The position numbers were made by a program, and so were the translations under genes. Shown here one piece after another: positions 1 through 64,000 of a stretch of DNA of 64,000 nucleotides. Positions within the stretch are counted from its first letter, which is position 1, and the number at the start of each line of letters is the position of its first letter. Under the pieces are notes generated by a model. That model saw only the letters and a program-made list of their open reading frames with translations, made no database searches and was not told the origin of the DNA. The stretch is from an uncultured Spirochaetota bacterium (GTDB lineage: Bacteria > Spirochaetota > Brevinematia > Brevinematales > JAOACQ01), in the NCBI GenBank assembly GCA_963835575.1, contig CAWIGG010000006.1:101151-165150 (forward strand). The letters run 5' to 3'.

Positions 1-1
1 T

Positions 2-1402
2 TTGAGTTTTCTTACGTTTATGTTTCTCCTTGTCCTGGGCGGTTGTTCCCTGAAGTCCGGGGGCGGCGGGAACTCGGGCGGAACGGGTACACAGAATTCT
101 TCATCGAGCGTAGTTTCTCTGTCTTTTCCGGCCGGAACGGCCGGTGTTTCCACTAATATCGGAAGCCTGACAATTTCAATTCCCTCAGGCGCGCTGGACC
201 ACAACGAAACAATAACGGTCATTCCGTATTTTTATTCTTCAGAACTGGCGGCGGTCAGGGGGATCAGCCCGTTCCCTTCCGGAGTGCAGTTCCTGCCCGA
301 CGGCCTTTCCTTCCTGAAGCCGGTAACCATTGAGATACCGACCGAACTCCCCATGGCCACAAACTCGAATTACGGGATTTTTCTATTTAACAGCCTTTCC
401 AACCGGTGGGAACAGCAGACAAATTCAGGGTTCTGCTTTGATACCGAAATAGTCCGTTATCAGATAAGCCATTTCTGCACATACGGCGTTTCCCCATGGA
501 CCGGTGAAGGTCTCGGGACTTTCGGCCAGGTTCTTGAAACCTCCGGCGGGGATGCGGCCTATGCCGCGTTAAAGGCTTCCATTCTTCAGGGCGGAGCGAT
601 CTTCCAGATGAAAAAGAAAGTCGGCGGGGACACCTACCAGGTCTGCGGCGTCGGGTTTGACGTCCAGTACAGCTACAACGGCGACGAAGACCAGTATCTT
701 GAAACAGTGGGCGACACCTCTTCGACAACCACCTATCTGAACTACAGCGAGGACCGTATTGCTTCCGGAGGCCAGCTGGTCTATACCGCCCTGGTGACGC
801 TTTACTGGAAAAAAGTCGATCTGGAAAAATACAAGGTTGATATGACGTTTAGTGTTACCAGCTCGACTTTCGACCTGGGGGGCGGAGACAGCACCACGCT
901 TTCGGGATACAGCGCCTCATTGAGCTTTACCGTCACGGTCGACCCTTCGACAAACGGCGTGTTTGTCATCGGCATGGACCCGAACTATCCGGCGCTGGAA
1001 TACAGTCCTATGAATCAAAGCCTGGGAGGCTGGACGCTGTCGACGTCGGATTCCGATTTGTGGTTCCAGAACCTCCAGTGCCCTTCAACCCTGGACCTGG
1101 AGGATGGAATATTCGGGGAAATCACCACGGCCCCCGGAACCAGTTATTTTTTTATTTTTCCTGATGATAACATTGCCTCGGTGGAGATGTGGAGCGCTGA
1201 TGAGCATGGAAATCCGGTGTATGCCACGAGTCTTTACCTGTGGGCAATATTAAGGCAGTTTACCGACGAAACAATTGAAAACGACGGGTTCCCCATGGTT
1301 CTTTCCGACGGCTGGAGTTCAAGCGGGTCCGGCGTCATGTACGGGGATATGGGAAGTATTTTTAACGGCAGTTATACGATCAATGTCTCCAAAGTGCAGT
1401 AA
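2..1402 (+). CDS. putative lipoprotein of unknown function (5' end at or just beyond window edge)
   Basis: 466-aa ORF. The N-terminus ...FMFLLVLGGC has a lipobox followed by a Gly/Ser-rich linker. TAA stop. No family recognised. Confidence 0.5.
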   Translation: MSFLTFMFLLVLGGCSLKSGGGGNSGGTGTQNSSSSVVSLSFPAGTAGVSTNIGSLTISIPSGALDHNETITVIPYFYSSELAAVRGISPFPSGVQFLPDGLSFLKPVTIEIPTELPMATNSNYGIFLFNSLSNRWEQQTNSGFCFDTEIVRYQISHFCTYGVSPWTGEGLGTFGQVLETSGGDAAYAALKASILQGGAIFQMKKKVGGDTYQVCGVGFDVQYSYNGDEDQYLETVGDTSSTTTYLNYSEDRIASGGQLVYTALVTLYWKKVDLEKYKVDMTFSVTSSTFDLGGGDSTTLSGYSASLSFTVTVDPSTNGVFVIGMDPNYPALEYSPMNQSLGGWTLSTSDSDLWFQNLQCPSTLDLEDGIFGEITTAPGTSYFFIFPDDNIASVEMWSADEHGNPVYATSLYLWAILRQFTDETIENDGFPMVLSDGWSSSGSGVMYGDMGSIFNGSYTINVSKVQ

Positions 1403-1493
1403 AGCATCCGGAGAATGTGACATAAATTCAAGGCTTCATATCCTTCTGTCATTAAAACGGCTTGACCGGCCAATATTATAGCCTTTGCTTAAT

Positions 1494-1522
1494 TTGACAA
1501 TTTACTACAAGTGTAGTATATT
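1494..1522 (+). promoter_or_regulatory. sigma70-like promoter with embedded palindromic operator
   Basis: TTGACA (1494-1499), 17-nt spacer, TATATT (1517-1522). The spacer and -10 contain the palindrome TACTACaagtGTAGTA (1503-1518). A GAAGGAG SD and the ATG at 1547 follow. Confidence 0.55.
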
Positions 1523-1546
1523 TTATCCTATTTTGAAGGAGAAAAA

Positions 1547-2305
1547 ATGCATAGATATTTGAGGAAGGGGATTTTATTATTGATTCCATTATTGCTTGTT
1601 GTCTTCGGATTGTCATTCGGCGAAAGCCCCGGTACCGATCCTCTCTGGCAGAAAGCCGTTGAAATTGCCGGTAAAAACACAAACTGGATCCCCGGAAGTA
1701 TGGTTATAAAAAACTATGTGCTGGAAGACAATGGTAATGTCAAGAAAGCCGAGGAAATAACAATGAAAGTATACCTGGATGAGAGCAATCAGCTTAAATC
1801 GGATATGGTAAAATATCTGGAAAACGGTGTTGACGTGACGGAAAGAAAGAAAAATGATATTGAGCAGGCGCAGAGGAGAAATAGGAGTACCAATCAAGGT
1901 CAGGGGATGGTTGTGGGCTTTGATAATTTGATTCCTTTCATGCCGGGCGAACAGACAAATATCTCGCTCAGCAATACCGGCCGGAAAGTGACCTATGAAA
2001 ACAGGGAATTCATCATTTACGACTATAAAAGAATAATGATTAGAGGCGAAAGACAGATTGGCAGGGCCTGGCTCGATTCTGTAACAGGCATACCTCTGAA
2101 AATCGTTTATACCGTCGATCCGCTTCCGCAGTATGTATTCAGGATAACGAACGAGGTGGTGTTTCAGACCGGCAGAAAAGGCGGATGGTATCCCGAAAGA
2201 CTGACCGTGGACGGCTCCGGAGGATTCATTCTGTTTAAAATGAATATGAACAGCACGACATTCTTCTCAGATTTCTGGAACCAGGATAAAGTTAAGAAGA
2301 AATAA
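1547..2305 (+). CDS. secreted hypothetical protein
   Basis: 252-aa ORF with a signal peptide (MHRYLRKGILLLIPLLLVVFGLSFG) and an SD upstream. No family recognised with confidence. Confidence 0.55.
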   Translation: MHRYLRKGILLLIPLLLVVFGLSFGESPGTDPLWQKAVEIAGKNTNWIPGSMVIKNYVLEDNGNVKKAEEITMKVYLDESNQLKSDMVKYLENGVDVTERKKNDIEQAQRRNRSTNQGQGMVVGFDNLIPFMPGEQTNISLSNTGRKVTYENREFIIYDYKRIMIRGERQIGRAWLDSVTGIPLKIVYTVDPLPQYVFRITNEVVFQTGRKGGWYPERLTVDGSGGFILFKMNMNSTTFFSDFWNQDKVKKK

Positions 2306-2696
2306 TCAGGGCAAAAGTTAATAACCAAAGAGATGTGAATTTCACCAAGAAGAACGGACCAATTTTTCCTGGTGCCGCTTCAATATTGAATCTTCCGCTA
2401 AGCCGCGCGAAGTCACGCCAATAATTAAAAAGTATTCTTGAAAAATTAATAATTTCACACAGGGCCCACAGAGTTCGCGGAGCTATAATAAAGATTAACT
2501 TGAAAACTCTGTGTCCTCTGTGAACTCTGTATGAAAAACAAATACCAATCTATCCTTCTTTTACTAATAGTTGGAAATCCATTCCGCGCAGCAGATGTTG
2601 CTGTTGGAAAGATTGGTCCCGTACATTGCGATAATATTATCGTAAATCGCTTTTGCCGCGGCAGAAGAATTATGGTATGGGCACAGGCAGATCCCT

Positions 2697-4491
2697 TCAT
2701 CTTCCTTTACTATGATAATATGGACAGCCGTACGGCCCGACCAATAGATCGCCGATTACGGTCCCGGGGCTGACCTCCTGGCCGGCTGAAACTTTGATCG
2801 CGTTCAATTGATTTGTCAGGAACCCTATCGCCGCGCTTGGTTCGAAGACCAGGCTGACTGTATAGGAACTGTTAATATAAATATTCACTGAAACCATAAT
2901 CTGGTAAGGCGGAGTGGAAAGGCTGTTGGTATTGTAATTGATATATTGTATAGTCCCGTAAGTCGGCGATATGATAGCGCTTTTTGTCAGATTGGTTTTA
3001 ATTTTGAGGTCGATGCCGTTATGCGGCTTGCCCGGGCCGCTCCAGTCCGGGGTCGCGAACGCGGCCACGTAATCAATATCATCCGGGTGCGCGTAATGAA
3101 ATTCCAGCGGCATAAATGTGAATTCCTTAAAGCCGCCGGGAACATCTGGCAGATTGTTCGTGTCCCTGCCGAAGGCTAAAACGGTACCGTTTGTTACGCT
3201 GAAGTCGGAAGGCCTCGGTATGTCTCCCGGCTGGTTGACTTTATAGAGTAAAACGCCGTTTGACAGCTGGTAGATCCCCGGAAATGTTTTGCCGTTATAA
3301 TTTGTGTCGCTCGCGGATGTTATTGTAAAATTTATTATTTTCGGGACGGTGTTCGTGTTTAAGTTTATTATTCCCGCGAAGAGCATCGTATTCGCGTTAT
3401 TTCCCAATAGACAGTAATTTCCGGAAAGCGTCATATGCCAGGTTTTACCGTACCAAACGCCTTCCAGTTCTGTTTCAGACGCCGGCTTCATATTTCCCAT
3501 GCCGTTGCCATGGAATTGAGAGGCCGAGCTGGGGATTTCCGATTCGGCGGGAGTGTCGGTAATGATGTCGAAATATTCCCCTCCGGCGACCATGGCGTCA
3601 ACATCCCCTTGATAAAGAGAAGAAGTTGAATTACTGCCTGCGTCGCTCATGCCCTGTAATGTTGATACGTCCGCGTCCGACGGGAAATCGAAGTATTTTT
3701 CAGCAGGGACAGAGTTATTATCCTTGATTTTAAACAGGAAGGTATTGCCGCTTCCCTTTGATATGCCGCTGCCTGCAAACCATGCCCGGTAGGAAGCGGC
3801 GCCGCCGTTCCATTTGCCTGTCAGGAGTTTGGTGAACCGGTGAGTATTTGTGTTCCCCTCCAGGTGTGTTCTTTGGGAATAAGCTGAATTCGTATATTCC
3901 ACATAGCATACCAGGTCTATGTTTATATTGCCCGTTCCTTCATCAAAGTATCCCTGCATGATGCCGCGCTCCCTCTGGCTGGAGGAATATTCACGGTACC
4001 AGCTGAGAAGGCAGTAATCAACGGTCCCGTCTTTTTTACCAGCGAAATAGTTCGCCTGGTCAGCGCTTTCCCGGTTCAGGATTTTATTATAAGTATTATC
4101 GGTCCTTCAAAAATTATAAGGAGATGTGAGTTTGATGTCCCCTGCTGAAGTGCCGCCGGTCATACATTCGTTATAAAATGATCCGGCCTGATAGAGGAAT
4201 TTGTAGATGTTGTCCAGCCCGGTTTTGTTTGTGCCGCTGTCGGTACCGGGATCATAGTCTTTAAATGTATTGTATAGTTCAAAGATCGGTCCTCCCCAAT
4301 TCCAGTTTGCTCTCGACGCTTTTGATGAGCCTTCTTGAAAATCAGGAGCGGCGTTTTTAGCGGCCTCAAAAAAAATATTTTTCTGCGTATTATTATTGCC
4401 GCTGGTGCCGGTATTATTGATATTGTTTTATGCATCCTGTAAAACAAAATGTAATTAACGCCGGAATAATCAGAGAAAGGGATTTTTTCAT
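2697..4491 (-). pseudogene. disrupted lipoprotein gene with C-terminal M23-like segment (1 frameshift + 1 in-frame TGA)
   Basis: The ATG at 4491 encodes MKKSLSLIIPALITFCFTGC (lipobox) but hits TAA after 25 codons. The body frame (NNINNTGTSGNNNTQKNIFFEAAKNAAPDFQEG...) is offset by 1 nt, with the shift near the A/T runs at 4426-4434. It carries an in-frame TGA at 4107-4109 and continues into the 420-aa ORF 2697-3959 (HNGID...AGQEVSPGTVIG). The span is 1795 nt, which is 3n+1. Confidence 0.6.
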
Positions 4492-4676
4492 ATTCAGCCC
4501 CTCTATTAAATTGTATATCAGATAAATTACACAGACGTATGATGGAAGAGTAATTTATAGACATTTTATTATATAATAATAATCCCGGCGAAACAATAAA
4601 AAAACAGGAATGTTTAAAAACAATTTTAAATCAAATTTCCATTTTATTTACTTTCCTTTATGACTTTATTAAAATT

Positions 4677-6596
4677 ATGCCTGAAAGATGGGGTTTTATT
4701 ATGCGGTTGAAACATATTAATAAACACGTCCGGTTTTTTCATCTGATTATTTTATGCTTTTTTTTAACGGGATTATCTTTCGGCGATGCCTGGAAGCTGG
4801 TCTGGAGCGATGAATTCAACAGCAATCAGATCGACAGGACAAAATGGAATTTCGCGCTCGGGGGCATCGGCTTCGGAAATAATGAGCTGGAGTATTATAC
4901 CGACAGGCCGCAGAACGCCTCTGTGGAAAACGGCAGTCTGATCATAAAAGCCGTAAAAGAACCCTATATGAGCTGTTCTTATACTTCGGCAAAAATGACG
5001 ACGCAGAGGAAAGCATTCTGGACATACGGCCGGTTTGAGATAAGAGCGAAGCTTCCCTCGGGCAAAGGCATCTGGCCGGCATTCTGGCTGATGCCGGAGG
5101 ATTGGGAAAGCCCGAATAGCGAATACGGCGGATGGCCTTCATGCGGCGAGGCTGACATTATGGAGCTGATCGGAAGCGATCCTTCGACTGTATTCGGGAC
5201 CCTTCATTATGGGGTTCCCTGGACTCACACGGGAGGTTCAAACACATTGCCCGCCGGGATGAGCTTTTCCGATGATTATCATATCTTCGCCCTGGAATGG
5301 GAACCGGGAGAATTCCGCTGGTATGTTGACGGCAGGCTTTACCTGACGCAGAACAGCTGGTTCGGCAGGAGGGAGACGGAAGCTTATGAATACACATACC
5401 CGGCCCCTTTTGACCGGGATTTCTTCCTTCAGCTTAACCTGGCCGTCGGCGGGAACTGGCCGGGCAGTCCCGGCAGTAATACGCGGTTTCCTCAAACATT
5501 AGCAATTGATTATGTCCGTGTGTACCGGAAGGACAATTACCCGCCGCTGAAGGAAAGGAAGGCGCCGGTTATCACTGAAAGCGTTGTACCGCTGAGGCCG
5601 GCGCTGCCTGATGGAAATCTTATCTATAACGGGAATTTCGATGAGACAAACATAAAAGAATACCCTCTTTACAGTGTTGTCGAGGATTCCATGATTTCGG
5701 ACACAGCGGCAAACGGTTACTGGCAGTTCCTGACCGGCTTCGCGGGCGAGGGGACTTTTTCGATTAATAAAGGCGAATTCAGGGCCGGCATAAAACTGCC
5801 GGGCAGGGAAAGCTATTCCATCCAGCTTGTCCAGATCCCCATCCTGCTTGAGAAGGAAGCGGCATATAAGCTGTCCTTTGACGCCCGGGGGGAAAAACCG
5901 CGTACGATCATGGTCAAGCTGACGGAAATCGGCGGTTCCTGGACGGCTTATTCAGGCCTGAAATTTTTCAACCTGACAACTAAAATGGAAAATTACAGCT
6001 TTGTCTTTACCATGAAAGGGGAAACGGATAAAAGGGCGCGCCTGGAATTCAATATGGGCCTGGACCTGTCATCCGTTTATCTTGATAATATCAGTTTTAC
6101 AAAGATAAACAGCGCGAAGCTGGAAAAAACGCCTTTACCGGACGGCAATTATATTTACAACGGCACGTTTGACCAGGGATCAAACAGGATGGTTGAGTGG
6201 CATTTGACGGCAGACGGCGGAGCTTCAGCAGAAGCTTCTGTTGGAAGTGAAATTCAGGAACGGAACGCAAAAATCACGATAAAAGATCCGGGGAAGGAAG
6301 CATCTTCCATAATGTTCTATCAGGAAGGACTGAGAATTGAAAAGGGAAAATCGTATATCGTCCGGTTTTCCGCGAGGTCTTCAGAGAAGAGGAGCATCCA
6401 GGCCGGGTTAACCGGGAGCGGCAATGATCCGCGGTCTTATTACAATCAGACGGTAATTCTTTCGCCCGATATGGAAATATACGCGCTTGAATTTAAAATG
6501 AAACAGGAGACCGATAAAAACGCGCGGCTGGTTTTCCGGCTGGGAAAAGAAAACCCGCAGGTTATTATTGACGATGTCAGTATGTTTGTAAAATAG
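4677..6596 (+). CDS. glycoside hydrolase family 16 (laminarinase/beta-glucanase type) with two C-terminal CBM4/9-like modules
   Basis: Shows WKLVWSDEFN, NNELEYYT, YGRFEIRAKLP and GIWPAFWLMP, plus the catalytic E-x-D-x-x-E as GEADIME. There are two repeats starting DGN(L/Y)IYNG(N/T)FD. It has a signal/TM N-terminus, and the start could be the second ATG (4701). Confidence 0.9.
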   Translation: MPERWGFIMRLKHINKHVRFFHLIILCFFLTGLSFGDAWKLVWSDEFNSNQIDRTKWNFALGGIGFGNNELEYYTDRPQNASVENGSLIIKAVKEPYMSCSYTSAKMTTQRKAFWTYGRFEIRAKLPSGKGIWPAFWLMPEDWESPNSEYGGWPSCGEADIMELIGSDPSTVFGTLHYGVPWTHTGGSNTLPAGMSFSDDYHIFALEWEPGEFRWYVDGRLYLTQNSWFGRRETEAYEYTYPAPFDRDFFLQLNLAVGGNWPGSPGSNTRFPQTLAIDYVRVYRKDNYPPLKERKAPVITESVVPLRPALPDGNLIYNGNFDETNIKEYPLYSVVEDSMISDTAANGYWQFLTGFAGEGTFSINKGEFRAGIKLPGRESYSIQLVQIPILLEKEAAYKLSFDARGEKPRTIMVKLTEIGGSWTAYSGLKFFNLTTKMENYSFVFTMKGETDKRARLEFNMGLDLSSVYLDNISFTKINSAKLEKTPLPDGNYIYNGTFDQGSNRMVEWHLTADGGASAEASVGSEIQERNAKITIKDPGKEASSIMFYQEGLRIEKGKSYIVRFSARSSEKRSIQAGLTGSGNDPRSYYNQTVILSPDMEIYALEFKMKQETDKNARLVFRLGKENPQVIIDDVSMFVK

Positions 6597-6652
6597 TTTT
6601 TTTATTAGAAATAACTAATCATAGAGTATAATTCTTAAGTAATATGTGTTGT

Positions 6653-7204
6653 AACCACAGATTACACAGATGTCACAGATGATAATTTTGAAAGTATCAG
6701 TGTAATTATGCTATAATTGTGAATATGAAAAAAGAAGAAAGTAAAGATCGTCGGGCTTATGGGATTATTGGTGCGGCTATTGAGGCACACAAAGAATTAG
6801 GATCAGGATATCTGGAAGCAGTATATTAGGAAAGCCTTGAATTAGAATTTAAACTCAGAAAAATCCCTTATATATCTCACCCCATTCTTAAGGTTTTTTA
6901 TAAAGATATTGAACTGAAAAAATATTATGTGCCTGATTTTATCGTATATAATGAAGTGATTCTGGAAATTAAAGCGGAAAGATGTTTGACGAGAGTAGAT
7001 GAGGCGCAAATAATAAACAGTTTAAAGAATTCGGGAATGAAAGTAGGTTTGCCGATTAATTTTGGTGAAAGCTCATTAAAATTCAAACGTTTTGTTTACT
7101 GAAACATATTTCATATTTCGTTTATTGTTAATAGAATGAATTCGAATTGAGATTTAATATTGATACCACAGAAATAATCTGTGAAATCAGTGAAATCTGT
7201 GGTT
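6653..7204. repeat. inverted-repeat-bracketed cassette carrying a GxxExxY ORF (CACAGAT-word arms)
   Basis: The left arm is AACCACAGATTACACAGATGTCACAGATG (6653-6681). The right arm at 7176-7204 reverse-complements to AACCACAGATTTCACTGATTTCACAGATT, matching at about 25/29 positions. Confidence 0.7.
6725..7102 (+). pseudogene. GxxExxY protein (PD-(D/E)XK-like) with in-frame TAG
   Basis: The translation MKKEESKDRRAYGIIGAAIEAHKELGSGYLEAVY*ESLELEFKL...PDFIVYNEVILEIKA... is collinear with the intact paralog at 11561-11962. The TAG at 6827-6829 sits where the paralog has CAG (EAVYQEAL). This gene is absent from the ORF track. Confidence 0.8.
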
Positions 7205-7294
7205 TCAGCCAAAAAAATTAAAAACTGAAAAAGTATACTATATAAGGATATAATTCTATATCTTTTTCTGCCGATTCTATAACAGGAGTAGAAA

Positions 7295-9097
7295 ATGGCA
7301 AACGGTCAGGAAAACGGGATACTGGAAGCCTCGCAGGAATATTCCAGGATGGCTGAGCTTCTCAAGGCGGAACGGGAGCCGGAAGCGGCCGCAATGGTCA
7401 AGCAGATCCTGGAATCCGGCGACAGCCTGCAGGACAAGATCCGCAAGATCGAGCTTATTGACGCGCAGGAAATCGGCAAAGTCATCGATGAAGCCCCTCT
7501 CAGTAAAGAGGAGGTTCAGGAGATCATCCGGAATAAGCATGTTTCCACCGATGAGGTTGCCCAGAAGAACAGTGAAAAGATCAAGATAAAGCAGATGAGG
7601 AACCCATTTTTCTTCTATTTCTTCAAGGATTATAAGAAGATCCGTGAATTCGGGAAATATTCGGGATTTATCCGTTTCGGATTGAATATCTCGGGGATCA
7701 AATTTAATTATAATCCCGTAAAATCCCTTTTTGCCGGATTGAAGAAGGACGCCGGCGAACTGATCAATGTTTTGAACTTTGTGCTGGACAAGGGCTGGAT
7801 GGATCTGGACAAGCTTGATTACAACCTGATCATCGTATTCAAACGCCTCTGCGAAGCCTTAACCGCGGTAAAAGCGCCGAAGTCTTCCTATTCATTGAAG
7901 CAGATGCTGGAGAATTATAAAGAGATTGAAACGTATTTTTTAACCTGTCAATACCAGGTTGAATATCCCGATATCATCCGTTCCAGCATTATCCAGGTTC
8001 TGGAAAAACAGCACAGGCCGGCCGGACTAGTCGAGCTGGCGGAAATTCAGGTGCGGCGGATTTTGTTTCAGGACGATGCGCCCTGCCTTTATAATTGTAT
8101 CCTTGCCCTGAATATGAGCGAATACCGGCGTTTTATAAAAATAGGCGATATGATCCGAAACCAGCAGGGCGGCGTTATCAATACGTTTTCTTTTGACTGC
8201 ACGGCCCTTATTCAGCAGAAGATCAACGTTTATATTAATGATAAAACAAAGGCCTGGCAGAACCTTCTCCAGGAAAAGGCCGAGATCGGCAAAATCCAGT
8301 ATTTTCTCAAGCATTTCATCCGGCAGGATTCCTCGGGCTACAGAAGCTACAGCTTCACCCTGCTGACGGATTTTTATGATTTTTCCTTCTATGAAGTAAA
8401 AGAAGAGAGCTTTAGTTATGATAAGAACAATACCGCCAGGCTTGCCCTGAAATTTTTCGGCAAGTTTATGAGCGAGTTTGAGAATTTCTTTATTGACAGG
8501 ATCGATATAGAGGGTTACGGGCCCGTCAGGGTTTTCAGCAGGGAGGTTTTCCAGCTGGAGATCGACAAGCTGAAGCGCGGGCTCGGCAAATTTTCGGACG
8601 CGAGCTATACATATCCCATCATTTCGAGGCGCGAGTTTTTTGAGCAGAAGACCTCCAAGAAGGAAGTCATGCCGCCGCCGCCGGTGCTCACTTTGATACA
8701 GACAGCGGATTCCCTTTCCGATATACTGGTCGGCATCGGCACCAAGCTGGGAAATATCCATATCAACCAGAAAAAAGGCCCTTCCGCCAACGGTTCTCAG
8801 AGCAGTCTCGCCCCTCTCGAGATTTCCGTAACACGGTCGCATAATGTCAGTATTCCCTACTGGTCCAACAGGATCCTCAGCGCGGGATTTTTAAAAGACA
8901 AGTTTTTTTCCGACGCCGTGGCTACAATAGCCAGCTTATGCTTCCTCTCCGCCATATACTTTTATAATATGCGTCTCTATTCCATTCTGGAAAAAGAAAT
9001 GAAGATAAGCAATATGATCGCTGAAACGCGAAAAAGCCTCGAGAGGCTGGCCGATGTGGTGACGTTTGAAAAAATCAGGAAAACGCAGTCGATTTAA
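7295..9097 (+). CDS. hypothetical protein (600 aa)
   Basis: Long ORF with an AGGAG-like SD (ACAGGAGTAG) 5 nt upstream. The N-terminus is acidic and coiled-coil-like. No domain recognised. Confidence 0.6.
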   Translation: MANGQENGILEASQEYSRMAELLKAEREPEAAAMVKQILESGDSLQDKIRKIELIDAQEIGKVIDEAPLSKEEVQEIIRNKHVSTDEVAQKNSEKIKIKQMRNPFFFYFFKDYKKIREFGKYSGFIRFGLNISGIKFNYNPVKSLFAGLKKDAGELINVLNFVLDKGWMDLDKLDYNLIIVFKRLCEALTAVKAPKSSYSLKQMLENYKEIETYFLTCQYQVEYPDIIRSSIIQVLEKQHRPAGLVELAEIQVRRILFQDDAPCLYNCILALNMSEYRRFIKIGDMIRNQQGGVINTFSFDCTALIQQKINVYINDKTKAWQNLLQEKAEIGKIQYFLKHFIRQDSSGYRSYSFTLLTDFYDFSFYEVKEESFSYDKNNTARLALKFFGKFMSEFENFFIDRIDIEGYGPVRVFSREVFQLEIDKLKRGLGKFSDASYTYPIISRREFFEQKTSKKEVMPPPPVLTLIQTADSLSDILVGIGTKLGNIHINQKKGPSANGSQSSLAPLEISVTRSHNVSIPYWSNRILSAGFLKDKFFSDAVATIASLCFLSAIYFYNMRLYSILEKEMKISNMIAETRKSLERLADVVTFEKIRKTQSI

Positions 9098-9256
9098 TTG
9101 ATCATATTAAAATGAAGTTTCTGCGGACGCGGAATAATTTAAAACAGAACTTTCTTATATTCAGGCCCGTTTTATAATATCTTCTTTCCTGCGGCAGGAC
9201 AAATCATCCTTTTCTTGTATTGCGTGAATCATTTATTCTATACCTGATTGGTGCCC

Positions 9257-9306
9257 GATAATAAAAACAGGCGGCTCAACGGGAGGGTATCCGTCCGGCC
9301 GCCTGT
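9257..9306 (-). terminator. rho-independent terminator (minus strand)
   Basis: The minus strand reads ACAGGCGGC-CGGACGGATACCCTCCCGTTGA-GCCGCCTGT followed by TTTTTATTAT, a 9-bp GC-rich stem with a U-tract. There is no U-tract on the plus strand. Confidence 0.6.
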
Positions 9307-9577
9307 CTATAGAGAGGTACTTTCTGATGAAGAGAATCGCGGTTTTCTAATTATTAATTAATGGAGATTAATTGTATGAAGACGAGGGGGTTGTCCCTGT
9401 AAAGCCGTAATGGAATCCCGCCGGCGCATCGGTTCTGCTTCGCGGCGGGCTAAGTATAGGCTTTTGCCGCCGGCGGGTATCTATATAAAATTTTGGGGCA
9501 ACCCCATGAGACCCTGAAAAAAACCTCCTTTGTTTATTTGTTTTATAGGAAAGATTTTCAAATACTACATTCGTAGT
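9262..9577 (-). ncRNA. candidate ~0.3-kb structured non-coding RNA (unclassified)
   Basis: It is bounded by a near-consensus minus-strand promoter (see 9557-9612) and the terminator at 9257-9306. No ORF of 60 aa or more is present. Long-range helices are GGGGTTGCCCC/GGGACAACCCC and CCCGCCGGCG/CGCCGGCGGG, with alternative pairings. The strand assignment is uncertain, because one helix has a U.G pair on the plus strand versus a C.A mismatch on the minus strand. Confidence 0.3.
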
Positions 9578-9612
9578 ACATATAATATACTACGCGTGTA
9601 GTATTATGTCAA
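9557..9612. promoter_or_regulatory. overlapping divergent promoters, each with a TACTAC-N4-GTAGTA palindrome in its spacer
   Basis: Plus strand: TTCAAA (9557-9562), 18 nt, TATAAT (9581-9586), with TACTACattcGTAGTA at 9563-9578. Minus strand: TTGACA (complement of 9607-9612), 17 nt, TATATT (complement of 9584-9589), with TACTACgcgtGTAGTA at 9588-9603. Confidence 0.5.
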
Positions 9613-9750
9613 GTGTTTTTGAAAATATTTTTTCCTCCGGTATTGACAAAATTGAATATTGCTTTTAAATAAATGTAATTAAATTAATGGACGCGGATTA
9701 TCGGAAGACCGGATAATCTGCAAAATTATTAATATTCGGGAAACTGTTTT

Positions 9751-10341
9751 ATGTGTAAGGAATTTAGGTATTCAATACTTCATCTTTTAGCTGTGTTTTC
9801 ATTAATTTTATTAATACTGAGCGCCTGCGATCTGCTTCAAGACCCCCCTTCCGACCGGCAGAAGACGCTGGGAGAATGGATGTATAACAGGGTAGTTTAC
9901 ATTGACGGCAGTTTTCAGACATATAACGGCAATATTATTACAATTACCTCCAGCGGCGGATCGGTCACAGTTTATACCAATTCTTCTTACACAGCTGTTG
10001 TTTTTAATGAAAAAAATTCATGTCTCTGGGAGACCTGTAATACAAACGGGAATATTATAACAAATACGGGAACCTGGTCCATAAAAGAAACGGACAAATT
10101 GCTGACTTTAACGAAGGTTAATTACACGAATATCCTTTTTATTTTTACTAATGTTTATTTCGTTTATAATTATGCCTATACCTATGACTTTATTGATGAT
10201 AATACTATAAAAATTACTGCTGAAATTGACAGCTATAACTGCATCTTTGAGAATAATACGCCGACAAATTATTCGACAAATAATATTGATATCTTTGCCG
10301 CCGCCGGGGTGAATTATGTTGAGATCGGAAAGATAAGATAG
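9751..10341 (+). CDS. lipoprotein of unknown function (AT-rich)
   Basis: 196-aa ORF with a signal peptide and lipobox (LILLILSAC). The composition is rich in N, T and Y. Confidence 0.6.
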   Translation: MCKEFRYSILHLLAVFSLILLILSACDLLQDPPSDRQKTLGEWMYNRVVYIDGSFQTYNGNIITITSSGGSVTVYTNSSYTAVVFNEKNSCLWETCNTNGNIITNTGTWSIKETDKLLTLTKVNYTNILFIFTNVYFVYNYAYTYDFIDDNTIKITAEIDSYNCIFENNTPTNYSTNNIDIFAAAGVNYVEIGKIR

Positions 10342-10442
10342 GATCCGGTATAATATAGTAAAGCGGATTAAAAAAATAAAACGGGAGAAATGTTATTTTA
10401 GAGATAATTATTTCCGTCATCATCGCTATCTTTGTTCTGGCA

Positions 10443-10802
10443 GTGGTTAATTTTGTGGTCAGGAAAAACATCTCCTTTGCCAGGAGGAATTATAAAACAA
10501 AAAACGTGGAGATCAATCTAAGCAGGACCCCATGCCCGGTCTGCGGCACAATTATAAAGGAAGGGGAAAGGGTCAAAACAACCGCTTATTCCCTGGGAAA
10601 GGAAAAGCTGGTCCTTGTTTACGGCTGTCCCGCCTGTTATCCCCCCGGTAAAGTCATAAAAAGAATATGCCCGGTCTGCAAAAATGAATTGAGAAATAAG
10701 GATTATATCCTGGCCAAAATGTGGGAAGAGGAAAACAAACTCCGTCTTCATATCATGGGCTGTTCGATATGCAAACCGAATTCTTTTGTTGTAAAAAGCT
10801 GA
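10443..10802 (+). CDS. small cysteine-rich (4x CxxC) zinc-ribbon-like protein; start uncertain
   Basis: CPVC, CPAC, CPVC and CSIC motifs are present. The frame is open from 10380 and encodes a TM-like EIIISVIIAIFVLAVVNFVV, but the only canonical start is the GTG at 10443. Confidence 0.5.
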   Translation: MVNFVVRKNISFARRNYKTKNVEINLSRTPCPVCGTIIKEGERVKTTAYSLGKEKLVLVYGCPACYPPGKVIKRICPVCKNELRNKDYILAKMWEEENKLRLHIMGCSICKPNSFVVKS

Positions 10803-10953
10803 ATTCCCCCGTTCCGCGGACAGTAAAAAATTAAACTTCAGGGCTGGCAATTTTTCCAAACTATAATATAATTATTGGGCTTTTGAATTATTGATTAAAA
10901 AAAATATATTCAATCTGGCTGTCATTTTTCTGTAAGGATAGAGGAGGCTTTTT

Positions 10954-11505
10954 ATGCTAGTACCGGCTGTATTAGGCGGCATTGTTGTAGTGATATTGCT
11001 CTGGGTGATGATGGCTTATAACGGTTTTATCAAGCTGAGGAACCAGGCGGATGAATCCTGGAGCGGTATAGACGTCCAGCTCAAGCGGCGCTATGACCTG
11101 ATCCCGAACCTTGTGGAAACCGTCAAAGGCTACGCCAAGCATGAGCAGTCCACTTTCGAGAAAGTGGTCCAGGCCAGGAACGCGGCCATGAGCGCCCAGA
11201 AAGTGGAAGATAAAGCCCAGGCGGAGAACATGCTTTCAGGCGCCCTGAAATCTATTTTTGCCCTCGCTGAAAACTATCCGGAGCTCAAGGCGAACCAGAA
11301 TTTCCTCGATCTGCAGAAGAACCTGGCGGAAATTGAGGACCAGCTCCAGAACGCCAGAAGATATTACAACGCCGTTGTCCGCGACTATAATATCCAGTGC
11401 GAAAGCTTCCCGTCTGTCATACTTGCCGGCATGTTCGGCTTCAAAAAACGGGCCTTCTTTGAAATAGCGGAAGCCGAAAAGCAGAATGTCAAGGTGCAGT
11501 TTTAA
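10954..11505 (+). CDS. lemA: LemA family protein
   Basis: N-terminal TM segment followed by YNGFIKLRNQADESWSGIDVQLKRRYDLIPNLVETVKGYAKHEQ, the typical LemA core. Confidence 0.9.
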   Translation: MLVPAVLGGIVVVILLWVMMAYNGFIKLRNQADESWSGIDVQLKRRYDLIPNLVETVKGYAKHEQSTFEKVVQARNAAMSAQKVEDKAQAENMLSGALKSIFALAENYPELKANQNFLDLQKNLAEIEDQLQNARRYYNAVVRDYNIQCESFPSVILAGMFGFKKRAFFEIAEAEKQNVKVQF

Positions 11506-11520
11506 AGGGAACTGGGTTAT

Positions 11521-11992
11521 CCGCTAAGCCACGCCAAGGAACGCTAAGAAGAATATATAATTGGTAAAAAAAATGGCTGAAGATTTATTATTTAAGGAAG
11601 AAGTTTTTAAAATCATGGGTTGTGCTATGAAAGTGCAGGATGAGTTAGGGAACGGTTTTCTGGAAGCGGTTTATCAGGAAGCTTTAGAAATTGAATTAAA
11701 GCTCATGCAAATCCCTTTTGAATCTCAGAAAAGACTGAGAATTAATTATAAAGGACAGCTGCTTCAAAAAGAATATATTGCCGATTTAATATGCTTTGAC
11801 AAAATAATATTGGAATTGAAAGTTGAAGAGAAGCTGACTTCTATTGATGAAGCTCAGATTTTAAATTATTTGAAAGTTACGGGTTTATCGCTTGGACTCA
11901 TTATAAATTTCGGATCAAAGAAGAAACTTGAGTGGAAACGTTTTGCAAACACTCAACAATAACCTTAGCGTATCTTCGCGATCCTTAGCGGG
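11521..11992. repeat. inverted-repeat-bracketed cassette carrying a GxxExxY ORF (CGCTAAG-word arms)
   Basis: The left arm is CCGCTAAGCCACGCCAAGGAACGCTAAGAAG (11521-11551). The right arm at 11963-11992 reverse-complements to CCGCTAAGGATCGCGAAGATACGCTAAGG. Confidence 0.7.
11561..11962 (+). CDS. GxxExxY protein (PD-(D/E)XK nuclease-like family)
   Basis: Contains LGNGFLEAVYQEALEIEL (the GxxExxY motif) and ADLICFDKIILELKV (a D...ExK-like motif). The start is either TTG at 11561 or ATG at 11573. Confidence 0.85.
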   Translation: MVKKMAEDLLFKEEVFKIMGCAMKVQDELGNGFLEAVYQEALEIELKLMQIPFESQKRLRINYKGQLLQKEYIADLICFDKIILELKVEEKLTSIDEAQILNYLKVTGLSLGLIINFGSKKKLEWKRFANTQQ

Positions 11993-12025
11993 AGCCCCGA
12001 AAGTGTTATAGGGAAGGAGTTGTTT

Positions 12026-13750
12026 ATGAAAAGATTTTTTATATTTATATTTCTGTTTCTTTCAATATCCCTTTCTTACGGCGAATATTTCAGCATTAAA
12101 GATTACAATATCCATGTCAAAGTCCTGAAAGACGGTGTACTGGACATTAACGAAAGAATTTCCGTCACTTTTACCGAGCCCAGGCATGGTATTTTCAGGG
12201 ATATTCCATACGGCTATACTATCACAAAGGCGCAAGGAGGCGAATCGGCCGAATATCCACTTCTTTTCGGGGATCGATATCAGGACCTTCTTTATGACAT
12301 TTCGGTCCAGAACTTTCATTATCAGGTGGAAAAAAACAATGCCATGATCCGCATCCGGATCGGTTCCAAAAACGCTTATGTGGAGGGCGACCAGGTTTAT
12401 ATTATCAATTATAAAGTTTATGGAGAGGTCCGGAGATTCAACGATTATTCCGTAATTTACTGGAACCTGACCGGCAATGAATGGCCGGTTGAAATAGATT
12501 ATGCGGTGTTCTCAATGGAACTGCCTTCCTCAGTCCCGTTAAGCTCAAAGGATTATAGAATTTATTCCGGGGTATACGGCTCGAAGGAAAACGACGCCTG
12601 CTATTATAAATATGAAGCGGATGAGCTTTCCGGAAGGACAATCCGGGCTTTAAATCCGAATGAGGGAATAACCGCCTGGATCAAGCTTCCGAAGGATTAT
12701 TTTGTAAAAAATGATATACTGGACAAACTTTTATGGCTTCAGAACAACTCGGGGCTGTTCGCTATCATTATACCTTTTTTAGTGCTGATCATCGCGTTTC
12801 TGGTCTGGAACAAATACGGGCGCGATGTAAAGATCGTGAAAATGGTCCAGTTCAAACCGCCGGAAGATATGACGCCTGCGGAGGCGGGGGTCATCATCGA
12901 TGATGTGACGGATAACAGGGATGTTCTGTGCCTGATCTATTACTGGGCGGCGGCCGGGTATCTGGAAATAGAAGAGCTGGAGAAGGGGACGCTCTTCAAA
13001 TCAAAAGACTTCAAATTGATTAAAAAGAAAGAACTGCCGGACAACGCTAAAGAATACGAGAAAACCATGTTCAATGGGCTTTTTGAGGGAAAAGAGACGG
13101 AAGTCCTGATCAGTTCGCTCAAAGACACTTTTTATACGACTTTCGACAGCGTTAAAAGCCAGCTCAATGATTATATCGGCAGTCAGGCTTTTTATACGCC
13201 GGGTTCGCGCGGCCTCCGCGCTCTCTTTATATTCCTTGCCATGGTCTTTGTTTTCGGCGGATTTTTCCTGACGTTTTTTGCCGGATGGAGCGCTCTTTAT
13301 ATCGCTTCGGGTATTGTATCGGCGGTCATTTTAATTATTTTCGGGATTTATATGCCAAAGAAGACAGCTAAAGGCCTTGAGAAATACAAAGTCCTTGAAG
13401 GTTTCAAACTTTTTATTGAAAAGGCTGAAAAGCCGAAGCTCGAGGCCCTTATGAAAGAAGACCCGAATTATTTTGACAGGACGCTTTCCTATGCCATAGC
13501 GTTCGGAATGGGCGATAAATGGGCCGCGAAATTCGCCGGCATTATCACGCAGCCGCCTTCGTGGTACCATGGGCACAGCTTTACCGCTTTCTCCACGGCG
13601 TATTTTATCAGCTCGCTGAACTCGAGCATCTCCGGTATGAGCTCGACGATGACATCCCGCCCTTCCAGCAGCGGCTCAAGCGGCGGCGGCGGATTTTCCG
13701 GCGGAGGAGGCGGGGGCGGGGGCGGGGGCGGGGGCGGAGGCAGCTGGTAG
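12026..13750 (+). CDS. DUF2207 domain-containing membrane protein with poly-Gly tail
   Basis: GGAAGGAG SD 6 nt before the ATG at 12026. It has a signal peptide, a large N-terminal domain, several TM helices, and the C-terminus SSGSSGGGGFSGGGGGGGGGGGGGGSW. This family is the usual genomic partner of LemA. Confidence 0.8.
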   Translation: MKRFFIFIFLFLSISLSYGEYFSIKDYNIHVKVLKDGVLDINERISVTFTEPRHGIFRDIPYGYTITKAQGGESAEYPLLFGDRYQDLLYDISVQNFHYQVEKNNAMIRIRIGSKNAYVEGDQVYIINYKVYGEVRRFNDYSVIYWNLTGNEWPVEIDYAVFSMELPSSVPLSSKDYRIYSGVYGSKENDACYYKYEADELSGRTIRALNPNEGITAWIKLPKDYFVKNDILDKLLWLQNNSGLFAIIIPFLVLIIAFLVWNKYGRDVKIVKMVQFKPPEDMTPAEAGVIIDDVTDNRDVLCLIYYWAAAGYLEIEELEKGTLFKSKDFKLIKKKELPDNAKEYEKTMFNGLFEGKETEVLISSLKDTFYTTFDSVKSQLNDYIGSQAFYTPGSRGLRALFIFLAMVFVFGGFFLTFFAGWSALYIASGIVSAVILIIFGIYMPKKTAKGLEKYKVLEGFKLFIEKAEKPKLEALMKEDPNYFDRTLSYAIAFGMGDKWAAKFAGIITQPPSWYHGHSFTAFSTAYFISSLNSSISGMSSTMTSRPSSSGSSGGGGFSGGGGGGGGGGGGGGSW

Positions 13751-13901
13751 AAAGAAATAATTCACAGGAAGGCGGGAAGACGGGAAGACGGGAAGGTTTT
13801 TAATGATTTATTTATTTTCATTGCCGTTCAAGTTATAAATTTATTAAACTGTGATTTGCTAGAAATTTGAAAGAACCGGAATTTCACACAGAGTGCACAG
13901 A

Positions 13902-15602
13902 CAGACTGTGTGAAAAAGGCGGTGTAAGACAATAAAGGCGGAGAAAAATCCTCAAATTTATTTTAATAAGGTATAATATGTAATCAAATTTGAGGTGTGT
14001 AAGATGAACCATATAACAGGAGAGCCAAGAGACCAGATAGTACTTTACGCGGAAACTATTGATGGTTTGATAGAAGAGAAGAACCCTGTAAGAATTATAG
14101 ACGCATATGTGAGCAGACTAAACATCAGGAGGTTGGGATTCAAAATTAAAGAGGCGAAAAAAGGGCGTCCATCCTACACAGCGGATGTATTGTTGAAAAT
14201 ATATATTTACGGATATTTGAACAAAGTCAGGACCACGAGGAAATTAGAAAACGAATGTAAAAGGAATACGGAACTGATATGGCTGACCTGCCGCTTAGCG
14301 CCTGATTTTAAGACCATAGCGGATTTCAGAAGGGATAATATTAAGGGCATAAAAAACATTTTCAAAGAGTTTTTGAAAGTATGCCGCAAATTAGAACTGC
14401 TGACATTTAAATTAACAGCGACAGATGGAACGAAAATAAGTGGGCAAAACAGTCTGGGTAATATTTATAGGCGGGAAAGCATTGAAGGAGTTGAGAAAAA
14501 GATTAATGAAAAAATAGACAAATATCTTTTGGAATTGGATAAAAATGATAAATCGGAAGAAAACGAGTTTGAGTTTTTATCCAGCAACATTGAAAAAAAG
14601 CTGGACAGCCTCAAGACAAGAAAAGAAAAAGTAGAAGCGATAAAAAAAATGTTTGAGGCCGATCCGGAACTTGAAATCGTTTACGGGAATGATCCCGACG
14701 GCAGAATTGGGAAAGATAAAGGGAAAACGGATGTTTTGTACAACGCGCAGATAGCAGTGGACGAAAAGAATAAATTGATTGTCGCGGTGGATGTAACCAA
14801 TGAAAGTAATGATGTTCATCAAGCGGGAAATATGGTTAATAAAGTTGAAGAAATAAAGAAAGAACTTGAAGCCGAACCGGGATTAAAAACCATACATGTC
14901 CTGGATGCCGGATATTATTGCGAAAGTGAGATATTACCGCTTACAGACGGGGGTCATGAAATCTATATTCCAAGCCCGCGCGATGAAAAAGAAAAAAAGT
15001 CCAGGTACAAAGAGCAGCAGAAAGAAAGTATCCCGGCAAAAGGATATCTGGCAGAAGATTTCAAGATTGATAAAGAGAAGAACCAGTTGATTTGTCCGCA
15101 AGGATTACGATTAAATAATCAAAGTGTATATCAGGATAAAAACACGGGGATTACTGTAGCGGAATTCAAGTGCAGGAACGAGAATTGTGAGAAGAAGCAT
15201 TTATGCACAAAAAGCAAAGAAGGCAGGACGGTAAAGTTATCGGTGCGAAAGGAAGATATGGATAAATTCGATGAGAAGGTCCGAAGTGAATTGGGGCAAA
15301 AGATTGTTGCAATCAGAAAAGAGTTGGCAGAACATCCATTTGGAACAATAAAAGGAAATTTTGGTTATAATAATTTCTTGCTGAAGGGGATTGATAAAGT
15401 AAAAAGCGAGTTTAATTTCACGGCATTTATCTATAATTTTAAAAGAGTTCTGAATATTGCTGGTTTTGATAAGTTATTAGCCGCAATATAGTCTGAATTT
15501 CAATGATTATCAGTAATTTTTTATTCAGGCTCTTCTTTAAAGTAAGCAGGAACCTTTAGATGCCTGATCTTATAAATGTATTCTCTTTTTTCACACAGTC
15601 TG
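13902..15602 (+). mobile_element. IS1182-family insertion sequence (~1.7 kb)
   Basis: 16-bp terminal inverted repeat CAGACTGTGTGAAAAA (13902-13917, and complement of 15587-15602) flanking a single transposase ORF. AGA is present on both flanks and may be a 3-bp duplication. Confidence 0.75.
14004..15491 (+). CDS. IS1182-family DDE transposase
   Basis: The N-terminus PVRIIDAYV...GRPSYTADVLLKIYIYGYLNKVRTTRKLENECKRNTELIWL...PDFKTIADFRRDN is the InsH-N/DUF772 type. The C-terminus HPFGTIKGNFGYNNFLLKGIDKV is also characteristic. GAGGTG SD before the ATG at 14004. Confidence 0.8.
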   Translation: MNHITGEPRDQIVLYAETIDGLIEEKNPVRIIDAYVSRLNIRRLGFKIKEAKKGRPSYTADVLLKIYIYGYLNKVRTTRKLENECKRNTELIWLTCRLAPDFKTIADFRRDNIKGIKNIFKEFLKVCRKLELLTFKLTATDGTKISGQNSLGNIYRRESIEGVEKKINEKIDKYLLELDKNDKSEENEFEFLSSNIEKKLDSLKTRKEKVEAIKKMFEADPELEIVYGNDPDGRIGKDKGKTDVLYNAQIAVDEKNKLIVAVDVTNESNDVHQAGNMVNKVEEIKKELEAEPGLKTIHVLDAGYYCESEILPLTDGGHEIYIPSPRDEKEKKSRYKEQQKESIPAKGYLAEDFKIDKEKNQLICPQGLRLNNQSVYQDKNTGITVAEFKCRNENCEKKHLCTKSKEGRTVKLSVRKEDMDKFDEKVRSELGQKIVAIRKELAEHPFGTIKGNFGYNNFLLKGIDKVKSEFNFTAFIYNFKRVLNIAGFDKLLAAI

Positions 15603-15817
15603 AGAGAGCACAGAGTAAGCTATAATTCTTTATCTGCATAAGATTAAACAATATCCCTTTGTACTCCGTGTTCTCTGTGCGGGAAAAATAATTTTTTAGG
15701 ATTCTGAAACATTATTTTTTTGCTGTCTAAATTGCAATTTCAAATCTGGAAATTAAATTTTATTTCTAAAATCTCCAGATTTTTCTTCGTGTCTTCCCGC
15801 CTTCCTGTAAAACCCGT

Positions 15818-16213
15818 CTATTTTTCTTCGACCTTTTTTATGATGATGTAAATTCCCGCTCCGATGATCAGCTCGGTAAAGAGAAGAAGGAGCCAGTTCA
15901 GGAGCGCCGGATAGCTTCCGGGAAGGCCCACGGCGAATTTCGAGAGAATAATGCGGGCAATCCAGAAGATCAGGATAATGTACATTGAGGTCCGGAGAAG
16001 CTTCTTATCGACGGCGGTAAACATGCTGACAAGCAGTATGATGCCGGCGAAAAGCTCCACAATACCGAAGATCACTTCAAGGGCCAGGGTGTATCTGAGC
16101 GTGAAATAACTTTCCTCAATGCCTGGAATGATCCCCAGGAGCCCTAATATCAGAAAGAACACCGCGATGAGAAAAATGAGAAGGTTGATGGGAGTGACTT
16201 TGTGTTTAGCCAT
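15818..16213 (-). CDS. small integral membrane protein (about 4 TM)
   Basis: 131-aa hydrophobic ORF with an AGGAGG SD 6 nt upstream, lying directly downstream of the ATPase gene. Confidence 0.6.
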   Translation of the reverse strand: MAKHKVTPINLLIFLIAVFFLILGLLGIIPGIEESYFTLRYTLALEVIFGIVELFAGIILLVSMFTAVDKKLLRTSMYIILIFWIARIILSKFAVGLPGSYPALLNWLLLLFTELIIGAGIYIIIKKVEEK

Positions 16214-16241
16214 GACGGCCTCCTTTTTATTTATTGCCTAT

Positions 16242-16267
16242 TAATCTAATCTAATCTAATCTTAATC
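16242..16267. repeat. pentanucleotide microsatellite (TAATC)4-T-(TAATC)1
   Basis: Read directly from the sequence: taatctaatctaatctaatcttaatc. It overlaps the ATPase stop codon (16262-16264) and lies in the 48-nt spacer before the membrane-protein gene. Confidence 0.85.
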
Positions 16268-16975
16268 TAAATACTTCTTCCTGTCCGTTAAAAAATCCCT
16301 GTACACTTTGTAGTAATCCGTTTCCTCATAAACAATTTTCTGTATCGGAGCGCCGTTAAAGCTGTAAATCTCGGCGCCGGGATAGGCCAGGATGATGGGG
16401 GAATGCGTCGCGATGATGTACTGGACATTCCCGGTATTGACGGTCTCTTTCATTATCTTCAGGAGTTCGATTTGCCGTTTGGGCGAGAGGGCGTTTTCGG
16501 GCTCGTCCAGGAGGTACAGCCCCTTCCTCTGGTAGCGGCTTTTAAAGAAAGCCAGGTGGCGCTCGCCATGCGAGCGGGTGATCAGGGAATCGCCGCCGAA
16601 ATAATCGAACATCGCTTTGTCGGAGCGGGCCCATTCGTCCAGGTACTCGGCGAAGTATTGAAAGATCTCCGAGGCGAAGAAAGAGCCGGGCACTTTATCC
16701 TTTTCCCATTCGATGTCGATGTAGCGGTATAGTTCCTCGGCGTATTTATTATAATAGAAGGTCGGGCGTTCCTCGTCCCTCCAGATATGGATGCCGCATT
16801 TTTTGGCCAGCGCCTTGAGCATCGTGGATTTGCCGGTCCCGTTTTCTCCGATGAAAAAAGTCACCGGCGTCTCAAATGCCATGGAATGGGTGTGGTTGAA
16901 GATGTCCAGGTTAAAGGGATAGACATTATTGACAGGGTATCTTTCGCTGTGGATATGGACTTTCTTCAGGTGCAT
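16262..16975 (-). CDS. stand-alone ABC/SMC-like AAA ATPase (COG3910-like)
   Basis: Walker A FIGENGTGKST, signature-like SHGE, Walker B LYLLDEPENALSP, and an H-loop ATHSP. Confidence 0.8.
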   Translation of the reverse strand: MHLKKVHIHSERYPVNNVYPFNLDIFNHTHSMAFETPVTFFIGENGTGKSTMLKALAKKCGIHIWRDEERPTFYYNKYAEELYRYIDIEWEKDKVPGSFFASEIFQYFAEYLDEWARSDKAMFDYFGGDSLITRSHGERHLAFFKSRYQRKGLYLLDEPENALSPKRQIELLKIMKETVNTGNVQYIIATHSPIILAYPGAEIYSFNGAPIQKIVYEETDYYKVYRDFLTDRKKYLD

Positions 16976-17038
16976 GGAGGCTCCTTCTAATCGGAAAAGT
17001 ATTGTTAGTCGAATAACTTATAACTTTAACAAAAGGCC

Positions 17039-17184
17039 CGTCATTGCGAGCATCAATTTATCTTCTTTGCCGCTGATTATCGTGCGAAGCAATCTGTAAT
17101 TTCATAAAGTCATCTTTATTTGCAGACAGTTTGCTTCGCTCTAAAATTATCAGCAAGGCATAAAACAGGATGCTCGCAATGACG
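17039..17184. repeat. nested inverted repeats with no ORF inside
   Basis: Outer: CGTCATTGCGAGCATC (17039-17054) versus GATGCTCGCAATGACG (17169-17184), a perfect 16-bp IR. Inner: GCGAAGCAATCTG (17084-17096) versus CAGTTTGCTTCGC (17127-17139), matching 12/13. Confidence 0.8.
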
Positions 17185-17223
17185 GCTTTTATTTAACATA
17201 ATCATTTTACGTTCGAAAATCCT

Positions 17224-18714
17224 TTATTGATTTAAGAATTCCTTTTTGATTTTCCCGAATTCGTCCTTGCCGCAGGCCAGGGCCGCCGTGGCCGGCGCCG
17301 CTTTTTTTACGGCCTTTACCATTTCGGCTGAAATTTCCCTGATGTCCCACTGGGCGTGGCTGTCCATGCGCAGCCTTGCGATATGATATATTTCCCTCAG
17401 GCTCGCTTTAACCAGAATTCTCCGCCTGTGCGCGTTTGTCAGAATATATTCCGCGGCGGTGCCATTATCTTTATTGAGACTGTCATACGCCTTTTCAGTT
17501 TCTTCCATAACTCGGGTAAAAAGGCCTTCCTGCCCTGTTTCCTTTATTGAGGGCGGGATTGTGAAGCCCAGCGAGGGATCGTAAGGCTGTTTAAGCAGGG
17601 TCATCATCCGGTGCCGCTTCATCTGGGCGAAGGCGCTGGAGCTGATTATGATCTCAAAAAGAAAATCGGCCGCCTCAAATTCCCTGAAGAGCGTGTCATG
17701 TTCGCCCAGGCCGCTTAAAAGCTCTTTTATAAATTTCATCTGCCCGGCCTGTCCCATTTTTTTTGCCCCGGCCAGACAGAGGCTGTAGGGCTTGCCGGAA
17801 GAGGTATGCAGAAGCGCCGCGATGATTTTCGAATCAGGGTCTTCCGTATGGTCCAGAAGCGTTACGGCGGGATTTTCTTTCTGCCCGCTGTCCGGTATTA
17901 TTTTTCCCGCCAGGTCTGCGAGCTTCTGCCGGCCGTCTTCAAGAAGTCCGTCGGATACTTCCATGCCGAACTGCTTTTTAAAAGCTTCCGGATCGGACAG
18001 TATGATGAGCGAGGGAACGATGCCCCGGGCGTTCTCGTAAAGTTTATTGACGAGTTCGCGGACTTCGCTTAATGGATGGTATTTGAGCTTCCTGATGATG
18101 TATTCAAGGTTCCTCGCGTTCGCCGAAAAACCGAGCTGGCATTCCGTGGCCATCGGCAGGGCATAGCGCGCGTCTTCCTTGGCCCATCCTTCTATTATAT
18201 TCTGCCCGGATTTTGACTCGAGCATTTCCGGGCTCTGTTTTTTCTGAAATTCATGCAGGACTGGAAAAAGCTTTTTATAGGCCTCAACCTGATTGACGAC
18301 TGTATTTCTGAAAAGTTTTTCGGCATCCTTATTGAACTCGGCCGGCATGACGTAATCGCCTTCCAGCGTGATGTACCGCTGGGACTTTTCCGTGTAGGAA
18401 CAGAGGCGGGCTTCCTCCAGCGCTTCGACAGCGAGCCTGGAAAGCCCGAGTATGTCAAAATTAAGCATTGCATGCTCGGCCACGGAATGATGTCCCATCT
18501 TAAAAACGATATTTTCGTTCGATTTTCTGGCCTTGTCCACTTCCTCCCGGGAATCGGCGCGGAGCTCGGTCACAGGGCGCGGGTCCCTGCTGATCCTGGC
18601 GTATGCCGCCGAGATGGTTTCGGGAGTGATGTTATTTTTTCCGTCCCATCCGTCTGTTTTAAGCTTTTCCAGAACGGTTGTGTCCACATTATATCCGGCC
18701 AGCTTTACTTCCAT
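17224..18714 (-). CDS. thyX: FAD-dependent thymidylate synthase ThyX, double-length (pseudo-dimeric) form
   Basis: The N-terminal half has GHHSVAEHAMLNFDILGLSR and RLCSYTEKSQRY (a ThyX motif variant). The C-terminal half has QMKRHRMMT and LREIYHIARLRMDSHAQWDIREIS. GAGGA SD before the ATG at 18714. Confidence 0.85.
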   Translation of the reverse strand: MEVKLAGYNVDTTVLEKLKTDGWDGKNNITPETISAAYARISRDPRPVTELRADSREEVDKARKSNENIVFKMGHHSVAEHAMLNFDILGLSRLAVEALEEARLCSYTEKSQRYITLEGDYVMPAEFNKDAEKLFRNTVVNQVEAYKKLFPVLHEFQKKQSPEMLESKSGQNIIEGWAKEDARYALPMATECQLGFSANARNLEYIIRKLKYHPLSEVRELVNKLYENARGIVPSLIILSDPEAFKKQFGMEVSDGLLEDGRQKLADLAGKIIPDSGQKENPAVTLLDHTEDPDSKIIAALLHTSSGKPYSLCLAGAKKMGQAGQMKFIKELLSGLGEHDTLFREFEAADFLFEIIISSSAFAQMKRHRMMTLLKQPYDPSLGFTIPPSIKETGQEGLFTRVMEETEKAYDSLNKDNGTAAEYILTNAHRRRILVKASLREIYHIARLRMDSHAQWDIREISAEMVKAVKKAAPATAALACGKDEFGKIKKEFLNQ

Positions 18715-18824
18715 TATTTTCCTCACATATGATGTTCTTATTAAGCGGATTATTATTTATAGATTTTAGAAGCTTCTGGGTTTATCAGCATGATAATAAA
18801 ATTTTACTTTAAAACGCCGTCCGG

Positions 18825-19853
18825 TTAATCCAGCGCTGTGATATTTAAAGGCGGTTTATCAATGACTTCAAAATGCACGCTCGTTTCCTTGAATAAATCC
18901 TCGTATGTTTTATCCGGATAATAGGTGCAGGTAATAAACCTTTTTATTCTTGCGTTGACAACCATCTTCGCGCAGATGATGCAGGGCGAATGGGTGCTGT
19001 AAAGCGTCGCGTCTTCCGTGCTTGAGCCATGAAGCGCCGCGTGGATGATGGCGTTCTGCTCGGCGTGGACCGCGCGGCAGACTTCATGCTGTGTGCCGGA
19101 TTTGATCCCCATCTGGTCACGGAGGCATCCCAGCTCGATGCAGTCCTTGACGCCTGAAGGGGCGCCGTTATAACCCGAGCTGATGATATGGTTGTTTTTG
19201 ACGATGATGGCGCCGATATGGTGCCTGATGCATGTGGAGCGCTCCGCGACAAGAAAGGCCATTTTCATAAAATACTCGTCCCATGTCGGCCTCTTGTAAG
19301 GCTGGTAATTCAGCTCAGTCAGGATGCCGTCAATCTTTTTATAAAGGTCTTTAATAGTACCGTCGTTATCTAATTTATAATCGGCGAGTTCGAAGCATTT
19401 GCCGAGCTGCTGGGCTTTATCGTCCCTGGAGTTTTCCCTTTCCTCTTTCTGGATAAATTCTTTTATTGTCGATCCGTCGCCGGCCCTGCCTCGTTTGAGG
19501 GCCCGTTCAAACCTTTTATTGATATCAGCCGTCACTCCGATGAGCTTAAAATCGGCCAGGTTATTCCTGAGCACCTCGATCTCATAAGTATTCCTGATGC
19601 TGTCGACAATGGCCTGGGGCGAATTTTTTATTTTAGTGATTGTCCTCTTGGCCAGAATGGAGGGGCCTTCCTTTTCCCTCAGGTCATTTCCGATGGCGAT
19701 AAGGTTGTCGCGCGTCGGTTCCATGCCCCTGTGTTTTGCCTCTTCCCGTATGATATCGGACAATGAAAACGCGATAAACTTCTTTTTTTCAACCAGGTAT
19801 TTTATCGCTTCGCCTTTTCCTGCCGCGTTCGGCCCTGTAAAACCTAAAAACAT
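18825..19853 (-). CDS. P-loop nucleotide-kinase-like domain fused to dCMP/CMP deaminase (ComEB-type) domain
   Basis: The N-terminus has GFTGPNAAGKGE (P-loop). The C-terminus has AVHAEQNAI and HSPCIICAKMV, the zinc-binding HAE...PCxxC deaminase signature. Confidence 0.8.
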   Translation of the reverse strand: MFLGFTGPNAAGKGEAIKYLVEKKKFIAFSLSDIIREEAKHRGMEPTRDNLIAIGNDLREKEGPSILAKRTITKIKNSPQAIVDSIRNTYEIEVLRNNLADFKLIGVTADINKRFERALKRGRAGDGSTIKEFIQKEERENSRDDKAQQLGKCFELADYKLDNDGTIKDLYKKIDGILTELNYQPYKRPTWDEYFMKMAFLVAERSTCIRHHIGAIIVKNNHIISSGYNGAPSGVKDCIELGCLRDQMGIKSGTQHEVCRAVHAEQNAIIHAALHGSSTEDATLYSTHSPCIICAKMVVNARIKRFITCTYYPDKTYEDLFKETSVHFEVIDKPPLNITALD

Positions 19854-19953
19854 GCCGTCCTCCAGATTTTTAAATATTTAGTGTAGTTCTAAAAACTGAC
19901 AAAAACATAAGAATTAAAAATGTATTATTCCACAAGTAAAATATTTTTGGTAT

Positions 19954-19994
19954 TTCCCAAAACACCAATTTGATATATTGGTGGTTTTTGGGAA
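19954..19994. repeat. long hairpin upstream of the kinase-deaminase gene
   Basis: TTCCCAAAACACCAAT-ttgatat-ATTGGTGGTTTTTGGGAA, a ~17-bp stem with one bulge. Confidence 0.6.
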
Positions 19995-20099
19995 TGCCCT
20001 TAATAAAAACGGGAATTATTAAGAGATATTTTATAGTGCGGAATGGAATTTTACAAAATAATCGAATGGTTTTTATTAAAAAAATAATAAATAGGAAAA

Positions 20100-21611
20100 C
20101 TATTGAGACGCGGCTTTTTTCTTTTTTTCTTTTTTTGCCTTTTTTTCCAGATAAAGCTTGGAATCGGCTTCTTCCATCATTTCTTCAATGGAATAATACT
20201 TTCCGGGCAAATAAGGCGCCGAGCCGACGGAAAAGTCAAGCGTATACGGCTTGCCGGAATTTTGATTATAGTCTTTAATGAATTCCAACATTCTTTTTCT
20301 GATCTGAGAAAATTCCTGGATGGTTGAATCAATTGCAAGAACAGCGAATTCGTCTCCGCCCCACCGGCCTATGATATCTGTCTGGCGGAATGTTTTGATA
20401 AAAATTTTCGCTGTTTCATGGATAATGGAATCCCCTTCTTTATGACCGTATGTGTCATTAATAAATTTTAAGCTGTCGATGTCGATGAAAAAAAACAGGA
20501 ATTCGCGGGGTCTCCTCTTCGAAAGATCAAGGTGCTGTCGGGCCAGAGTCATAAATCCCCTACGGTTGTATAGGCCGGTCAATTCGTCCAGAACGGAAAG
20601 CTGTTCGAGTTTTTTATAGGAGTTTTCAAGGGCCTGGAGTGTTTTTTTAAGCTCTTCTGAGATTTCATTTTCATGCTCGAGGAGCAAAGCGCCTTTTATG
20701 GCTCCGGAAATCTGGCTCCGTAATTCTTCATAGATAATATCATTGTTCTTGATCATGCTGAGCACAATGTAGCCGAAATGCTCGTTTCTCAGGAAAAGCG
20801 GCATAACAGCCGCGCTTACCTGCTCATTTGAATTTATAAACCCGGGCGGTATTATTTTATTTGTCTGAATAACCGGGTTTGAATGATTGACATGCTTGCC
20901 GCCGCGATAGTCAAGCAGTATTTTAGACTCCTGCGGGATTTCCCATTTCAGCTTGCCGTCCCACCGGATATCGCTTTTATATAAACATAATAAAAATTTC
21001 TCTATTCCAAGAATGTCGAACTGGGAAGTCAGAACTTTGATCAATTCTTGAATATTAAGAGTTGACATAATGGATTGACTGATCGAATAAATCAGGAGTT
21101 CCTGATTTCCTCTCTTTTTTAATATATTATACTGAACACGGTTCAGAAATGTGCTGTAGAGAACCTGGGCTTTAAGAAAAATATCCTCTGTTTTATTTAA
21201 TTGTTTAATATCCTTGAGATAAGGGATAATAAGCTTGCGGATAATGATTAATGCCTTTTGCAAGAAGGAGATGTCGACATCCTCTTTTATAAGCTGTTTG
21301 AGGATCTCCTCCATGCCCAGAAGAAAAAAGCTGCTTTCCGAAGGAGCGGTGATATCCTGTTTTAATTTTTTTAAAAGCCGGCCTATCAGGGCAGTATGCG
21401 ACTGATTATCAGCAAAGAAATCCTGAATTTCTTCGAAAATCTCACTGAAAATTGCCGGATCAAACTCATTCGGAATTTTACCCTGTATTTCTTCCCGGGA
21501 ATCTTCTTTTTGATCTGTTTCAAGAGAAACACTGTTCAAAAGTTCATCAGAACATCCGCAGGACTGCCGGATAACCAGTTCGGGTTGGAAGGGAAACGAT
21601 TTCAGGAACAT
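20100..21611 (-). CDS. GGDEF diguanylate cyclase with N-terminal sensor region (downstream part of a frameshifted gene)
   Basis: Contains LDELTGLYNRRGF, FFFIDIDSLKFINDTYGHKEGD and RWGGDEFAVL. The first residues (FPFQPELVIRQSCGC) look like the last strand of a LacI-type periplasmic-binding fold. Confidence 0.8.
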   Translation of the reverse strand: MFLKSFPFQPELVIRQSCGCSDELLNSVSLETDQKEDSREEIQGKIPNEFDPAIFSEIFEEIQDFFADNQSHTALIGRLLKKLKQDITAPSESSFFLLGMEEILKQLIKEDVDISFLQKALIIIRKLIIPYLKDIKQLNKTEDIFLKAQVLYSTFLNRVQYNILKKRGNQELLIYSISQSIMSTLNIQELIKVLTSQFDILGIEKFLLCLYKSDIRWDGKLKWEIPQESKILLDYRGGKHVNHSNPVIQTNKIIPPGFINSNEQVSAAVMPLFLRNEHFGYIVLSMIKNNDIIYEELRSQISGAIKGALLLEHENEISEELKKTLQALENSYKKLEQLSVLDELTGLYNRRGFMTLARQHLDLSKRRPREFLFFFIDIDSLKFINDTYGHKEGDSIIHETAKIFIKTFRQTDIIGRWGGDEFAVLAIDSTIQEFSQIRKRMLEFIKDYNQNSGKPYTLDFSVGSAPYLPGKYYSIEEMMEEADSKLYLEKKAKKEKKKKAASQ

Positions 21612-22419
21612 CCCGGCCCTCCATGAGGTCTAATAAAAGATCAACGGCTGTTTCTACCTCTTTTTTAAACGGCTGGCGGACAGTAGTGGCCGGCGGATGC
21701 GTAAATTTTATTTCCTCAATATCGTCAAATCCGGTCACTTTAATGTCCCTCGGAATTTGATAATTCATTTTATCAAGCGCCGTCATAATTCCCAGCAGCA
21801 TCTCATCGTTGGCCGCCATGATCACATCCGGTTTTACTTTACGCTTTTTCAGCAGTTCTTCAACCGCGCGGAAGCCTGAATCAAACACAAAATTTCCCGG
21901 AGCGACAAGGGAAGGATCAAAATCAATATTATTTTCTTTCAGGGCTTGTTTATAGGCCTCAAATCTGTTATCGGCTTCCTGGAATTTTTCAGGGCCTCTT
22001 ACAAAAGCGATTTTTTTTGCGCCATGCTCTTTGATAAGATGATGAACGACTTTTTTGATGCCGATCGATTCGTCAATGATCACGCTGGGTATTCCGGGGA
22101 CCTCACTGACTAAATTGACTAAAGGGATCTTTTTGAAGTGGTTGAGAAATGAGAAATATTGTTTCAATTCAATATAAACGGATAATGTAGCGTTGGAAAT
22201 AATTCCATCAACTGAATATTTATTCGCGAGGGAATAAATAATATTAAACTGGGTATTAAAATTATAAGAATAGCAAAGAGATTTGCCGGGGAAGAAAAGA
22301 ACATTAATATCTCTTTTCCTGCAGACATCAAACATAAGAGGCCAGATAACACTATGGTAAGACCCATTAAACTGGTTAATGAAAAAAGCAATTGTTTTAC
22401 GGCCGTTCTTTTTCTTCAT
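21547..22419 (-). CDS. LacI/RbsB-type sugar-binding (PBP1) domain, no HTH (upstream part of the same frameshifted gene)
   Basis: 290-aa ORF with the type-1 periplasmic-binding-fold pattern (IAFVRGPEKFQEADNRFEAYKQAL...AANDEMLLGIMTAL...ITGFDD). It overlaps the next ORF by 65 nt in another frame. Confidence 0.7.
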   Translation of the reverse strand: MKKKNGRKTIAFFINQFNGSYHSVIWPLMFDVCRKRDINVLFFPGKSLCYSYNFNTQFNIIYSLANKYSVDGIISNATLSVYIELKQYFSFLNHFKKIPLVNLVSEVPGIPSVIIDESIGIKKVVHHLIKEHGAKKIAFVRGPEKFQEADNRFEAYKQALKENNIDFDPSLVAPGNFVFDSGFRAVEELLKKRKVKPDVIMAANDEMLLGIMTALDKMNYQIPRDIKVTGFDDIEEIKFTHPPATTVRQPFKKEVETAVDLLLDLMEGRDVPEIVSLPTRTGYPAVLRMF

Positions 22420-22633
22420 TGCGGGTTAAATCCCCCTAATTGTATTATATTATTTATGTAAAATTAAATCAAGAGCATTTTATTAACTGACACGAATCAA
22501 TGAACTGTTAATAAAGACTGCTTTTTTTTCATATAAAGATAGTATCATTATAAGGATATTATAAAGTTATAAGCAGAACTGGTATAAAAATGTAATTTTA
22601 AGAATGATTCTTGATTTAATAAGAGACATTTCG

Positions 22634-23644
22634 TTAGGCGGAAACATTTTTCAACATATTCATCTGTTCTTCATTCAGATGTATATCCAGCGATTTGAGG
22701 TTCTCCTCGAGCTGTGCCCGGCTGCTGACGCCAACAACTGGAATGACCTTTGGCTGATGATGAAGAAGCCAGGCCAGGACCAGCAGGCTTTTTTTAACTC
22801 CCAATTCCAGGGATAAATCATCCAGGGCATTCAGCCGGGCGCCGGTATCCGGGCCTTCAAAAAAAGGCCAGTGGTCGTATGTCTTCCGTTTTTCGGGATT
22901 GTCATAAACGCCTTTCAGAAGCGGCGAGTAAGCGGTTAAGATTATATCAGGATTTTCCCTGAGGTAGTCCAGAAGCTCATCGCCGGTATGGGGATAGATG
23001 CCGAAGTCGGAGCCGGGTTTAGGCCTGAGATAGGAATAGCGGAGCTGGACGGCGCAGAAAGCCGCCCATCCGTTTGACCCGCTGATATTCCGGGCCTTTT
23101 CAATGCGCCACGCGCGGTAGTTGCTGCACCCTATGTGCCGGATCTTTCCCTCTTTAACTAGGCTGTTCAGTGTTTCCAGAGTTTCTTCAAGAAGAACGTT
23201 CCGGTCGTCTATATGGGTATACAGGAGGTCGATCCTGTCTGTTTGAAGTCTTTTCAGGCTTCCCTCGACGGCCTTGCGTACCGCTCCGGAGGAAAGGCCT
23301 TCGAATTCCTTTGGAAAAAGGTCCCATTTTATTTCTCCTTTTTCATCCCTTATCGCAGCCGTATCTTTCGGCCTGGCGCCAATTTTTGTCGCCAGGAAAA
23401 TTTTTTCCCTGCTTTTCCTTTCCTTAATCCATTGTCCGATAACCGTCTCGCTTTCATCGCCTGAGCCGGCCCACCAGGCGTAGTTATCGGCCGTGTCAAT
23501 AAAATTCCCGCCCGCGTCCAGAAAGCAATCGAGGATCGAATATGACTCATCCTTTTTGACGGATGTTCCCATGATCATGCATCCCAGGCAGATCCGGCTG
23601 ACCATACGGCCCGTGCGGCCGAGTTCGATTTTATCCATATACAC
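22634..23644 (-). CDS. aldo/keto reductase family oxidoreductase
   Basis: Contains LGRTGRMVSRICLGCM, FIDTADNY, IFLATK, DRIDLLYTHIDD and GKIRHIGCSNY. Confidence 0.85.
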   Translation of the reverse strand: MYMDKIELGRTGRMVSRICLGCMIMGTSVKKDESYSILDCFLDAGGNFIDTADNYAWWAGSGDESETVIGQWIKERKSREKIFLATKIGARPKDTAAIRDEKGEIKWDLFPKEFEGLSSGAVRKAVEGSLKRLQTDRIDLLYTHIDDRNVLLEETLETLNSLVKEGKIRHIGCSNYRAWRIEKARNISGSNGWAAFCAVQLRYSYLRPKPGSDFGIYPHTGDELLDYLRENPDIILTAYSPLLKGVYDNPEKRKTYDHWPFFEGPDTGARLNALDDLSLELGVKKSLLVLAWLLHHQPKVIPVVGVSSRAQLEENLKSLDIHLNEEQMNMLKNVSA

Positions 23645-23700
23645 TCCTTTTCAAACCTTTCCAATAAATTAATTATTCTTCTTTAATATTTTCAATTTTC

Positions 23701-23808
23701 ACAGGAAGACGGGAAGATACAGAGATCAATTTATGACAAACCGCCTTATTCCTTCCCGCCCCTTCAATGCGCTGCGCTTACTCAGGACATCGCTTCCCTT
23801 CTTCCTGT
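23701..23808. repeat. GGAAGACGGGAAG-word inverted repeat, empty
   Basis: ACAGGAAGACGGGAAG (23701-23716) versus CTTCCCTTCTTCCTGT (23793-23808), matching 15/16. A third arm-like copy, TTCCTTCCCGCC, lies at about 23749-23760. The word family is the same as at 13764/15808. Confidence 0.75.
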
Positions 23809-23870
23809 TAAATGTTGTAAAGCGGGCAAAAATATAATGGATATTCTTAACTTAATAATAACTAATATTC

Positions 23871-25390
23871 GTAACTATCCAGCCACTAAAAAATAGTCAC
23901 ATGAAATATTTGCATTGAGCATGAAACCATGCTATTCTATAGCATGAATGAAGATAGAAGAGAAAAAGACTGTGCGGCCTGCTTAAAACGATTTGAAGGC
24001 ATCATTGCTGATTTACAAAACCAGATAAAGGAGCAGGGTTTAATCATTCAAAGACAAGCGGAAAAGATTAAGAAATTGGAAGAACAGCTTAATAAGGACA
24101 GCCATAACAGCAATAAACCGCCGTCTTCCGATAATCCATTCCAAAATACAGTAAAGAATTTACGGAAAAAGAGCGGTAAAAAACAAGGCGGCCAGTTTGG
24201 ACATAAGGGAAATACTCTGAAGAAAGTAGAAAGCCCTGATAAGATCATAGAACATCAGGTTGAAAAATGTTCCTGTTGTGGAATTGATTTAAGTTCCGAA
24301 TCAGTTAAGCGGACGGAAAGAAGGCAGGTGTTCGATATACCTCCGATAAAAGTGGAAGTTACCGAACATCGCTCGGAAGTAAAAGATTGTCCGCATTGCG
24401 GTGCGAGAGTAACGGCGGAGTTTCCGGAAGGCATAACCAATAAGGCACAGTATGGAAAAAACATTAAAGCGCATCTGGTCTATATGAAAACATATGGGTT
24501 GATACCCTATGAAAGGCTTTCGGAATACGCCGAATGTTTATTGGGAGTGCCGCTCAGCAAGGCAACGATTGAAGGATTTATCCGGGAGACCTACAATAAA
24601 TTAGAAGAGTATGAACAGAAAGTCATAGAACTGATACTAAAAGAAGTGGTTCTTCACTGTGATGAAACCGGTATTCGGATAAAAGGGTTATTAAAATGGC
24701 TCCATGTTGCCTCGAATGAACGTTTTACCTATTATTTTTCTCATGACAAACGCGGCACAGAGGCGATGCGTGCGATGGACATTCTCACAAGATTTACCGG
24801 TATTATTATCCACGATGGATGGAAAAGTTATCTGGAATTCTTATGCCGTCATGGATTGTGTAATGTACACCATTTGAGAGAGCTAATCTGGATACATGAG
24901 GAAATGGGTCAGGAATGGGCTAAGGAGATGGGTAATCTTCTTATAAGGATTAAGAATGATAAAGAGGCAAGTTTTCCAATACCGGCGGAAAGGATTATAG
25001 AATATGATACGGAATATGACCGGATCATCGCGAAAGGATTTGCTGTAAATCCAACGCCTGAAAAGCCGGAAGGACTTGTTAAACGCGGCAGAAAAAAGCG
25101 GGGCAAGGTTTTATGCCTATTAGACCGATTAAGAAAATATAAAGAATCTGTCCTTTTATTTATGCGGGAAAAAGATGTTCCATTCAGCAACAATTTGGCG
25201 GAACGGGATATCAGAATGATAAAAGTCCAGCAGAAAATATCAGGTACATTCAGAAGCTGGAATGGAGCGGCTGCCTTTTGCAGAATCAGGGGTTATATAT
25301 CTACAGTAAAAAAGATGGGCGTCAGTGTTTATCAAGCCCTTATTGACGCGTTGAACGGCTCCGCTATTAAATATGCGGCTGGATAGTTAC
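23871..25390 (+). mobile_element. IS66-family insertion sequence (single-ORF type), intact
   Basis: Perfect 14-bp TIR GTAACTATCCAGCC (23871-23884, and complement of 25377-25390). An 8-bp direct target duplication TAATATTC lies at 23863-23870 and 25391-25398. A GTAA terminus and an 8-bp TSD are IS66 hallmarks. Confidence 0.9.
23929..25386 (+). CDS. IS66-family transposase
   Basis: Leucine-zipper N-terminus, CPHCG zinc finger, HCDETG, WLHVA, IIHDGWKSY, CNVHHLREL and PFSNNLAERDIRMIKVQQKISGTFRS. The stop codon lies inside the right TIR. Confidence 0.9.
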   Translation: MLFYSMNEDRREKDCAACLKRFEGIIADLQNQIKEQGLIIQRQAEKIKKLEEQLNKDSHNSNKPPSSDNPFQNTVKNLRKKSGKKQGGQFGHKGNTLKKVESPDKIIEHQVEKCSCCGIDLSSESVKRTERRQVFDIPPIKVEVTEHRSEVKDCPHCGARVTAEFPEGITNKAQYGKNIKAHLVYMKTYGLIPYERLSEYAECLLGVPLSKATIEGFIRETYNKLEEYEQKVIELILKEVVLHCDETGIRIKGLLKWLHVASNERFTYYFSHDKRGTEAMRAMDILTRFTGIIIHDGWKSYLEFLCRHGLCNVHHLRELIWIHEEMGQEWAKEMGNLLIRIKNDKEASFPIPAERIIEYDTEYDRIIAKGFAVNPTPEKPEGLVKRGRKKRGKVLCLLDRLRKYKESVLLFMREKDVPFSNNLAERDIRMIKVQQKISGTFRSWNGAAAFCRIRGYISTVKKMGVSVYQALIDALNGSAIKYAAG

Positions 25391-25497
25391 TAATATTCTT
25401 TTTATCAGTCAAACTATTCTTTTAAATATATTTCAATGTCAATAGAATTAAAAAAATGTTTTCATGCAAATTAACACCGCTGCACCTTTCATAAAAA

Positions 25498-25526
25498 ATG
25501 ACAATTTTGCCGGATTTTGTTATAAT
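25498..25526 (+). promoter_or_regulatory. putative sigma70 promoter of carB
   Basis: ATGACA (25498-25503), 17 nt, TATAAT (25521-25526), about 70 nt upstream of the carB ATG. Confidence 0.45.
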
Positions 25527-25594
25527 ACTTCAATTGCGTTATTCCATAAAGATATAATTGTGTAAGTCTCGATGGAGTACATTCAGAGGACTTT

Positions 25595-28500
25595 ATGCCC
25601 AAAAGGACAGATATCCATAAAATCCTGATCATAGGTGCCGGGCCGATCGTCATCGGCCAGGCCTGCGAATTCGACTATTCAGGCACACAGGCCTGCAAGG
25701 CCCTCCGCGAGGAAGGCTTTGAGGTCGTGCTGATCAATTCCAACCCCGCTACGATCATGACGGACCCGGAAATGGCCGACAGGACCTATATCGAGCCGAT
25801 CACGACGGAATATCTCGAGAAGATCATAGAAAAAGAGCGGCCCGACGCGCTTCTGCCCACGCTGGGCGGCCAGACTGCCCTGAACGCCGCCGTCAAGCTT
25901 TATGAAGAAGGGATACTCGATAAATACAAGGTTGAAATGATCGGGGCCAATTACGAGGCGATAAAAAAAGGCGAGGACAGGGAGGAGTTCAACAAAGCGA
26001 TGAAGCGGATCGGGCTCAAGGTGCCGGACAGCTTTATCATTCATTCGCTTGATGAAGCCCTTGCCGTTGTCGATAAAATCGGGTTCCCGAACGTCATCCG
26101 CCCGGCTTATACCCTCGGCGGCACCGGCGGCGGGATCGCGTACAATATTGACGAGTTTAAAGAAGTCATAAAAAGAGGACTCGACGCGAGCATCAAGAAC
26201 GAGGTCCAGATCGATAAATCGCTCCTGGGCTGGAAGGAATATGAGCTCGAGGTGATGCGCGACAAGATGGACAATGTCGTCATTGTCTGTTCGATCGAGA
26301 ACTTCGACCCGATGGGCGTCCATACGGGCGATTCCATTACAGTAGCGCCGGCGCAGACCCTGACGGACAGGGAATACCAGAGGCTCAGGGACTATTCCAT
26401 CGCCATCATCCGCGAGATCGGCGTCGACACGGGCGGGTCCAATATCCAGTTTGCCGTCAGCCCGGATAACGGCGATGTGATCGTCATCGAAATGAACCCG
26501 CGCGTTTCGCGGAGCTCGGCGCTGGCGTCAAAAGCCACGGGCTTTCCCATCGCAAAAATCGCGGCGAAACTCGCCGTCGGCTACACCCTGGATGAGATCC
26601 CCAACGACATCACAAAAGAGACGCCGGCCTCGTTCGAGCCGACGCTGGATTATGTCGTCGTCAAAATCCCCCGCTTTAATTTTGAGAAATTCAAGGAAAC
26701 AAAACCCGTCCTCGGCACGCAGATGAAATCTGTGGGCGAGGTGATGGCCATCGGGAGGACTTTCAAGGAAGCGCTTCAGAAAGGAATGCGCTCCCTTGAA
26801 AATAAATACACGGGATTGAACGACTATCTTTATGGAAAGGGCGATATTTCTCTGGAAGAGCTTAAGAAAATACTGCCGGAAAAGCTCCGCATCCCCAATC
26901 CCGAGAGGATCATCGCGGTCAAGGACGCCATCAACGCCGGGTTTACGCCGGATGAAATATTTAATTATTCAAAAATCGATAAATGGTTCCTGTTCAACAT
27001 AAAGGAAATTGTTGATATGGAATCAAGCCTTAAGGGAAAGAAGCTGGAAGAGCTTGACCGGGACAGTATGAAAGAGATCAAGCAGTACGGGTTTTCCGAC
27101 TGTCAGCTTTCAGACCTTCTCGTTGGGGACCCGGGCGAGCTGAAGGTCAGGAAATACAGAAAGTCGCTCGGCGTGGAGCCGACGTATAAGCTCGTCGATA
27201 CCTGCGCCGCCGAGTTCCAGGCAAAGACTCCTTATTTTTACTCGACGTACGAGGATGAGGACGAGGCGTTTCCCACTCAGAATAAAAAAGTGATGATACT
27301 GGGCAGCGGCCCGAACCGCATCGGACAGGGTATCGAGTTCGACTATGCCTGCGTGCATTGTTCTATGGCCCTGCGTGAAGAAGGCTATGAGACGATCATG
27401 GTCAATTCCAACCCCGAGACCGTATCGACCGATTACGATATCTCCAGCAAGCTCTATTTCGAGCCGCTGACATTCGAAGATGTTATGAATATTTATGAAA
27501 AGGAAAAACCGCTGGGCATTGTGCTTCAGTTCGGCGGGCAGACTCCGCTGAAGCTCGCGGTGCCTCTGACGAAGGCCGGCGTTCCCATCCTGGGAACTTC
27601 GTCGGAATCGATCGATATAGCGGAGGACCGCGACCGTTTTCATGACCTGATCGAAAGGCTCGGTTTTAAACAGCCGCCTTCAGCAACGGCAAAGAATTTC
27701 AAAGAGGCCGCGGAGATAGCCGAAAGGATAGGCTATCCCATACTGGCGCGCCCTTCCTATGTGCTGGGCGGCCGCGCGATGCTGATCGTTTACGGCAGGG
27801 AAGAGCTGGAAAAGTATATGAAGGAAGAGGCCGAGTCTCTGAAGGACGGCCCGGTTTTAATCGATAAATTTCTGGAGAACGCGCAGGAAATCGATGTCGA
27901 CGCCATCGGCGACGGAAAAGATGTCGTTGCGGCCGGTATCATGCAGCACATCGAACAGGCCGGCATCCATTCCGGCGACAGCGCGATGATCCTTCCGCCC
28001 ATCACGGTGGATAAAAAAATGCTGAAGGAGATCGAGCGCCAGTCCATCGCCGTCGGCAAGGCCCTTGAAGTCAAAGGCCTGATGAATATCCAGTACGCCA
28101 TAAAGGACGGGGATCTTTATTTTATAGAGGTCAACCCTCGCGCTTCCCGCACCGTTCCTTTTGTCAGCAAGGCGACGGGGGTCCAGTGGGCGAAAATGGC
28201 TTCAAAGGTCATGGTCGGACACAGCCTTAAGAGCCTCGGCATCACAGGCTATAAAGAACCGTCCTATATTTCCGTCAAGGAAGTGGTGATCCCGTTCAAT
28301 AAATTTCCCGATGTCGACGCCGTTCTCGGGCCCGAAATGAAATCGACGGGCGAAGTGATGGGCATCGATACCGGCTTCGGTACGGCCTTTCTGAAAAGCC
28401 AGCTGGCGGCCGGGGAAAAGCTTCCCAGGGACGGGACTGTGCTTGTCACGGTGAACAACCAGGACAAGCCGAAAATCGTCAGGCCGCTTCAGAAGCTCCG

Positions 28501-28825
28501 GGCCCTCGGATATAAAATCATTTCGACATCGGGCACGGCGCAGTATTTGAAGGACAATAAAATAGAAAGCGGTGTTGTCCTGAAGCTGTCGGAAGGCAGG
28601 CCGAACATCATCGACGAGATCAAGAACGGCGCCGTCCAGTTCATCTTCAATACGCCGGCCGGCAAGGAAGCCCACGCGGACAACACCTATATCCGCAAAA
28701 CGGCGACAACTCTTAAAATACCCCTCTTTACCACAATACAGGCTATGGTGGCCCTAGCCGAGGCGCTGGAAGCGCTTCATCATAAGCCGGCGGATGTTAA
28801 ACCCCTGCAGGAATATTATAAATAA
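25595..28825 (+). CDS. carB: carbamoyl-phosphate synthase large subunit
   Basis: 1076 aa. The N-terminus is [41 protein letters not shown]. The duplicated ATP-grasp halves are present (second half [20 protein letters not shown]), along with an MGS-like C-terminus. Confidence 0.97.
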
Positions 28826-28870
28826 AACAATTTATAAATAATATTTTTTAACTTCACAATAGGATAATTC

Positions 28871-28939
28871 AGGCCTCACCCCCGTCCCCTCTCCAAATTT
28901 GGAGAGGGGTGCCGAGCTTTGCGAGGCGGGGTGAAGCCT
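28871..28939. repeat. nested palindrome downstream of carB
   Basis: Outer: AGGCCTCACCCC (28871-) versus CGGGGTGAAGCCT (28927-28939). Inner: a perfect hairpin CCCCTCTCC-aaattt-GGAGAGGGG (28886-28909). Confidence 0.75.
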
Positions 28940-29030
28940 CAAAGCCTTTTTCAATTTATTTATTGTTTTGATAAAATAGTGCGCTTGCTATAAAATAGCA
29001 GAATAAAATATTTATATTATAAAAATAGAT

Positions 29031-30230
29031 ATGAAAGAAAATAATATTCCGAAAAGAAAAAACCATTGCCCGATAATCCTTCTCCATGGCTTTCTTGGCT
29101 TCGGGCGTGACGAGGGCCTCGGCATCCGCTACTGGGGCGGCCTGCAGGACATGCAGGAGATTTTGAGGAAAGACGGCTATGAAGTCTATACGGCGTCTGT
29201 CGGGCCTGTATCAAGCAACTGGGACAGGGCCTGCGAGCTTTACGCATGCATCAAAGGCGGCAGGGTGGACTACGGCGCGGCGCATTCAAAAAAGTACGGT
29301 CATCAAAGGTTCGGAAGGTCATATCCCGGACTCTATCCGGAGTGGGGAGAAAAAGACAAAAAAACGGGCCGGGTCAAAAAAGTGCATATTCTGGCCCACA
29401 GCCAGGGCGGTCAGACCGCCCGGATGTTGGTCCAGCTTCTGGAAGCCGGTTTCCCGGGAGAAAAGAAAAAAAGCAAAGGCGGCTTCAGCCCGCTCTTTAA
29501 AGGCGGAAAGCGCTGGGTTTCCGGCCTGATGACGGTTAGTTCCCCGCACGACGGTACCACTTTGGCATCACAGTTCAAATATGATAATCCCGTCTTCAGG
29601 AAATTCCTCAGTAACCTGATATTTCTGGTTAAAAAACCGGTATACGATTTCAAGCTGGAACACTGGGGCCTTGTCCGAAAAAAAGGCGAACCGGCGCTGG
29701 ATTATATAGACAGGATTTTCAGCGACAGGAACTGGTACTTTACTGATGACGGCTGTTTTTATGATACAAAGCCCGAGGGAGCGGCTGCGATGAACAGGTG
29801 GGTCGCCGCCAGGCCGGACGTTTATTATTTTTCATGGAGCACCATGGATACCAAAGATAAAAAAGGCTGGCAGGTTCCCGGGTTCTGGATGAACCCCTTT
29901 ATCAGGAGATCGGCCCGGCTTATCGGTTCCTATATGCAGAAGGGAAACGGGCTTGTCGCTGTCGACAGCCGCTGGTTTGAAAACGACGGCGTCGTCAATA
30001 CCATTTCCATGAACGGGCCCAAGATCAATTCGAAGGATAAAATCATCAAATATAATGGCAGGCCCCGGCCCGGCGTCTGGAATGACATGGGCCGTATCGG
30101 CTCCACGGACCATATCGACATCATCGGCTTCAAAACGCTCCCATGGTACAGGCCTGATGGGTTCAAAAGTCTTACCGGCTGGTACCGCTATAACGCCGCT
30201 CTTCTGGCGTCGCTCCCCGAGCGGGATTAA
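29031..30230 (+). CDS. triacylglycerol lipase, bacterial family I (Geobacillus/Staphylococcus-like)
   Basis: Contains PIILLHGFLGFGRDE, YWGG, SNWDRACELYA, VDYGAAHSKKYGHQRFGR and the nucleophile elbow HILAHSQGGQTARML. Confidence 0.85.
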   Translation: MKENNIPKRKNHCPIILLHGFLGFGRDEGLGIRYWGGLQDMQEILRKDGYEVYTASVGPVSSNWDRACELYACIKGGRVDYGAAHSKKYGHQRFGRSYPGLYPEWGEKDKKTGRVKKVHILAHSQGGQTARMLVQLLEAGFPGEKKKSKGGFSPLFKGGKRWVSGLMTVSSPHDGTTLASQFKYDNPVFRKFLSNLIFLVKKPVYDFKLEHWGLVRKKGEPALDYIDRIFSDRNWYFTDDGCFYDTKPEGAAAMNRWVAARPDVYYFSWSTMDTKDKKGWQVPGFWMNPFIRRSARLIGSYMQKGNGLVAVDSRWFENDGVVNTISMNGPKINSKDKIIKYNGRPRPGVWNDMGRIGSTDHIDIIGFKTLPWYRPDGFKSLTGWYRYNAALLASLPERD

Positions 30231-30314
30231 TATTTACATTTGAAAATTTTCAGTTCCGTTAAAATATGCTATAATGATTCAGATTCTGAATTTCATACAG
30301 CATGACAATGTAAT

Positions 30315-32213
30315 ATGGCTCTATCACCCTTATTAACGGTCCTGCGCCTGATATTGCGTCGTCTGATAGATAATCCCGGGAGAATTATTGTGAATAGAAA
30401 AAAATCAATCTGGATTTATACTGCAATTTATTTTATATTGATTTTATTTGTATTTTTTATAATAGAAATCTCTTTGAGGCTGGCCGGAGCGGGTTACAGC
30501 ACGGATTTTTTTCTCAAGACAACTGTTAATAACAAGCTATACCTGACGCCTAACAGCCTTTTTATGGCGCAGTATATGACAAAAAACAATGTCACGGTAC
30601 CCGAATGCCCGCCTTTTTATTTTCCGGCCGAAAAGGGGTCTTCCGTATTCAGGATTTATGTCATCGGGGAATCGACAAGCCAGGGGTTCCCTTATTCGAA
30701 GACTGAGGCGTTCCCCTACCGGATGGGACAGATGCTGAACAGCCTTGAATTGGGGAAGAAGGCTGAAGTAATCAATTTTTCCATGTCGGCCGTAAATTCC
30801 CACATCGGGCTCGTCCTGGCAAAAGAAGCCGTCAAATACCCGCCCGATCTGGTCATCATCTATTTCGGGCATAATGAGTTCATCGGAATCGGCGGGGCGG
30901 CAGAGTTCAATTCCATTGGATTTCAAATTAATACTCTCCTTTCACAACTCCGAATTTATCAGCTCATAAAAGAAGCTGTTTCCGGCTTCGGGAATCAGGA
31001 AAGAAACGATTTGATGACCGAAATGGCGCGGAAACAGGGGATAATTTACGGTTCGGATCTATACCGGAAAACTGTCAGCGATTTCAGCAATAATTACGAG
31101 GGAATGATCAAACTTTTTCAATCCCGGGGCATACCGGTGATCGCCTGCGGTACCGCGGCCAATCTCAAGGACTTCCCGCCGGTCATGGGCGGGTTCCTTC
31201 AGAGCAATACCGGACCTGATCTGGAAATGATCATTAATAAAAATCCAAAGGGACCTGATAAGGAAAAACTGGATGCCGTCATAAAAAATAATGCCGGGGC
31301 CTGTTTTATGGCGGGAAAACTATTCTTGAAAAATAAGAACACCCAGCTCGCGCGTTTTTATTTCCGGAAGGCCTGCGACCTGGATAGTCTCCGCTTCCGC
31401 GCTTCGTCGGAAATACAGGCCGCCGTTTCCAGCCTTGCGCAAAAATACGGCTGCCTGTATATTGATATGCAGGCAATACTGGACGGCTTTGACAGGGACG
31501 GGATCAGCGGCGACGCCCTCATCCTCGAGCATGTCCACCCGACTCTTGAAAGCGCCGGCATTATGGCGGAAAAACTTGCCGATATGATAATCTCTAATTA
31601 TTTTAAAATGATGCCGCCGGTAAAATACAATATTACGCTTTATTCAACGCTGGTCGAGAAGGAATCCGCCGCCGGCAAACTGCGGAACCTCTTCAGCGTC
31701 TATCCTTTTACGGCCGTTAAATATTTCAACCCGAAGGGTTTTGAAGGGCTCTATGATATCAGGATTGACCCGCTGAAAAAAGGACGGCTTCTGATGGAGC
31801 CGAAAAAAGGCATTGATACAAATGAGCTGGCGCTGGTCTCGAAATGGCTTTCGCCGGGCGATACCCTGGACGATGTCCATGTAAAGTTCGGACATTATCT
31901 TTTTGCCGGGAAGAACGGGAGGCAGAGGGCTGAAATGGAGTTCCGGACGGCGTTCGAGGAAAATCCCCTGAATTTTTACGCGGCGAATAACCTGGCCGTG
32001 ATGAGGCTTACCGGCGGGGATATTGACGGCGGCCTCGAAATGCTTGAAGATCTTTATACAAGGAGATTCAGAGACAAAGAGTTCCTGGAAAACCTCTGGC
32101 TGGTCTATTCTAAACAGCAGAAATTCGAGGAATCAAAAAAAATAGAAAAAATACTGCTCCCTCTGGGGGCGGATTTGAATTCCATTCAAGAACTCCTGAT
32201 TATAGGGCTTTAG
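30315..32213 (+). CDS. SGNH/GDSL-like hydrolase domain protein with C-terminal TPR-like region
   Basis: N-terminal TM segment. Block I-like YVIGESTSQG, block III-like IIYFGHNEF and block V-like LILEHVHPT are present. The C-terminal region is helical-repeat. Confidence 0.55.
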   Translation: MALSPLLTVLRLILRRLIDNPGRIIVNRKKSIWIYTAIYFILILFVFFIIEISLRLAGAGYSTDFFLKTTVNNKLYLTPNSLFMAQYMTKNNVTVPECPPFYFPAEKGSSVFRIYVIGESTSQGFPYSKTEAFPYRMGQMLNSLELGKKAEVINFSMSAVNSHIGLVLAKEAVKYPPDLVIIYFGHNEFIGIGGAAEFNSIGFQINTLLSQLRIYQLIKEAVSGFGNQERNDLMTEMARKQGIIYGSDLYRKTVSDFSNNYEGMIKLFQSRGIPVIACGTAANLKDFPPVMGGFLQSNTGPDLEMIINKNPKGPDKEKLDAVIKNNAGACFMAGKLFLKNKNTQLARFYFRKACDLDSLRFRASSEIQAAVSSLAQKYGCLYIDMQAILDGFDRDGISGDALILEHVHPTLESAGIMAEKLADMIISNYFKMMPPVKYNITLYSTLVEKESAAGKLRNLFSVYPFTAVKYFNPKGFEGLYDIRIDPLKKGRLLMEPKKGIDTNELALVSKWLSPGDTLDDVHVKFGHYLFAGKNGRQRAEMEFRTAFEENPLNFYAANNLAVMRLTGGDIDGGLEMLEDLYTRRFRDKEFLENLWLVYSKQQKFEESKKIEKILLPLGADLNSIQELLIIGL

Positions 32214-32235
32214 TTGATGAAGGGGGCTTTTTCTT

Positions 32236-33906
32236 ATGAGAAGAAAAATATTTCTTCTTTGCTTTTTACTCATACCGGCTGTGCTTGCCTTTTCCGATCT
32301 GACAAGGGATTTGATCATGGCCGTCTCAAGAGGAAAATTGAAGGATGTGCAGAAGCTTATTGAAAAAGGCGCCAAGGTCAACGATCAGTACATCAAAGAC
32401 AGGACGCCGCTCCATTGGGCGGTCCTTCAGCCGAATATCAAAATTACCGCTTATCTGATCGGTAAAGGCGCTGTGGTGGACGCCCGGGATAAAAACATGG
32501 CCACTCCTCTGCATTATTGCGCCCTTAAAAAAAATCTTGATATGGTCAAGCTCCTGGTGATGAAAGGCGCGGATATCAACGCCCCGGATAAATACGGATG
32601 GACCCCGCTGCATTATTTCACATACTATGAGGATGTCCTGGCCGTTAAATATCTCATCGTCCAGGGGGCCGTCCTGACGAACCAGTCCACGCAGAAAAAT
32701 ATCGATATCGACGAGAAATCAACCCCGCTTGATATCGCGATAAAGAAAAATTATTCCAATATAATTACGGCGCTTGAAAATCCGGATAAATACATGAGGC
32801 TTTCAAAAAGGCCGGTCCTTTTTGTCTCCTGCGCGAAAAACCTGGGGCCGGATAATATCCTGATCGCCCCCAGAAAGGGCTTTCTGAATTTTACAGTGGA
32901 AAACAAGGGAGGATTTGAGGCGTATAATGTTACGCTTGAGATGGAGAAAATCTCGAACTGCGGCGGGCTGACGCTGGAAAATCCCCCGGTTTTCGATCTC
33001 TGGAGCGGATGGAAGAGGGATTTTTCCATCGGAGTGGAGGCGGCCCCGGATATAAAAGAAGGAACGGCGCTTTTCAGGGTCTACGCCCATGAAACGAATT
33101 CTTTTATTAAAAGCGAGGATATGATGCTGGAAATTCCCATAATGCCGCCCCAGCCGCCGGCTTTTGAAATAAGCGCATCAATGGATGAATCCCCGGACAA
33201 AGCTTTCCATGCCCGGCAGAAGAGCCATCTCCGGGTCGCGGTATTAAACAAAGGCAGAGGTTATTCTGAAAATACCCTTCTGCAGATAACGCCTGTCAAA
33301 GGCTGCGAAGAAATAGCTTTCAGCTCTGTCAGTAATATACCGTTCTCTCCGGGCGAGAAAAAATACTTTGACCTGACGGCGGAAACCTCATCTGACCTCA
33401 AGGACGGGACCGCGGAGTTTCTTGTTACGGCGCAGGACCCTTATTTTCAAATAATGCAGTCTAATCTCATAAAGGTTGAGACAAAAAGGCTCTTAAAGCC
33501 GCTTCTGGCTGTTGAATTCCTTACTGACATGAAAATTGAACAATACAGCGTGACGAATTCACTCTCATCCAATCAGGGGGAGGGAGTAACCAATATAGTC
33601 ATGTTTAAAACCAATATAGAGCCGCTGATAAAGATTTTCAACCGGGGCGAGGCATCGGCCAGGGATCTTTCATTCGACCTAAGGGTTTACGCCATTGAGA
33701 CCAATAATCACAGGGAAACGAATCTCAATCAGGCTTTTCATTACAGCGTTCAGGAAATAAGGACAAATGATTTCATGATCCTGCAGGTACCGCTCTTCCT
33801 GACCAATTATCTTGATTATATGAATAATGTCTGGAATTTATCCGGAAATGACGGGGAAAAACTTTCTTTTATTAATGCCAATCTTTCTATTGAAAATATG
33901 AAATAA
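32236..33906 (+). CDS. secreted ankyrin-repeat protein with large C-terminal beta-rich region
   Basis: Signal peptide, then 4 ANK-like units (TPLHWAV..., TPLHYCALKKNLDMVKLLVMKGADINAPDKYGWTPLHY...). Confidence 0.75.
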   Translation: MRRKIFLLCFLLIPAVLAFSDLTRDLIMAVSRGKLKDVQKLIEKGAKVNDQYIKDRTPLHWAVLQPNIKITAYLIGKGAVVDARDKNMATPLHYCALKKNLDMVKLLVMKGADINAPDKYGWTPLHYFTYYEDVLAVKYLIVQGAVLTNQSTQKNIDIDEKSTPLDIAIKKNYSNIITALENPDKYMRLSKRPVLFVSCAKNLGPDNILIAPRKGFLNFTVENKGGFEAYNVTLEMEKISNCGGLTLENPPVFDLWSGWKRDFSIGVEAAPDIKEGTALFRVYAHETNSFIKSEDMMLEIPIMPPQPPAFEISASMDESPDKAFHARQKSHLRVAVLNKGRGYSENTLLQITPVKGCEEIAFSSVSNIPFSPGEKKYFDLTAETSSDLKDGTAEFLVTAQDPYFQIMQSNLIKVETKRLLKPLLAVEFLTDMKIEQYSVTNSLSSNQGEGVTNIVMFKTNIEPLIKIFNRGEASARDLSFDLRVYAIETNNHRETNLNQAFHYSVQEIRTNDFMILQVPLFLTNYLDYMNNVWNLSGNDGEKLSFINANLSIENMK

Positions 33907-34007
33907 ACCGGGCATCAGCTCTTGAAACTTCTTTTCAGTATAAAAAATGTGATAAAACCGATGACCGCGGGAAGCTTTGAAGAAGAGGGGGCTGGATGGA
34001 ACTGTCC

Positions 34008-34889
34008 TTAAAATGCGACGGTATATTTCTTTAAGAGTTTAAAGGGGGCGTAGCTGAGTTTCGCTTTCCTGAGGCCTTCAATGCCCATGTCCTGTTCCCG
34101 GTTAACAAAGGGGAATTTTTCCGCGGCCTCCTTCTGCATAAAGAGCTGGTTGATGATCTGAAAGCTGCCGGTATAGGCTGAATCCGCTTTTTCGAAATGG
34201 ATGACAAAAGTCGTTTCGTTCAGCCGCTCGCCGAATGAAAAGGCCGCCAGCTTTCCTTGAACAAAAATCAGGCCTCCCGAGGCGTTCAGCCTGTCAAAAT
34301 GGCCGATAAATTCCTGAAAGGCGGAATACTCGTCCAGAATGCTTTTGTCCACTGCATGTTTTTCACCCATCCAGGTTTCAAAGAGCTCGAGGCATTGCTT
34401 TTGATATTGCGCTTCATAACGTTTATACTCAAACGGGTAATTTTCCCTGAATTTTTTGACAAACCCTCTTTTCCCGTCGAGGCGCCAGCCTTTGAGAGTT
34501 GCAAGCGATGAGGATTTATAAATATAATCAAAGCTGTTCCTGTCGGCGAGGACCGTACAGCCGGGCTTTTTGATGTATTTTTTCTGGAATTCCGGCACAA
34601 GCTCGATCAGGCGGATATCGTGCTCCCTTCCGTAATCGATGAGGAAATTGAGCATTTTTTCACAGTCCTCGTACCCGATCGGAGGCAGGAAATACGGCCG
34701 GTCTTCCTTATCGCGGGCCGTCATAAGAAGACCATCCTCATAGACGGTAAATTCGATATTTTTAGGTTTTGACCAGATGAAAAGATTGGTAAAAGTATAT
34801 TCGGATATTTTCGGCAGATAAAGGGAAAAAAAGCGGTCGAAGACCGGTTTATCTTCCATAGTAATGCTTTTAAAATTCAAGAGGTCCAT
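34008..34889 (-). CDS. DUF2156 domain protein (lysyl-PG synthase C-terminal-like)
   Basis: Contains ISEYTFTNLFIWS..., and the overall length and pattern fit DUF2156. Confidence 0.65.
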   Translation of the reverse strand: MDLLNFKSITMEDKPVFDRFFSLYLPKISEYTFTNLFIWSKPKNIEFTVYEDGLLMTARDKEDRPYFLPPIGYEDCEKMLNFLIDYGREHDIRLIELVPEFQKKYIKKPGCTVLADRNSFDYIYKSSSLATLKGWRLDGKRGFVKKFRENYPFEYKRYEAQYQKQCLELFETWMGEKHAVDKSILDEYSAFQEFIGHFDRLNASGGLIFVQGKLAAFSFGERLNETTFVIHFEKADSAYTGSFQIINQLFMQKEAAEKFPFVNREQDMGIEGLRKAKLSYAPFKLLKKYTVAF

Positions 34890-34901
34890 ATTAACTCCGG
34901 T

Positions 34902-35228
34902 TTATTTAGTTTTTATGACTGTGTCTTCTATCCAGGCAAGATAATCTTCTGAGCCGCCTGTAATAGGCGTCGCGATGATTTCTGGGACCTGGTAAGGGTG
35001 AATTTTCTTGACGGCTTGTTCTATTTCGTCGAATAAATCCTGTTTGGTTTTAATAATCAAAGTCCATTCTTTTTTCTTTTCCCTTTTCCCCTTCCACCAA
35101 TACAGGCTCTTTACAGGCCCGCCGATCTGCACGCATGCCGCAAGCCTTGCTTCCAGCAGGGCGTCCGCTATTTTATACGCCGGTTTTTTACTATTGACCG
35201 TGACCCTGATTTCTATATAATTGTTCAT
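34902..35228 (-). CDS. cutA: divalent-cation tolerance protein CutA
   Basis: Contains RLAACVQIGGPVKSLYWWKGK...HPYQVPEIIATPI...YLAWI. Confidence 0.85.
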   Translation of the reverse strand: MNNYIEIRVTVNSKKPAYKIADALLEARLAACVQIGGPVKSLYWWKGKREKKKEWTLIIKTKQDLFDEIEQAVKKIHPYQVPEIIATPITGGSEDYLAWIEDTVIKTK

Positions 35229-35287
35229 ATGAACCCTTAATTGATGTGCGGCACATCAGCTTTTAAGAAATTTTAATATTGATTAAA

Positions 35288-35422
35288 GACCTTTGCACGG
35301 TAAACTTAAGTTAATTCGCTACCTGATAAAACTTTAGGCAATAAATTGCCGCTTTAAACTGGACTTTTGCACGGTTTCTATTTAATTATCCGTTAATGGT
35401 TTGCGGAAACCGTGCAAAAGTC
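35288..35422. repeat. GACTTTTGCACGG-word inverted repeat (plus one extra half-copy)
   Basis: Perfect 17-bp IR GACTTTTGCACGGTTTC (35362-35378) versus GAAACCGTGCAAAAGTC (35406-35422). There is a third degenerate copy, GACCTTTGCACGGTAAAC (35288-35305), and a nearby palindrome GATGTGCgGCACATC (35243-35257). Confidence 0.8.
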
Positions 35423-35472
35423 TTGATTAAATATAATAAAAAGAGAGTAAAAAGTGAAATTATCAAGTTTGT

Positions 35473-36159
35473 CTAGACAGTTTTTAAGCATTTCTCCTTT
35501 ATCTTGAACGCATCGTTCAAATGAACGACCTGATGCCGCGCGGCGGGCATCAGCAAAATTCCGGCCGTCGTTTTTCTGCCCCAGAAATCGATCAGCCAGA
35601 CGGAATCTTTGTCTTCCAGAACGCCGCCTTCATCCAGAATCCGTTTGAGCCGGTCCGGGGCCGGTTTTTTTTTCATGTCTTCATACTTTAATCCGCCGAT
35701 GATATGCCGGGTCTGCCGACCCACGGCCATGCGGTAATTCCGGAGTTCCGTCCAGTTGATTTTTGCGCTGAAATCAAGGATTTCATCCCTTGTCATGGCA
35801 TTGCCCGTGTCCCGGACGGATGTGTTCAGCCGTTTGTTCCAATCACCGCTGTTTATGACCTGGCTGTCTCCTTCTATAAGGATATTAACGGTGATGTCCT
35901 CGATGCGCGTGATATGCCAGATATTCCATGCGATTGTCAGAGCATGGCCGGCCGGCAGGGCGCGGAACATGCTTTCCGTCAGGCCGTCCCACAATTTGTC
36001 CTCGAAGGTTTGCGTTTTACTGCCCGAAACGTCCGAAGCATGAAGCAGCGCATGCATTTCCAGGCAGAGGGAGACGGCCTCAATAAATCTTCCGGGGTTG
36101 TTGATGATTTCTTTCAGCCGTGATTGTTTCGGATTCCATTGAGCGGCGGATATTGTCAT
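35473..36159 (-). CDS. hypothetical protein (possibly DinB-like helical bundle)
   Basis: 228-aa ORF. The spaced His residues and helical pattern are only weakly suggestive of DinB. Confidence 0.4.
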   Translation of the reverse strand: MTISAAQWNPKQSRLKEIINNPGRFIEAVSLCLEMHALLHASDVSGSKTQTFEDKLWDGLTESMFRALPAGHALTIAWNIWHITRIEDITVNILIEGDSQVINSGDWNKRLNTSVRDTGNAMTRDEILDFSAKINWTELRNYRMAVGRQTRHIIGGLKYEDMKKKPAPDRLKRILDEGGVLEDKDSVWLIDFWGRKTTAGILLMPAARHQVVHLNDAFKIKEKCLKTV

Positions 36160-36183
36160 ACTGTTTCCTTATTTACTGAAGAG

Positions 36184-37686
36184 TCATTTTGTCTTGAGAT
36201 ATTTATTGTAGATCCATCCCATCACCTTGTTTTTTTCATCGTAAACATAGCTCCATTTTCCCTTTTCGGCTATCACCAGCACCTTGTCTCCCTTCACAAG
36301 TACCGACGCTATGTAATATTGAGTATAGTTTTTGGACTCTTCGGCGGTCTTATCCCAGTCCTTGAAAGATTCAAACTCTATACGTCTCACGGCGACATAG
36401 TCCCCCGTCAGGACAGCCTCCGCCGGATCCTCAAGCGACAGCCGGAGCGCCGTTCTGTCCATCGTGATTTCGAAATCATCCTTTTTTACCTTGATATAAC
36501 CCCGGTTCATGGCGTAAGCGACAACATTTGAAGCGCTTTCGATCACGGGAAACATCAAGGGGTATACTCCATTGCGGTTTTTTTGGTAAATAATATTGCC
36601 GTCTTTGTCTCTGAAATAATCGCCGAGATTACCGTTTTCGTTGGCGGGTATAGTTATATACTTCCCATCCTGTCCCTCGTTTGATATAATATAAAAATTA
36701 ATATTGTTTGAAATTAAGCCTTCCTGATATTTTGATGTTTCAATTTCGATAATAGCGGTATCATTGTCGTCTGTTAAATAATAATAAGCTTTGACAGCAT
36801 CCCCTTTCTTAAGTTCCGTAAACTGGATGTTGGTCAAGCCGGGATCTGCATCTGAGGAATAGATTGAAAAGTAAACGGGTAGGGGCTTGTTGATCACAAT
36901 TTTATCCCTTATGGACACCGCTTCGCAGTTTCCGCTGTCCGGATTAAGGACAAGAATCCCGTTTTTCCCCAAAAAAAAGATTTTGCTGTTAAAATAACCG
37001 GTATCGATCAGATCGACCGCCATCGGCAGCCTGAAGAAGGCGTTTCTTTTTTCATTGAACAGGACATAGTTGTCTTCAGGAAGGTCCAATGTGCCCATTC
37101 CGGCCGTTTTCTTTCCGAAAATGATCAGGTCGACATTGCGGAATTTATAGAATTTTTTAATTTCGCACTGTGTATCCATCTCGAAGTCGACGCGCTGTCC
37201 GGTGCCGGTATCGAAAAAAGTGCAATCGCATTGAGCAGAATCGGGACTAACCCCGACGTTTGCTACAAAAAGGAACCTATTGTTGACAAGAGCAAATGCC
37301 GGCGGATAATCGGGGGTGAATTCAAATTCGCCTTTTATCGCGGAATTTTTTGCCTTGAAAGAGTATTTGAGAAAGTATCCTTTGAATGAATAATTCAATA
37401 CGCCGTCCTTGAAACGGTAAGTCCCGGTATAACTTTCCCGGTCCTCTTTTTTTATCTCGTAACTTTGAATCGAGCTCGAGCCTTTATATTCGTTCTTTTT
37501 TGCCAGGTTTTCCAGGAACAGCGTTTTATCGAGCCTTCCGGGAGACCAGTATATTTTTGCGTTGGTGACCAGTAAGGATGATTGCAGGGAATCGGAAAAA
37601 CCGATTTTTTTAGGACTTACAGGATCGCCGTAAATCATGGAAATACAATTGATAAGTATCATAAGCGGGATGAAAATGAATTTCAT
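36184..37686 (-). CDS. secreted protein with C-terminal SH3b-like domain, paralog A
   Basis: AGGAGG SD before the ATG at 37686, then the signal peptide MKFIFIPLMILINCISMIYG. The C-terminus is GDKVLVIAEKGKWSYVYDEKNKVMGWIYNKYLKTK. It is collinear with the next gene. Confidence 0.7.
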   Translation of the reverse strand: MKFIFIPLMILINCISMIYGDPVSPKKIGFSDSLQSSLLVTNAKIYWSPGRLDKTLFLENLAKKNEYKGSSSIQSYEIKKEDRESYTGTYRFKDGVLNYSFKGYFLKYSFKAKNSAIKGEFEFTPDYPPAFALVNNRFLFVANVGVSPDSAQCDCTFFDTGTGQRVDFEMDTQCEIKKFYKFRNVDLIIFGKKTAGMGTLDLPEDNYVLFNEKRNAFFRLPMAVDLIDTGYFNSKIFFLGKNGILVLNPDSGNCEAVSIRDKIVINKPLPVYFSIYSSDADPGLTNIQFTELKKGDAVKAYYYLTDDNDTAIIEIETSKYQEGLISNNINFYIISNEGQDGKYITIPANENGNLGDYFRDKDGNIIYQKNRNGVYPLMFPVIESASNVVAYAMNRGYIKVKKDDFEITMDRTALRLSLEDPAEAVLTGDYVAVRRIEFESFKDWDKTAEESKNYTQYYIASVLVKGDKVLVIAEKGKWSYVYDEKNKVMGWIYNKYLKTK

Positions 37687-37835
37687 TTTGATCCTCCTGA
37701 AATTTAATGGCTTTCCGGTAAAGATTTTCACTTTTCCATTCAGGGCATATTTTGACACAAGCTCTTTGGTCCATTTTTCAAGCTCCATAGTTTTATCTCC
37801 TTGTAGCAAAGGAGCCAAAATATTTATAAACGGAA

Positions 37836-39374
37836 CTATACTTTCGCTTTAAGGTATTTATTATATATCCATCCTGATTTTTGATTCTTGACATCATTCA
37901 CAAAGCTCCATTTTCCCTTTTCGATCAAAACGAATACCGTGTCACCGGTCATAAGTCTTGATAGGATGGGATAGTTTGAATATTCCTTCGAATCGTCCGC
38001 GGATTTTTCCCAATCCCTGAAGGCTGCCGGATCGAGATTTCTCAGATAGACATTATCCCCGGTCAGGGCGGCTTCCTTAGGCTCCTGGATCAGGATTTTA
38101 AAATTCTGCCTGTCGGCGTTAAAATCGATACCTTCCGGGTTCGGCTGGATTAGGCGGCGGTTCATTTCGAAATAGACTTGGTCCGGCGTCTTTTTAGTCA
38201 GAGGGAACGAAAGCGGGTAAATCCCCCTGCGGTTATTCTCATAGATGACGGAGCCGTTCGTGTCACTGACATAATATCGGTGAAATGAGTTGTTCAGATC
38301 GAAGACAACGGAATAGGAATCGTTCAGCCCGGCGGTATGATTGGTTATTACAGAAATAAAATCGTTTGAGACCGTCCCTGTCCAATGATAAGACGTATCG
38401 ATTTCGATGAGAGGATCGCCGTCCCGGTTGGTCGTATAAAAATAAGCCCTGATATCATGGCTGTCAGGGCCAATATGTTCCAATTGAAGGTTCGTAAATC
38501 TGAAATTAAGAAGCGGGTAGCCGTTCGTATCGCTGTATTCGTCATAGACAGGTAGGGAAACCGGTATAGTATTATGGATTGTCAGTCGGCGGTCCAGGGT
38601 CATAAGGGTGCTCTCCCCGCTCAGGGGATTGAAGGCAAAAAGCCCCCGGGTCGTCACGAAAATCAGTTTATTGTTATCATTCCGGGCATCCAGAAGGTTT
38701 CCGGGCACCGGAAACCTCATGAAGACATTCTTCTTTTCGTTGAATATGACATAGTCGTTTAACGGTATCAATATGCGGTTGATGCTCCGATTGCCGGGAT
38801 TTCCGAAAACAATGACCGTGATGTCTTTGAATTTCTCGGCAAGCTTGATCTCGGCCCGTTCCATACCGAAGCGCAGATTTTGTCCTGTGACAATATCATA
38901 AAAAGCACAGTCCATCAAATCGTAATCGGGATCTATTGCCCGCGAAACGACCATAAGAAGTCTGCCGCCGATCAAGGCGAACTCCGGCGGCTGAGAGCTG
39001 TCGGTCTGAAATTCCCCTTTGATGATATTTCCATTCTTCATTTTAAGGCTGAATTTGCCGGATATTCCCTTTACCGAATAATTCAGAACGTCAGAGCCGA
39101 AATTGTGCGATCCCGAATAATCTTTCGAGCCTTCTGTAGCCGGGCTGAATTTGTTGATTTTTAAGCCAGTGAGGGCGTTCTTTTTGGAAAGGTACTCGAA
39201 GAACAGGGATTTATCGAGCCTTCCGGACAACCAGTAGATCTTGTTATTCGTGACCTCGAGAGACGCCTGAGAGCACTCCTGAAAGTCGATGGTTTCCGTA
39301 GTCATAACATCGGCGATCGAAAATGTTGCAGGAATCAGCATAATGACGATGATGGGAATTAAAGAAAGTCTCAT
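37836..39374 (-). CDS. secreted protein with C-terminal SH3b-like domain, paralog B
   Basis: Signal peptide present. Shared blocks include VTNNKIYWLSGRLDKSLFFEYLSKKN and a C-terminus GDTVFVLIEKGKWSFVNDVKNQKSGWIYNKYLKAKV. Confidence 0.7.
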   Translation of the reverse strand: MRLSLIPIIVIMLIPATFSIADVMTTETIDFQECSQASLEVTNNKIYWLSGRLDKSLFFEYLSKKNALTGLKINKFSPATEGSKDYSGSHNFGSDVLNYSVKGISGKFSLKMKNGNIIKGEFQTDSSQPPEFALIGGRLLMVVSRAIDPDYDLMDCAFYDIVTGQNLRFGMERAEIKLAEKFKDITVIVFGNPGNRSINRILIPLNDYVIFNEKKNVFMRFPVPGNLLDARNDNNKLIFVTTRGLFAFNPLSGESTLMTLDRRLTIHNTIPVSLPVYDEYSDTNGYPLLNFRFTNLQLEHIGPDSHDIRAYFYTTNRDGDPLIEIDTSYHWTGTVSNDFISVITNHTAGLNDSYSVVFDLNNSFHRYYVSDTNGSVIYENNRRGIYPLSFPLTKKTPDQVYFEMNRRLIQPNPEGIDFNADRQNFKILIQEPKEAALTGDNVYLRNLDPAAFRDWEKSADDSKEYSNYPILSRLMTGDTVFVLIEKGKWSFVNDVKNQKSGWIYNKYLKAKV

Positions 39375-39384
39375 TCAAATCTCC

Positions 39385-40170
39385 TCATATCCCGAAATCG
39401 TATTCGATGGAAACCCTTCCGTTTTGATGCTTTTTAAAAATAAGGGATGCGAATGAAGATTCCACTGCTTGTTTATAATCTTTTCGTATTTTTAAATACT
39501 GAAGATCTGCGGTGCCGGTATGGGGAAGGGATAACGTATGCCGGGCGGCCTCAAAATGATAGTTTGTGAATTCTTCATCATTATTCAGAGCCAAATTGCT
39601 CTGATCAGCCGGGATATCGGTGCTTTTATTTATCGATTCCGTATAGTATTTTGTTATCAGATAGGCTTCCTCGATTGTTCCGGCCGGGAGATAAATAATA
39701 TATCTGCCCCATTCCCATCCCAGATCCGACTTGACAACGATGCCGTTTTCGTAAACGTCCACCGTCTCGGTCTGGGACGATTCCCCGGTATCGCCGGTAT
39801 CGTCCAGCAATACATGGTCCCGGAGCTTGAAATTGTTCGAGATATAGCTGACGAGGTCCGGGCAGGTTTTTTCCGGCGGTTTGAACCTTGTCAGATAGCC
39901 GCCGAAAACATAGCCGGTTTTATTGTCATAACGGACTTTTGCCCAATTTCCGGCAATGCCGTCGTCCATCAATTCCGTCTTTCCGGTTTGTTCAAGAAGA
40001 GTCACTTTGCCTTTGAATGGTATTTTTGCCAGGAGCTTGCTTTCTTTACCAGGCTGTTCCCTCAAGGAAAGGTATGTCGAGCACAAAGCATAATATTCGT
40101 TGCTTTGCTTCTTATCTTCGCCGCTGCAGAATACCGGGAAAAGGAAAAAAAGAATTATGAAGAACCTCAT
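39385..40170 (-). CDS. lipoprotein with N-terminal SH3b-like domain
   Basis: Lipobox (FPVFCSG), then LSLREQPGKESKLLAKIPFKGKVTLLEQTG...GNWAKVRYDNKTGYVFGGYL. Confidence 0.65.
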   Translation of the reverse strand: MRFFIILFFLFPVFCSGEDKKQSNEYYALCSTYLSLREQPGKESKLLAKIPFKGKVTLLEQTGKTELMDDGIAGNWAKVRYDNKTGYVFGGYLTRFKPPEKTCPDLVSYISNNFKLRDHVLLDDTGDTGESSQTETVDVYENGIVVKSDLGWEWGRYIIYLPAGTIEEAYLITKYYTESINKSTDIPADQSNLALNNDEEFTNYHFEAARHTLSLPHTGTADLQYLKIRKDYKQAVESSFASLIFKKHQNGRVSIEYDFGI

Positions 40171-40512
40171 TTTATCCTCCTACGAAAAATTAAAAAATGA
40201 AGGGACATGGTGTACCGGGTCTGCCGGAATAGCGCATGAAATTACATCGCATCTGCTATGTTTAAAATAATTCTGTTTTCAACCGTAATGGATTCGTTTA
40301 AATTATGATAATGCCCGATTAAATGATCCTTCAATATTTCACAAGCCCTACTATGAGTGTTATCGCTGACCAAATGTGTAAAGGAATAGGCCTTATTGAA
40401 AATAAAATTATACGCTTCTTCCAATTTGATCTTTTCTTTCCATTTCCAATCGGCTCCAGCTTTCTCAATATTGGGTTTTTCTACAGATTCGTTGAGCGAA
40501 GTTGTTGGCCAT

Positions 40513-41298
40513 CTATACTTGAGCTTCTACTTCCAATCTTTTCATTTTAACATGACAAATATTATTTTTATCTAAAGGATATTTTTGAATATAATCTTCA
40601 GCAATTTCATTAATTAAAATATTCTTCTCATTTTCTTGGACTCTTTGGATATAAGACGAAAATGCTGTTCTAATCCAGTCAAATAATCCTTCTTTTCCAA
40701 TTTGCGTCATATCTTTATCTATTAACTCGACTCTTTTAGCTTTTAAGCCAGCTTCTAATATCCAGTTCATATATTCATCTTTATCAAAATACCAAAATAG
40801 ATTTGTAAAATCTTTAAAATAACTTTTCCATTTCTCCTTTTTAATAATATTTTCTACTATTGCAATTAAATCTTCTTGATTTCCTTTTCCACCCATCTGT
40901 AAAAAAACTTTTCCATCTGGTTTTAAAGCTTTTTTTATTTTTTTTAAAACAGTTAACTGATCATTTATCCAATGAAGTGTTGCTGTCGAAAAAATAATAT
41001 TAAATTCTTTTTCAAAATTAATATTCCTTGCATCTATAAATAGAAAATCAATATTTTTATAATTTGATTTATTATATTTATTTTTTGAATAATTTATCAT
41101 TTCTAATGAAGCATCTATTCCTAATATAAAACCTTGGGGAATTAATTTTGATATTTCAGCAGTAATTATTCCATCACCACAACCAATATCTAATATTTTT
41201 TCAGTTCCTTTTAATGATAGTTTAGATATTAATTCAAAAGCCCAATATTTTTGTTGAGATGAACTTTTATTATAATCTTCAGGATTCCACTTAATCAT
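40513..41298 (-). CDS. class I SAM-dependent methyltransferase (small-molecule/Tam-like), AT-rich
   Basis: Motif I ILDIGCGDGIIT is present, with a Methyltransf_11/25-like layout. GGAGG SD upstream. Confidence 0.75.
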   Translation of the reverse strand: MIKWNPEDYNKSSSQQKYWAFELISKLSLKGTEKILDIGCGDGIITAEISKLIPQGFILGIDASLEMINYSKNKYNKSNYKNIDFLFIDARNINFEKEFNIIFSTATLHWINDQLTVLKKIKKALKPDGKVFLQMGGKGNQEDLIAIVENIIKKEKWKSYFKDFTNLFWYFDKDEYMNWILEAGLKAKRVELIDKDMTQIGKEGLFDWIRTAFSSYIQRVQENEKNILINEIAEDYIQKYPLDKNNICHVKMKRLEVEAQV

Positions 41299-41315
41299 TT
41301 AATTAACCTCCAAAT

Positions 41316-41501
41316 CGCCAACAATTTCAGCTAACGGTGCGGCTTGGCGACGTTTTGCGGTCCGAAGGACTGGCGCGACTTTTGCGTCCCACGCAGCAAA
41401 AGTCGTGACAGAGCCAAATGTGTCCGCAGGACCGAGGACCGCCCGGAGACCGCAGTCGAGGACGGACCGGAGCGCTAAGCCGTCGTTGTGCGAAGTTGGC
41501 A
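41316..41501. repeat. GC-rich ~190-bp imperfect palindrome between two AT-rich ORFs (attC-like layout)
   Basis: Minus-strand reading: TGCCAACTTCGCACAACGACGGCTTAGCGC...GCCGCACCGTTAGCTGAAATTGTTGGCG. The terminal boxes GCCAAC/GTTGGC pair. An internal hairpin CGACTTTTGC/GCAAAAGTCG is present. Confidence 0.7.
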
Positions 41502-41966
41502 TTAATTTTTGATAATTAATAAGTCTTCATTTGATGGTATTTCACCATTTTTATATTTATGTAAATCACAGTATAATAGCAATAAAATTATTGAACCAAA
41601 TCTCAATTGTTTCCAGTTTTTTCCTTTTGATTCATCAATTAAATCTTTTGCATATTTAGCTAAATTTGGACATTGATCAGCTAACTTTCTTGATTCTTTA
41701 ATTATAAAACCTTCATTTCCATTATTTATATGGTCTTGAAATTCTTTGATAAATTCATCATCTTTAATATTATTTTGAAATCTTATTTTTGATGTTATTT
41801 GCATTGCGAGCATTTCTGCATCTTGTAAATTTGATAATTTACTTTGAACATCAATTACATTAATATTTTTAATTTTTTCCCGGCTCATTTTTTTCATAAC
41901 ATTAGTAATTACCATAATTAGTATTATAACAACAACTATAAAACCTAATACATAAATAAGAGTCAT
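41502..41966 (-). CDS. hypothetical protein with N-terminal TM helix, AT-rich
   Basis: 154-aa ORF with a GGAGG SD. N-terminus MTLIYVLGFIVVVIILIMVI. No family recognised. Confidence 0.55.
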   Translation of the reverse strand: MTLIYVLGFIVVVIILIMVITNVMKKMSREKIKNINVIDVQSKLSNLQDAEMLAMQITSKIRFQNNIKDDEFIKEFQDHINNGNEGFIIKESRKLADQCPNLAKYAKDLIDESKGKNWKQLRFGSIILLLLYCDLHKYKNGEIPSNEDLLIIKN

Positions 41967-42050
41967 ATATCAAAACCTCCAACTAAAATTAATGCCAACT
42001 TCGCACAGACGGTGCGGCTATACGACGTGGCGGTGGTGTTTTTCTAATGT

Positions 42051-42950
42051 CTATTCTTCAATAAAATAATCCGTATCTACTTTGCTAATTTTAAAACTTC
42101 TTTTAATAGAAACACCCACTTCATTTTCAATCATTAATTCTGTCAATTTCTTTCCATCAATTAAAATTATAGCACAATCAATATTTTGTGCATATTCAAG
42201 TGCTTCTTTTGAAAATGAGGATGTTGTAATAAATATTCCTTTTTTAGCTCTTTTGCCTTGAAGTGCACCAACAAATTTTTGTATTTCTGGACAAACAACA
42301 ACATTATCCCATTTTTTAGCTTGAAGATATATTTTATCTAATCCCAATTTATCTTCCTTAATTATTCCATCAATACCTTCATCATTAGTTTTTTGAGTTA
42401 CTTCACCATTTTCAATATCAGAACCACCATAACCAATTTTAATTAATAAGTCAACAACTAATTTTTCAAAAAAGTATGAAGAACCATCTTTTATTTGATT
42501 AATTAATTGGAGTGACAATTCATCCGTTATTTGTTTAAAGCCAATTTCAATTAATTCATCTGGAGTTTTTTCCAATATTTCTTCACTGGTTTCTATGGAA
42601 TCATCTTTATCTGGATTTTTATTTTTTGAAAAAGCAGGAAATTCTTTTAAAAATGAAATAGTTATTTTAACCGGTGGGCTTTTTAAAACCTTTTTACCGG
42701 TAATAGTAATTTGATATTCTCCTCTGCGTGGTGATGATATTAAATCAGCCTTTTTCAAATATGCCATAGCCCAGGCAACCCTATTATAATAAAGGGGCTG
42801 AGTACCGGAAGAAATCTTTTCTTTTTGTTCATCATCAGATATTTTAAAATGGTTAATCATTTCTAATCTGATATCTCTATGTGTTTTTATTGTATCGTTC
42901 TTTAAAGCATTGAGCATTGGTAACATAATAGACTGAAAATCAGGTATCAT
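42051..42950 (-). CDS. mrr: Mrr-type restriction endonuclease (type IV)
   Basis: Mrr_N-like winged helix (LPMLNAL...YNRVAWAMAYLKKADLI...GEYQITITGKKVL). The Mrr catalytic core FEKLVVDLL...DEGIDGIIKEDKLGLDKIYLQAKKW is also present. Confidence 0.8.
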   Translation of the reverse strand: MIPDFQSIMLPMLNALKNDTIKTHRDIRLEMINHFKISDDEQKEKISSGTQPLYYNRVAWAMAYLKKADLISSPRRGEYQITITGKKVLKSPPVKITISFLKEFPAFSKNKNPDKDDSIETSEEILEKTPDELIEIGFKQITDELSLQLINQIKDGSSYFFEKLVVDLLIKIGYGGSDIENGEVTQKTNDEGIDGIIKEDKLGLDKIYLQAKKWDNVVVCPEIQKFVGALQGKRAKKGIFITTSSFSKEALEYAQNIDCAIILIDGKKLTELMIENEVGVSIKRSFKISKVDTDYFIEE

Positions 42951-43024
42951 AAGTATTTCTCCTTGAAAATATAATTCACCAGCCCACCGCCAGGTCGTCT
43001 AACTAATAATATATGAATAAAATA

Positions 43025-43975
43025 CTATCCCGGCATCAAATATCCGCCGCTTTTTCTGAGTATTTCTGCGTAGGCGGCGACGCCTTTTTCAAGAGAAGTG
43101 AATTCTTTCGAGTAGCCGGCATTGCGGAGCTGTGCGAGATCGGCGCGGGTATAGCCCTGGTATTTACCCTTAAGCTCTTCGGGGAAAGGAATGAACTCTA
43201 TTTTTGAGCCCGGGAACGATCCCTCCATTATTTCGGCGATTTTGAGAAAGCTCTCGGCCTGTCCGGTGCCGCAGTTAAAGATGCCTTTCTTTGAGGGGTT
43301 TTTCCTGAAAAAGAGATTGATGTCTACGATGTCTTTCACGAAAATAAAATCCCGTAAAAAATCCGCGCTTCCCTCAAAAAGCCTGATCCGGCTTTCTTTC
43401 ATGATCTCATTATAAAAATGATAGACGACGGAAGCCATTCTGCCCTTGTGGTTTTCCTGCGGGCCATAGACATTGAAGTACCGGAGGCCTATGATCTGGC
43501 TCCTGCTTCTATGAATGATCTTTCTGACATACTGGTCAAAAAGGTATTTGGAAAAGGCGTAGATATTCAGAGGGTATTCACAGCTTCTTTCCTCTTTAAA
43601 GCCTTTTTTACCGTCGCCGTAAACCGAAGCGGAGGAAGCGTAGATAAAGGGGATCCTGTTTTCCAGGCAGAAATGGAGGACAAGCTTGGAATATTCGTAA
43701 TTATTTTCCATCATATATTTGCCGTCCTGTTCCATCGTGTCGGAGCAGGCACCCTGAAGAAAAATGCAATCGATCTTTAATTTATTGAGATGGTTTAAAC
43801 TCCTGACGAAATCCAGTTTGTCCATATAGTCGGCGAATTCCAGGCTGTTGAGGTTTTTATGCTTTTCACTATTCTTAAGATTATCAACAATCAGAATGTC
43901 CTTTTCAGACTCATCATTCAGGCCCCTGACAAGGTTAGATCCTATAAAACCAGCTCCTCCCGTGACGACGATCAT
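43025..43975 (-). CDS. hldD: ADP-L-glycero-D-manno-heptose-6-epimerase
   Basis: MIVVTGGAGFIGSNLVRGLN...ILIVDNL...YASSASVYG...YAFSK is the classical RfaD/HldD pattern. It has a 4-nt overlap with hldE. Confidence 0.9.
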   Translation of the reverse strand: MIVVTGGAGFIGSNLVRGLNDESEKDILIVDNLKNSEKHKNLNSLEFADYMDKLDFVRSLNHLNKLKIDCIFLQGACSDTMEQDGKYMMENNYEYSKLVLHFCLENRIPFIYASSASVYGDGKKGFKEERSCEYPLNIYAFSKYLFDQYVRKIIHRSRSQIIGLRYFNVYGPQENHKGRMASVVYHFYNEIMKESRIRLFEGSADFLRDFIFVKDIVDINLFFRKNPSKKGIFNCGTGQAESFLKIAEIMEGSFPGSKIEFIPFPEELKGKYQGYTRADLAQLRNAGYSKEFTSLEKGVAAYAEILRKSGGYLMPG

Positions 43976-45390
43976 GATTTTCCAGCCTCCATTTTTTTGA
44001 TGGTATTTGTTGTCGAGTATCCTTTTAGAAAGGGAATAATAGCGGTCCGCCCGGCGAATTCTCTGCCGATGACATCTTCCGCTTTATAATCGCCGCCTTT
44101 GACCAGAATGTCCGGCCTGACGGAGCGGATCAGCCTGGCTGGAGTATCTTCGCCGAACAATACAACGGCATCTGTGACTTCCAATGCCGATAGGACTTCC
44201 GCCCGGTCGTTTTCATTGTTAACCGGCCTGCTTTTCCCTTTCAGCCGGCGGGTTGAAGCGTCGGTATTGAGGCCGATGATAAGGACGTCGCCCATTTCTT
44301 TGGCTTTTCTGAGGTATTCAACATGGCCGCGGTGCAGGATGTCAAAACAGCCGTTTGTAAAGACTATGGTTTTCCCGTCTTTTTTCCATTCTTTAACCTT
44401 GTTTAACAGTTTCGGCAGAGGCATGATTTTGCTTTCTTCTTTTTTCTCAAAGGATGTGACCAGCTCCTTTTTATTTATTGGGACAGTGCCGAACTTGCCG
44501 ACGACAATACCGGCGGCCTTGTTGGCCAGTCTGACCGCGTCAGCAAGATTCATGCCGCATGCGATGCCGGCCGACAGCGCCGCTATGACCGTATCGCCGG
44601 CTCCGGAAACATCATAAACGTCCCGCGCTTCCGTCGGAATATGAAAGACATTTTTCGGCATGATCAGGCTCATTCCCCGTTCAGAGCGGGTGACAAGAAG
44701 GTTATTAAAAGAATATTTCTTTAATATTTCCCTGCCGTGTTTTTCTATCTCGGCGTCATTGTTTTTAATGTCTTTTCCTGAAATCTCCCCGAGTTCTTTG
44801 AGGTTCGGGCTGACGAGAAAGGCATTCCGGTATTTTTCCCAGTCATTCCCCTTCGGGTCTATAATGACTGGTTTTTTGTATTTTCTGGCAGCCGCGATTA
44901 TTTTTCTGCAGAGGGCCGGTGAACAAAGGCCTTTCGCGTAATCGGAGATAATGACGGCCTGTACCCGGCCGATCAATAAATCAAGTTGCTTTTCTATTCT
45001 ATTAATGAGGGCTTCCGAAGGTTCCGCGGCCTCTTCGAAATCCAGCCGCGCGATCTGCTGGTGCTCGCCTACTATCCTGAGTTTTGTGATGGTTGGAGTA
45101 TTGGTCTGAATGAGGAGATCTTCAATATGGATTTTTTTCAGAAGGCCGGCCATGATTTTTCTATTCCCGTCTTTGCCGGCCGTACCGATCAGGAATGACC
45201 TTGCTCCCAGACCGGCGATATTATTCGACACATTGGCCGCGCCGCCCAGCGCGTAGCGGCAGCTCTGGATTTTCACTACTGGCACAGGCGCTTCCGGTGA
45301 AATCCTGCTGACGCGGCCTGTGTAATACTGGTCGAGCATCACGTCGCCGATGACAAGAATGGCCGCCTTTGAAAAATCAGGTATGTTCAT
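43972..45390 (-). CDS. hldE: bifunctional D-beta-D-heptose 7-phosphate kinase / heptose 1-phosphate adenylyltransferase
   Basis: The N-terminal ribokinase-like domain has ILVIGDVMLDQYYTGRVSRISPEAPVPVV and DVSGAGDTV. The C-terminal cytidylyltransferase domain has IVFTNGCFDILHRGHVEYL. Confidence 0.92.
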   Translation of the reverse strand: MNIPDFSKAAILVIGDVMLDQYYTGRVSRISPEAPVPVVKIQSCRYALGGAANVSNNIAGLGARSFLIGTAGKDGNRKIMAGLLKKIHIEDLLIQTNTPTITKLRIVGEHQQIARLDFEEAAEPSEALINRIEKQLDLLIGRVQAVIISDYAKGLCSPALCRKIIAAARKYKKPVIIDPKGNDWEKYRNAFLVSPNLKELGEISGKDIKNNDAEIEKHGREILKKYSFNNLLVTRSERGMSLIMPKNVFHIPTEARDVYDVSGAGDTVIAALSAGIACGMNLADAVRLANKAAGIVVGKFGTVPINKKELVTSFEKKEESKIMPLPKLLNKVKEWKKDGKTIVFTNGCFDILHRGHVEYLRKAKEMGDVLIIGLNTDASTRRLKGKSRPVNNENDRAEVLSALEVTDAVVLFGEDTPARLIRSVRPDILVKGGDYKAEDVIGREFAGRTAIIPFLKGYSTTNTIKKMEAGKS

Positions 45391-45454
45391 AGAACGTCCT
45401 TTGTTAAATATTATTCAAATTGTCATAAATTATAAATATCGAACAGCTCTTCTG

Positions 45455-46591
45455 TCAAATTAATTCCCGGAGGATGCCGGTGTCAAAATCCATGCAGGCC
45501 ATGCTGCCGCAGCCGGTTTCACATGGAGAACAGGGTTTGTCCAGAGAGAGTACGTTAATATTTCCGCCGAGCGGGCCCCATTGTTTTTTATCTCCCATAC
45601 CGCAGTAAAAGACGATCGTTTTTGTCCCGCTCCAGCCGGCCAGGTGGGAAGAAAGGCTGTCCACTGTCACGATCAGAGAGGCTTTCTTATAAAGCAATGC
45701 AAGCTGTGGAATATTAAACAGCCCCGCCGCGTTTAATGATTTTCCGGATGATATTTCCCGCGCCAGTTCTTTTTCATCACCGCTTCCTGTTATTATTATC
45801 TGAAAGCCTTTTTTCTCAAGTATATTGACGACTTCCTTCCATTTTTCATTGGACAGGCTTTTAATCCGGAGGCCGGCTCCGGGATGAACTACGGCGGTCC
45901 CGGCAGACCTTTTTATATTCTTTTTCCAGAAATCGTTCACAAAAGAAAAATCTTCTTTTGAGGGGCATATTTCATAACGCAGATTTTTTATATCAGCGTC
46001 GATTCCCAGCGGCCTGAGCACCTCAAGAAAATGCTCCGTTTCATGCCTGCCCCTTTCCCAGCCGGTCATCAGGTTCAGAAAAGGGCCGAAGCCGGCGGTC
46101 CCATGGCCGATGGTATATTTAATTCCGCCGAGCAGGGCAAGGCTTAACAGATTCCCCCGGCGGGAGCGCATAAAAAGCCCCAGGTCATAATTTTCCTTCC
46201 GTATCGCTTTCAGCGCTGAAAAATATGTCCGCATGTATTCCAGCCATTTTTTTAAGCGGGCGCTTTTACTCCGGTTCGCAAAGGAGTGGTTAATGATATG
46301 CCTTTTTTGTATATAGGGATTGTTTTCAAGGACCTGTAAAGCCCATTTTCCGCAGACGATATCGATAGCAGCGTCAGGGAATCTTTTTTGTATAAGAGGG
46401 AAAACACTTGTTAAAAGAAGCATGTCGCCGAGATGGTCGGGCTTGATGACGAGGATCTTATTTACTTTTTCAGGTATTTTCCCGCCTGATTTATGAAAGA
46501 AAAAACCGAGAGTATTATCAACCAGGGCCAGGAAAAAGCGAAGCCATGCTTTTTTTGTGAGATAGCGTGCCTTCTGACAGGTGCAGTTCAT
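45455..46591 (-). CDS. glycosyltransferase family 9 (LPS heptosyltransferase)
   Basis: Contains ILVIKPDHLGDMLLLTSVFPLIQKRFPDAAIDIV and a C-terminal VTVDSLSSHLA pattern. Confidence 0.8.
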   Translation of the reverse strand: MNCTCQKARYLTKKAWLRFFLALVDNTLGFFFHKSGGKIPEKVNKILVIKPDHLGDMLLLTSVFPLIQKRFPDAAIDIVCGKWALQVLENNPYIQKRHIINHSFANRSKSARLKKWLEYMRTYFSALKAIRKENYDLGLFMRSRRGNLLSLALLGGIKYTIGHGTAGFGPFLNLMTGWERGRHETEHFLEVLRPLGIDADIKNLRYEICPSKEDFSFVNDFWKKNIKRSAGTAVVHPGAGLRIKSLSNEKWKEVVNILEKKGFQIIITGSGDEKELAREISSGKSLNAAGLFNIPQLALLYKKASLIVTVDSLSSHLAGWSGTKTIVFYCGMGDKKQWGPLGGNINVLSLDKPCSPCETGCGSMACMDFDTGILRELI

Positions 46592-46777
46592 TCTACTGCT
46601 TCTCCTTGGTAATAATTATACATAATCTGATTATAAGTGAATAGTCTAAGTATGATTTAAAAAAAATTCAATTTTTCAGGATTCCTATTAAATACAGGGT
46701 TTTACAAAAAGAATCCTCTATCCCGCATTATTCATCTCACCCCCACAGAGGGTGTATTTTCTATAAAAAACTGCCCG

Positions 46778-48415
46778 GCTGTTCAAGCGGCCGCATAAAT
46801 TTGTCAGTTAACCTTCCGTTTTTCCGTCCAATCCTTTCTAACTTTTCAAAAATCTGTTTTTTGCAGTTACAAGGGCGCAGTTTCCCCCTTCTTTAAGCGG
46901 AGTCAAAAACATCCAGAAAGGCTTTCATTACGCAAAGCTGTCCGAGAGCCTTTGAAATACCGCTTTTTCAGTGAAACTTGAGCAAAAATGCAGCCATACT
47001 CTCCGGACTGTTTCTTTTACCTGTACAGCAACTTTCAGAATTTTTAACCGTATAGTGTCGGCTTGCGCTTTCTCATATTCTGTACCTTTCAATCCCTTCC
47101 TTAAGCGCTGCATGCATTGATAGGCAAAACCCGCAAGAATCAGCCGGAAATAATTTGCCATATATCGATGGCAGCTCAAACGGTCAAGATTCATATCCTT
47201 TTTCAGTTCCTTGATCCGGTTTTCCATATCTCCACGCTTCGCATAGAATCTGTATGCATACCTTGCCTTTGAAAATTTCCAATTGGTTATCAGATAACGG
47301 GTGTCCTGTCCCAATTCATTGCAGCGTATCCGGGCGATAATCATTCGTTCTTTTTCCCAGCTTTGTGCACGGTATTTGAAATTCGTATGAAGCGTCTTTT
47401 CTTTCCCGCTTTTTTGAAAATATGTCTTTGCCCTGCGGGATAGCTTTCTTGTCCTCTTCTCCAATCTCCGGTAACCCTTTATTCCCAGAATATAATGGAG
47501 ATCATTTTGTTCGCAATATTCGTATATCTTCGGGTTTTCAAATCCGGCGTCACCTCGCAGGATTATCCGGATCTCCGGTTGTCGCCTCCTTATTGCCAAA
47601 ACAATTCTCCTGATCATAGCAAGCGCGTCCTTTGCCGGACCCGCGTTTCCCTGCCGCAGTTTAATCGCCGCAAGGTCTCCGGTATCTCCGTCACAAACAA
47701 TCAGCGGTGAGTACATCGTTTGTTCATAAAAACCGTTGAACAGGCTTCCTTCCTGTTTACCATGCGTCGGATCATCCGTGCCGTCTATGTCAAGAACAAC
47801 ACTTTCCGCTTTACGCTCTATCAAGCTGTCAATGTACCAGTCCGTCATACAGAAATCAAGCTTCGTTATATCCCGAAGGTTTATGCTGTTCTCAAGCCTG
47901 GACAGCGTCGGCTGGCTGGACAGGGTATCTCCGCTTTCAGGTAAACGCCCTGCCGCGAATTTAAACATCGGGTCATACCGTAATACTCCCGCGTCGTTGG
48001 TGTCTTCATACCCCATGATCATTTGGCTGACCCGTTGTCCGATCAATTCACTCATTTCATGAATTATCCGGTCCTGGTCCCTGCAATCCTCAATACAACC
48101 GGATATTCTATTGATAATTCCGGTCTTTTTTAAGAGCCCGGATACCAGAAACAGCCCGCCGTCAGTGGATATGTCGCCGCCGTTCCAGTCCATCTCAATA
48201 GTCTTGCCTAAAAAGGCAAAACCGCTTGATTTTTCTTCTTGTTTATGACATACTGTTTTCACCGCGTATCTCCTCTTTGGGGTATTTTTAGGTCGCAATT
48301 AATTATATCATAAAGAGTAAAGTTACGCGGCTTTTTTTATACTTTTTTTCAGGTGAATAATCCGGGCTATTTATGGTTACCCGCAATTTATCCGCTTAAT
48401 ACGAAATTTAACAGT
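46778..48415 (-). mobile_element. IS1380-family insertion sequence (boundaries approximate)
   Basis: Imperfect terminal inverted repeats: AAGCGGccgcATAAATTtGtcaGTTAACC (46785-46813) versus GGTTACCCGCAATTTATCCGCTT (48375-48397). They may extend to the CTGTT.AA words at about 46778 and 48415. The TSD is not resolved. Confidence 0.55.
46928..48298 (-). CDS. IS1380-family DDE transposase
   Basis: 456 aa, with ISTDGGLFL, VLDIDGTDDPTHGKQEGSLFNGFYEQTMYSPL, RGDAGF and YAKRGDMENRIKELK. Confidence 0.85.
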   Translation of the reverse strand: MRPKNTPKRRYAVKTVCHKQEEKSSGFAFLGKTIEMDWNGGDISTDGGLFLVSGLLKKTGIINRISGCIEDCRDQDRIIHEMSELIGQRVSQMIMGYEDTNDAGVLRYDPMFKFAAGRLPESGDTLSSQPTLSRLENSINLRDITKLDFCMTDWYIDSLIERKAESVVLDIDGTDDPTHGKQEGSLFNGFYEQTMYSPLIVCDGDTGDLAAIKLRQGNAGPAKDALAMIRRIVLAIRRRQPEIRIILRGDAGFENPKIYEYCEQNDLHYILGIKGYRRLEKRTRKLSRRAKTYFQKSGKEKTLHTNFKYRAQSWEKERMIIARIRCNELGQDTRYLITNWKFSKARYAYRFYAKRGDMENRIKELKKDMNLDRLSCHRYMANYFRLILAGFAYQCMQRLRKGLKGTEYEKAQADTIRLKILKVAVQVKETVRRVWLHFCSSFTEKAVFQRLSDSFA

Positions 48416-48509
48416 CTTTTGAGAAATTCATTTTATATAAAGAGGGGCATAGCTGGCGGCAAGCGAAAAAGGCGCAAAACCGGTTATAAACCATCCTCCT
48501 GCTCAATTC

Positions 48510-49163
48510 TCAAAATTTCATTGCCAAACCAAAAGTTGTTGAGGCTGTACCGGCGGCATTATTATTTAAAATATATTTGTCAGAATAAAAATTATTTGAA
48601 TTTATGGATCTGGATAAATTCACATATATACCCAGGAGATTTTTATCCAAAAACTCGAAAGGATAAAAAATAAAGTGCAAATATATTCCATAATTCGCGT
48701 TATTCAAATGATAATCGGTGAGCCTGCCGGCATCTGTAACTTTTTCGTAAAAGAACCAGGAGCCGAACATACCGATGCCGAAAACAAGCCATGGATTTCC
48801 ATCTTCCCGGTTAAAAAAGTGAAAATTGTAAGTGAGCGGGATAGTCAGCGCATGTAAGAAAAACGTCCTTGTTCCTGAAATGTTATTTAAACTGTCGTTA
48901 TAAATAAAATCCTGGTTATAATATACATAATCCAGGCCGGTTTCAATATGATTGCCGTAAATATTTAATTCAGTGTGTAAACCGATATTAGCGCCCAATT
49001 TTGTGGCATGGCTTACATTAGTTGTTTCAGAAAACGGCAAAGAACCTGTCAAACCTCCCCAATTGCCTCCGGTATATATGATGATGTTCTGCCGGGCGGC
49101 TAATTTTTGAGAAAACGTCAATATTATCAATATCAATACTATTTCAGCCAATTTGTATGCCAT
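48510..49163 (-). CDS. putative outer-membrane beta-barrel protein (AT-rich)
   Basis: Signal peptide, alternating aromatic/polar strands, and a C-terminal ...FGLAMKF ending in Phe. Confidence 0.5.
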   Translation of the reverse strand: MAYKLAEIVLILIILTFSQKLAARQNIIIYTGGNWGGLTGSLPFSETTNVSHATKLGANIGLHTELNIYGNHIETGLDYVYYNQDFIYNDSLNNISGTRTFFLHALTIPLTYNFHFFNREDGNPWLVFGIGMFGSWFFYEKVTDAGRLTDYHLNNANYGIYLHFIFYPFEFLDKNLLGIYVNLSRSINSNNFYSDKYILNNNAAGTASTTFGLAMKF

Positions 49164-49181
49164 TATTTTCCTCCAGATTAT

Positions 49182-49889
49182 TTAAAATCTATAACCTATC
49201 TCAATGCCGGGAAGGGGTACAAATGTAAAAGGGCTTCCCATCCTGTCTATTTCCCGAAACCTTTGCGGAGCGCTGCTGTCGTGAAGATAGGCCAAATAGT
49301 CAGCCTCAAAAAAAACAGAAACGTATAGGGGTAAACTAAACAAGATAAAATCAAACCTATAGCCTATATCGCACATAATATACATTTGAAATCCGCTCGC
49401 GAGAAAGTTGCCATTATTATCGTAATATGCGATGTATTGGGGGCTTAATGACAGACTTACAGAAAGATTTTCCCAAATGTACCTTGTATAACCGATCCCG
49501 GACAAATATGTCCAGATATAACCCGGATAAGGTGTCAAAAGCAGCAGATCGGAAAATACACCGGCAAACTTGGATGCGCCAAGGCCGAATGTAATTGAAT
49601 TTTTTGTATCAAAACAATATTCAGCGCCGAAACTATAAAAGGGCTGAAGAACTCCATCAACCGGAACGAAGCTGAATATAAGATCGCCCGGAGGGAATCC
49701 TATATACCAATGATAATTGGTTTTTACCGTATTTATGGTAATAGAATCATTAGTCGTCATATTATTGGTTGAAAGATTATCATTAAAATTTGAATTATTC
49801 TGCAGAGCGTTTAAATTCTGAATACAGAGTAATACCAGCACTGTAAACATGCTTGACGCCAATATCTTATTCCGTGCCATAAATATCAA
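49182..49889 (-). CDS. putative outer-membrane beta-barrel protein (AT-rich)
   Basis: Signal peptide, Y/F/G-rich strands, and a C-terminal ...GIEIGYRF. Confidence 0.5.
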   Translation of the reverse strand: MIFMARNKILASSMFTVLVLLCIQNLNALQNNSNFNDNLSTNNMTTNDSITINTVKTNYHWYIGFPPGDLIFSFVPVDGVLQPFYSFGAEYCFDTKNSITFGLGASKFAGVFSDLLLLTPYPGYIWTYLSGIGYTRYIWENLSVSLSLSPQYIAYYDNNGNFLASGFQMYIMCDIGYRFDFILFSLPLYVSVFFEADYLAYLHDSSAPQRFREIDRMGSPFTFVPLPGIEIGYRF

Positions 49890-50160
49890 GCCTCCATTTT
49901 AAATTAACATGTGACTATATCATTAAATCTTGTTGCAATCAATAGGTATTTTATCCTACGGAGTTATTTTTTCTGCCCATTGGAGATTTGCATTAATTAT
50001 TAGCGATAATAGAATGTTTTACACCTTAATTAATTTAATACCCTTGTTTATTCATATAAAACTAGAGCGACAATCGAATTATAAGTGTGAAAACGAGGTA
50101 TGAAAATAAAAGATACTCTTATTAAGTTTTTAATTTTGCATAATCATGAAAGTTTACAAA

Positions 50161-51183
50161 TTATTTACATACGGCCTTATGGTCCGTCCGGCGTAGTTCC
50201 TCGGCCGCCGTTTCCGGCAGGACCGTGTTGACATAAAAACCGCCGGCATACTCCAGCCCGCCTTTTTGCTTGAGCTGGGGTATGGCGCTGACATACCAGT
50301 GATAATATCTTTCCTCTCTTTCATAATAGCAGAGCGACTGGAAAACATAATTAAAATCGGGATTTTTAAGAAGAGAGTATAGTTTGCCGAATGCCGTGAT
50401 CATGCTGTCCGAAAGGGAGCCTATTTCCTCCGGCGTTATGCAGAGGAAGGAAGGCGAGTGCTTTTTCGGCACGATCCAGAAATGATAGGGCGAAAGCGCC
50501 GCGTAAGGCGAAAGGCAGACAAAATAGTCGTTTTCATAAAAAATCCTGCCGCGTTCTGAATACTCATTATTGAGAATATCGCAGAGCATACAGCTGTCAT
50601 TCAGTTCATGATAGCGCTCCGCTTCGCGGAGCCGTATCTGTATTTCAAACGGCACGACAGGAAGCCCGTAAATCTGTGAATGGGGATGCTCCAGCGAACC
50701 GCCGGCTTTGATGCCCTGGTTTTTAAAAATGACAATATGCCTGACATACTCATTTTCCCTGATCTGCCCGGCGCGTTCTAAATAGATCTGCAGGAGCGAG
50801 GCCATTTCATCGGTATTGAAAAAAGCTAAAGTGGTATTATGCTTTGGAGTTTCAACAATGACGTCCTGAATACCGAATCCGTCTATTTCCTTGCAGAGGG
50901 GGCGGTGCCTCTTTTCCAGCTTTATATGGCGGTCGACACTGGAAAATTTATTTTCCAGGATCCTTATCTGCCATTTTCCATTTTTTTCAATCCTTGAAAC
51001 TTCCTTGTTTTCCTGAATTTGATTGCCGGGGCAGAAAGGGCAGGTATCTTTATATTCCGGGCGATGTTTCAGGATACTGATATTATCAAGCTCTTCATGT
51101 TTGAGATCCATCGGCCTTAGGGCCCTGTTCGGAGCGAAAATGACCCAGTCGTTGGTGATCATATTCTTCCGGTATATGGACAT
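50161..51183 (-). CDS. galT: galactose-1-phosphate uridylyltransferase (HIT superfamily)
   Basis: Zinc knuckle CPFCPGN and active-site GGSLEHPHSQIYGLP (the HPH.Q motif). Confidence 0.85.
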   Translation of the reverse strand: MSIYRKNMITNDWVIFAPNRALRPMDLKHEELDNISILKHRPEYKDTCPFCPGNQIQENKEVSRIEKNGKWQIRILENKFSSVDRHIKLEKRHRPLCKEIDGFGIQDVIVETPKHNTTLAFFNTDEMASLLQIYLERAGQIRENEYVRHIVIFKNQGIKAGGSLEHPHSQIYGLPVVPFEIQIRLREAERYHELNDSCMLCDILNNEYSERGRIFYENDYFVCLSPYAALSPYHFWIVPKKHSPSFLCITPEEIGSLSDSMITAFGKLYSLLKNPDFNYVFQSLCYYEREERYYHWYVSAIPQLKQKGGLEYAGGFYVNTVLPETAAEELRRTDHKAVCK

Positions 51184-51311
51184 TCTTTTCTCCTTTTTAA
51201 ATGTGAAAATTAATCCGGGAATTTAATCTTATTAACGGTGATATTATAAACATGTGTTTTAAGTATATCAATAAATAATAGATCTGCTGTTCCGATTATT
51301 AAGCGAATGTT

Positions 51312-51523
51312 TTAAGGGCAGTTCCAAAAACTCAAAATCAATCAGATATTTCCAACATAGGTTTTGGAACTGCCCCGGTTATAGAACCTCTTGTAAATTT
51401 AATTGCCGCTACCGTATAGAGTTCGCTGGTTGATGATCTTTTCAGACAGCGAACTCGGGCGGTAGCATGAACTCATATAATAGCGGCAGTTCTAAATATT
51501 TGAGTTTTTAGAACTGCCCTTAA
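51312..51523. repeat. MITE-like element: 25-bp terminal inverted repeats flanked by TTAA, three internal hairpins
   Basis: TTAAGGGCAGTTCCAAAAACTCAAA (51312-51336) versus TTTGAGTTTTTAGAACTGCCCTTAA (51499-51523), matching 24/25. Extra GGCAGTTC copies lie at about 51366 and 51485. The central IR is GCCGCTACCGTATAGAGTTCGCTG (51405-51428) versus CAGCGAACTCGGGCGGTAGC (51447-51466). Confidence 0.7.
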
Positions 51524-51583
51524 TTATATATCTGACAGCATCATTTCCCCGGCTTTTGAAGATTACCCTGCAAAACACCTTTG

Positions 51584-53425
51584 TGTCTATAAAAAAAGCG
51601 CTAAAAGTTTTAATATTTTGATATTATTTCTTGAAAAAAACAGATAAAATATATTTTTAAATAATTTCATTTATTTGACCTGTATTCCGGTATTATATAT
51701 AGAGAGAAACAAGAGAGTTATTTATGGGGATTAAGGCTTTATCCGATTCTGCCGCGGATGACGGTTTCTCTCCGGCAGGCTTTTCCTCCTATTTTCATGA
51801 GAAATGCGATAAACCTGCCGTTGCCTTTGGGGCGAACGGCAGGTGTTTTTTTCTCCTCTCCTTGTTGCCTGTCGGTTTTTATAACATGCTTCATGGACAT
51901 ACGGCAGGGTTCCCGTTAAAATAAAACGGGAGAAAAAGATGGCAAGATTTGAAAAGAACAGCCTGGAGCAGGGTGAGTTCCTCGCGATCAATATAGGCGA
52001 GCAGTTTGATGAGAATTCCAGAGAATTTATACTAAAAGAATTCATCAAAAACCGTATTAAACTGGAGGATTTCGCGGCTTACTATAAGAACAACCATAGA
52101 GGCAGAGAGATTAAAAATCCTCGGGATGTGATCTGTGCGGTACTCTACGGTTACATTACGGGAAATCGTATCAGCCGAAAGATAGAAGATTTGCTGAAAA
52201 AACACATTGGGTTTATGTATGTTTCAAACCGGCTGAAAATTGACCATTCGGTAATTTGCGAGTTCAAGGTACTTTTTCAGGAAAAGATCGAGGAGTTGTT
52301 CAGCCAGCTTTTATATATACTCAACGAAATGGGGTCTATAGATTGGGACATGGTAGTGGGTGACGGCACAAAGATCAAGGCCTACGCGAGTAAGAATAAG
52401 AATGTGGGAAAGAAACATACCCGGAAGCTGATGGACACTTACCAGAAGATGGCGGAAAAGATTGTGAAACAAGACCTGGAACTGGAAGAATCTTACCGGG
52501 AAGGCAAGCTGGAGCAGCCTTATTACGAAGCGGAGAAGAAGCGGGTATCAAGGCGGAAAAAGATTTACGATAGTGTTTTGAACCAAATCGATGAATACAA
52601 AAAACAGGTAGAGAGAGGGGAAAAGACAGACGAAGAATTCACCAACCTGACTGATCCCGAAAGCAAGCTGATGTCTGGAAATCCGCATAGTGTGTTTATA
52701 CAGGGATATAATTCGGCGATGATGGTCAGTAATAATGATGTGATTATAGATTTTGAAGCAATCACAACACCGGAAAAACAGCATACGGAAGAAATGGTAA
52801 AGAGGGTGGAACAGAAAAAAGCGGAATTAAAAGTTGATAAGGCTAGCAAATACCTTTTTGATTCGGGTTTTCAGGACATGGAAGAGACAATCCGGATGGT
52901 GGAGGAAGGAAAAGACCTTTATGTGGATACGAAAGAGCGGGATTTCAGTGATAAATCACAGAAGCGAAGAGACTTTAAACTGGAAAAGATTGATGACGAA
53001 TATATCCTGGGATGCCGGGGCGGCCGTAAGGAAAATGGGTATTTAGATCGAAATAACCAAAGATATACATTTTTGTATTCACGGAAGGGCTGTGAAAGAT
53101 GTCCATTTTTCAGTGAGTGTTATAAAAACATCAAACCGAAAACACAGCAAAAGACAGTAATTTTCAGTGAGTTTGAATTGAATAATCGGTCTAAGATTGA
53201 TGCTTATTTAACAAAACTTTACAGCGAAGAAGGGCAAAAGATATACAACCGCAGGATAGGTAAAGAACACGTATTTTCAAACATCAAAACACAGAAGGGT
53301 TATGTTCAGACAGTTTACAGAGGTCAACGGAAAGTGAATTTGGAGCTATGCTGGGTATCCCTTGCGCATAATTTTATGAAATATGCCCAATATTTGAGAA
53401 AATAGAGAGGATTTTGTATAGTCTG
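51584..53425 (+). mobile_element. second IS1182-like element (right end clear, left end tentative)
   Basis: The right terminus TTTTGTATAGTCTG (53412-53425) reverse-complements to CAGACTATACAAAA, resembling the CAGACTGTGTGAAAAA terminus of the first element. Only a weak left match exists (GTGTCTATAAAAAA at about 51584). Confidence 0.4.
51939..53405 (+). CDS. IS1182/IS5-like DDE transposase
   Basis: The N-terminal DUF772-like region has ICAVLYGYITGNRISRKIEDLL...YVSNRLKIDHSVICEF. A Cys-rich segment follows (CERCPFFSECY). The C-terminus is HVFSNIKTQKGYVQTVYRGQRKVNLELCWVSLAHNFMKY. Confidence 0.75.
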   Translation: MARFEKNSLEQGEFLAINIGEQFDENSREFILKEFIKNRIKLEDFAAYYKNNHRGREIKNPRDVICAVLYGYITGNRISRKIEDLLKKHIGFMYVSNRLKIDHSVICEFKVLFQEKIEELFSQLLYILNEMGSIDWDMVVGDGTKIKAYASKNKNVGKKHTRKLMDTYQKMAEKIVKQDLELEESYREGKLEQPYYEAEKKRVSRRKKIYDSVLNQIDEYKKQVERGEKTDEEFTNLTDPESKLMSGNPHSVFIQGYNSAMMVSNNDVIIDFEAITTPEKQHTEEMVKRVEQKKAELKVDKASKYLFDSGFQDMEETIRMVEEGKDLYVDTKERDFSDKSQKRRDFKLEKIDDEYILGCRGGRKENGYLDRNNQRYTFLYSRKGCERCPFFSECYKNIKPKTQQKTVIFSEFELNNRSKIDAYLTKLYSEEGQKIYNRRIGKEHVFSNIKTQKGYVQTVYRGQRKVNLELCWVSLAHNFMKYAQYLRK

Positions 53426-53851
53426 AGTATCGATTATTCGAAATTTATTATTAAAATCAGCTAAGCTGACAAAATTTTTATTTGCCCGCTTATTGTAAGG
53501 GGCTGGTTTGACTCCGAAAATGAAATAACCGACAGGCAAGCCGGAAAAAAGAGGCTGTATTATAAAGATCCTGATAGACCAGAAGATAATTATGCCGGTC
53601 AGAAGCGCCTTCCCGATCTGAGAGGTTAAAAGCTCTTTTGAGTAAAAGAAAGGTAAATAGGCGAAGATCAGCCAGAATAATAAAACGGAGAAGTTTGACG
53701 TATTTAATAACTGCTTTATGACTCTTTTTTTGATGGCTGGCAGTTCTTTCAGATTTTCATCCCAATTGAACGTTTTTGGGAATATAATATGGGATAGAGC
53801 GCAGATCAAATGAAAAACGCCCCCGATTTTTATTAATAGTTCATTGGGCAT
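53324..53851 (-). CDS. small membrane protein whose 3' end reads into the IS terminus
   Basis: The hydrophobic ORF has about 4 TM segments within residues 1-115. The last ~34 codons (53324-53425) are encoded by IS sequence. Confidence 0.5.
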   Translation of the reverse strand: MPNELLIKIGGVFHLICALSHIIFPKTFNWDENLKELPAIKKRVIKQLLNTSNFSVLLFWLIFAYLPFFYSKELLTSQIGKALLTGIIIFWSIRIFIIQPLFSGLPVGYFIFGVKPAPYNKRANKNFVSLADFNNKFRIIDTQTIQNPLYFLKYWAYFIKLCARDTQHSSKFTFR

Positions 53852-53894
53852 TGGCAGTTCCTTTTTTATTCATTATTTTTAATTCCGGCCGCCT

Positions 53895-54476
53895 TTACTT
53901 TTTATACATATCCTTAAACTTCTGATAATAAAATTCATGGTCTTTGCGCGGCAGGGTCTGCGATTCTCCATTTGAGTTTTCATCCAGACGGGCAAGCATC
54001 TTTTCGATTTTTTTTAATTTTTCCTCCGAATCGAAAGCCCAATCGCTTTCCGGATATTCCCGCAGGACTTTTGTGAAAAAAGATTTGGCTTTGGCCAGAT
54101 TATCTTCGGTTTCATCAGCGGTATGGCGCTCCGACGCCGAGAAATGAGTGAAGAAATAATGATACTTTGTATAATATTTATTAAAATATTCCAGCCCTTT
54201 TTTATATAAAACAGCGTCCCGGTCCGAATCTTTTTTGATCATGCTGTCTTTAGCCGGCTTTGCTTTTGCCTTCTTTTTTAAATCATCAAAACCGGCGGCG
54301 ATTATTTTATAAGCCTCATTTATCCTTGCCATGATCTTTTCCTGCTTCTTTTTCTGTTCATGGTTTGTAAAGTGGTCGGGATGGTTCTGCCCGGCAAGCC
54401 TGCGGTAAGTTTTCTTGACATCGTTCAGGGTTGCGCCGGGAGTCAGGCAGAATAGTTTTATATACTCATTAATCAT
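53895..54476 (-). CDS. J-domain (DnaJ-like) protein
   Basis: N-terminal J domain with YRRLAGQNHPDHF (the HPD motif). The remainder is helical and Lys/Glu-rich. Confidence 0.75.
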   Translation of the reverse strand: MINEYIKLFCLTPGATLNDVKKTYRRLAGQNHPDHFTNHEQKKKQEKIMARINEAYKIIAAGFDDLKKKAKAKPAKDSMIKKDSDRDAVLYKKGLEYFNKYYTKYHYFFTHFSASERHTADETEDNLAKAKSFFTKVLREYPESDWAFDSEEKLKKIEKMLARLDENSNGESQTLPRKDHEFYYQKFKDMYKK

Positions 54477-54846
54477 ATTTCCTCTTTTTGTTTATTATAA
54501 AGTTTCATCTTCTTTTTGTACAGCGGTCATCACAGGCTATTTTGCTTCCGCGGCAAAGGTTGCCGGACACTACATCAAGTTCATTGCCGAATCCGCTTCG
54601 TTCTAATCGGGTACAGGCCCCGAACATGGATGGAGAAATTTGGGGATAAATAAAAGAGATAATCGGTCCTTGGGACTTCTGACAGTTTGAAGCGGTAATT
54701 TCTTTTAAACTCATGGATTTTAATCTTTACAGGCAATTATTAATTTTTTATTTTTTTGCATTTATTGATACGCAAGAATAAAATATCAACCAATGGAATT
54801 ATAATTTTTCTTATCATTCATTAATAATTTTTGGAGGTAATTACTT

Positions 54847-56709
54847 ATGAAAAAAAGAGTGTTATTGTGTTTTTTGACTGCGATTTTAGCGCTGACAGTA
54901 TTGTCAGGATGTTCGATTCAGAAAAGTATTAATGCGGATTCGGGTACCGATTCAAATCAAACCTCGGAAATTGATACCCCTCAATTAGCTATTGTCGGCT
55001 GGACTTATCTGAACCCGGTAGCTTATTGGAGTTTTGATCAAAATGAAGGGAATTTTGTGCGGGACAACTCGGGAAGCGGAGCGGATGGAAATATTGCCGC
55101 AGGAGACGCAACCTGCGGCGTTGAAGCGGGAAAATTCGGCAGGGCGGCTTACTTTAACAACGATACCAGGGCAGGCGACATATTGGTAAAAGACCAGCCG
55201 GGATTTCAAATCGCGAATCAGATGACAATCGCCGTATGGGTCAGACCTATGGAAAATCCCATTGGAGGGGGTGAGAATATTCTCAACAAATGGTATGACT
55301 GGGGCGACGCTTACTGGTTCGGCTTAAATGATCAGGGGAAGATTGAGTTCGCAATCTCCTTTGAACCGGGGTTTGAAAACGATTTTAGGGTTATCTCAAC
55401 CCAGCCTTTGCCGTCAGGTGAATGGACGCATTGTTCCGGGGTATATAATGGACGTGAACTTATTCTTTATATCAACGGCGTGGTGGACAGCAGAACGGTC
55501 CTTCCAAGCGCATACCAGGGAAAATCCATCAGAAAATCAAATCATGATATTCACATCGGCAACTACCCCTATCTGGGATACAAAGGATTGAAAATGCTGC
55601 TGGATGAGCTGTGGTTTTTTAATTGTTCGTTAAGCCAATTTCAGGTAAATAAAATTATGACAACCAGCCCTTCTCAGATAAAATGGTCCGTAAAAAATCC
55701 CGGATTCACTCCTCCAGCCGGCGTTTACAGTGGACCCGTGAATGCTGCAATCAGTTGTGTGACATCCGGGGCAACAATCATTTATACCACGGACGGATCC
55801 ACACCCTCGTCAACACATGGATTAACCTATTCAGGCCCTATTGCCATTGAAAAGAATACCACCATCAGGGCGATTGCTTTAAAGAGCGGCTGGATAGACA
55901 GCCAGGTTGTCAGCGCGAGATATATATTACTGTCGGAGCCTAAAAATTTAACCGTGAATTTGAAAACAATGTCGTCAATAATATTAGTTTGGAATAAGCC
56001 TGACTATACCGGGTCCGGATATCCGGGATATATTGTCACATGCAAATCATCGGACGGCAGTTACCACATAATAGCAACAAATTATGCAAATTATTTCATT
56101 ATCAATAGTCTAAAATCATCCCAAAATTATATTTTTACCGTTAAAGCCGTCGATTTTTTGGGATATACATCCTCAGCGGCCTCAATATTCGTCACAACAT
56201 TAAAACGTTCTTCACCCATGTTCAATTATCCGATTAGCAATGCAACGGCTTTAGGATATTTTATTGACACAGGCGCAGATCTTTACGCGCCGACAAACAC
56301 CCCGTGCTATGCAATTGCAGATGGCGGAATCAGCATCTTCAGTAGACCTGCTTCAGCAAATAAGATATTGTATATAACCAATACTCCTTTCTTATGGACT
56401 GACTGCACAGGTAAAAAATTTACAATCAAAGGATATTCCTATGCTCATTTAAACGCATATAGCTCTGACTTGTATCATGCCGCGTATAGCGATAAATTTA
56501 TTAAATACGGAACATTAGTAGCTTATAGCGGCGCGGCTAATAATACACCTCACCTTCATTTTACTTTTATAACCGGGGAAGAAAATTTTCATGAGATTCG
56601 CGATCCGGATAATAACTTATTGAGGCGTATTACCTGGGGTAATTATCTTAACCGCGACCAGGTGTATGAGCTTTTAGGATTGGAATACGGCATGAATTTT
56701 ACCAGATAA
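54847..56709 (+). CDS. multidomain lipoprotein: LamG/ConA-like + chitobiase/Fn3-like + FN3 + C-terminal M23-like domain
   Basis: Lipobox LSGC. LamG-type LDELWFFNCSLS. PAGVYSGPVNAAISCVTSGATIIYTTDGSTPS (a CHB_HEX_C-like module). The C-terminus has DLYAPTNTPCYAIADGG...YAHL...TPHLHFTF. Confidence 0.7.
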   Translation: MKKRVLLCFLTAILALTVLSGCSIQKSINADSGTDSNQTSEIDTPQLAIVGWTYLNPVAYWSFDQNEGNFVRDNSGSGADGNIAAGDATCGVEAGKFGRAAYFNNDTRAGDILVKDQPGFQIANQMTIAVWVRPMENPIGGGENILNKWYDWGDAYWFGLNDQGKIEFAISFEPGFENDFRVISTQPLPSGEWTHCSGVYNGRELILYINGVVDSRTVLPSAYQGKSIRKSNHDIHIGNYPYLGYKGLKMLLDELWFFNCSLSQFQVNKIMTTSPSQIKWSVKNPGFTPPAGVYSGPVNAAISCVTSGATIIYTTDGSTPSSTHGLTYSGPIAIEKNTTIRAIALKSGWIDSQVVSARYILLSEPKNLTVNLKTMSSIILVWNKPDYTGSGYPGYIVTCKSSDGSYHIIATNYANYFIINSLKSSQNYIFTVKAVDFLGYTSSAASIFVTTLKRSSPMFNYPISNATALGYFIDTGADLYAPTNTPCYAIADGGISIFSRPASANKILYITNTPFLWTDCTGKKFTIKGYSYAHLNAYSSDLYHAAYSDKFIKYGTLVAYSGAANNTPHLHFTFITGEENFHEIRDPDNNLLRRITWGNYLNRDQVYELLGLEYGMNFTR

Positions 56710-56958
56710 ATAAAACTTGCTGAAAAAAGATCATTTTTAGAAAGAAAATGCCGTTTCGACGGGCTCAATCCATGTATTATAAGTATCCGGCTTTACTCAT
56801 GGTTGATTGCCCGAAGGCGGATCATTAGTGCGGTGCACCGCGGCCGGGCATTCTTCAGCGATGGCAAGGCGATGTCCCGGGCTTGCCGGGGGAAGGGGGG
56901 AAGAGCAATGCCCGTGCCGTGCAGGACGCAGTTTCGCCCCCGCTTTGTATCGCATAAA

Positions 56959-57630
56959 TCAATGTGTAAAAAAAATGACATTAAAAGCCAAACCAATAAA
57001 TAGAACACCACAGGCTTTATTTAAAATAAACGATGTTTTTTTATCCTTTCTGAGAAATCTTAAAATATCTGATGAGAATATGGCAAGTATTAAACACCAG
57101 GCAGTTCCTGTGGTAATAAACGTAAAGCCCAGGAATAAAAATGAGAATACGCCATAATTATTGATCGGATTTATAAATTGCGGTAAAAAAGCCAGAAAAA
57201 ACAACGCCACTTTAGGATTTAACAAATTGGTTAAAAAACCCTGACTGAATATCTTGAAATCACTCATTCTATTTTTATTAATCACATTATCTTGAAATAA
57301 ATCAGAGCTGCTTATAATAGTTTTTATGCCCAAGTAAATTAAATACGCGGCGCCTGAATATTTAATAATATTAAAAGCTAATGGAGAAACCTTTAATAAT
57401 GCGGCTAATCCAAGAGCGGTAATTACATTATAACATGACGCACCGGCGCAAATACCAAGAACAGATAAAATACCGGCTTTTTTTCCTTGAGCGATACTTC
57501 TGCCGACAATATAAATAGTATCCTGGCCCGGTGTGATATTTAATAATATTCCTGCAAGCAAAAAAGCAATATAATTTTGAGTGCCAAACATAAAAACCTC
57601 TAAAAAATCGCGGTCAAAATGCCGGCGCAA
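56959..57630 (-). CDS. LysE/RhtB family amino-acid exporter
   Basis: LLAGILLNITPGQDTIYIVGRSIAQGKKAGILSVLGI with 6 TM segments, the typical LysE layout. Confidence 0.8.
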   Translation of the reverse strand: MRRHFDRDFLEVFMFGTQNYIAFLLAGILLNITPGQDTIYIVGRSIAQGKKAGILSVLGICAGASCYNVITALGLAALLKVSPLAFNIIKYSGAAYLIYLGIKTIISSSDLFQDNVINKNRMSDFKIFSQGFLTNLLNPKVALFFLAFLPQFINPINNYGVFSFLFLGFTFITTGTAWCLILAIFSSDILRFLRKDKKTSFILNKACGVLFIGLAFNVIFFTH

Positions 57631-57639
57631 AGCGGCCGC

Positions 57640-58209
57640 TTAAAGCCTTAGTTTTTTACTAATTTTTAGTACATTTTCACCCAATATCTCAGCCTGTTTT
57701 AATCTTTTTTCCTGTTTTAAAATATCGCCGGGCTCGGACGCGACAGCCGTCACGCCGTTTAATTCGCCGGGGACGCAGATCATGCCGCATGACAGCATCC
57801 AGTTATAAATCGCGTTTATTGTTATCGTCTGGCCGCCGCTGCTTCCGCGTCCGACCGCCATGGCGCCGCCGGCTTTTCCCCGCAGCGGTCTTTTCATGGA
57901 AACTCCATAATGCCTGTCCAATACCGACATCAATTGCGAACTGATGTTCCGCGAGTAAACCGGACTTGCCACAATTATCGCGTCGCACCAGTCAAACGCG
58001 TCATAAAAATAATGCATATCATCTTCAATCCGGCATTTTCCTTCAGCCCGGCATGTTTCGCATCCGTCACATGGCCCAACTTTCAACTCGCTCATTTTCA
58101 AATGCTTTGTTTCCCATCCGTCTTTTTTGAATGGGTTCAGCGCATAATCAATCAATACGGCGCTGTTCCCATTTACCCGCGGCGTTCCTGAAATTCCTAA
58201 AACATTCAT
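57640..58209 (-). CDS. iron-sulfur flavoprotein / NADPH-dependent FMN reductase family
   Basis: GISGTPRVNGNS flavodoxin-like fold start and a compact cluster motif CDGCETCRAEGKC (C-x2-C-x2-C-x5-C). Confidence 0.75.
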   Translation of the reverse strand: MNVLGISGTPRVNGNSAVLIDYALNPFKKDGWETKHLKMSELKVGPCDGCETCRAEGKCRIEDDMHYFYDAFDWCDAIIVASPVYSRNISSQLMSVLDRHYGVSMKRPLRGKAGGAMAVGRGSSGGQTITINAIYNWMLSCGMICVPGELNGVTAVASEPGDILKQEKRLKQAEILGENVLKISKKLRL

Positions 58210-58403
58210 TTTTTACCTTCTATATATAATACTTGTTACAAACATAATACTTTAATATAAATATTCTGTAAAATCAAGCGGGGAATTAAGCATGATAAAA
58301 TAGAATTGATTCCGGCAAACCGGTTTATTTGACTATAGCCAGCCTGCTGGTTATATTACAAACTGATAATTATTATTGTTAATCAATATTATGGAGGCTT
58401 TCC

Positions 58404-59445
58404 ATGAAAAATACTATTTCCATTGTCTTCTGCCTGGCCCTGTTCTTTTATGCCGCAGGGCTCAATGCTCAAACTAATATCCCGGGATATAAAATAGCCA
58501 ACCGTTTTCAAATAGAAGGCGGCGGCGGCTGGGACGCACTGACAGTTGACAGCGCAAGCGGCAGGGTTTTCCTCTCCCATGGAACCATGGTGCAGGTCCT
58601 GGATGAAAAATCCGGAAAGCTGATAGGTACTATTTCCGGAACGCAGGGAGTCCACGGGATCGCGCTGGCCCCGGATTTCAACAAAGGGTTCACCAGCGAC
58701 GGCAGGGATAACACCGTCACGGTTTTCAATCTAAAAACACTGGAAATAATCGAAAAGATTCCCGTTACCGGCAGCAATCCAGACGCGATCTTCTATGACA
58801 CATTTTCTCATCTGGTTTTCGTCTTTAACGGCAGAAGCTCAAACGCGACAGTGATCAACACGAAAGATGACAAGATAACCGCGACAATTCCTCTCGCCGG
58901 AAAACCCGAATTTTCGGCATCCGATGAAAATGGGTCCGTTTATGTCAATATTGAAGACAAAAATTCGGTATCTGTCATTGACACAAAAACTCTGAGGGTG
59001 ATAAAAAACTACCCCTTGACGCCGGGTGAAGAACCGACCGGCATTGCCGTCGATAATGAAAACCACCGTCTGTTCGTCAGCTGCAATAATAAACTCATGG
59101 TCATCATGAACACGCAAAACGGAAAGATCATTACAGCTTTACCGATCGGCGGGCATGTTGACGGGGCCGCATTCGACCCCGGTTTGAAATTGGCCTTTGC
59201 ATCCAGCGGGGACGGCACTTTAACGGTCATTCAGGAGTTGAGTAAAGATATTTTTAAAGTTCCTTGACAACGCGGCGACCCGGAAAGGCGCCAGGACCAT
59301 CGCGATCGATACAAATACGCACCATCTATTTCTGCCGACGGCCGAATTCGGCCCGGCCCCAAAACCGACCGCCGAAAATCCAAGGCCGAGGCCGGTCATC
59401 AAGCCCGGAAGCTTTGTCATATTAGACATGGCTCCTGTAAATTAA
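58404..59445 (+). pseudogene. YncE/YVTN-type beta-propeller protein, split by one frameshift
   Basis: The ORF 58404-59267 ends ...DIFKVP*. A +1 frame continues with NAATRKGARTIAIDTNTHHLFLPTAEFGPAPKPTAENPRPRPVIKPGSFVILDMAPVN* (to 59445), the expected conserved C-terminus. The shift lies within gatatttttaaagtt (about 59250-59262). The span is 1042 nt, which is 3n+1. Confidence 0.7.
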
Positions 59446-59454
59446 TCCGGATAA

Positions 59455-59898
59455 TTAAAAAAGAGAAACTATAACAGCCCAGGCGGCCCCCCAGATGACG
59501 CCGCTTATGACTTCAGCTATTGAATGCCCCTTGAATTGAGGGATTTTATCCCGGATAGGTTGATGAAGCTCTGACATGAGCTGTCGAGTGAGATTGAGAT
59601 TGATTTCTATTACTCTCCGCATTTTCATGTTGTCATAGACAAAAATCCCGGCTAAAACGGCTGACAGGGCGAAAAGAGGGGTATTCCAGCCATCGTTTAA
59701 TCCGATTGCCGCCGTCACAGCGACGATAAACGCGGTATGGGCCGACGGAAAACCGCCATAATCTGCGATTTTTCTTATATCCGGGGGTTTTTTATTGAAA
59801 ACGGGTAAAAAAACTTTAATGATCTGCGAACTCACTTGCGCGATTATCGCCGCTAAAAAAGGCTTGGATGCCAGCACTTCCCAGATTTTTATATTCAT
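59455..59898 (-). CDS. divergent PAP2 family membrane protein (DUF212)
   Basis: GGFPSAHTAFIVAVTAAIG, about 4 TM segments, 147 aa. Confidence 0.75.
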   Translation of the reverse strand: MNIKIWEVLASKPFLAAIIAQVSSQIIKVFLPVFNKKPPDIRKIADYGGFPSAHTAFIVAVTAAIGLNDGWNTPLFALSAVLAGIFVYDNMKMRRVIEINLNLTRQLMSELHQPIRDKIPQFKGHSIAEVISGVIWGAAWAVIVSLF

Positions 59899-59943
59899 AT
59901 GTTCTCCTGTATTGTGACGTTAAAGCCTGAAAAACTATACTGT

Positions 59944-61227
59944 TTAATGAGCTGTCCCAGATAAATCATAAGGCCCATTATAAATTTCATAGATATTAGA
60001 ATTTCCTTTTGCGCCTTTATTGATCAGCAGGTGAATTATAGAGTCGTCATAACCTTTTATTACGGCCATATCCAGCGGTCTGATTCCGCCATTGAATTTA
60101 TATCCGGAGTCAATTACAGCCAAAGAAAACTCTTTAGTCATTCTATTTAAATTTTTAGATTTGTTAATTATCTTTTTTATTAATTCATTATCCAGTTTAT
60201 GATACAAAGCCCAATGAAGAATGGTCCATCCTTCAGGACGCTCAATATCAAAACTTGCTGTTTTATCAATTAAAAAAGCTATGTTATTTGACTTAATGCC
60301 GCAATACATCAGGTCCAAAGGACTTTCTGAAGTTCCAAACCTTTTAAATAAATAATATAATAAAATTTCTCCAAAAAGATTGTTTTCTTGAGGGTTAAGA
60401 ATATTGTCTTTATATATATCATAAAATAAATAGACAGGCTGCATTGTTTTAAAAGCGCATAAAAAATAGAAATTATTGGTATAAAATGATTCGCTCTTTA
60501 AAACCGGGGCCGGCATATTAGTGAGCATAATATTATAGATTGTGTTTATTTTATTCTCATCGGATTGAAGGCCTTCGACGGCATAATGTCTGGTCATTGA
60601 ATAAAAGAATGTTTCCTTATTATTAAAAGATAATAATGCAAATAATTTATAAAAATTCACCTCGTCTAAAGACAATAAAGTATCCATTGAAATTGCATCA
60701 TTTGAAATCATATAATCCAAGAAATTTGTGTAATTGAAATTGATTGAATCAATTAAATAACTGTTTGTATGATAGTCATACCCTAATTCGTTTATTAAAT
60801 AAATGTATATGGAAAAATATTTTCCGTTAAAATAAGAAGAAATCCTATTATCGTATAAATTAAATGCCAGATAAAAATTTGCGCCTCTTTCTACCAGATA
60901 CTTATATGTTTCCTTGTTTTCATTTGTGAAAGCGACAAAAAGCGGATAATATCCATTTGTGTCAGGCAAATTGACATTGCCTCCATTTGTAAATAAAAAT
61001 TCAATAATGTTTAAATTGTTTTTTTGCAGCGATAATGCAAATGGCGAGCAATATTGCTTATATGGAATATCATTTATTATCTTATACTTCTCTTTCATGG
61101 AAAACCCGGATAAATAATTAGTTGTATTATTATAATCATTCTTCTGTATATAATTCATTAAGTCAGAAGATTTATTACAGCTTGAAAATAAAATAAAAAT
61201 CAGAACAACCCGGATTTTTATATTCAT
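59944..61227 (-). CDS. AT-rich lipoprotein with ankyrin-like repeats
   Basis: AGGAG SD before the ATG at 61227, then MNIKIRVVLIFILFSSC (lipobox). ANK-like units include GWTILHWALYHKLDNELIKKIINK and RPLDMAVIKGYDDSIIHLLINKGAKGN. Confidence 0.6.
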   Translation of the reverse strand: MNIKIRVVLIFILFSSCNKSSDLMNYIQKNDYNNTTNYLSGFSMKEKYKIINDIPYKQYCSPFALSLQKNNLNIIEFLFTNGGNVNLPDTNGYYPLFVAFTNENKETYKYLVERGANFYLAFNLYDNRISSYFNGKYFSIYIYLINELGYDYHTNSYLIDSINFNYTNFLDYMISNDAISMDTLLSLDEVNFYKLFALLSFNNKETFFYSMTRHYAVEGLQSDENKINTIYNIMLTNMPAPVLKSESFYTNNFYFLCAFKTMQPVYLFYDIYKDNILNPQENNLFGEILLYYLFKRFGTSESPLDLMYCGIKSNNIAFLIDKTASFDIERPEGWTILHWALYHKLDNELIKKIINKSKNLNRMTKEFSLAVIDSGYKFNGGIRPLDMAVIKGYDDSIIHLLINKGAKGNSNIYEIYNGPYDLSGTAH

Positions 61228-61394
61228 ATGAACTCCTTTATTTTGAATTTCAAGTATTAATAACCAATTTTCGCTTAGCAAAGCATGCGAAGTTCAGCCA
61301 AAACTTGATTCAATTAACACATCGCTTGCAGAGCGTGTAGAATCGCAGTTAGCGGTGACTAACACAGCATAAAGCAGCTGTTAAGCACCGTTAC

Positions 61395-62225
61395 TTATTT
61401 TTCTGAATCTATCACTCTTTCCAGCCAGTCTTTTGTCAGGCAGTTAAATAATTCCGGCTGTTCTATCTCAAGATTATGACCGGCTTTATCAAGAACAACA
61501 AAGGATGCTCTCGGATAATTCTCCAGGAAATCCCATGAATCAATATACCCCACGACAGAGTCCTGTTTTCCCATGATTATTAAAACCGGTTTATCTAATG
61601 GCTGTCCCAGGCGATCAACATCAAAAGTATAAGCCGCTTTTTTCCCCCAATGATTGTTAATAAAGGTATTATCCGCGATTCTCAGTCCGGGCAATACTGA
61701 TTCTTTATATCTCATCCATACTTTTTTTGTCTGGATAACCGAATTAATTGATTCAAAATATGATCTTTCTTCATCAGACAGAATCTCACTGAGAGAATCG
61801 TCTTTTTCTAAAACGCTGAATACAGGTGCGTTTTTATATTGTGTTTCATGCCTGGCCAATGGGCAGACAAGAAGTAACCCTTTAACCATACGCTGTTTTT
61901 TCTGCACGATGCCTCTTGCCAGATACCCTCCATATGATTTTCCGGCTATAAGGAAAGGCTGATCCGGAATGACCCCTTCAATAAAATCAATTACCAGCTC
62001 CAGCATTCTATCTGCGTTTGACAGCCATTCATTTCCTTTCGTTTTTCCCATTCCCGGCAGATCAAAATAAATCCTTCTGAAAATTCCATCATATCCTGTA
62101 AACAGCGGTTCCATGCACTCTTTCAGGGACCGGTGATCCAGGCCCCATCCATGAATCATAATTATTGGCAAACCGGAACCGATAGATTCATAATAAATAT
62201 TCATTCCATGCGATTGATATTCCAT
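61395..62225 (-). CDS. alpha/beta hydrolase
   Basis: PIIMIHGWG, nucleophile elbow GKSYGGYLA, and a C-terminal GHNLEIEQPE. AGAGGGG SD before the ATG at 62225. Confidence 0.75.
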   Translation of the reverse strand: MEYQSHGMNIYYESIGSGLPIIMIHGWGLDHRSLKECMEPLFTGYDGIFRRIYFDLPGMGKTKGNEWLSNADRMLELVIDFIEGVIPDQPFLIAGKSYGGYLARGIVQKKQRMVKGLLLVCPLARHETQYKNAPVFSVLEKDDSLSEILSDEERSYFESINSVIQTKKVWMRYKESVLPGLRIADNTFINNHWGKKAAYTFDVDRLGQPLDKPVLIIMGKQDSVVGYIDSWDFLENYPRASFVVLDKAGHNLEIEQPELFNCLTKDWLERVIDSEK

Positions 62226-62344
62226 AAATTCCCCTCTTTGAAATAATTTAAAACTTCCGGCGTCAAACGGCTGCGGCAAAACGGCGTTTACCGTCCCGTC
62301 AGGAAGCCGGGTATTGTGTCATTACATCCATATCTAAATAATAA

Positions 62345-63283
62345 CTACTGCATTTCAAATACTTTTCTTATTGCAGGGACAGGAAGGCCGGACTTTTCAA
62401 CCAAAACCTCAAGTTCTTTGGCAAGGCAATTCATTTCATCCGGCGCCTGAGATACATGATATGCCAATCCAACTTCACCTAATTTTGAAGAAAGTAAAGC
62501 CCGGAATCCCGTGGCTATAATAAAACGTGGAAGAAATTTAATTATGTTTTGGCTTTTTGGAACTATTCGATATCCAAGAGCTTGAAGAACTTTAAATGAT
62601 TCACGCATCGCATCTACAAAAAGATTGAGGTCTTGAGTACTTTTGGCTAAAGTTTTAATATCAAGTCCATACTTTATTGTAAGTTTGGCAATGAGCGGAA
62701 CGCCCACGGCATGTGTGGCAAGAAAATCTAAAATACAATTTGAGGCTTTCGCTTTGAAACCTCCTTTACGTATGATATTTATAAGCCGGGTAAGTCTTGG
62801 TGTTATAGTCCCATTTATCTCGCCAAACGGCACTGCGATTGATGTAGATATCATGGCTTTTATGACACTACCTTCTCTTTTACCTGCTCCAAAAACAAAG
62901 CCCATCAAAACACGTTCTTGACCCAATGCTTTAGTATATTCATCCGGTCCTGCGAGGTTATTTATCATAAAAACTATGTTTGGAGATTTATTTTCAGCTA
63001 AAATCGGTAATAATTCTGATACTTGGTTCTTCCGTATGACAACAAAGATATAGTCATAAATGTCTTCTGAGTTCAGTTTGTTGATAACGGGCACTTTAGT
63101 AACACTACGCTTTTTGTTAAATGGATTTTCAATAATGATTCCATCTTCACGGATTTCATCGAAACGCTTTCCTCTTGCAAGTATGGTGACATTTATTCCA
63201 CCTTTATACAGAACAGAAGCACATGCTGATCCATTCACACCAGCGCCTATAACAAGTATTCTTGCATTATCGGTTCTCATCAT
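62345..63283 (-). CDS. ketopantoate reductase (ApbA/PanE) family oxidoreductase
   Basis: Rossmann start RILVIGAGVNGSACASVL. GGGAG SD before the ATG at 63283. Confidence 0.6.
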   Translation of the reverse strand: MMRTDNARILVIGAGVNGSACASVLYKGGINVTILARGKRFDEIREDGIIIENPFNKKRSVTKVPVINKLNSEDIYDYIFVVIRKNQVSELLPILAENKSPNIVFMINNLAGPDEYTKALGQERVLMGFVFGAGKREGSVIKAMISTSIAVPFGEINGTITPRLTRLINIIRKGGFKAKASNCILDFLATHAVGVPLIAKLTIKYGLDIKTLAKSTQDLNLFVDAMRESFKVLQALGYRIVPKSQNIIKFLPRFIIATGFRALLSSKLGEVGLAYHVSQAPDEMNCLAKELEVLVEKSGLPVPAIRKVFEMQ

Positions 63284-63501
63284 AATGCTCCCTGCAAATT
63301 TATTTTTAATATTTAAAATAAAATTATACACCCTTTGAAGCATAAAAATCCAAAATTATAAAATTATTCTTAATTTTTGAGCCTTTACAGTTTATGTACT
63401 CTGATTCACAGTCTGGATCAGTACTCATCCTGGTCCCCGCACAATTTTTTTATTTTATTATTTTTCTTCATCATCGTCCCCCGGCGGTTTTTTCCTGCCT
63501 A

Positions 63502-63723
63502 GGCCGGAGTTTATTTTTCATTTTCAAATCCTCCTTGCCTTTACCAGCCGGCACGGATGCCGGCGTTTGAGGGCCTCATTGTCGCTTTTCCCTTGAACTC
63601 CAAAAATTTCCGGTTTACCCCAGTGCGATGGCAACTACCCGGAAATTTTTGGAGTGATTCTAACTTCCGCCAGCAGGATGCCAGTTTGGCCCGATTAGAA
63701 AAAATGAAAGATAAACTCCGGCC
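63502..63723. repeat. nested inverted repeats with no ORF inside
   Basis: Outer: GGCCGGAGTTTATTTTTCATTTT (63502-63524) versus AAAATGAAAGATAAACTCCGGCC (63701-63723), matching 22/23. Inner: a perfect 16-bp IR CTCCAAAAATTTCCGG (63598-63613) versus CCGGAAATTTTTGGAG (63639-63654). A hairpin GCCGGCAcggaTGCCGGC lies at 63547-63564. Confidence 0.85.
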
Positions 63724-63779
63724 CCTGCTCTACCGGGGGACAATCCTGCTGCCGATGCGGCGTAGCCGCATCGTGCCCT

Positions 63780-64000
63780 TCACCTGTGCTTCGTCACCCC
63801 GATCTTCGGGCAGTATGTTTCAACAGGGCATTCGGAGCAAAGCGGCGATACCGGCCTGCAGATCGTCTGGCCGAAGGCGACAAGGATGTCGTTATACTCG
63901 ATCCACCATTCCAGGGGCAGTTTTTCACGCAGTCTGAATTCAGTTTCATCCGGCCATTTCGTTTTGACATAACCCCAGCGGTTTGATATCCGGTGTACAT
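63780..64000 (-). CDS. nth: endonuclease III, C-terminal part (5' end outside window)
   Basis: Minus-strand translation: ...[66 protein letters not shown]. It carries the [4Fe-4S] loop C-x6-C-x2-C-x5-C. The TGA stop is at 63780-63782. It is missing from the ORF track because no start codon lies inside the window. Confidence 0.85.

What the first reader, a model, noticed from the sequence alone, without database searches (positions are those of the whole stretch)
1..64000. Window-wide family of nested 'word' palindromes filling intergenic spacers
At least 13 intergenic regions contain inverted-repeat pairs, often nested two deep, built from short GC-richer words. The words seen are: CACAGAG/CACAGAT (2453-2530, 6653/7204, 13885/15680); CGCTAAGCC (2395, 11521/11992, 41471, 61271); ACAGGAAG[AG]CGGGAAG (13764/15808, 23701/23808, degenerate at 2341); CGTCATTGCGAGC with GCGAAGCAATC (17039-17184); CCCCTCTCC with GGCCTCACCCC (28871-28939); GACTTTTGCACGG (35288-35422); GGGCAGTTC (51312-51523); GGCCGGAGTTTAT with CTCCAAAAATTTCCGG (63502-63723); and GCCAACTTCGCAC with ACGGTGCGGC (40490-42038, 61282-61394). 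Two pairs enclose GxxExxY ORFs, one encloses an IS, and most enclose only 30-200 bp. The arms differ in word but share the same architecture. That pattern argues for a common mechanism or structure rather than a single repeat sequence. In RNA, each would form a long stem with its cargo in the loop. This is the layout of rRNA intervening sequences, which RNase III excises and some of which carry small ORFs. I offer that only as an analogy, not as a demonstrated relationship.
Basis: partly seen in the sequence, partly recalled or inferred. Interest (0 to 1): 0.65.

Follow-up and report, generated by a model that had tools for sequence, protein, structure and literature searches.

The report
Word-array palindromes around GxxExxY nucleases
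About half of the 'word' palindromes here are copies of a small element found in many bacterial phyla, whose full form carries a tiny nuclease gene between two inverted arrays of a repeated 7-letter word. The rest are unrelated hairpins, insertion-sequence ends or chance matches, so there is no single window-wide family.

Summary
The inverted repeats are real. Intergenic pairs number 22 against 4.1±2.0 in shuffles. Some listed items are chance level (61282-61394, 40490, 2341).

They are not one family.

**Class A** has five modules and one solo array between 2.3 and 23.8 kb. Each arm is three copies of a 7-nt word (CGCTAAG, CACAGAT/G or CGGGAAG) at 9-10 nt spacing. Two modules enclose GxxExxY genes, which encode a minimal Cas4-like PD-(D/E)xK nuclease; one gene is intact and one is a pseudogene. 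Three modules are gene-less. One of these holds a second module that is itself split by an IS1182.

The same layout flanks 83-86% of 76 GxxExxY genes from about ten phyla. Gene-less hairpins with the same words are far more common than gene-bearing ones. Words match between arms at 93%, spacers at only about 50%. Mismatches show no G:U bias, and there is no target-site duplication. The word type tracks protein residues 22-23.

My best reading is a selfish nuclease-plus-palindrome system acting on DNA, resembling REPIN/RAYT or homing elements. The mechanism is inferred, not shown.

**Classes B and C** (17038-17185 and 28872-28939) are two other two-word hairpin families also found in other phyla. 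The remaining items are singletons or IS ends. The rRNA-intervening-sequence and RNase III analogy is not supported, but it is not excluded.

The parts
2393..2422 (+). Solo left-arm-type word array: TTC-CGCTAAG, CGCGAAG and CGCCAAT at a 10-nt period. It uses the same word type as the 11.5-kb cassette and has no right partner.
   Evidence: Read from the sequence; word positions.
2453..2531 (.). Module M1, a gene-less CACAGAG-type hairpin. It has two words on the left and three on the right. The loop contains GCTATAAT.
   Evidence: The fold gives z -6.7, with three 6-7-bp helices made of the words and separated by 2x2 loops. It is homologous to the inner module at 13.9/15.7 kb (score 45 against 21.7±3.7) and to the 6.6-kb cassette with its ORF removed (38 against 24.6±3.7, reached by 1 of 200 shuffles).
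6650..6683 (+). Module M2, left arm: AACC-CACAGAT three times at a 9-nt period.
6725..7102 (+). GxxExxY pseudogene. An in-frame TAG at 6827-6829 sits where the family has Q in the motif VYQE.
   Evidence: tblastn E 6e-37 over 115-125 residues; sequence.
7174..7207 (+). Module M2, right arm: ATCTGTG, ATCAGTG, ATCTGTG-GTT.
11517..11548 (+). Module M3, left arm: TTATC-CGCTAAG, CGCCAAG and CGCTAAG at a 10-nt period.
11573..11962 (+). Intact GxxExxY gene of 129 aa, inserted between LemA (10954-11505) and DUF2207 (12026-13750).
   Evidence: TIGR04256 at 143 bits against a cut-off of 35; PF13366 at 139 bits. AlphaFold2 pLDDT 91. The best solved match is Cas4 SSO0001. LemA and DUF2207 lie 5-79 nt apart in relatives.
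11964..11992 (+). Module M3, right arm: CTTAGCG, CTTCGCG, CTTAGCG-GG.
13761..13797 (+). Module M4, outer left arm: TTCACAGGAAG followed by CGGGAAG three times.
   Evidence: (pair I3).
13882..13893 (+). Left arm of the inner CACAGAG-type module nested in M4. Its last 7 nt are one copy of the apparent IS target duplication.
13894..15608 (+). IS1182-family insertion sequence. The transposase is at 13995-15491 and its own inverted repeats are at 13893-13917/15587-15611. It is flanked by the direct repeat CACAGAG at 13887-13893 and 15609-15615. Boundaries are good to ±3 nt.
   Evidence: NF033551 at 319 bits against a cut-off of 270.
15663..15679 (+). Right arm of the inner CACAGAG-type module (ACTCCGTG, CTCTGTG).
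15784..15811 (+). Module M4, outer right arm: CTTCGTG, CTTCCCG, CCTTCCTGT.
23698..23811 (.). Module M5, a gene-less CGGGAAG-type module with the same terminal sequence as M4 (TTCACAGGAAGRCGGGAAGA). It lies 53 nt from an IS66 end.
   Evidence: The fold is weak, z -2.3.
17038..17185 (.). Class B hairpin. The outer word is CGTCATTGCGAG and the inner word GAAGCAATC. Both flanks are T-rich.
   Evidence: Fold z -10.9. GTCATTGCGAG occurs in 9 of 80 loci from other phyla, and in nearly all of them GAAGCAATC follows.
28872..28939 (.). Class C hairpin. The outer word is CCTCACCCC and the inner palindrome CCCCTCTCC...GGAGAGGGG. It lies downstream of carB (25595-28825).
   Evidence: Fold z -5.2. CCCTCTCC...GGAGAGGG hairpins occur in L014, L045, L083, L088 and L136; in L014, L088 and L136 the second word CTCACCC/GGGTGAG is present as well.
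35271..35439 (.). Singleton composite inverted repeat with three copies of TTTGCACGG. No relatives were found.
   Evidence: Fold z -3.95.
41329..41493 (.). GC-rich long imperfect hairpin between a methyltransferase gene and ORF154.
   Evidence: DNA fold z -3.6.
41487..42007 (-). Perfect 23-nt inverted repeat (41487-41509/41985-42007) enclosing an AT-rich orphan ORF (41502-41966, 154 aa). This ORF is not a GxxExxY gene.
   Evidence: The only match among 5.8 billion proteins is the ORF itself.
51312..51523 (.). Singleton composite palindrome built on GGGCAGTTC. It lies about 330 nt from the left end of a second IS1182-family element.
63502..63723 (.). Singleton nested inverted repeat (23-nt outer arms, 17-nt perfect inner arms) downstream of an endonuclease III gene on the minus strand.
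   Evidence: Fold z -6.2 for the inner hairpin..

Best explanation
The window holds several unrelated kinds of inverted repeat. The kind that produces the 'word' signal is class A, at 2393-2531, 6650-7207, 11517-11992, 13761-15811 and 23698-23811.

**Anatomy.** Class A is a small palindromic element found in many phyla.
- Each arm is about 30 bp. It holds three copies of a 7-nt word (roughly C-R-C-N-R-A-K) at 9-10 nt spacing.
- The outermost word carries a short extension (ATCC or AACC).
- The full-length form is a cassette of about 480 bp. It encodes a 125-130-aa GxxExxY protein, a minimal PD-(D/E)xK nuclease of the Cas4/lambda-exonuclease type.
- Many more copies are gene-less hairpins of 40-200 bp or solo arrays.

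**Proposed mechanism.**
1. The nuclease recognises its own words as DNA. Three sites about one helical turn apart on each arm would suit an oligomer.
2. The cassette and the hairpins form an autonomous and non-autonomous selfish pair. Either the gene homes into hairpins that carry its words, or it mobilises them in trans as a RAYT mobilises REPINs.
3. Copies land in intergenic DNA just after genes, co-oriented with the upstream gene, and inside older copies. Landing inside older copies produces the nesting.
4. Genes then decay (pseudogene at 6725-7102) and are deleted, leaving hairpins.

**Shown:** the architecture, its link to the gene, its conservation across phyla, insertion into an operon, descent of a gene-less copy from a cassette, and the absence of a target duplication.

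**Inferred:** that the nuclease binds or cuts the words, and any mobility mechanism.
For: **Link between gene and arrays.**
- In 76 GxxExxY loci from about ten phyla, 83-86% have flank-to-flank inverted repeats above the 99th/95th percentile of 358 same-geometry controls. The median score is 17 against 7.5.
- The arms are word triads with periods of 9 or 10 nt in 99 of 100 cases.
- Four of five further GxxExxY ORFs met by chance have the same layout with other words, namely CGCAAAG and ACGAAT.
- A cultured Bacteroides finegoldii has the arrangement radA-[CACAGAG x3]-GxxExxY-[CTCTGTG x3].

**The words are the selected unit.**
- They are 93% identical between arms. Spacers are 50-53% identical. 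This holds for gene cassettes and for 106 gene-less hairpins alike.
- The words are kept across phyla even though the proteins are only about 60% identical.

**Word type tracks the protein.**
- Words ending in G go with His at residue 22 in 31 of 32 cases, and never with Asn at residue 23.
- Words ending in T go with Asn23 in 23 of 29 cases.
- The nearest protein neighbour shares the word in 37 of 65 cases, against 15.4 when words are permuted.
- Distant arrays in a locus share the cassette's word in 28% of cases, against 11% when permuted (p=0.0045).

**Insertion.** LemA and DUF2207 are 5-79 nt apart in the four relatives examined (42-52% protein identity). They are 520 nt apart here, and 476 of those nt are the cassette.

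**Decay and descent.**
- One copy is a pseudogene.
- M1 aligns with the M2 cassette once its ORF is removed.
- Two CACAGAG and two CGGGAAG modules lie within 64 kb.

**The nuclease is probably active.**
- E31, D71, E81 and K83 are invariant in 81 sequences.
- The model has pLDDT 91, and its best structural match is Cas4 SSO0001 (E 8e-5).

**Orientation.** The cassette is co-oriented with the upstream gene in 60 of 68 cases, against a background of 70%.
Against: - No mobility event was observed. No closely related strains were available for a presence/absence comparison at nucleotide resolution.
- In an arm-first census only 2 of 80 loci carry a GxxExxY gene. Most copies therefore exist without a nearby nuclease. 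The hairpins could have a life, or a host function, of their own.
- The protein-word association is confounded by shared descent.
- Each genome holds several word types, and only 28% of distant arrays match the local cassette.
- More distant family members differ. A Treponema copy has a single 11-nt inverted repeat, and a Fusobacteria copy has direct repeats.
- Some genes sit between two complete hairpins rather than inside one.
- A 125-aa nuclease core has no obvious separate DNA-reading domain.
- RNA-level function cannot be excluded, because the words alone would still give three 7-10-bp helices.
- The genome of origin could not be fetched, so there is no genome-wide census.
Confidence: 0.45

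Rival explanations
1. The elements act as RNA. Once transcribed with the host operon, the two arms pair. A gene-less copy folds on itself. The helix is then cut by RNase III or protects the 3' end of the upstream mRNA. The element would thus be an intervening-sequence-like or REP-like transcript module, and the nuclease gene would be only its cargo.
For: - The arms are complementary, and both arms change word together.
- M1 folds far better than shuffles (z -6.7).
- Cassettes are co-oriented with the upstream gene in 60 of 68 cases.
- Arms lie within 10 nt of an upstream stop codon in 17 of 81 cases, against 19 of 480 random positions.
- One hairpin lies between two tRNAs in a 16S-23S spacer, where it must be processed out.
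- Most lack U-tracts, so they are not plain terminators.
Against: - Spacers between words are only 50-53% complementary, so there is no continuous helix.
- Among the cassette arms, mismatches are mainly transversions (256 against 153 transitions), with no sense-strand G:U excess (85 against 68, p=0.2).
- Pairing does not explain three identical words per arm at a fixed 9-10 nt period.
- Pairing does not explain the tie between word type and protein residues 22-23.
- No Rfam family matches.
Confidence: 0.25
2. The word arrays are binding sites for a conserved host DNA-binding protein, such as a nucleoid, replication or regulatory protein. Both GxxExxY genes and IS elements merely tend to land next to them.
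For: - The arrays are periodic at about one helical turn.
- Solo arrays and hairpins are far more common than gene-bearing copies.
- IS1182 and IS66 sit in or next to modules in the window.
- Some termini read TTATCCACG, one base from a DnaA box.
Against: - The words differ between modules of one genome: CGCTAAG, CACAGAT/G and CGGGAAG here, and CGCGAAT and CGCAAAG in L014. One host factor cannot explain this.
- The commonest terminus is CGATCCACG, not a DnaA box.
- Word type follows the enclosed protein.
- The inverted pairing of arrays is not needed for a titration site.
Confidence: 0.1
3. Nothing special is present. The pairs are ordinary terminators, IS ends and chance matches, and the reader grouped them by eye.
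For: - Some listed items are chance level: 61270-61400, 40440-40530 and the isolated CGCTAAGCC copies.
- Three IS elements supply inverted repeats of their own.
- 17038-17185 has T-rich flanks on both sides.
- Any bacterial genome has more intergenic hairpins than shuffles do.
Against: - Triad arrays number 8 against 0.47 in shuffles.
- The same architecture flanks 83-86% of GxxExxY genes in unrelated phyla, against 1-5% of controls.
- It occurs in at least 120 metagenome stretches for a single 16-base arm pattern.
- Only one of about eleven modules has a U-tract.
Confidence: 0.03

Closest known systems
REPIN/RAYT systems: REP doublets with their REP-associated tyrosine transposase (PMC3116915, PMC3337134)
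   Same: - Short intergenic palindromic elements made of two inverted halves separated by a spacer.
- Gene-less copies are many and the enzyme gene is rare.
- The enzyme gene is flanked by the same repeats in inverted orientation.
- No target duplication.
- Repeat type is matched to enzyme type.
   Different: - The enzyme is a 125-aa PD-(D/E)xK nuclease, not an IS200/IS605-type Y1 transposase.
- Each arm is a tandem triad of a 7-nt word, not a single imperfect palindrome.
- The gene is multi-copy, decays to pseudogenes, and is scattered across phyla at about 60% identity. RAYTs are single-copy and vertically inherited.
- Several word types coexist in one genome.
Free-standing or intron-borne homing endonuclease genes, including the PD-(D/E)xK enzyme I-Ssp6803I (own knowledge, not checked here)
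   Same: - A small nuclease gene sits exactly inside a symmetric site.
- The cycle of invasion, pseudogene and loss is visible.
- Distribution across phyla is patchy.
- No target duplication.
   Different: - The putative target is a dispersed repeat rather than one conserved host gene.
- There is no intron or intein.
- Cleavage and homing have not been demonstrated.
- Foldseek did not list I-Ssp6803I among the top 50 matches.
MITEs and TIR transposons with sub-terminal repeated binding sites, such as Tn7, Mu and Ac/Ds (own knowledge)
   Same: - Terminal inverted repeats built from several short direct repeats.
- Short deletion derivatives outnumber full copies.
- Copies nest in one another.
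   Different: - No target-site duplication: at most 2 of 25 at any assumed boundary.
- No DDE or serine/tyrosine recombinase.
- The element is only about 480 bp.
23S rRNA intervening sequences, for example the 428-nt Coxiella element with its S23p ORF (PMC4990558, abstract seen)
   Same: - Complementary flanks around a small ORF.
- A selfish character.
- The family of the enclosed ORF is also found in many free-standing copies.
   Different: - The element is not in an rRNA helix.
- The ORF is a nuclease, not the four-helix-bundle S23p.
- The flanks are word arrays with non-complementary spacers.
- There is no evidence of RNase III excision.
Integron gene cassettes and attC sites (own knowledge)
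   Same: Single promoter-less ORFs are bounded by imperfect palindromes. This was considered for the region 40.2-43.0 kb.
   Different: - No integrase is present.
- The core sites are only approximate (GCACAAC and GTTAGCT against RYYYAAC and GTTRRRY).
- The repeats around ORF154 are inverted, not direct.
- Two of the three spacers do not fold better than shuffles.

Membership tests
GxxExxY protein family (TIGR04256 / Pfam PF13366 PDDEXK_3) | Profile score above the curated cut-off. | tested here: met
   TIGR04256 scores 143.1 bits against a cut-off of 35. PF13366 scores 139 bits against 22.
GxxExxY protein family (TIGR04256 / Pfam PF13366 PDDEXK_3) | GxxExxY motif together with the PD-(D/E)xK catalytic residues. 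| tested here: met
   G28, E31, Y34, D71, E81 and K83 are invariant in 81 aligned sequences, including the window protein.
GxxExxY protein family (TIGR04256 / Pfam PF13366 PDDEXK_3) | Restriction-endonuclease-like fold. | tested here: met
   The AlphaFold2 model has pLDDT 91.1. The best Foldseek hits are Cas4 SSO0001 (4ic1, E 8e-5, TM 0.56), then lambda exonuclease and RecE.
REPIN/RAYT | Enzyme is a Y1 (IS200/IS605-like) transposase. | tested here: not met
   The enclosed gene is a PD-(D/E)xK nuclease.
REPIN/RAYT | Enzyme gene flanked by the repeats in inverted orientation, with many gene-less doublets. | tested here: met
REPIN/RAYT | Single-copy, vertically inherited enzyme gene. | tested here: not met
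   - Two copies lie within 64 kb.
- A 78% identical paralogue sits on a contig of the same length, 432,856 bp.
- Relatives at 55-69% identity are scattered over about ten phyla and one archaeon.
MITE / DDE-type TIR transposon | Target-site duplication flanking the terminal inverted repeats. | tested here: not met
   At most 2 of 25 cassettes show a direct repeat of 3 nt or more at any boundary offset from 0 to 8 nt.
MITE / DDE-type TIR transposon | Cognate transposase in the full-length copy. | tested here: not met
   The only ORF is the GxxExxY nuclease.
rRNA intervening sequence | Located inside an rRNA helix. | tested here: not met
   No rRNA lies in the window. Among 167 loci the only rRNA operon (L151) has the hairpin in the spacer between two tRNAs, not in 23S.
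rRNA intervening sequence | Continuous complementary stem that serves as an RNase III substrate. | tested here: inconclusive
   Words are 93% complementary but spacers only 50-53%, and there is no G:U bias. Cleavage cannot be tested here.
rRNA intervening sequence | ORF, if any, of the S23p four-helix-bundle family. | tested here: not met
   The ORF belongs to PF13366.
Rho-independent terminator | Short G+C-rich stem followed by a U-tract. | tested here: not met
   The 3' flanks of the modules lack T-runs, except at 17038-17185. Arms can be separated by 400-2000 nt.
Integron cassette / attC (for 40.2-43.0 kb) | R''/R' core sites, a folded attC in every spacer, and an integrase nearby. | tested here: inconclusive
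   One spacer folds (z -3.6) and has approximate core sites. The other two spacers do not fold better than shuffles. None of the ORFs scanned in this region, 40513-43975, is an integrase. No attC model was available.
IS1182 family (13894-15608) | Transposase profile, terminal inverted repeats and flanking direct repeat. | tested here: met
   NF033551 scores 318.8 bits against a cut-off of 270. Inverted repeats of 25 nt at 84% (pair I10). A 7-nt direct repeat CACAGAG flanks the element.

The most novel reading that the evidence does not exclude
GxxExxY proteins are word-reading nucleases, with specificity set largely by residues 22-23 at the end of helix 1. Each paralogue would propagate its own type of word-triad palindrome. 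Together they would form a previously undescribed class of minimal mobile element. It would be about 480 bp when autonomous and 40-200 bp when not, would make no target duplication, and would need no transposase fold. Such elements would have spread through most bacterial phyla and would shape intergenic DNA, including nesting and hot spots for IS insertion.
Probability: 0.28. Interest if true: 0.8.

Novelty: new variant of a known kind. Interest (0 to 1): 0.62.

Why it matters
GxxExxY proteins are very common. One 129-aa query gave 2,212 relatives at E ≤ 1e-5. Yet the paper library holds nothing about their biology.

A fixed DNA architecture around the gene gives the family a concrete, testable function: a nuclease that acts on its own flanking words. 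That architecture is conserved across phyla and matched to two protein residues.

It would also explain a widespread class of intergenic 'word' repeats that annotators meet as spurious peptides. If the residue-word code holds, it would offer a small nuclease with a readable, changeable specificity.

For genome scanning, the practical lesson is that 'nested word palindromes' are not one thing. Class A, class B (GTCATTGCGAG/GAAGCAATC) and class C (CCTCACCCC/CCCTCTCC) are separate families found in many phyla, and they should be catalogued separately.

Tried and rejected
1. **Fetching the genome of origin for a census.** The exact products are not on record. Cluster look-up gave no names. Only ORF154 was found, on a 7-kb read assembly of the same locus.
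2. **Rfam.** No family reaches its threshold anywhere in the window.
3. **Solved structures by sequence.** Nothing was found.
4. **PADLOC and PHROGs for the GxxExxY protein.** No match, so it is not a listed defence or phage family.
5. **Viruses and plasmids as vehicles.** The arm pattern occurs in only 2 of 2.9 million viral contigs. The protein occurs in 8 of 72,556 plasmid records, all non-mobilizable.
6. **Target-site duplication.** Absent.
7. **Sense-strand G:U bias as a test for an RNA stem.** Absent.
8. **DnaA-box reading of the termini.** TTATCCACG appears in some copies, but the commonest terminus is CGATCCACG. Rejected.
9. **Integron/attC reading of 40.2-43.0 kb.** Weak; see the membership test.
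10. **GxxExxY remnants inside the gene-less modules.** None; tblastn finds only the two loci.
11. **Homologues of ORF154.** None.
12. **Class B or C words flanking small ORFs in the fetched loci.** No convincing case.
13. **Literature searches for intervening-sequence ORF paralogues with inverted repeats.** Unproductive.

Full report

An independent repeat search recovers the long pairs.

Intergenic inverted repeats are well above chance. With seeds of at least 10 nt and loops up to 600 nt, 22 pairs have both arms intergenic. Dinucleotide shuffles made separately for coding and intergenic segments give 4.07±1.96. Pairs inside genes are not clearly enriched.

A more specific signal is the tandem triad of one 7-mer at 8-11 nt spacing. 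The window has 8 such arrays, against 0.47 in shuffles.

Folding supports most modules:
- 17036-17185: z -10.9.
- 2440-2540: z -6.7.
- 63590-63660: z -6.2.
- 28860-28950: z -5.2.
- 35290-35435: z -3.95.

It does not support 61270-61400, 41967-42050, 42951-43024 or 40440-40530. Only one module (17038-17185) has T-rich flanks, so these are not plain terminators.

**2. They are not one family.**

*Class A, word arrays.*
- A solo array at 2393-2422 (CGCTAAG, CGCGAAG, CGCCAAT).
- M1 at 2453-2531 (CACAGAG, gene-less).
- M2 at 6650-7207 (CACAGAT three times on each side).
- M3 at 11517-11992 (CGCTAAG, CGCCAAG, CGCTAAG).
- M4 at 13761-15811 (CGGGAAG).
- M5 at 23698-23811 (CGGGAAG, gene-less, weak fold).

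*Class B.* 17038-17185 has two different nested words, CGTCATTGCGAG outside and GAAGCAATC inside.

*Class C.* 28872-28939 has CCTCACCCC outside and CCCCTCTCC...GGAGAGGGG inside.

*Others.*
- The ends of three IS elements: IS1182 at about 13894-15608, IS66 at 23864-25397, and a second IS1182-family element at 51852-53552.
- Singletons at 35271-35439, 51312-51523 and 63502-63723.
- A perfect 23-nt pair at 41487/42007 around an orphan ORF.

**3. Class A in the window.**

M3 encloses an intact GxxExxY gene (TIGR04256 at 143 bits; PF13366 at 139 bits). M2 encloses a pseudogene of the same family, with a TAG where the family has the Q of VYQE. No other GxxExxY remnant exists in the window.

M3 sits between LemA and DUF2207. 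In the four related contigs examined (42-52% protein identity) these two genes are 5-79 nt apart. Here they are 520 nt apart, and the cassette fills 476 of those nt. The cassette is therefore an insertion into an operon spacer.

M4 is nested three deep:
1. The outer CGGGAAG arms.
2. Inside them, a CACAGAG module homologous to M1 (score 45 against 21.7±3.7 in shuffles).
3. That inner module is split by an IS1182 flanked by a 7-nt direct repeat, CACAGAG.

M1 also aligns with M2 once the ORF is removed (38 against 24.6±3.7, reached by 1 of 200 shuffles). This fits gene-less copies being deletion derivatives of cassettes.

**4. The same architecture elsewhere.**

*Starting from the gene.*
- A scan of one genome per species for relatives of the M3 protein returned 80 loci at 53-69% identity. 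They come from Bacteroidota, Chloroflexota, Acidobacteriota, Planctomycetota, Nitrospirota, Gemmatimonadota, Verrucomicrobiota, Bacillota, Spirochaetota, other phyla and one archaeon.
- In 76 loci with both flanks available, the best upstream/downstream inverted repeat has a median score of 17. For 358 controls of the same geometry the median is 7.5. Of the 76 loci, 83-86% exceed the 99th/95th control percentile.
- The arms are triads such as ATC-CACGAAG-GA-CACGAAG-GAA-CACGAAG or AAC-CGCGAAT-GAA-CGCGAAT-GAA-CGCGAAT. The period is 9 or 10 nt in 99 of 100 cases.
- Four of five additional GxxExxY ORFs met by chance have the same layout with other words, CGCAAAG and ACGAAT.
- A cultured Bacteroides finegoldii has radA-[CACAGAG x3]-GxxExxY-[CTCTGTG x3].
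- More distant members differ. A Treponema copy has a single 11-nt inverted repeat, and a Fusobacteria copy has direct repeats.
- Some genes sit between two complete hairpins.

*Starting from the arm.*
- Of 85 arms in the 80 loci read, 28 are gene-less hairpins with less than 150 nt between the arms. Most of the rest are solo.
- Only 2 of the 80 loci carry a GxxExxY gene. Gene-less copies therefore far outnumber cassettes.
- Arms lie close to gene ends. 17 of 81 are within 10 nt of an upstream co-directional stop codon, against 19 of 480 random positions.
- The pattern is almost absent from viral contigs, with 2 hits.
- The protein is rare on plasmids, in 8 of 72,556 records.

**5. DNA or RNA?**

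- Between the two arms, word positions are 93% identical. Spacer positions are only 50% identical in cassettes and 53% in 106 gene-less hairpins.
- Among the cassette arms, mismatches are mainly transversions (256 against 153 transitions).
- Transitions that would be G:U on the sense strand are not in excess (85 against 68, p=0.2).
- A pairing model does not explain three identical words per arm at a fixed period. Several binding sites for an oligomeric protein, one turn apart, would explain it.
- There is no target-site duplication: at most 2 of 25 at any assumed boundary.
- Cassettes are co-oriented with the upstream gene in 60 of 68 cases, against a background of 70%. This suggests they rely on host transcription.
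- RNA function is not excluded. The words alone give three short helices. One hairpin sits between two tRNAs in a 16S-23S spacer.

**6. The protein, and its tie to the words.**

- E31, D71, E81 and K83 are invariant in 81 sequences.
- The AlphaFold2 model is confident, with pLDDT 91.
- Its best solved matches are Cas4 SSO0001 (E 8e-5), then lambda exonuclease and RecE.

Word type follows the protein.
- Words ending in G go with His22 in 31 of 32 cases, and never with Asn23.
- Words ending in T go with Asn23 in 23 of 29 cases.
- The closest cross-word pair is L003 and L040, at 74% identity and inserted after the same host gene. It differs as HR against YN at residues 22-23.
- Same-word pairs are only slightly more similar overall than different-word pairs (65% against 60%).
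- Within a locus, distant arrays share the cassette's word more often than expected (28% against 11%, p=0.0045).

Shared descent confounds all of these associations. They do show that gene and words travel and change as one unit.

**7. Explanation.**

I read class A as a selfish nuclease-plus-palindrome system acting on DNA. The cassette is the autonomous form. The hairpins are non-autonomous derivatives or landing sites. The nuclease reads the words. Whether it homes into hairpins or mobilises them in trans is open.

The steps that are shown and those that are inferred are listed in the best explanation. I give this reading 0.45. I give the RNA reading 0.25, a host-protein reading 0.10, and 'nothing special' 0.03. 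The remainder is unassigned.

**8. The other classes.**

- *Class B* is a real family that spans phyla. GTCATTGCGAG occurs 10 times in 9 of 80 unrelated loci (0.5 expected). In nearly all of them GAAGCAATC follows, and in several the mirror image GATTGCTTC...CTCGCAATGAC follows after a loop.
- *Class C* also recurs. Of five CCCTCTCC...GGAGAGGG hairpins in 1.75 Mb, three also carry the second word CTCACCC/GGGTGAG.
- No gene-bearing form of class B or C was found in the DNA I hold.
- The region 40.2-43.0 kb is a low-GC island holding a type IV restriction enzyme (Mrr), an orphan membrane ORF between perfect 23-nt inverted repeats, and a methyltransferase. An integron-like reading of this region is weak.

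**9. Comparison with what is known, and novelty.**

The closest analogue is the REPIN/RAYT system (PMC3116915, PMC3337134). Class A fails two of its defining features, the Y1 transposase and the single-copy vertical inheritance.

It also resembles homing endonuclease genes and MITEs. It lacks the single conserved target of the former, and the target duplication and transposase of the latter.

It is not a member of the rRNA intervening-sequence class.

The paper library holds nothing on GxxExxY biology beyond a table row and a passing mention. I cannot exclude a description in a database comment or a subscription journal. I therefore rate it a new variant of a known kind.

Noticed in passing
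window 23864-25397: An IS66-family element. The transposase is at 23929-25386 and the 21-nt inverted repeats are 95% complementary. It lies 53 nt from the gene-less CGGGAAG module M5. Together with the IS1182 inside M4, this hints that IS elements favour the modules as landing sites.
   Followed up: partly
window 51852-53552: A second IS1182-family element. The transposase is at 51939-53405 and the 29-nt inverted repeats are 76% complementary. Its ends differ from those of the first copy.
   Followed up: partly
window 40200-43020: A low-GC island (34% against about 43%). It holds a type IV methyl-directed restriction enzyme (Mrr, 42051-42950), an orphan 154-aa membrane ORF (41502-41966) and a class I methyltransferase (40513-41298). 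Mrr is itself flanked by a 17/20 inverted repeat at 42017-42036/42984-43003. A direct repeat ACGGTGCGGCT...CGACG lies at 41334 and 42009.
   Followed up: partly
window 41329-41493: A 165-nt GC-rich imperfect hairpin inside the AT-rich island. Its stem is built on CTTGGCG/CGCTAAG and its ends are approximately attC-like (GCACAAC...GTTAGCT on the minus strand). It has no Rfam match.
   Followed up: partly
window 16241-16271: A pentanucleotide tandem repeat, (TAATC)n, about 5 copies. It overlaps the 3' end of the minus-strand ORF 16262-16975 (AAA_15/AAA_21 ATPase, PtuA/AriA-like in PADLOC) and fills the spacer before the start of the minus-strand ORF 15818-16213. It could be a slippage-prone tract.
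   Followed up: no
window 63780-64000 (minus strand): The C-terminal end of an endonuclease III-type gene, with the Fe-S motif C-X6-C-X2-C-X5-C, runs off the window. The listed plus-strand ORF 63557-63937 is therefore probably spurious. The 63502-63723 palindrome lies just downstream of this gene.
   Followed up: partly
window 6707-6727 and 2481-2490, 15618-15626: M2 has an extended -10-like TGCTATAAT 9 nt before its ATG, which may mean a leaderless transcript. The loops of the gene-less M1 and of the inner M4 module keep GCTATAAT. M3 has TATAAT at 11554-11559.
   Followed up: no
L151 5924-5995: A gene-less CACGAAG-type hairpin sits exactly between two tRNA genes in a 16S-23S rRNA spacer of another organism, abutting one of the tRNAs.
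   Followed up: partly
L003, L011, L040, L043 (upstream of the GxxExxY match): These loci show the cassette directly after the stop codon of what looks like the same host gene (C-terminal end ...ENAKK.GVK.PM.K*) in Bacteroidota and Ignavibacteriales genomes. The words differ: CACGAAG in L003 and L011, CACGAAT in L040 and L043. This looks like an old insertion whose six words changed together.
   Followed up: partly
L014 5347-9100: One Nitrospirota contig carries a CGCAAAG-type GxxExxY cassette with a same-word gene-less hairpin on each side. About 3 kb away lies a CGCGAAT-type cassette. Two word types with two paralogues therefore sit side by side.
   Followed up: partly
L211 (Fusobacteria plasmid) around 1495-1869: Here a GxxExxY gene is flanked by 22-nt direct repeats (CAGATTTAATCCGTGTACCTAT), not inverted ones. 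This is a different arrangement in a distant family member.
   Followed up: no
window 17224-18726: A 500-aa ThyX with two Thy1 stretches, apparently an internally duplicated or fused flavin-dependent thymidylate synthase.
   Followed up: no

Follow-up and report, generated by a model that had tools for sequence, protein, structure and literature searches.

The window, a stretch of 64,000 nucleotides from an uncultured Spirochaetota bacterium of the order Brevinematales, contains three copies of the palindrome TACTAC-N4-GTAGTA. One lies ahead of a gene for a secreted protein and two lie at the start of a predicted leftward non-coding transcript. The features of the two regions are:

1494-1522, plus strand: promoter P1, -35 element TTGACA (1494-1499), 17-nt spacer, -10 element TATATT (1517-1522), score 11/12
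1503-1518, no strand: putative operator O1, TACTACAAGTGTAGTA, in the spacer of P1, with a perfect TACA-N2-TGTA core
1547-2305, plus strand: gene of a secreted protein of 252 aa with signal peptide, ribosome-binding site GAAGGAG at 1535-1541, predicted LolA-superfamily fold
9260-9579, minus strand: non-coding RNA predicted between the leftward promoter and an intrinsic terminator, about 320 nt long
9260-9306, minus strand: terminator hairpin ACAGGCGGC...GCCGCCUGU with U-run; inner stem with a CCUC(C) loop at 9281-9287
9324-9334, minus strand: conserved motif CUCUUCAUCAG, identical in the window and in the related loci L109, L111 and L115; CUACUCAUCAG in L060
9494-9506, minus strand: first hairpin, UGGGGUUGCCCCA, followed by A4U4; a terminator-like site where the relatives have the conserved central hairpin
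9557-9586, plus strand: candidate promoter TTCAAA-18-TATAAT, score 10/12, function uncertain
9563-9578, no strand: putative proximal operator O2, TACTACATTCGTAGTA, spanning roughly +1 to +15 of the leftward transcript and also within the spacer of the weaker plus-strand candidate promoter
9584-9612, minus strand: leftward promoter, -35 element TTGACA (9612-9607), -10 element TATATT (9589-9584), score 11/12
9588-9603, no strand: putative distal operator O3, TACTACGCGTGTAGTA, in the spacer of the leftward promoter
9751-10341, plus strand: lipoprotein gene with the lipobox LSAC, the next gene to the right; its membership in the regulon is uncertain

A sequence-only reading of this DNA had described the three palindromes, and their positions proved exact; with up to two mismatches allowed, the 64 kb hold no further site. 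At this tolerance 0.53 sites were expected by chance and none of 100 shuffled sequences reached three, while for exact matches to the 12 bases the expectation is about 0.004 (own arithmetic). All three promoters named in that reading were listed by a scan of positions 1-12000 for sigma-70 promoters, in which a score of 11/12 was reached by P1, the leftward promoter and one further site (6688-6717). P1 and the leftward promoter have a common geometry, TTGACA-N3-TACTAC-N4-GTAGTA-TATT, with the -10 box overlapping the last TA of the palindrome. Transcription is predicted to start at about 1529-1530 from P1 and at about 9577-9579 from the leftward promoter. The centres of O3 and O2 are 25 bp apart, and both sites have one imperfect inner half-site (CGTA and TACG versus TGTA and TACA). 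The Logan assembly of run ERR10755942, an independent assembly, is 100 % identical to the window over 7178-11791, thus the region is not an assembly artefact. The claim that no regulator is encoded nearby holds: the 64-kb window contains no gene for a BlaI-like or other small helix-turn-helix regulator.

Relatives of this region were reached through the window's 600-aa protein (7295-9097), which has homologues of 62-63 % identity in metagenome-assembled genomes (MAGs) of Brevinematales/Spirochaetota, with thyX, a dCMP-deaminase-like gene and carB as common neighbours. Five distinct versions of the leftward RNA were compared: that of the window, L109, L111 (equal to L083), L115 (equal to L067) and L060 (equal to L104); three of them are close to one another. 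L109, L111 and L115 stem from contigs of the 600-aa homologues, and L067, L083 and L060/L104 from a metagenome scan (see below); L083 and L067 are syntenic with the window. All five versions start from a promoter with two operators 24-25 bp apart and vary in their 5' and central part; all contain CUCUUCAUCAG (or CUACUCAUCAG) and end in a GC-rich terminator hairpin that shows a CCUC(C) loop on its inner stem and precedes a U-run. The lengths range from about 235 to 320 nt. The inner stem is built of A-U pairs in the window and of G-C pairs in the relatives, and a GC-rich insertion of about 120 nt in the middle of the window RNA (roughly 9380-9480) is absent from the relatives. L109, L111 and L115 have 78-80 % nucleotide identity over about 275 nt; the ThyX proteins of these genomes are each only 59-67 % identical to that of the window. 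The consensus structure of the relatives comprises 56 pairs, with 94.6 % of the cells paired versus about 50 % in slid controls, and 7 compensatory pairs versus 0-2. Fold energies compared with shuffled sequences gave z-scores of -4.9 for L109 and -4.32 for the window (322 nt). In the predicted structure, CUCUUC of the CUCUUCAUCAG region pairs with a 5' GGAG/GAAGAG segment, and O2 would form a 5' hairpin in the RNA. Some transcripts may end already at the hairpin at 9494-9506, which would yield a short form of about 85 nt.

A coding function of the leftward transcript found no support: behind the promoter there is no ORF longer than 26 aa and none that is conserved, and a 70-codon open frame on this strand has no start codon. 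Nor does a remnant of htrA or another gene lie there: tblastn with the HtrA, BlaI, BamA, Tpx and lipoprotein sequences of the relatives had no hit in the window. A small peptide 'MEREVDSF' in the relatives was rejected, as its apparent conservation falls on the central hairpin and the frames differ from there on. An argS leader was also dismissed: argS lies downstream in the relatives, but 240-740 nt past the strong terminator, and is absent from the window and from L060. A CsrB-like sponge has little in its favour, with a count of GGA motifs near chance (own count). Rfam 15 yielded no match at gathering score for the whole window, and a permissive search (E<=10) of window positions 9050-9800 and of L109 9200-9580 returned only noise. 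The complement of CUCUUCAUCAG occurred nowhere else in the window or in the 118 loci searched for RNA targets. Judged from its sequence, the leftward transcript appears to be a conserved, structured and undescribed RNA. Its CCUC(C) terminator loop resembles an anti-Shine-Dalgarno sequence; action in trans on ribosome-binding sites through the CCUCC loop is speculative.

The protein encoded at 1547-2305 has no Pfam match. A word-indexed search retrieved two relatives only, an exhaustive search a family of 387 representatives of about 245 aa; 2 of 81 family members match Pfam LolA_like weakly. The structure model reached a pLDDT of 91.2 with the 81-member alignment and of 35 from the single sequence. 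Its best matches in the PDB were LolA3 of P. gingivalis, NE2245, 3bk5 and RseB/MucB, with an E value of about 5e-6 and a probability of 1.0, though a TM score of only 0.34-0.41. With moderate confidence, the model thus identifies a secreted protein of the LolA superfamily. Upstream DNA was available for a single relative, L113 (43 % identity); its TTGACA consensus promoter lacks an operator. Phylogenetic footprinting, which had been proposed as a route to the regulator, therefore failed for O1, and the secreted protein would be a target specific to the lineage of the window.

The other proposed route, co-occurrence, was productive. The pattern TTGACA-N3-TACTAC-N4-GTAGTA-N3-T, with 19 specified bases, was searched in 185,579 species, each represented by one genome, and was found at 53 loci in many phyla, versus about 4 expected by chance (own arithmetic). 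The window's own genome was not one of those hit. The first ORF downstream of each locus was classified by Pfam: Penicillinase_R (PF03965) was most frequent with 21 of the 53 loci, five of these in Spirochaetota/Brevinematales, followed by a TrmB-family regulator of about 270 aa (6 loci, all Bacilli), an HtrA-type protease (4 loci), BamA (3 loci) and a cupredoxin-like protein of Patescibacteria (3 loci). Metagenome contigs were scanned independently for operator pairs with a gap of 8-9 nt, which revealed 51 loci. With a local BlaI HMM, a BlaI-like ORF was detected about 1.4 kb from the operators at many of them, and none in the window. The earlier suggestion that a palindrome in a promoter spacer signals repressor control is, at the level of sequence, borne out by the recurrence of the module in promoters across genomes and its tie to BlaI genes.

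In four genomes carrying the 600-aa homologue, the module stands ahead of blaI-blaR1, htrA and bamA-skp, the latter preceded by tamB. Single cases were found ahead of tpx and of a lipoprotein aspartyl protease gene. The htrA promoters of the relatives have a second operator 24-25 bp downstream of the first, a spacing that recurs in L015, L028, L042, L050, L055, L109, L111 and L115. The layout TTGACATAA-operator-(-10)-operator is common to the window, the htrA promoters of L050 and L055 and the small RNA promoters of L109, L111 and L115. In the spirochaete MAGs, blaI is followed by a gene for a short M56 peptidase of 312-367 aa with an HExxH motif. Two of these proteins (L046 643-1746 and L018 2336-3274) match PF05569 with E values of 3e-20 and 8e-23 and contain HEIGH/HEMGH. 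A penicillin-binding sensor domain of the class D beta-lactamase type was not detected in the M56 proteins of the relatives, for which Pfam gives only Peptidase_M56 and M48. The Brevinematales BlaI has its best PDB match in MecI (1okr, 1sax), over the full length and with an E value of 1.2e-8.

The layout of the relatives bears on the role of O2. The sequence-only reading had seen two divergent promoters at 9557-9612 and three controlled units. Both promoter matches exist, but that on the plus strand is not conserved in the relatives; the gene 1547-2305 and the leftward non-coding transcript stand as probable controlled units, while the lipoprotein gene does not have the same standing. If O2 were mainly the spacer operator of the plus-strand promoter driving 9751-10341, the region would form a bidirectionally repressed divergon like blaZ/blaR1. 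This arrangement would be compatible with the main explanation and would not exclude control by a BlaI protein. Staphylococcal bla and mec regions are divergons with operators covering both promoters. The presence of two operators is discussed in PMC7253601. The score of TTCAAA-18-TATAAT (10/12) and the position of the lipoprotein gene as next gene to the right fit such a divergon. However, the two-operator layout is kept in the relatives without a divergent gene, the upstream genes of their htrA and small RNA promoters being co-directional. Moreover, by our own reading of the sequences the reverse -35 element is not conserved in L109 or L111, the leader of a lipoprotein transcript would be about 158 nt long, and a second promoter candidate (9688-9717) lies nearer to the lipoprotein gene. 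We consider the divergon unlikely, though not remote. As such promoters of the relatives adjoin no divergent gene, O2 is better explained as the second, start-proximal operator of the leftward promoter. That the operators also govern the lipoprotein gene is possible but unsupported, since the plus-strand promoter is not conserved and a nearer candidate is present.

The sequence of the palindromes points to a known operator family. In the band-shift experiments with MecI, the oligonucleotide of the S. aureus mecA operator was ATAAGACTACATTTGTAGTATATT, bound with a Kd2 of about 7e-11 M (PMC1935004, Table 1). This operator reads gACTAC-N4-GTAGTA-TATT and agrees with the window consensus in 11 of 12 positions and in the TATT that follows. 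Operators of BlaI, MecI and CopY have a TACA-N2-TGTA core with the extended form KACANNYGTM (PMC1935004; PMC7253601), which fits all three window sites in at least one orientation: TACAAGTGTA in O1, TACATTCGTA on the plus strand of O2 and TACACGCGTA on the minus strand of O3. Further traits of the family are present as well. The operators cover promoter elements, O1 and O3 lying in spacers and O2 over +1, and the leftward promoter has two dyads in one control region. For CopY and BlaI an arrangement with one operator at the -35 region and a second one occluding RNA polymerase has been proposed (PMC7253601); the leftward promoter resembles the two-operator promoters of CopY/CopR in this respect. 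The same operator ahead of a Penicillinase_R gene was found in other genomes and in L119, a Logan contig whose link to the window's genome is circumstantial. From sequence, the regulator can thus be assigned to the BlaI/MecI/CopY (Penicillinase_R) family; its partner is probably a BlaR1-like protease of the M56 type.

Run ERR10755942 yielded both L119 and the window's own Logan contigs. On L119, the promoter TTGACA-TCA-TACTACATATGTAGTA-TAAT is followed by the gene of a BlaI protein of 127 aa (P0012) and then by the N-terminus of an M56 protein. P0012 is 79 % identical to Brevinematales BlaI, and the M56 part (954-1514) is 59 % identical to the L046 protein. The promoter fits the scanned pattern, yet lies outside the 53-locus set, like the window's own sites. 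The evidence for P0012 as cognate regulator of the window is circumstantial and not proof, because a second Brevinematales species (L114) is present in the same run. Two other BlaI proteins, P0015 and P0016, were rejected as the window's own, as they originate from other samples.

Two other regulator types were weighed against BlaI. A TrmB-family regulator would bind palindromes of this kind if the six loci in Bacilli are taken as guide, where an identical promoter geometry precedes the TrmB-family gene of about 270 aa; at three metagenome loci, paired sites adjoin a TrmB-like gene. Operator position 7 separates the two groups: it is C in all six TrmB-linked sites (TACTACC-N2-GGTAGTA), but A in 16, T in 3, G in 2 and C in none of the 21 BlaI-linked sites. 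In the window this base is A, A and G at the three sites, with no C in either orientation, and the relatives carry BlaI rather than TrmB behind the module, so control by TrmB is very improbable. We give just as little credit to a CopY-type regulator that would respond to copper via C-terminal cysteine motifs and not by M56 proteolysis. The KACANNYGTM core is common to CopY operators, and the three Patescibacteria loci have the module ahead of a cupredoxin-like protein. However, neither Brevinematales BlaI (L048) nor P0012 contains a cysteine, which argues against a metal sensor of CopY type; the BlaI genes are followed by M56 peptidases, and no copper (cop) gene was found at the spirochaete module sites or among the targets. 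Least credible of all is a non-regulatory nature of the palindromes, whether they arose by chance, as hairpins of an RNA or as termini of mobile elements: the window does contain four transposase genes and O2 would fold in the RNA, but the shuffle statistics, the identical placement in promoters at 53 loci and the association with BlaI genes speak against it, flanking repeats are missing, and the window holds no second copy of the intergenic region.

We regard it as probable that the palindromes are the operators of a dimeric winged-helix repressor of the BlaI/MecI family, the gene of which would lie beyond the window, in one autoregulated operon with that of a short BlaR1-like membrane metalloprotease of the M56 type. 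One dimer at O1, between the -35 and -10 elements, would block RNA polymerase at the promoter of 1547-2305. Two dimers, one at O3 in the spacer and one at O2 over the transcription start, would jointly shut the near-consensus leftward promoter. Its product would be a structured RNA of about 320 nt, possibly with the short form, ending in the terminator hairpin with the CCUCC loop. If the system works like BlaR1 and MecR1, sensing of a signal at the membrane would cause the repressor to be inactivated by proteolysis, and its targets would be derepressed; binding of the repressor and proteolytic induction are both inferred from BlaI/BlaR1 and MecI/MecR1. The target genes htrA, bamA-skp and that of the LolA/RseB-like protein suggest envelope or outer-membrane stress as signal, a speculative assignment.

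The closest known systems are mecA/mecR1-mecI of S. aureus and bla of S. aureus and B. licheniformis, which like the window have a near-identical operator in the promoter and two dyads. As in the blaI genes of the relatives, the MecI and BlaI systems comprise a PF03965 winged-helix dimer, autoregulation and an M56 partner (PMC1935004; PMC7253601). They differ in three respects. In the M56 partners of the relatives no penicillin-binding sensor domain was detected. The targets of bla and mec are beta-lactamase and PBP2a, whereas here the operator would govern a small RNA and the gene of a LolA-like protein, and in the relatives htrA, bamA-skp, tpx and a lipoprotein protease gene. The host here belongs to a diderm spirochaete lineage. 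CopY/CopR, with the cop box TACANNTGTA and the extended consensus RNYKACANNYGTMRNY, has the protein family and the core in common with the window sites. In contrast to CopY, the repressors of the relatives have no cysteine metal-binding motifs and the target genes no relation to copper, and the outermost bases of the 16-mer are T/A here, but R/Y in the CopY consensus. In C. thermocellum, DAP-seq of BlaI_0696 and BlaI_1845 revealed small autoregulated regulons with sites for four protomers, i.e., two dimers per promoter, and no beta-lactamase as obvious target (PMC8457756). The half-sites of these proteins, GTCTAT or GACTAT, are unlike those of the window, and small RNA or outer-membrane targets were not reported.

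The content of the proposed regulon resembles that of sigma-E in E. coli, which includes degP/htrA, bamA, skp and the small RNAs MicA, RybB and MicL. This likeness is functional only: neither by sequence nor through Rfam is the leftward RNA related to MicA, RybB or MicL. Induction of the sigma-E regulon proceeds by regulated proteolysis at the membrane; there a sigma factor is released, whereas here a repressor would be removed. To our knowledge, BlaI/BlaR1 is known almost only as a Gram-positive antibiotic-resistance switch, and thousands of BlaI-M56 pairs without penicillin sensor stand unexplained in genomes. Our literature search found nothing relevant on BlaI with envelope stress or on regulation in Brevinema/Brevinematales.

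The regulator and operator type are thus already known; new is the target set, an unnamed RNA and envelope genes together with a sensor-less M56 partner. As a tentative proposal, somewhat short of an even chance, BlaI and a sensor-less M56 protease may be the master switch of an envelope or outer-membrane stress regulon in Brevinematales-like spirochaetes, comprising htrA, bamA-skp, the LolA/RseB-like protein and the conserved small RNA, which would silence mRNAs by its CCUCC loop at the ribosome-binding sites. If true, this would be a functional equivalent of the sigma-E regulon and its small-RNA arm, operated via proteolysis of a repressor and not of an anti-sigma factor. The leftward transcript is a candidate for the first small RNA of the Brevinematales. 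One sensor-less BlaI-M56 pair in an unstudied spirochaete order now has a sequence-defined target set, which provides a testable proposal for the purpose of orphan BlaI-M56 systems, and the module TTGACA-N3-TACTAC-N4-GTAGTA-TAnnnT may be used to read BlaI regulons across many phyla.

Among the genome and metagenome loci gathered by operator-pattern scans and homologue searches, a close variant of the operator palindrome TACTAC-N4-GTAGTA was found, TACTACC-N2-GGTAGTA. In six loci of Bacilli (L007, L012, L013, L017, L043 and L047) it lay, with identical promoter geometry, 5' of a gene for a TrmB-family regulator of about 270 amino acids. Three metagenome loci (L066, L084, L100) carried two sites of this type, flanked by a TrmB-like gene on one side and an ABC-transporter ATPase on the other. 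From these positions, a second regulator family, TrmB, therefore seems to share nearly the same palindrome, with the C at position 7 as the apparent distinguishing mark.

The promoter-operator module, TTGACA-N3-operator-N3-T, occurred in further arrangements. At L041 (755-788) and L043 (2253-2286) the whole module, from TTGACA through the operator to TGTCAA, is perfectly palindromic and for this reason matches both strands; it may act as a bidirectional promoter. In contigs of Patescibacteria and one MAG contig labelled 'Gammaproteobacteria' (L011, L025, L049), the module preceded the gene of a near-identical, cupredoxin-like membrane protein of 145 amino acids, possibly a CopY-type copper regulon. 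A BlaI/CopY-like ORF was present elsewhere on L011 and L025. About 40 soil metagenome contigs of a high-GC lineage (within L061-L108) had a pair of operators 8 nt apart, e.g., L072 916-955; in soil contigs of this set the pair was located upstream of a gene for a secreted protein of about 730 amino acids, beginning MAMGAALAFSAWLGLEALQGGPS, and a BlaI-like ORF was situated about 1.4 kb from the pair. The paired-operator pattern also retrieved false positives: the TACTAC-N4-GTAGTA arrays of L059 (1662-1725) and L090 (3807-4080) were rejected as operators, being tandem repeats with a period of 24 nt.

Within the predicted leftward non-coding RNA, a GC-rich segment of about 120 nt (window 9380-9480, minus strand) forms strong hairpins. 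It had no counterpart in the RNA versions of the relatives L109, L111 and L115, and no second copy in the 64-kb window. The other genes of the window include:

12020-13750, DUF2207 membrane protein with a C-terminal run of about 20 glycines
13995-15491, 23929-25386, 46928-48298 and 51939-53405, four transposase-like genes, recognized solely by reading the translations
20100-21611, minus strand, ORF with a LacI-type periplasmic-binding domain lacking an HTH
21547-22419, minus strand, GGDEF ORF
36184-37818 and 37836-39374, minus strand, a tandem pair of paralogues for secreted proteins of about 510-540 amino acids, function unassigned
39385-40170, SH3_3 lipoprotein gene, next after the paralogue pair (36184-39374)

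The LacI-type-domain ORF overlaps the start of the GGDEF ORF by 65 nt; both (20100-22419) may represent a single, frameshifted gene for a sensor-diguanylate cyclase.

Another Brevinematales contig, L113, encodes at 4203-4949 a protein with 43% identity to the secreted, probable LolA-superfamily protein of gene 1547-2305, immediately 5' of a homologue of the 600-aa protein. Its upstream region (4140-4200) holds a TTGACA promoter without the operator, an indication that the set of controlled genes varies from lineage to lineage.

Follow-up and report, generated by a model that had tools for sequence, protein, structure and literature searches.

A GxxExxY gene bracketed by inverted heptamer arrays between lemA and DUF2207 in an uncultured spirochaete belongs to a large class of inserted cassettes

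Anatomy of the lemA-DUF2207 spacer

The DNA analysed (the window) was a stretch of 64,000 nucleotides from an uncultured Spirochaetota bacterium (contig CAWIGG010000006.1). On its plus strand, lemA (10954-11505; PF04011) and its downstream partner, a DUF2207 gene (12026-13750; PF09972 and PF20990), flank a spacer in which a unit of 471 bp was observed at 11521-11991. Within this unit lies an intact GxxExxY/PDDEXK_3 gene (11573-11962, plus strand; 129 aa from the ATG; PF13366 and TIGR04256), in the same orientation as both host genes. The unit is bounded by two arms of 28 nt each, which are inverted relative to one another and match at 22 of 28 positions (79% complementary), and both arms consist of three copies of a heptamer, CGCTAAG/CGCNAAG, at a period of exactly 10 nt. 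The left arm (11521-11548, plus strand; CCGCTAAGCCACGCCAAGGAACGCTAAG) is made of the words CGCTAAG, CGCCAAG and CGCTAAG and carries a terminal prefix ..TATC, and the right arm (11964-11991, minus strand) is the inverted three-word array CGCTAAG, CGCGAAG and CGCTAAG, starting 1 nt past the GxxExxY stop codon (11960-11962). The SD sequence of the DUF2207 gene, GGAAGGAG, was located at 12009-12016.

A sequence-only reading of the same DNA had described a 472-bp unit, bracketed by imperfect inverted repeats of tandem CGCTAAG-type words, beginning 16 nt behind lemA and ending about 20 nt ahead of the DUF2207 SD. The inverted repeats were confirmed as the 28-nt arms described above, as were the start at 11521, the 16-nt gap counted from the lemA stop codon (11503-11505), the identity of both flanking genes, and the intact state of the cargo ORF, which keeps all residues that do not vary in 38 homologues. 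The right arm and the end of the unit had been placed one base too far, and the distance from the right arm to the SD was measured as 17 nt.

When the arm pattern was searched with at most three mismatches, three occurrences were found in the window, compared with none in 100 shuffles. The two arms joined by a short loop gave a folding energy of -32.6 kcal/mol (z = -5.6).

The GxxExxY gene was read from the ATG at 11573, with an alternative TTG upstream at 11561. No SD precedes it; the leader is merely A-rich, and no promoter-like site was found between the left arm and the start codon. The whole interval from the lemA stop to the start of DUF2207, leaving the arms aside, contains no site resembling a promoter or a terminator, and the arms gave no hit in a test for terminators (GC-rich stem followed by a T-run), unlike the spacers of two relatives (L165 and L167) described below. 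The gene is probably expressed by read-through from lemA.

The window protein is a clear member of the GxxExxY/PDDEXK_3 family. The ORF matched PF13366 (PDDEXK_3) at 1e-40 with 139 bits (cut-off 22) and TIGR04256 (GxxExxY) at 4e-42 with 143 bits (cut-off 35), and all residues invariant in 38 homologues were present, including G28, E31, Y34, D71, E81 and K83. The AF2 model of the protein had a pLDDT of 91, and the best fold matches of this model in the PDB were Cas4 SSO0001 (E = 6e-5) and lambda exonuclease, on the basis of which the protein was taken to be a minimal PD-(D/E)XK nuclease; weak fold matches included tRNA-splicing endonucleases. The two closest homologues include a 78% identical paralogue. 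The PF13366/TIGR04256 family is large, with more than 2,200 clusters at E ≤ 1e-10 in one word-limited search. No match to the GxxExxY protein was found among the PADLOC anti-phage defence models, the PHROGs phage protein families gave only E = 0.1, and tblastn against phage genomes returned no GxxExxY.

Other word arrays in the window

A solo arm at 2395-2422 (plus strand; CCGCTAAGCCGCGCGAAGTCACGCCAAT) differs from the arm pattern by two mismatches and is of the CGCTAAG type, the cassette's own word class; it has no inverted partner and no ORF. Close to it, at 2458-2531, lies a gene-less word hairpin of the CACAGAG type with a 9-nt period (arms 2458-2482 and 2507-2531), for which a folding energy of -30.8 kcal/mol (z = -5.6) was obtained. 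A second cassette was found at 6653-7204 (plus strand), with arms AACCACAGATTACACAGATGTCACAGAT (6653-6680) and its inverted copy (7177-7204) built from the word CACAGAT at a 9-nt period. Its cargo is a GxxExxY pseudogene (6725-7102), 49% identical to the intact copy, in which an in-frame TAG stands in place of the Q of the VYQE motif. A third bracket, at 13763-15808, has the left arm CACAGGAAGGCGGGAAGACGGGAAGACGGGAAG (13763-13795, 8-nt period), which begins 13 nt past the DUF2207 stop, and the right arm CTTCGTGTCTTCCCGCCTTCCTGT (15785-15808). There is no GxxExxY gene inside this bracket, which encloses a CACAGAG-type hairpin split by an IS.

Occurrence across the GxxExxY family

Metagenomic loci encoding GxxExxY relatives 53-65% identical were taken (80 loci), 71 of them with both flanks. 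The best upstream/downstream inverted repeat reached a score of at least 15 in 45 of these 71 loci, whereas shuffles (20 per locus) never went above 14, and most of the remaining loci showed a weaker version of the same bracket. Nearly all of the high-scoring flanking repeats were heptamer arrays with a spacing of 8-10 nt; their words include CCACGAAG-GA-CACGAAG..., CCGCGAATGAACGCGAAT..., CGCTAAT, CACGGAG and CACGAAA, and CGCGAAT and CACAGAG are also among the word classes overall. An A-(T/A)-C prefix precedes the outermost word at both ends (A in 78%, T or A in 96% and C in 98%). Common layouts are '>>> gene <<<', which is the type in the window, '>>> gene >>> <<<' and '>>> <<< gene >>> <<<', and some GxxExxY genes are embedded in long runs of hairpin units. 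Between successive hairpins of the GxxExxY loci only host genes were found, with no second enclosed family.

Arrays occurred at a density of 108 per 100 kb in GxxExxY loci; unrelated lemA loci had 9.5 per 100 kb, most of these hits being coding-period artefacts, and about 85% of GxxExxY genes were flanked by arrays versus about 4% of unrelated loci. The same layout was observed in cultured genomes, namely Bacteroides finegoldii, Bernardetia, Sphingomonas and Gemmatirosa, the words of these distant members being CACAGAG (Bacteroides and Bernardetia), CGCGAAG at an 8-nt period (Sphingomonas) and CGCGGAT (Gemmatirosa). In a few distant family members the flanking word repeats are direct and not inverted, or just one inverted repeat, of 11 nt, is present. 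The cassette is one member of a large, coherent class that is linked to an abundant, interspersed family of word arrays.

Filled and empty sites

The best LemA match in the genome collection searched was 66% identical, and the nearest lemA-DUF2207 pairs were reached via DUF2207 homologues, on two Logan contigs (L165 and L167). In these nearest relatives found, LemA was 77% identical and DUF2207 was 52% and 48% identical, and the lemA-DUF2207 spacers, of 79 and 67 nt, held only a GC hairpin and a T-run, with no GxxExxY. The window cassette occupies the position of this terminator-like hairpin. GxxExxY was also absent from the approximately 24 of 80 diverse lemA loci with a detectable downstream DUF2207 gene (a few larger gaps were left out), in which DUF2207 lies mostly within 100 nt.

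Two pairs of filled and empty sites were observed in cultured genomes. In Sphingomonas parapaucimobilis a cassette lies between fabD and fabG, and the site is empty in S. paeninsulae, with a 33-nt spacer; the other two-piece fabD-fabG matches among the top ones listed span a similarly short distance. In Bacteroides finegoldii a cassette lies between radA and the gene for an FAD-dependent protein, and Parabacteroides distasonis has an empty site with a 13-nt spacer. At both cultured filled sites the ends of the unit are perfect terminal inverted repeats of 11-12 nt (TTCACGCGAAG/CTTCGCGTGAA and TTCACCACAGAG/CTCTGTGGTGAA). A 695-nt gap between radA and the FAD gene in Phocaeicola was considered as a further cassette and rejected, as it holds an ordinary gene.

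The 471-bp unit is therefore a discrete inserted cassette, as the sequence-only reading had proposed when it suggested a search for empty sites: these were found in the closest lemA-DUF2207 pairs, with spacers of 79 and 67 nt, and again in the two cultured pairs. Its second check, whether other GxxExxY copies are bracketed, was answered by the second window copy (6725-7102) and by the 45 of 71 metagenomic loci. The treatment of the cassette as a local oddity could not be upheld, since it is one instance of a family-wide architecture. As to the suggestion that the module is possibly mobile or formerly mobile, insertion is supported; mobility itself, present or past, was not demonstrated and remains an inference, neither target-site duplications nor identical copies having been found. 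No target-site duplication was detected at 46 non-redundant element ends, where direct repeats did not go beyond what palindromic termini produce, and near-identical cassettes were not encountered at different sites.

Constraint on the arms and residence of the cassettes

Left and right arms from 42 loci were compared, with word columns defined from the left arm only. Identity between the arms was 82% in word columns versus 61% in spacer columns (Fisher p = 2e-10). More than half of the arm mismatches were transversions, typically G/T at word position 4, and pair-breaking, and changes compatible with G-U pairing were not enriched (45 against 32; not significant). The three words within an arm are alike, a likeness that stem pairing would not require. 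Protein clusters were observed to follow word class and prefix. At one genomic site shared by two organisms (L118 and L139), with flanking proteins 50-62% identical and the nuclease 68% identical, every word is CACGAAG in L118 and CACGGAG in L139, including those of three tandem right arms. The word conservation, the mismatch spectrum, the likeness of the words within an arm, the tracking of clades and this concerted change suggest that the word is recognised sequence-specifically by something co-evolving with the cassette. The most evident candidate is the nuclease encoded in cis, and that GxxExxY reads the words is an inference; a mutual-information scan for specificity residues in GxxExxY gave no clean residue.

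The flanks of the site shared by L118 and L139 are only 50-62% identical, which points to long residence rather than recent movement. Two near-identical strains (L100 and L105) differ by a 192-nt segment that lies between two direct hairpins in one of them and is missing from the other. This polymorphism is explained by recombination between the direct hairpins and not by transposition, and such recombination shows one route from a cassette to a gene-less hairpin. The 192-nt segment contains what, from its translation judged by eye, seems to be a 5' remnant of another GxxExxY gene.

The long residence at one site, together with the merely 79% complementarity of the window arms and the neighbouring copy that is already a pseudogene, would also suit an inert relic, that is, an old insertion whose inverted repeat (for example a hairpin or terminator leftover) is decaying without present function and whose gene is kept for an unrelated role. 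Such a relic is very improbable given that the word period within the arms is exact and the arm pattern recurs in the window, that the arms are still intact around the pseudogene copy, and that the words are conserved over dozens of unrelated loci, which indicates constraint.

Gene-less arrays and their orientation

An exact three-word CACGAAG array was found in 105 IMG/VR contig stretches, and a generic scan of these 926 kb identified 364 arrays and 46 hairpins, with different word classes often lying next to each other. No GxxExxY gene was detected in the 926 kb by tblastn with 41 queries, and no ORF recurs consistently between the members of the few '> ... <' pairs spaced 200-600 nt from each other. 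In a 24.8-kb fragment of B. finegoldii, one GxxExxY gene is accompanied by six CACAGAG arrays with the same terminal prefix, and a CACAGAT-type hairpin lies between the phosphoglycerate mutase gene and thrC. Unrelated lemA loci also bear gene-less hairpins, for example L011, a Patescibacteria MAG. The hairpin of L011 adjoins what appears to be a groES/groEL-like pair, a reading made without domain-search confirmation. As counted, gene-less word arrays far outnumber GxxExxY genes. Most arrays have no gene nearby, which leaves room for some other factor that generates or maintains them.

The arrays are strand-biased. In 86 of 320 cases the purine-rich strand lay no more than 40 nt behind the stop of a long ORF in the same orientation, versus 19 of 320 for the mirror image. 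The distance from stop to word peaked at 4-6 nt, so that the terminal TGAWCC or TAACC often includes the TGA or TAA of the stop. GxxExxY genes were co-oriented with the upstream neighbour in 42 of 50 cases and with the downstream neighbour in 44 of 51 (about 85%).

The strand bias of the arrays fits a role at the RNA level at least as well as one at the DNA level, and together with the stop-codon adjacency, including the 4-6 nt peak, and the co-orientation of cassettes with their neighbours it is the best support for the main rival explanation. According to this rival the arms pair in the polycistronic lemA-GxxExxY-DUF2207 transcript into a long interrupted stem, with local word hairpins at other places, and the stem is cut by RNase III or by GxxExxY as an RNA endonuclease, so that the nuclease mRNA is excised or stabilised and the flanking genes are uncoupled, much as in ORF-bearing 23S rRNA intervening sequences. 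The arm-arm stem, for which the arms alone gave the -32.6 kcal/mol reported above, is included in the MFE fold of the whole 520-nt spacer, and tRNA-splicing endonucleases are among the weak fold matches of the protein. The fold of the full 520-nt spacer, however, had a z of only -1.3, and no Rfam family was matched. Moreover, the mismatches are mostly pair-breaking transversions without G-U excess (45 against 32), the conservation of the words exceeds what pairing needs, with the three words within an arm alike, and partnerless solo arms are common. An RNA-level module of this kind was judged rather unlikely.

The arrays could instead be cis-elements of hosts or phages, REP-like at gene 3' ends and acting in mRNA stability, termination or translational coupling, with GxxExxY genes as passengers that tend to settle in the arrays or be retained beside them, and with a nuclease that has no action on the arrays. 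This would accommodate the 364 arrays without nearby GxxExxY in the 926 kb of IMG/VR with their word classes side by side, the abutment of arrays on stop codons in a fixed orientation, the gene-less hairpins in conserved operon spacers (the groES/groEL-like pair of L011 and phosphoglycerate mutase-thrC of B. finegoldii), and the SD-like purine runs that left arms often supply just 5' of a start codon. Passenger genes would not be expected to show the frequent array flanking of GxxExxY genes (about 85%, compared with about 4% of unrelated loci), the co-variation of word class with protein clade, or the concerted change of all words at the orthologous site of L118 and L139, and in the filled and empty pairs the arms and the gene are seen to arrive jointly, in a single unit whose terminal inverted repeats of 11-12 nt are perfect. 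We regard this explanation as decidedly unlikely.

Comparison with known systems

RAYTs are REP-associated tyrosine transposases (HUH/Y1, IS200-like), and the REP repeat is a single palindrome of 20-40 nt with a GTAG-type head. The REP/REPIN-RAYT systems were reportedly treated by Nunvar 2010, Bertels & Rainey 2011 and Ton-Hoang 2012. The cassettes resemble them in that a small enzyme gene lies between inverted copies of a short repeat, in that the repeat is also scattered intergenically, at gene 3' ends, as gene-less palindromes that outnumber the gene, in that the gene can reside at a site long-term, and in that the repeat class co-varies with the enzyme clade. The presence of the flanking repeat in dispersed, gene-less form was observed both in the window (solo arm at 2395) and in the 24.8-kb fragment of B. 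finegoldii. The enzyme of the cassettes, however, is PD-(D/E)XK (PF13366) and not an HUH/Y1 transposase, and their repeat consists of about three 7-nt words at 8-10 nt, with non-palindromic solo arms common, so that on neither count is a REP/RAYT system matched. Several GxxExxY paralogues, each with its own word class, can also coexist, which is a further difference. The cassette system is not a member of REP/RAYT: the enzyme and the repeat are both wrong.

The ORF of the 23S intervening sequences is PF05635, a four-helix bundle of the Avd-like kind. ORF-bearing intervening sequences of 23S rRNA were reportedly described by Ralph & McClelland 1993 for Leptospira and Coxiella. They share with the cassettes a size of about 0.4-0.7 kb, pairable inverted repeats around one small ORF, and a position inside a transcribed host unit. 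The cassette differs from them in lying between protein-coding genes and in its PF13366 ORF, which excludes it from that class, and also in that its arms are periodic word arrays and not a continuous stem; RNase III processing is without evidence. No rRNA match was found in positions 1-16000 of the window by Rfam search.

The ends of Mu and Tn7 carry several subterminal transposase-binding repeats. With IS elements and MITEs the cassettes have in common terminal inverted repeats, repeated words of protein size close to either end, gene-less derivatives that consist of the two ends, and filled and empty sites in related genomes. They differ in the lack of a target-site duplication (46 ends) and in their sole ORF, a 129-aa nuclease domain with no recognised transposase in Pfam or NCBIfam, both of which depart from the defining features of IS elements, and also in their size of about 0.47 kb and a placement that is strongly strand-biased relative to host transcription. 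The cassette is not a member of an IS or MITE family, for want of a transposase and of a duplication.

Free-standing homing endonuclease genes include PD-(D/E)XK types, for example I-Ssp6803I. Like these, the cassette is a small nuclease gene with a patchy distribution, set between normally adjacent conserved host genes that are left undisrupted. Homing endonuclease genes are not known to lie within inverted word arrays or to leave gene-less hairpins. The sites of the cassettes, in contrast to those of homing genes, are many and unrelated (lemA-DUF2207, fabD-fabG and radA-FAD), and this diversity argues against one cognate homing site.

Integron cassettes with attC sites are similar in their promoter-less, co-oriented and tightly packed ORFs, each followed by an imperfect palindrome, and 'gene + hairpin' layouts and tandem cassettes were found at L083, L096 and L100. 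The cargo of the present cassettes is, by contrast, always of one family and the palindromes are word arrays. An integrase/attI context is not known for the cassettes, although no search stands behind this statement.

Covariance models of Rfam 15 (E-value mode) gave no relevant match in positions 1-16000 of the window or in 25 related loci, and PDB sequences gave no match bearing on the cassette. Likenesses noticed between the terminal T-K-A-W-C-C-R-C and a DnaA box, and between CACGAAA/CGCGAAA and the end repeats of phage Mu, were dropped as unsupported. Full-text literature was searched with family names, accessions and array sequences; only passing mentions of the proteins and nothing on the repeats were found. 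Coverage of this literature was incomplete, so a prior description cannot be excluded, and within the same incomplete coverage no functional study of PF13366/TIGR04256 was found. The combination of a GxxExxY gene with inverted word arrays in a cassette is widespread and apparently undescribed.

Interpretation

By analogy, and as an inference, the system may be of the repeat-plus-cognate-enzyme kind, akin to REP/RAYT in logic. The best explanation overall, which we hold to be somewhat more probable than its denial, is an inserted GxxExxY cassette whose nuclease acts on its own word arrays in a REP/RAYT-like manner. Members of the class have a promoter-less GxxExxY gene between inverted arrays of a single 7-nt word, which is repeated about three times per arm at a spacing of about one helical turn (8-10 nt); the outermost word usually carries a conserved A-W-C prefix. 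The nuclease would bind the word arrays as repeated sites along one face of the DNA and may cut at or near the conserved terminus of the array, and such cutting could propagate, homogenise or preserve arrays and cassette alike. The scheme would follow that of REP/REPIN with RAYT, with unrelated enzyme and repeat anatomy. That GxxExxY acts on DNA at all is inferred and was not observed.

A broader reading is offered tentatively, as a real possibility that we stop short of calling probable. GxxExxY proteins would be the enzymatic partners of phylum-spanning and so far unrecognised 'heptamer-word arrays', each clade reading its own 7-nt word, which every arm offers three times, and would constitute a second, mechanistically independent invention of the REP/RAYT lifestyle. 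On the same tentative footing, cutting at the terminus would create, copy or homogenise both the cassettes and the gene-less hairpins behind stop codons in operons, and the scope would take in Bacteroides, Sphingomonas, spirochaetes, CPR bacteria and many soil lineages.

The link to the words turns an unknown PD-(D/E)XK family into one with a directly testable role. The repeat class is abundant directly behind stop codons in core operons (fabD-fabG, radA, the thr operon and probably groES-groEL), and well-studied gut Bacteroides are among the carriers of the arrays, which could influence the expression of operons as well as genome rearrangement and assembly. If it is true that the clades have programmable 7-nt specificities, GxxExxY proteins would be of interest as small sequence-reading nucleases.

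The lemA–DUF2207 spacer

The spacer between lemA and DUF2207 in the two nearest relatives (L165, 2922–3000; L167, 219–285) contains a GC hairpin followed by a T-run, an arrangement like that of an internal terminator or attenuator. This element is absent from the spacer of the window, and its place is occupied by the GxxExxY cassette. Only one other contig encoding an identical LemA was retrieved (L001, Logan ERR10755942); it terminates within the GxxExxY gene, perhaps because paralogous cassettes interrupted the assembly there.

Other cassettes and arrays in the window

A second GxxExxY cassette was located at 6653–7204, built on the word CACAGAT at a 9-nt period, unlike the word of the intact cassette. 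In its gene (6725–7102) the Q of the VYQE motif is replaced by an in-frame TAG and further invariant residues are also changed; both arms are still intact despite the damage to the gene.

Downstream of DUF2207, a bracket of CGGGAAG/CACGAAG words with an 8-nt period extends over 13763–15808, starting 13 nt past the DUF2207 stop. It contains an insertion sequence (IS) of approximately 1.7 kb with inverted repeats CAGACTGTGTGAAAAA at 13902–13917 and 15587–15602 and a transposase (13995–15491) carrying DDE_Tnp_1_6 and DUF772 domains. The IS interrupts a CACAGAG hairpin within its second word, and 3 bp (AGA) appear to have been duplicated on insertion. The C-terminal end of DUF2207 itself is a long glycine run (GGGGFSGGGGGGGGGGGGGGSW, encoded at 13680–13747). 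In several other loci (L021, L024, L049 and L060), GGC-rich repeats of period 9/12 located where the 3′ end of DUF2207 would fall were picked up by the array scan as false positives.

Between convergent ORFs at 2395–2531, a solo arm of CGCTAAG type adjoins a gene-less hairpin of CACAGAG type, so that two word classes neighbour each other without any gene.

Repeated units at other loci

At L112 (1–1052), the gene is preceded by 3.4 copies, 100% identical, of a 94-nt hairpin unit comprising left arm, loop, right arm and SD, and is followed by 2.6 copies of a 146-nt unit. The ORF is in frame with the last left arm (MNANERE...), so that arm-encoded N-terminal extensions, for example HEG or TKN repeats, are added by gene callers. 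The near-identical strains L100 (830–1420) and L105 (1100–1500) differ by a segment of 192 nt, flanked by two direct hairpins, that only one of them has; judged by eye, what is left of the 5′ part of another GxxExxY gene lies in it (...KREAYVIVGAT...).

Cultured genomes

In Sphingomonas parapaucimobilis (L276, 1443–1908), a cassette occupies the fabD/fabG spacer of the fatty-acid synthesis operon; the third left word directly abuts the ATG (GACGCGAAGATG), and the 3′ end of the annotated CDS contains the right arm. Distant GxxExxY genes of Prevotella nigrescens (L273), Persicobacter (L277) and Fusobacteria (L164) are flanked by short word repeats that are direct, not inverted (e.g. ACAAAT three times on either side), and that of Treponema saccharophilum (L162) by only one 11-nt inverted repeat.

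Arrays in viral-database contigs and at stop codons

The IMG/VR stretches (L168–L272; e.g. L182, L195, L198 and L199) are high-GC contigs crowded with arrays, several word classes adjoining (CACGAAG, CGCGAAG, CGCGGAG, CACAGAG, CACAGAT and CGCTAAT) and one orientation predominating along each contig; no GxxExxY gene was found within reach of the arrays in these stretches. Across 144 non-redundant arrays (L082–L283 and the window), the stop codon of the upstream gene often lay inside the terminal prefix ahead of the outermost word (TGATCC, TGAACC, TAACC), and the stop-to-word distance peaked at 4–6 nt.
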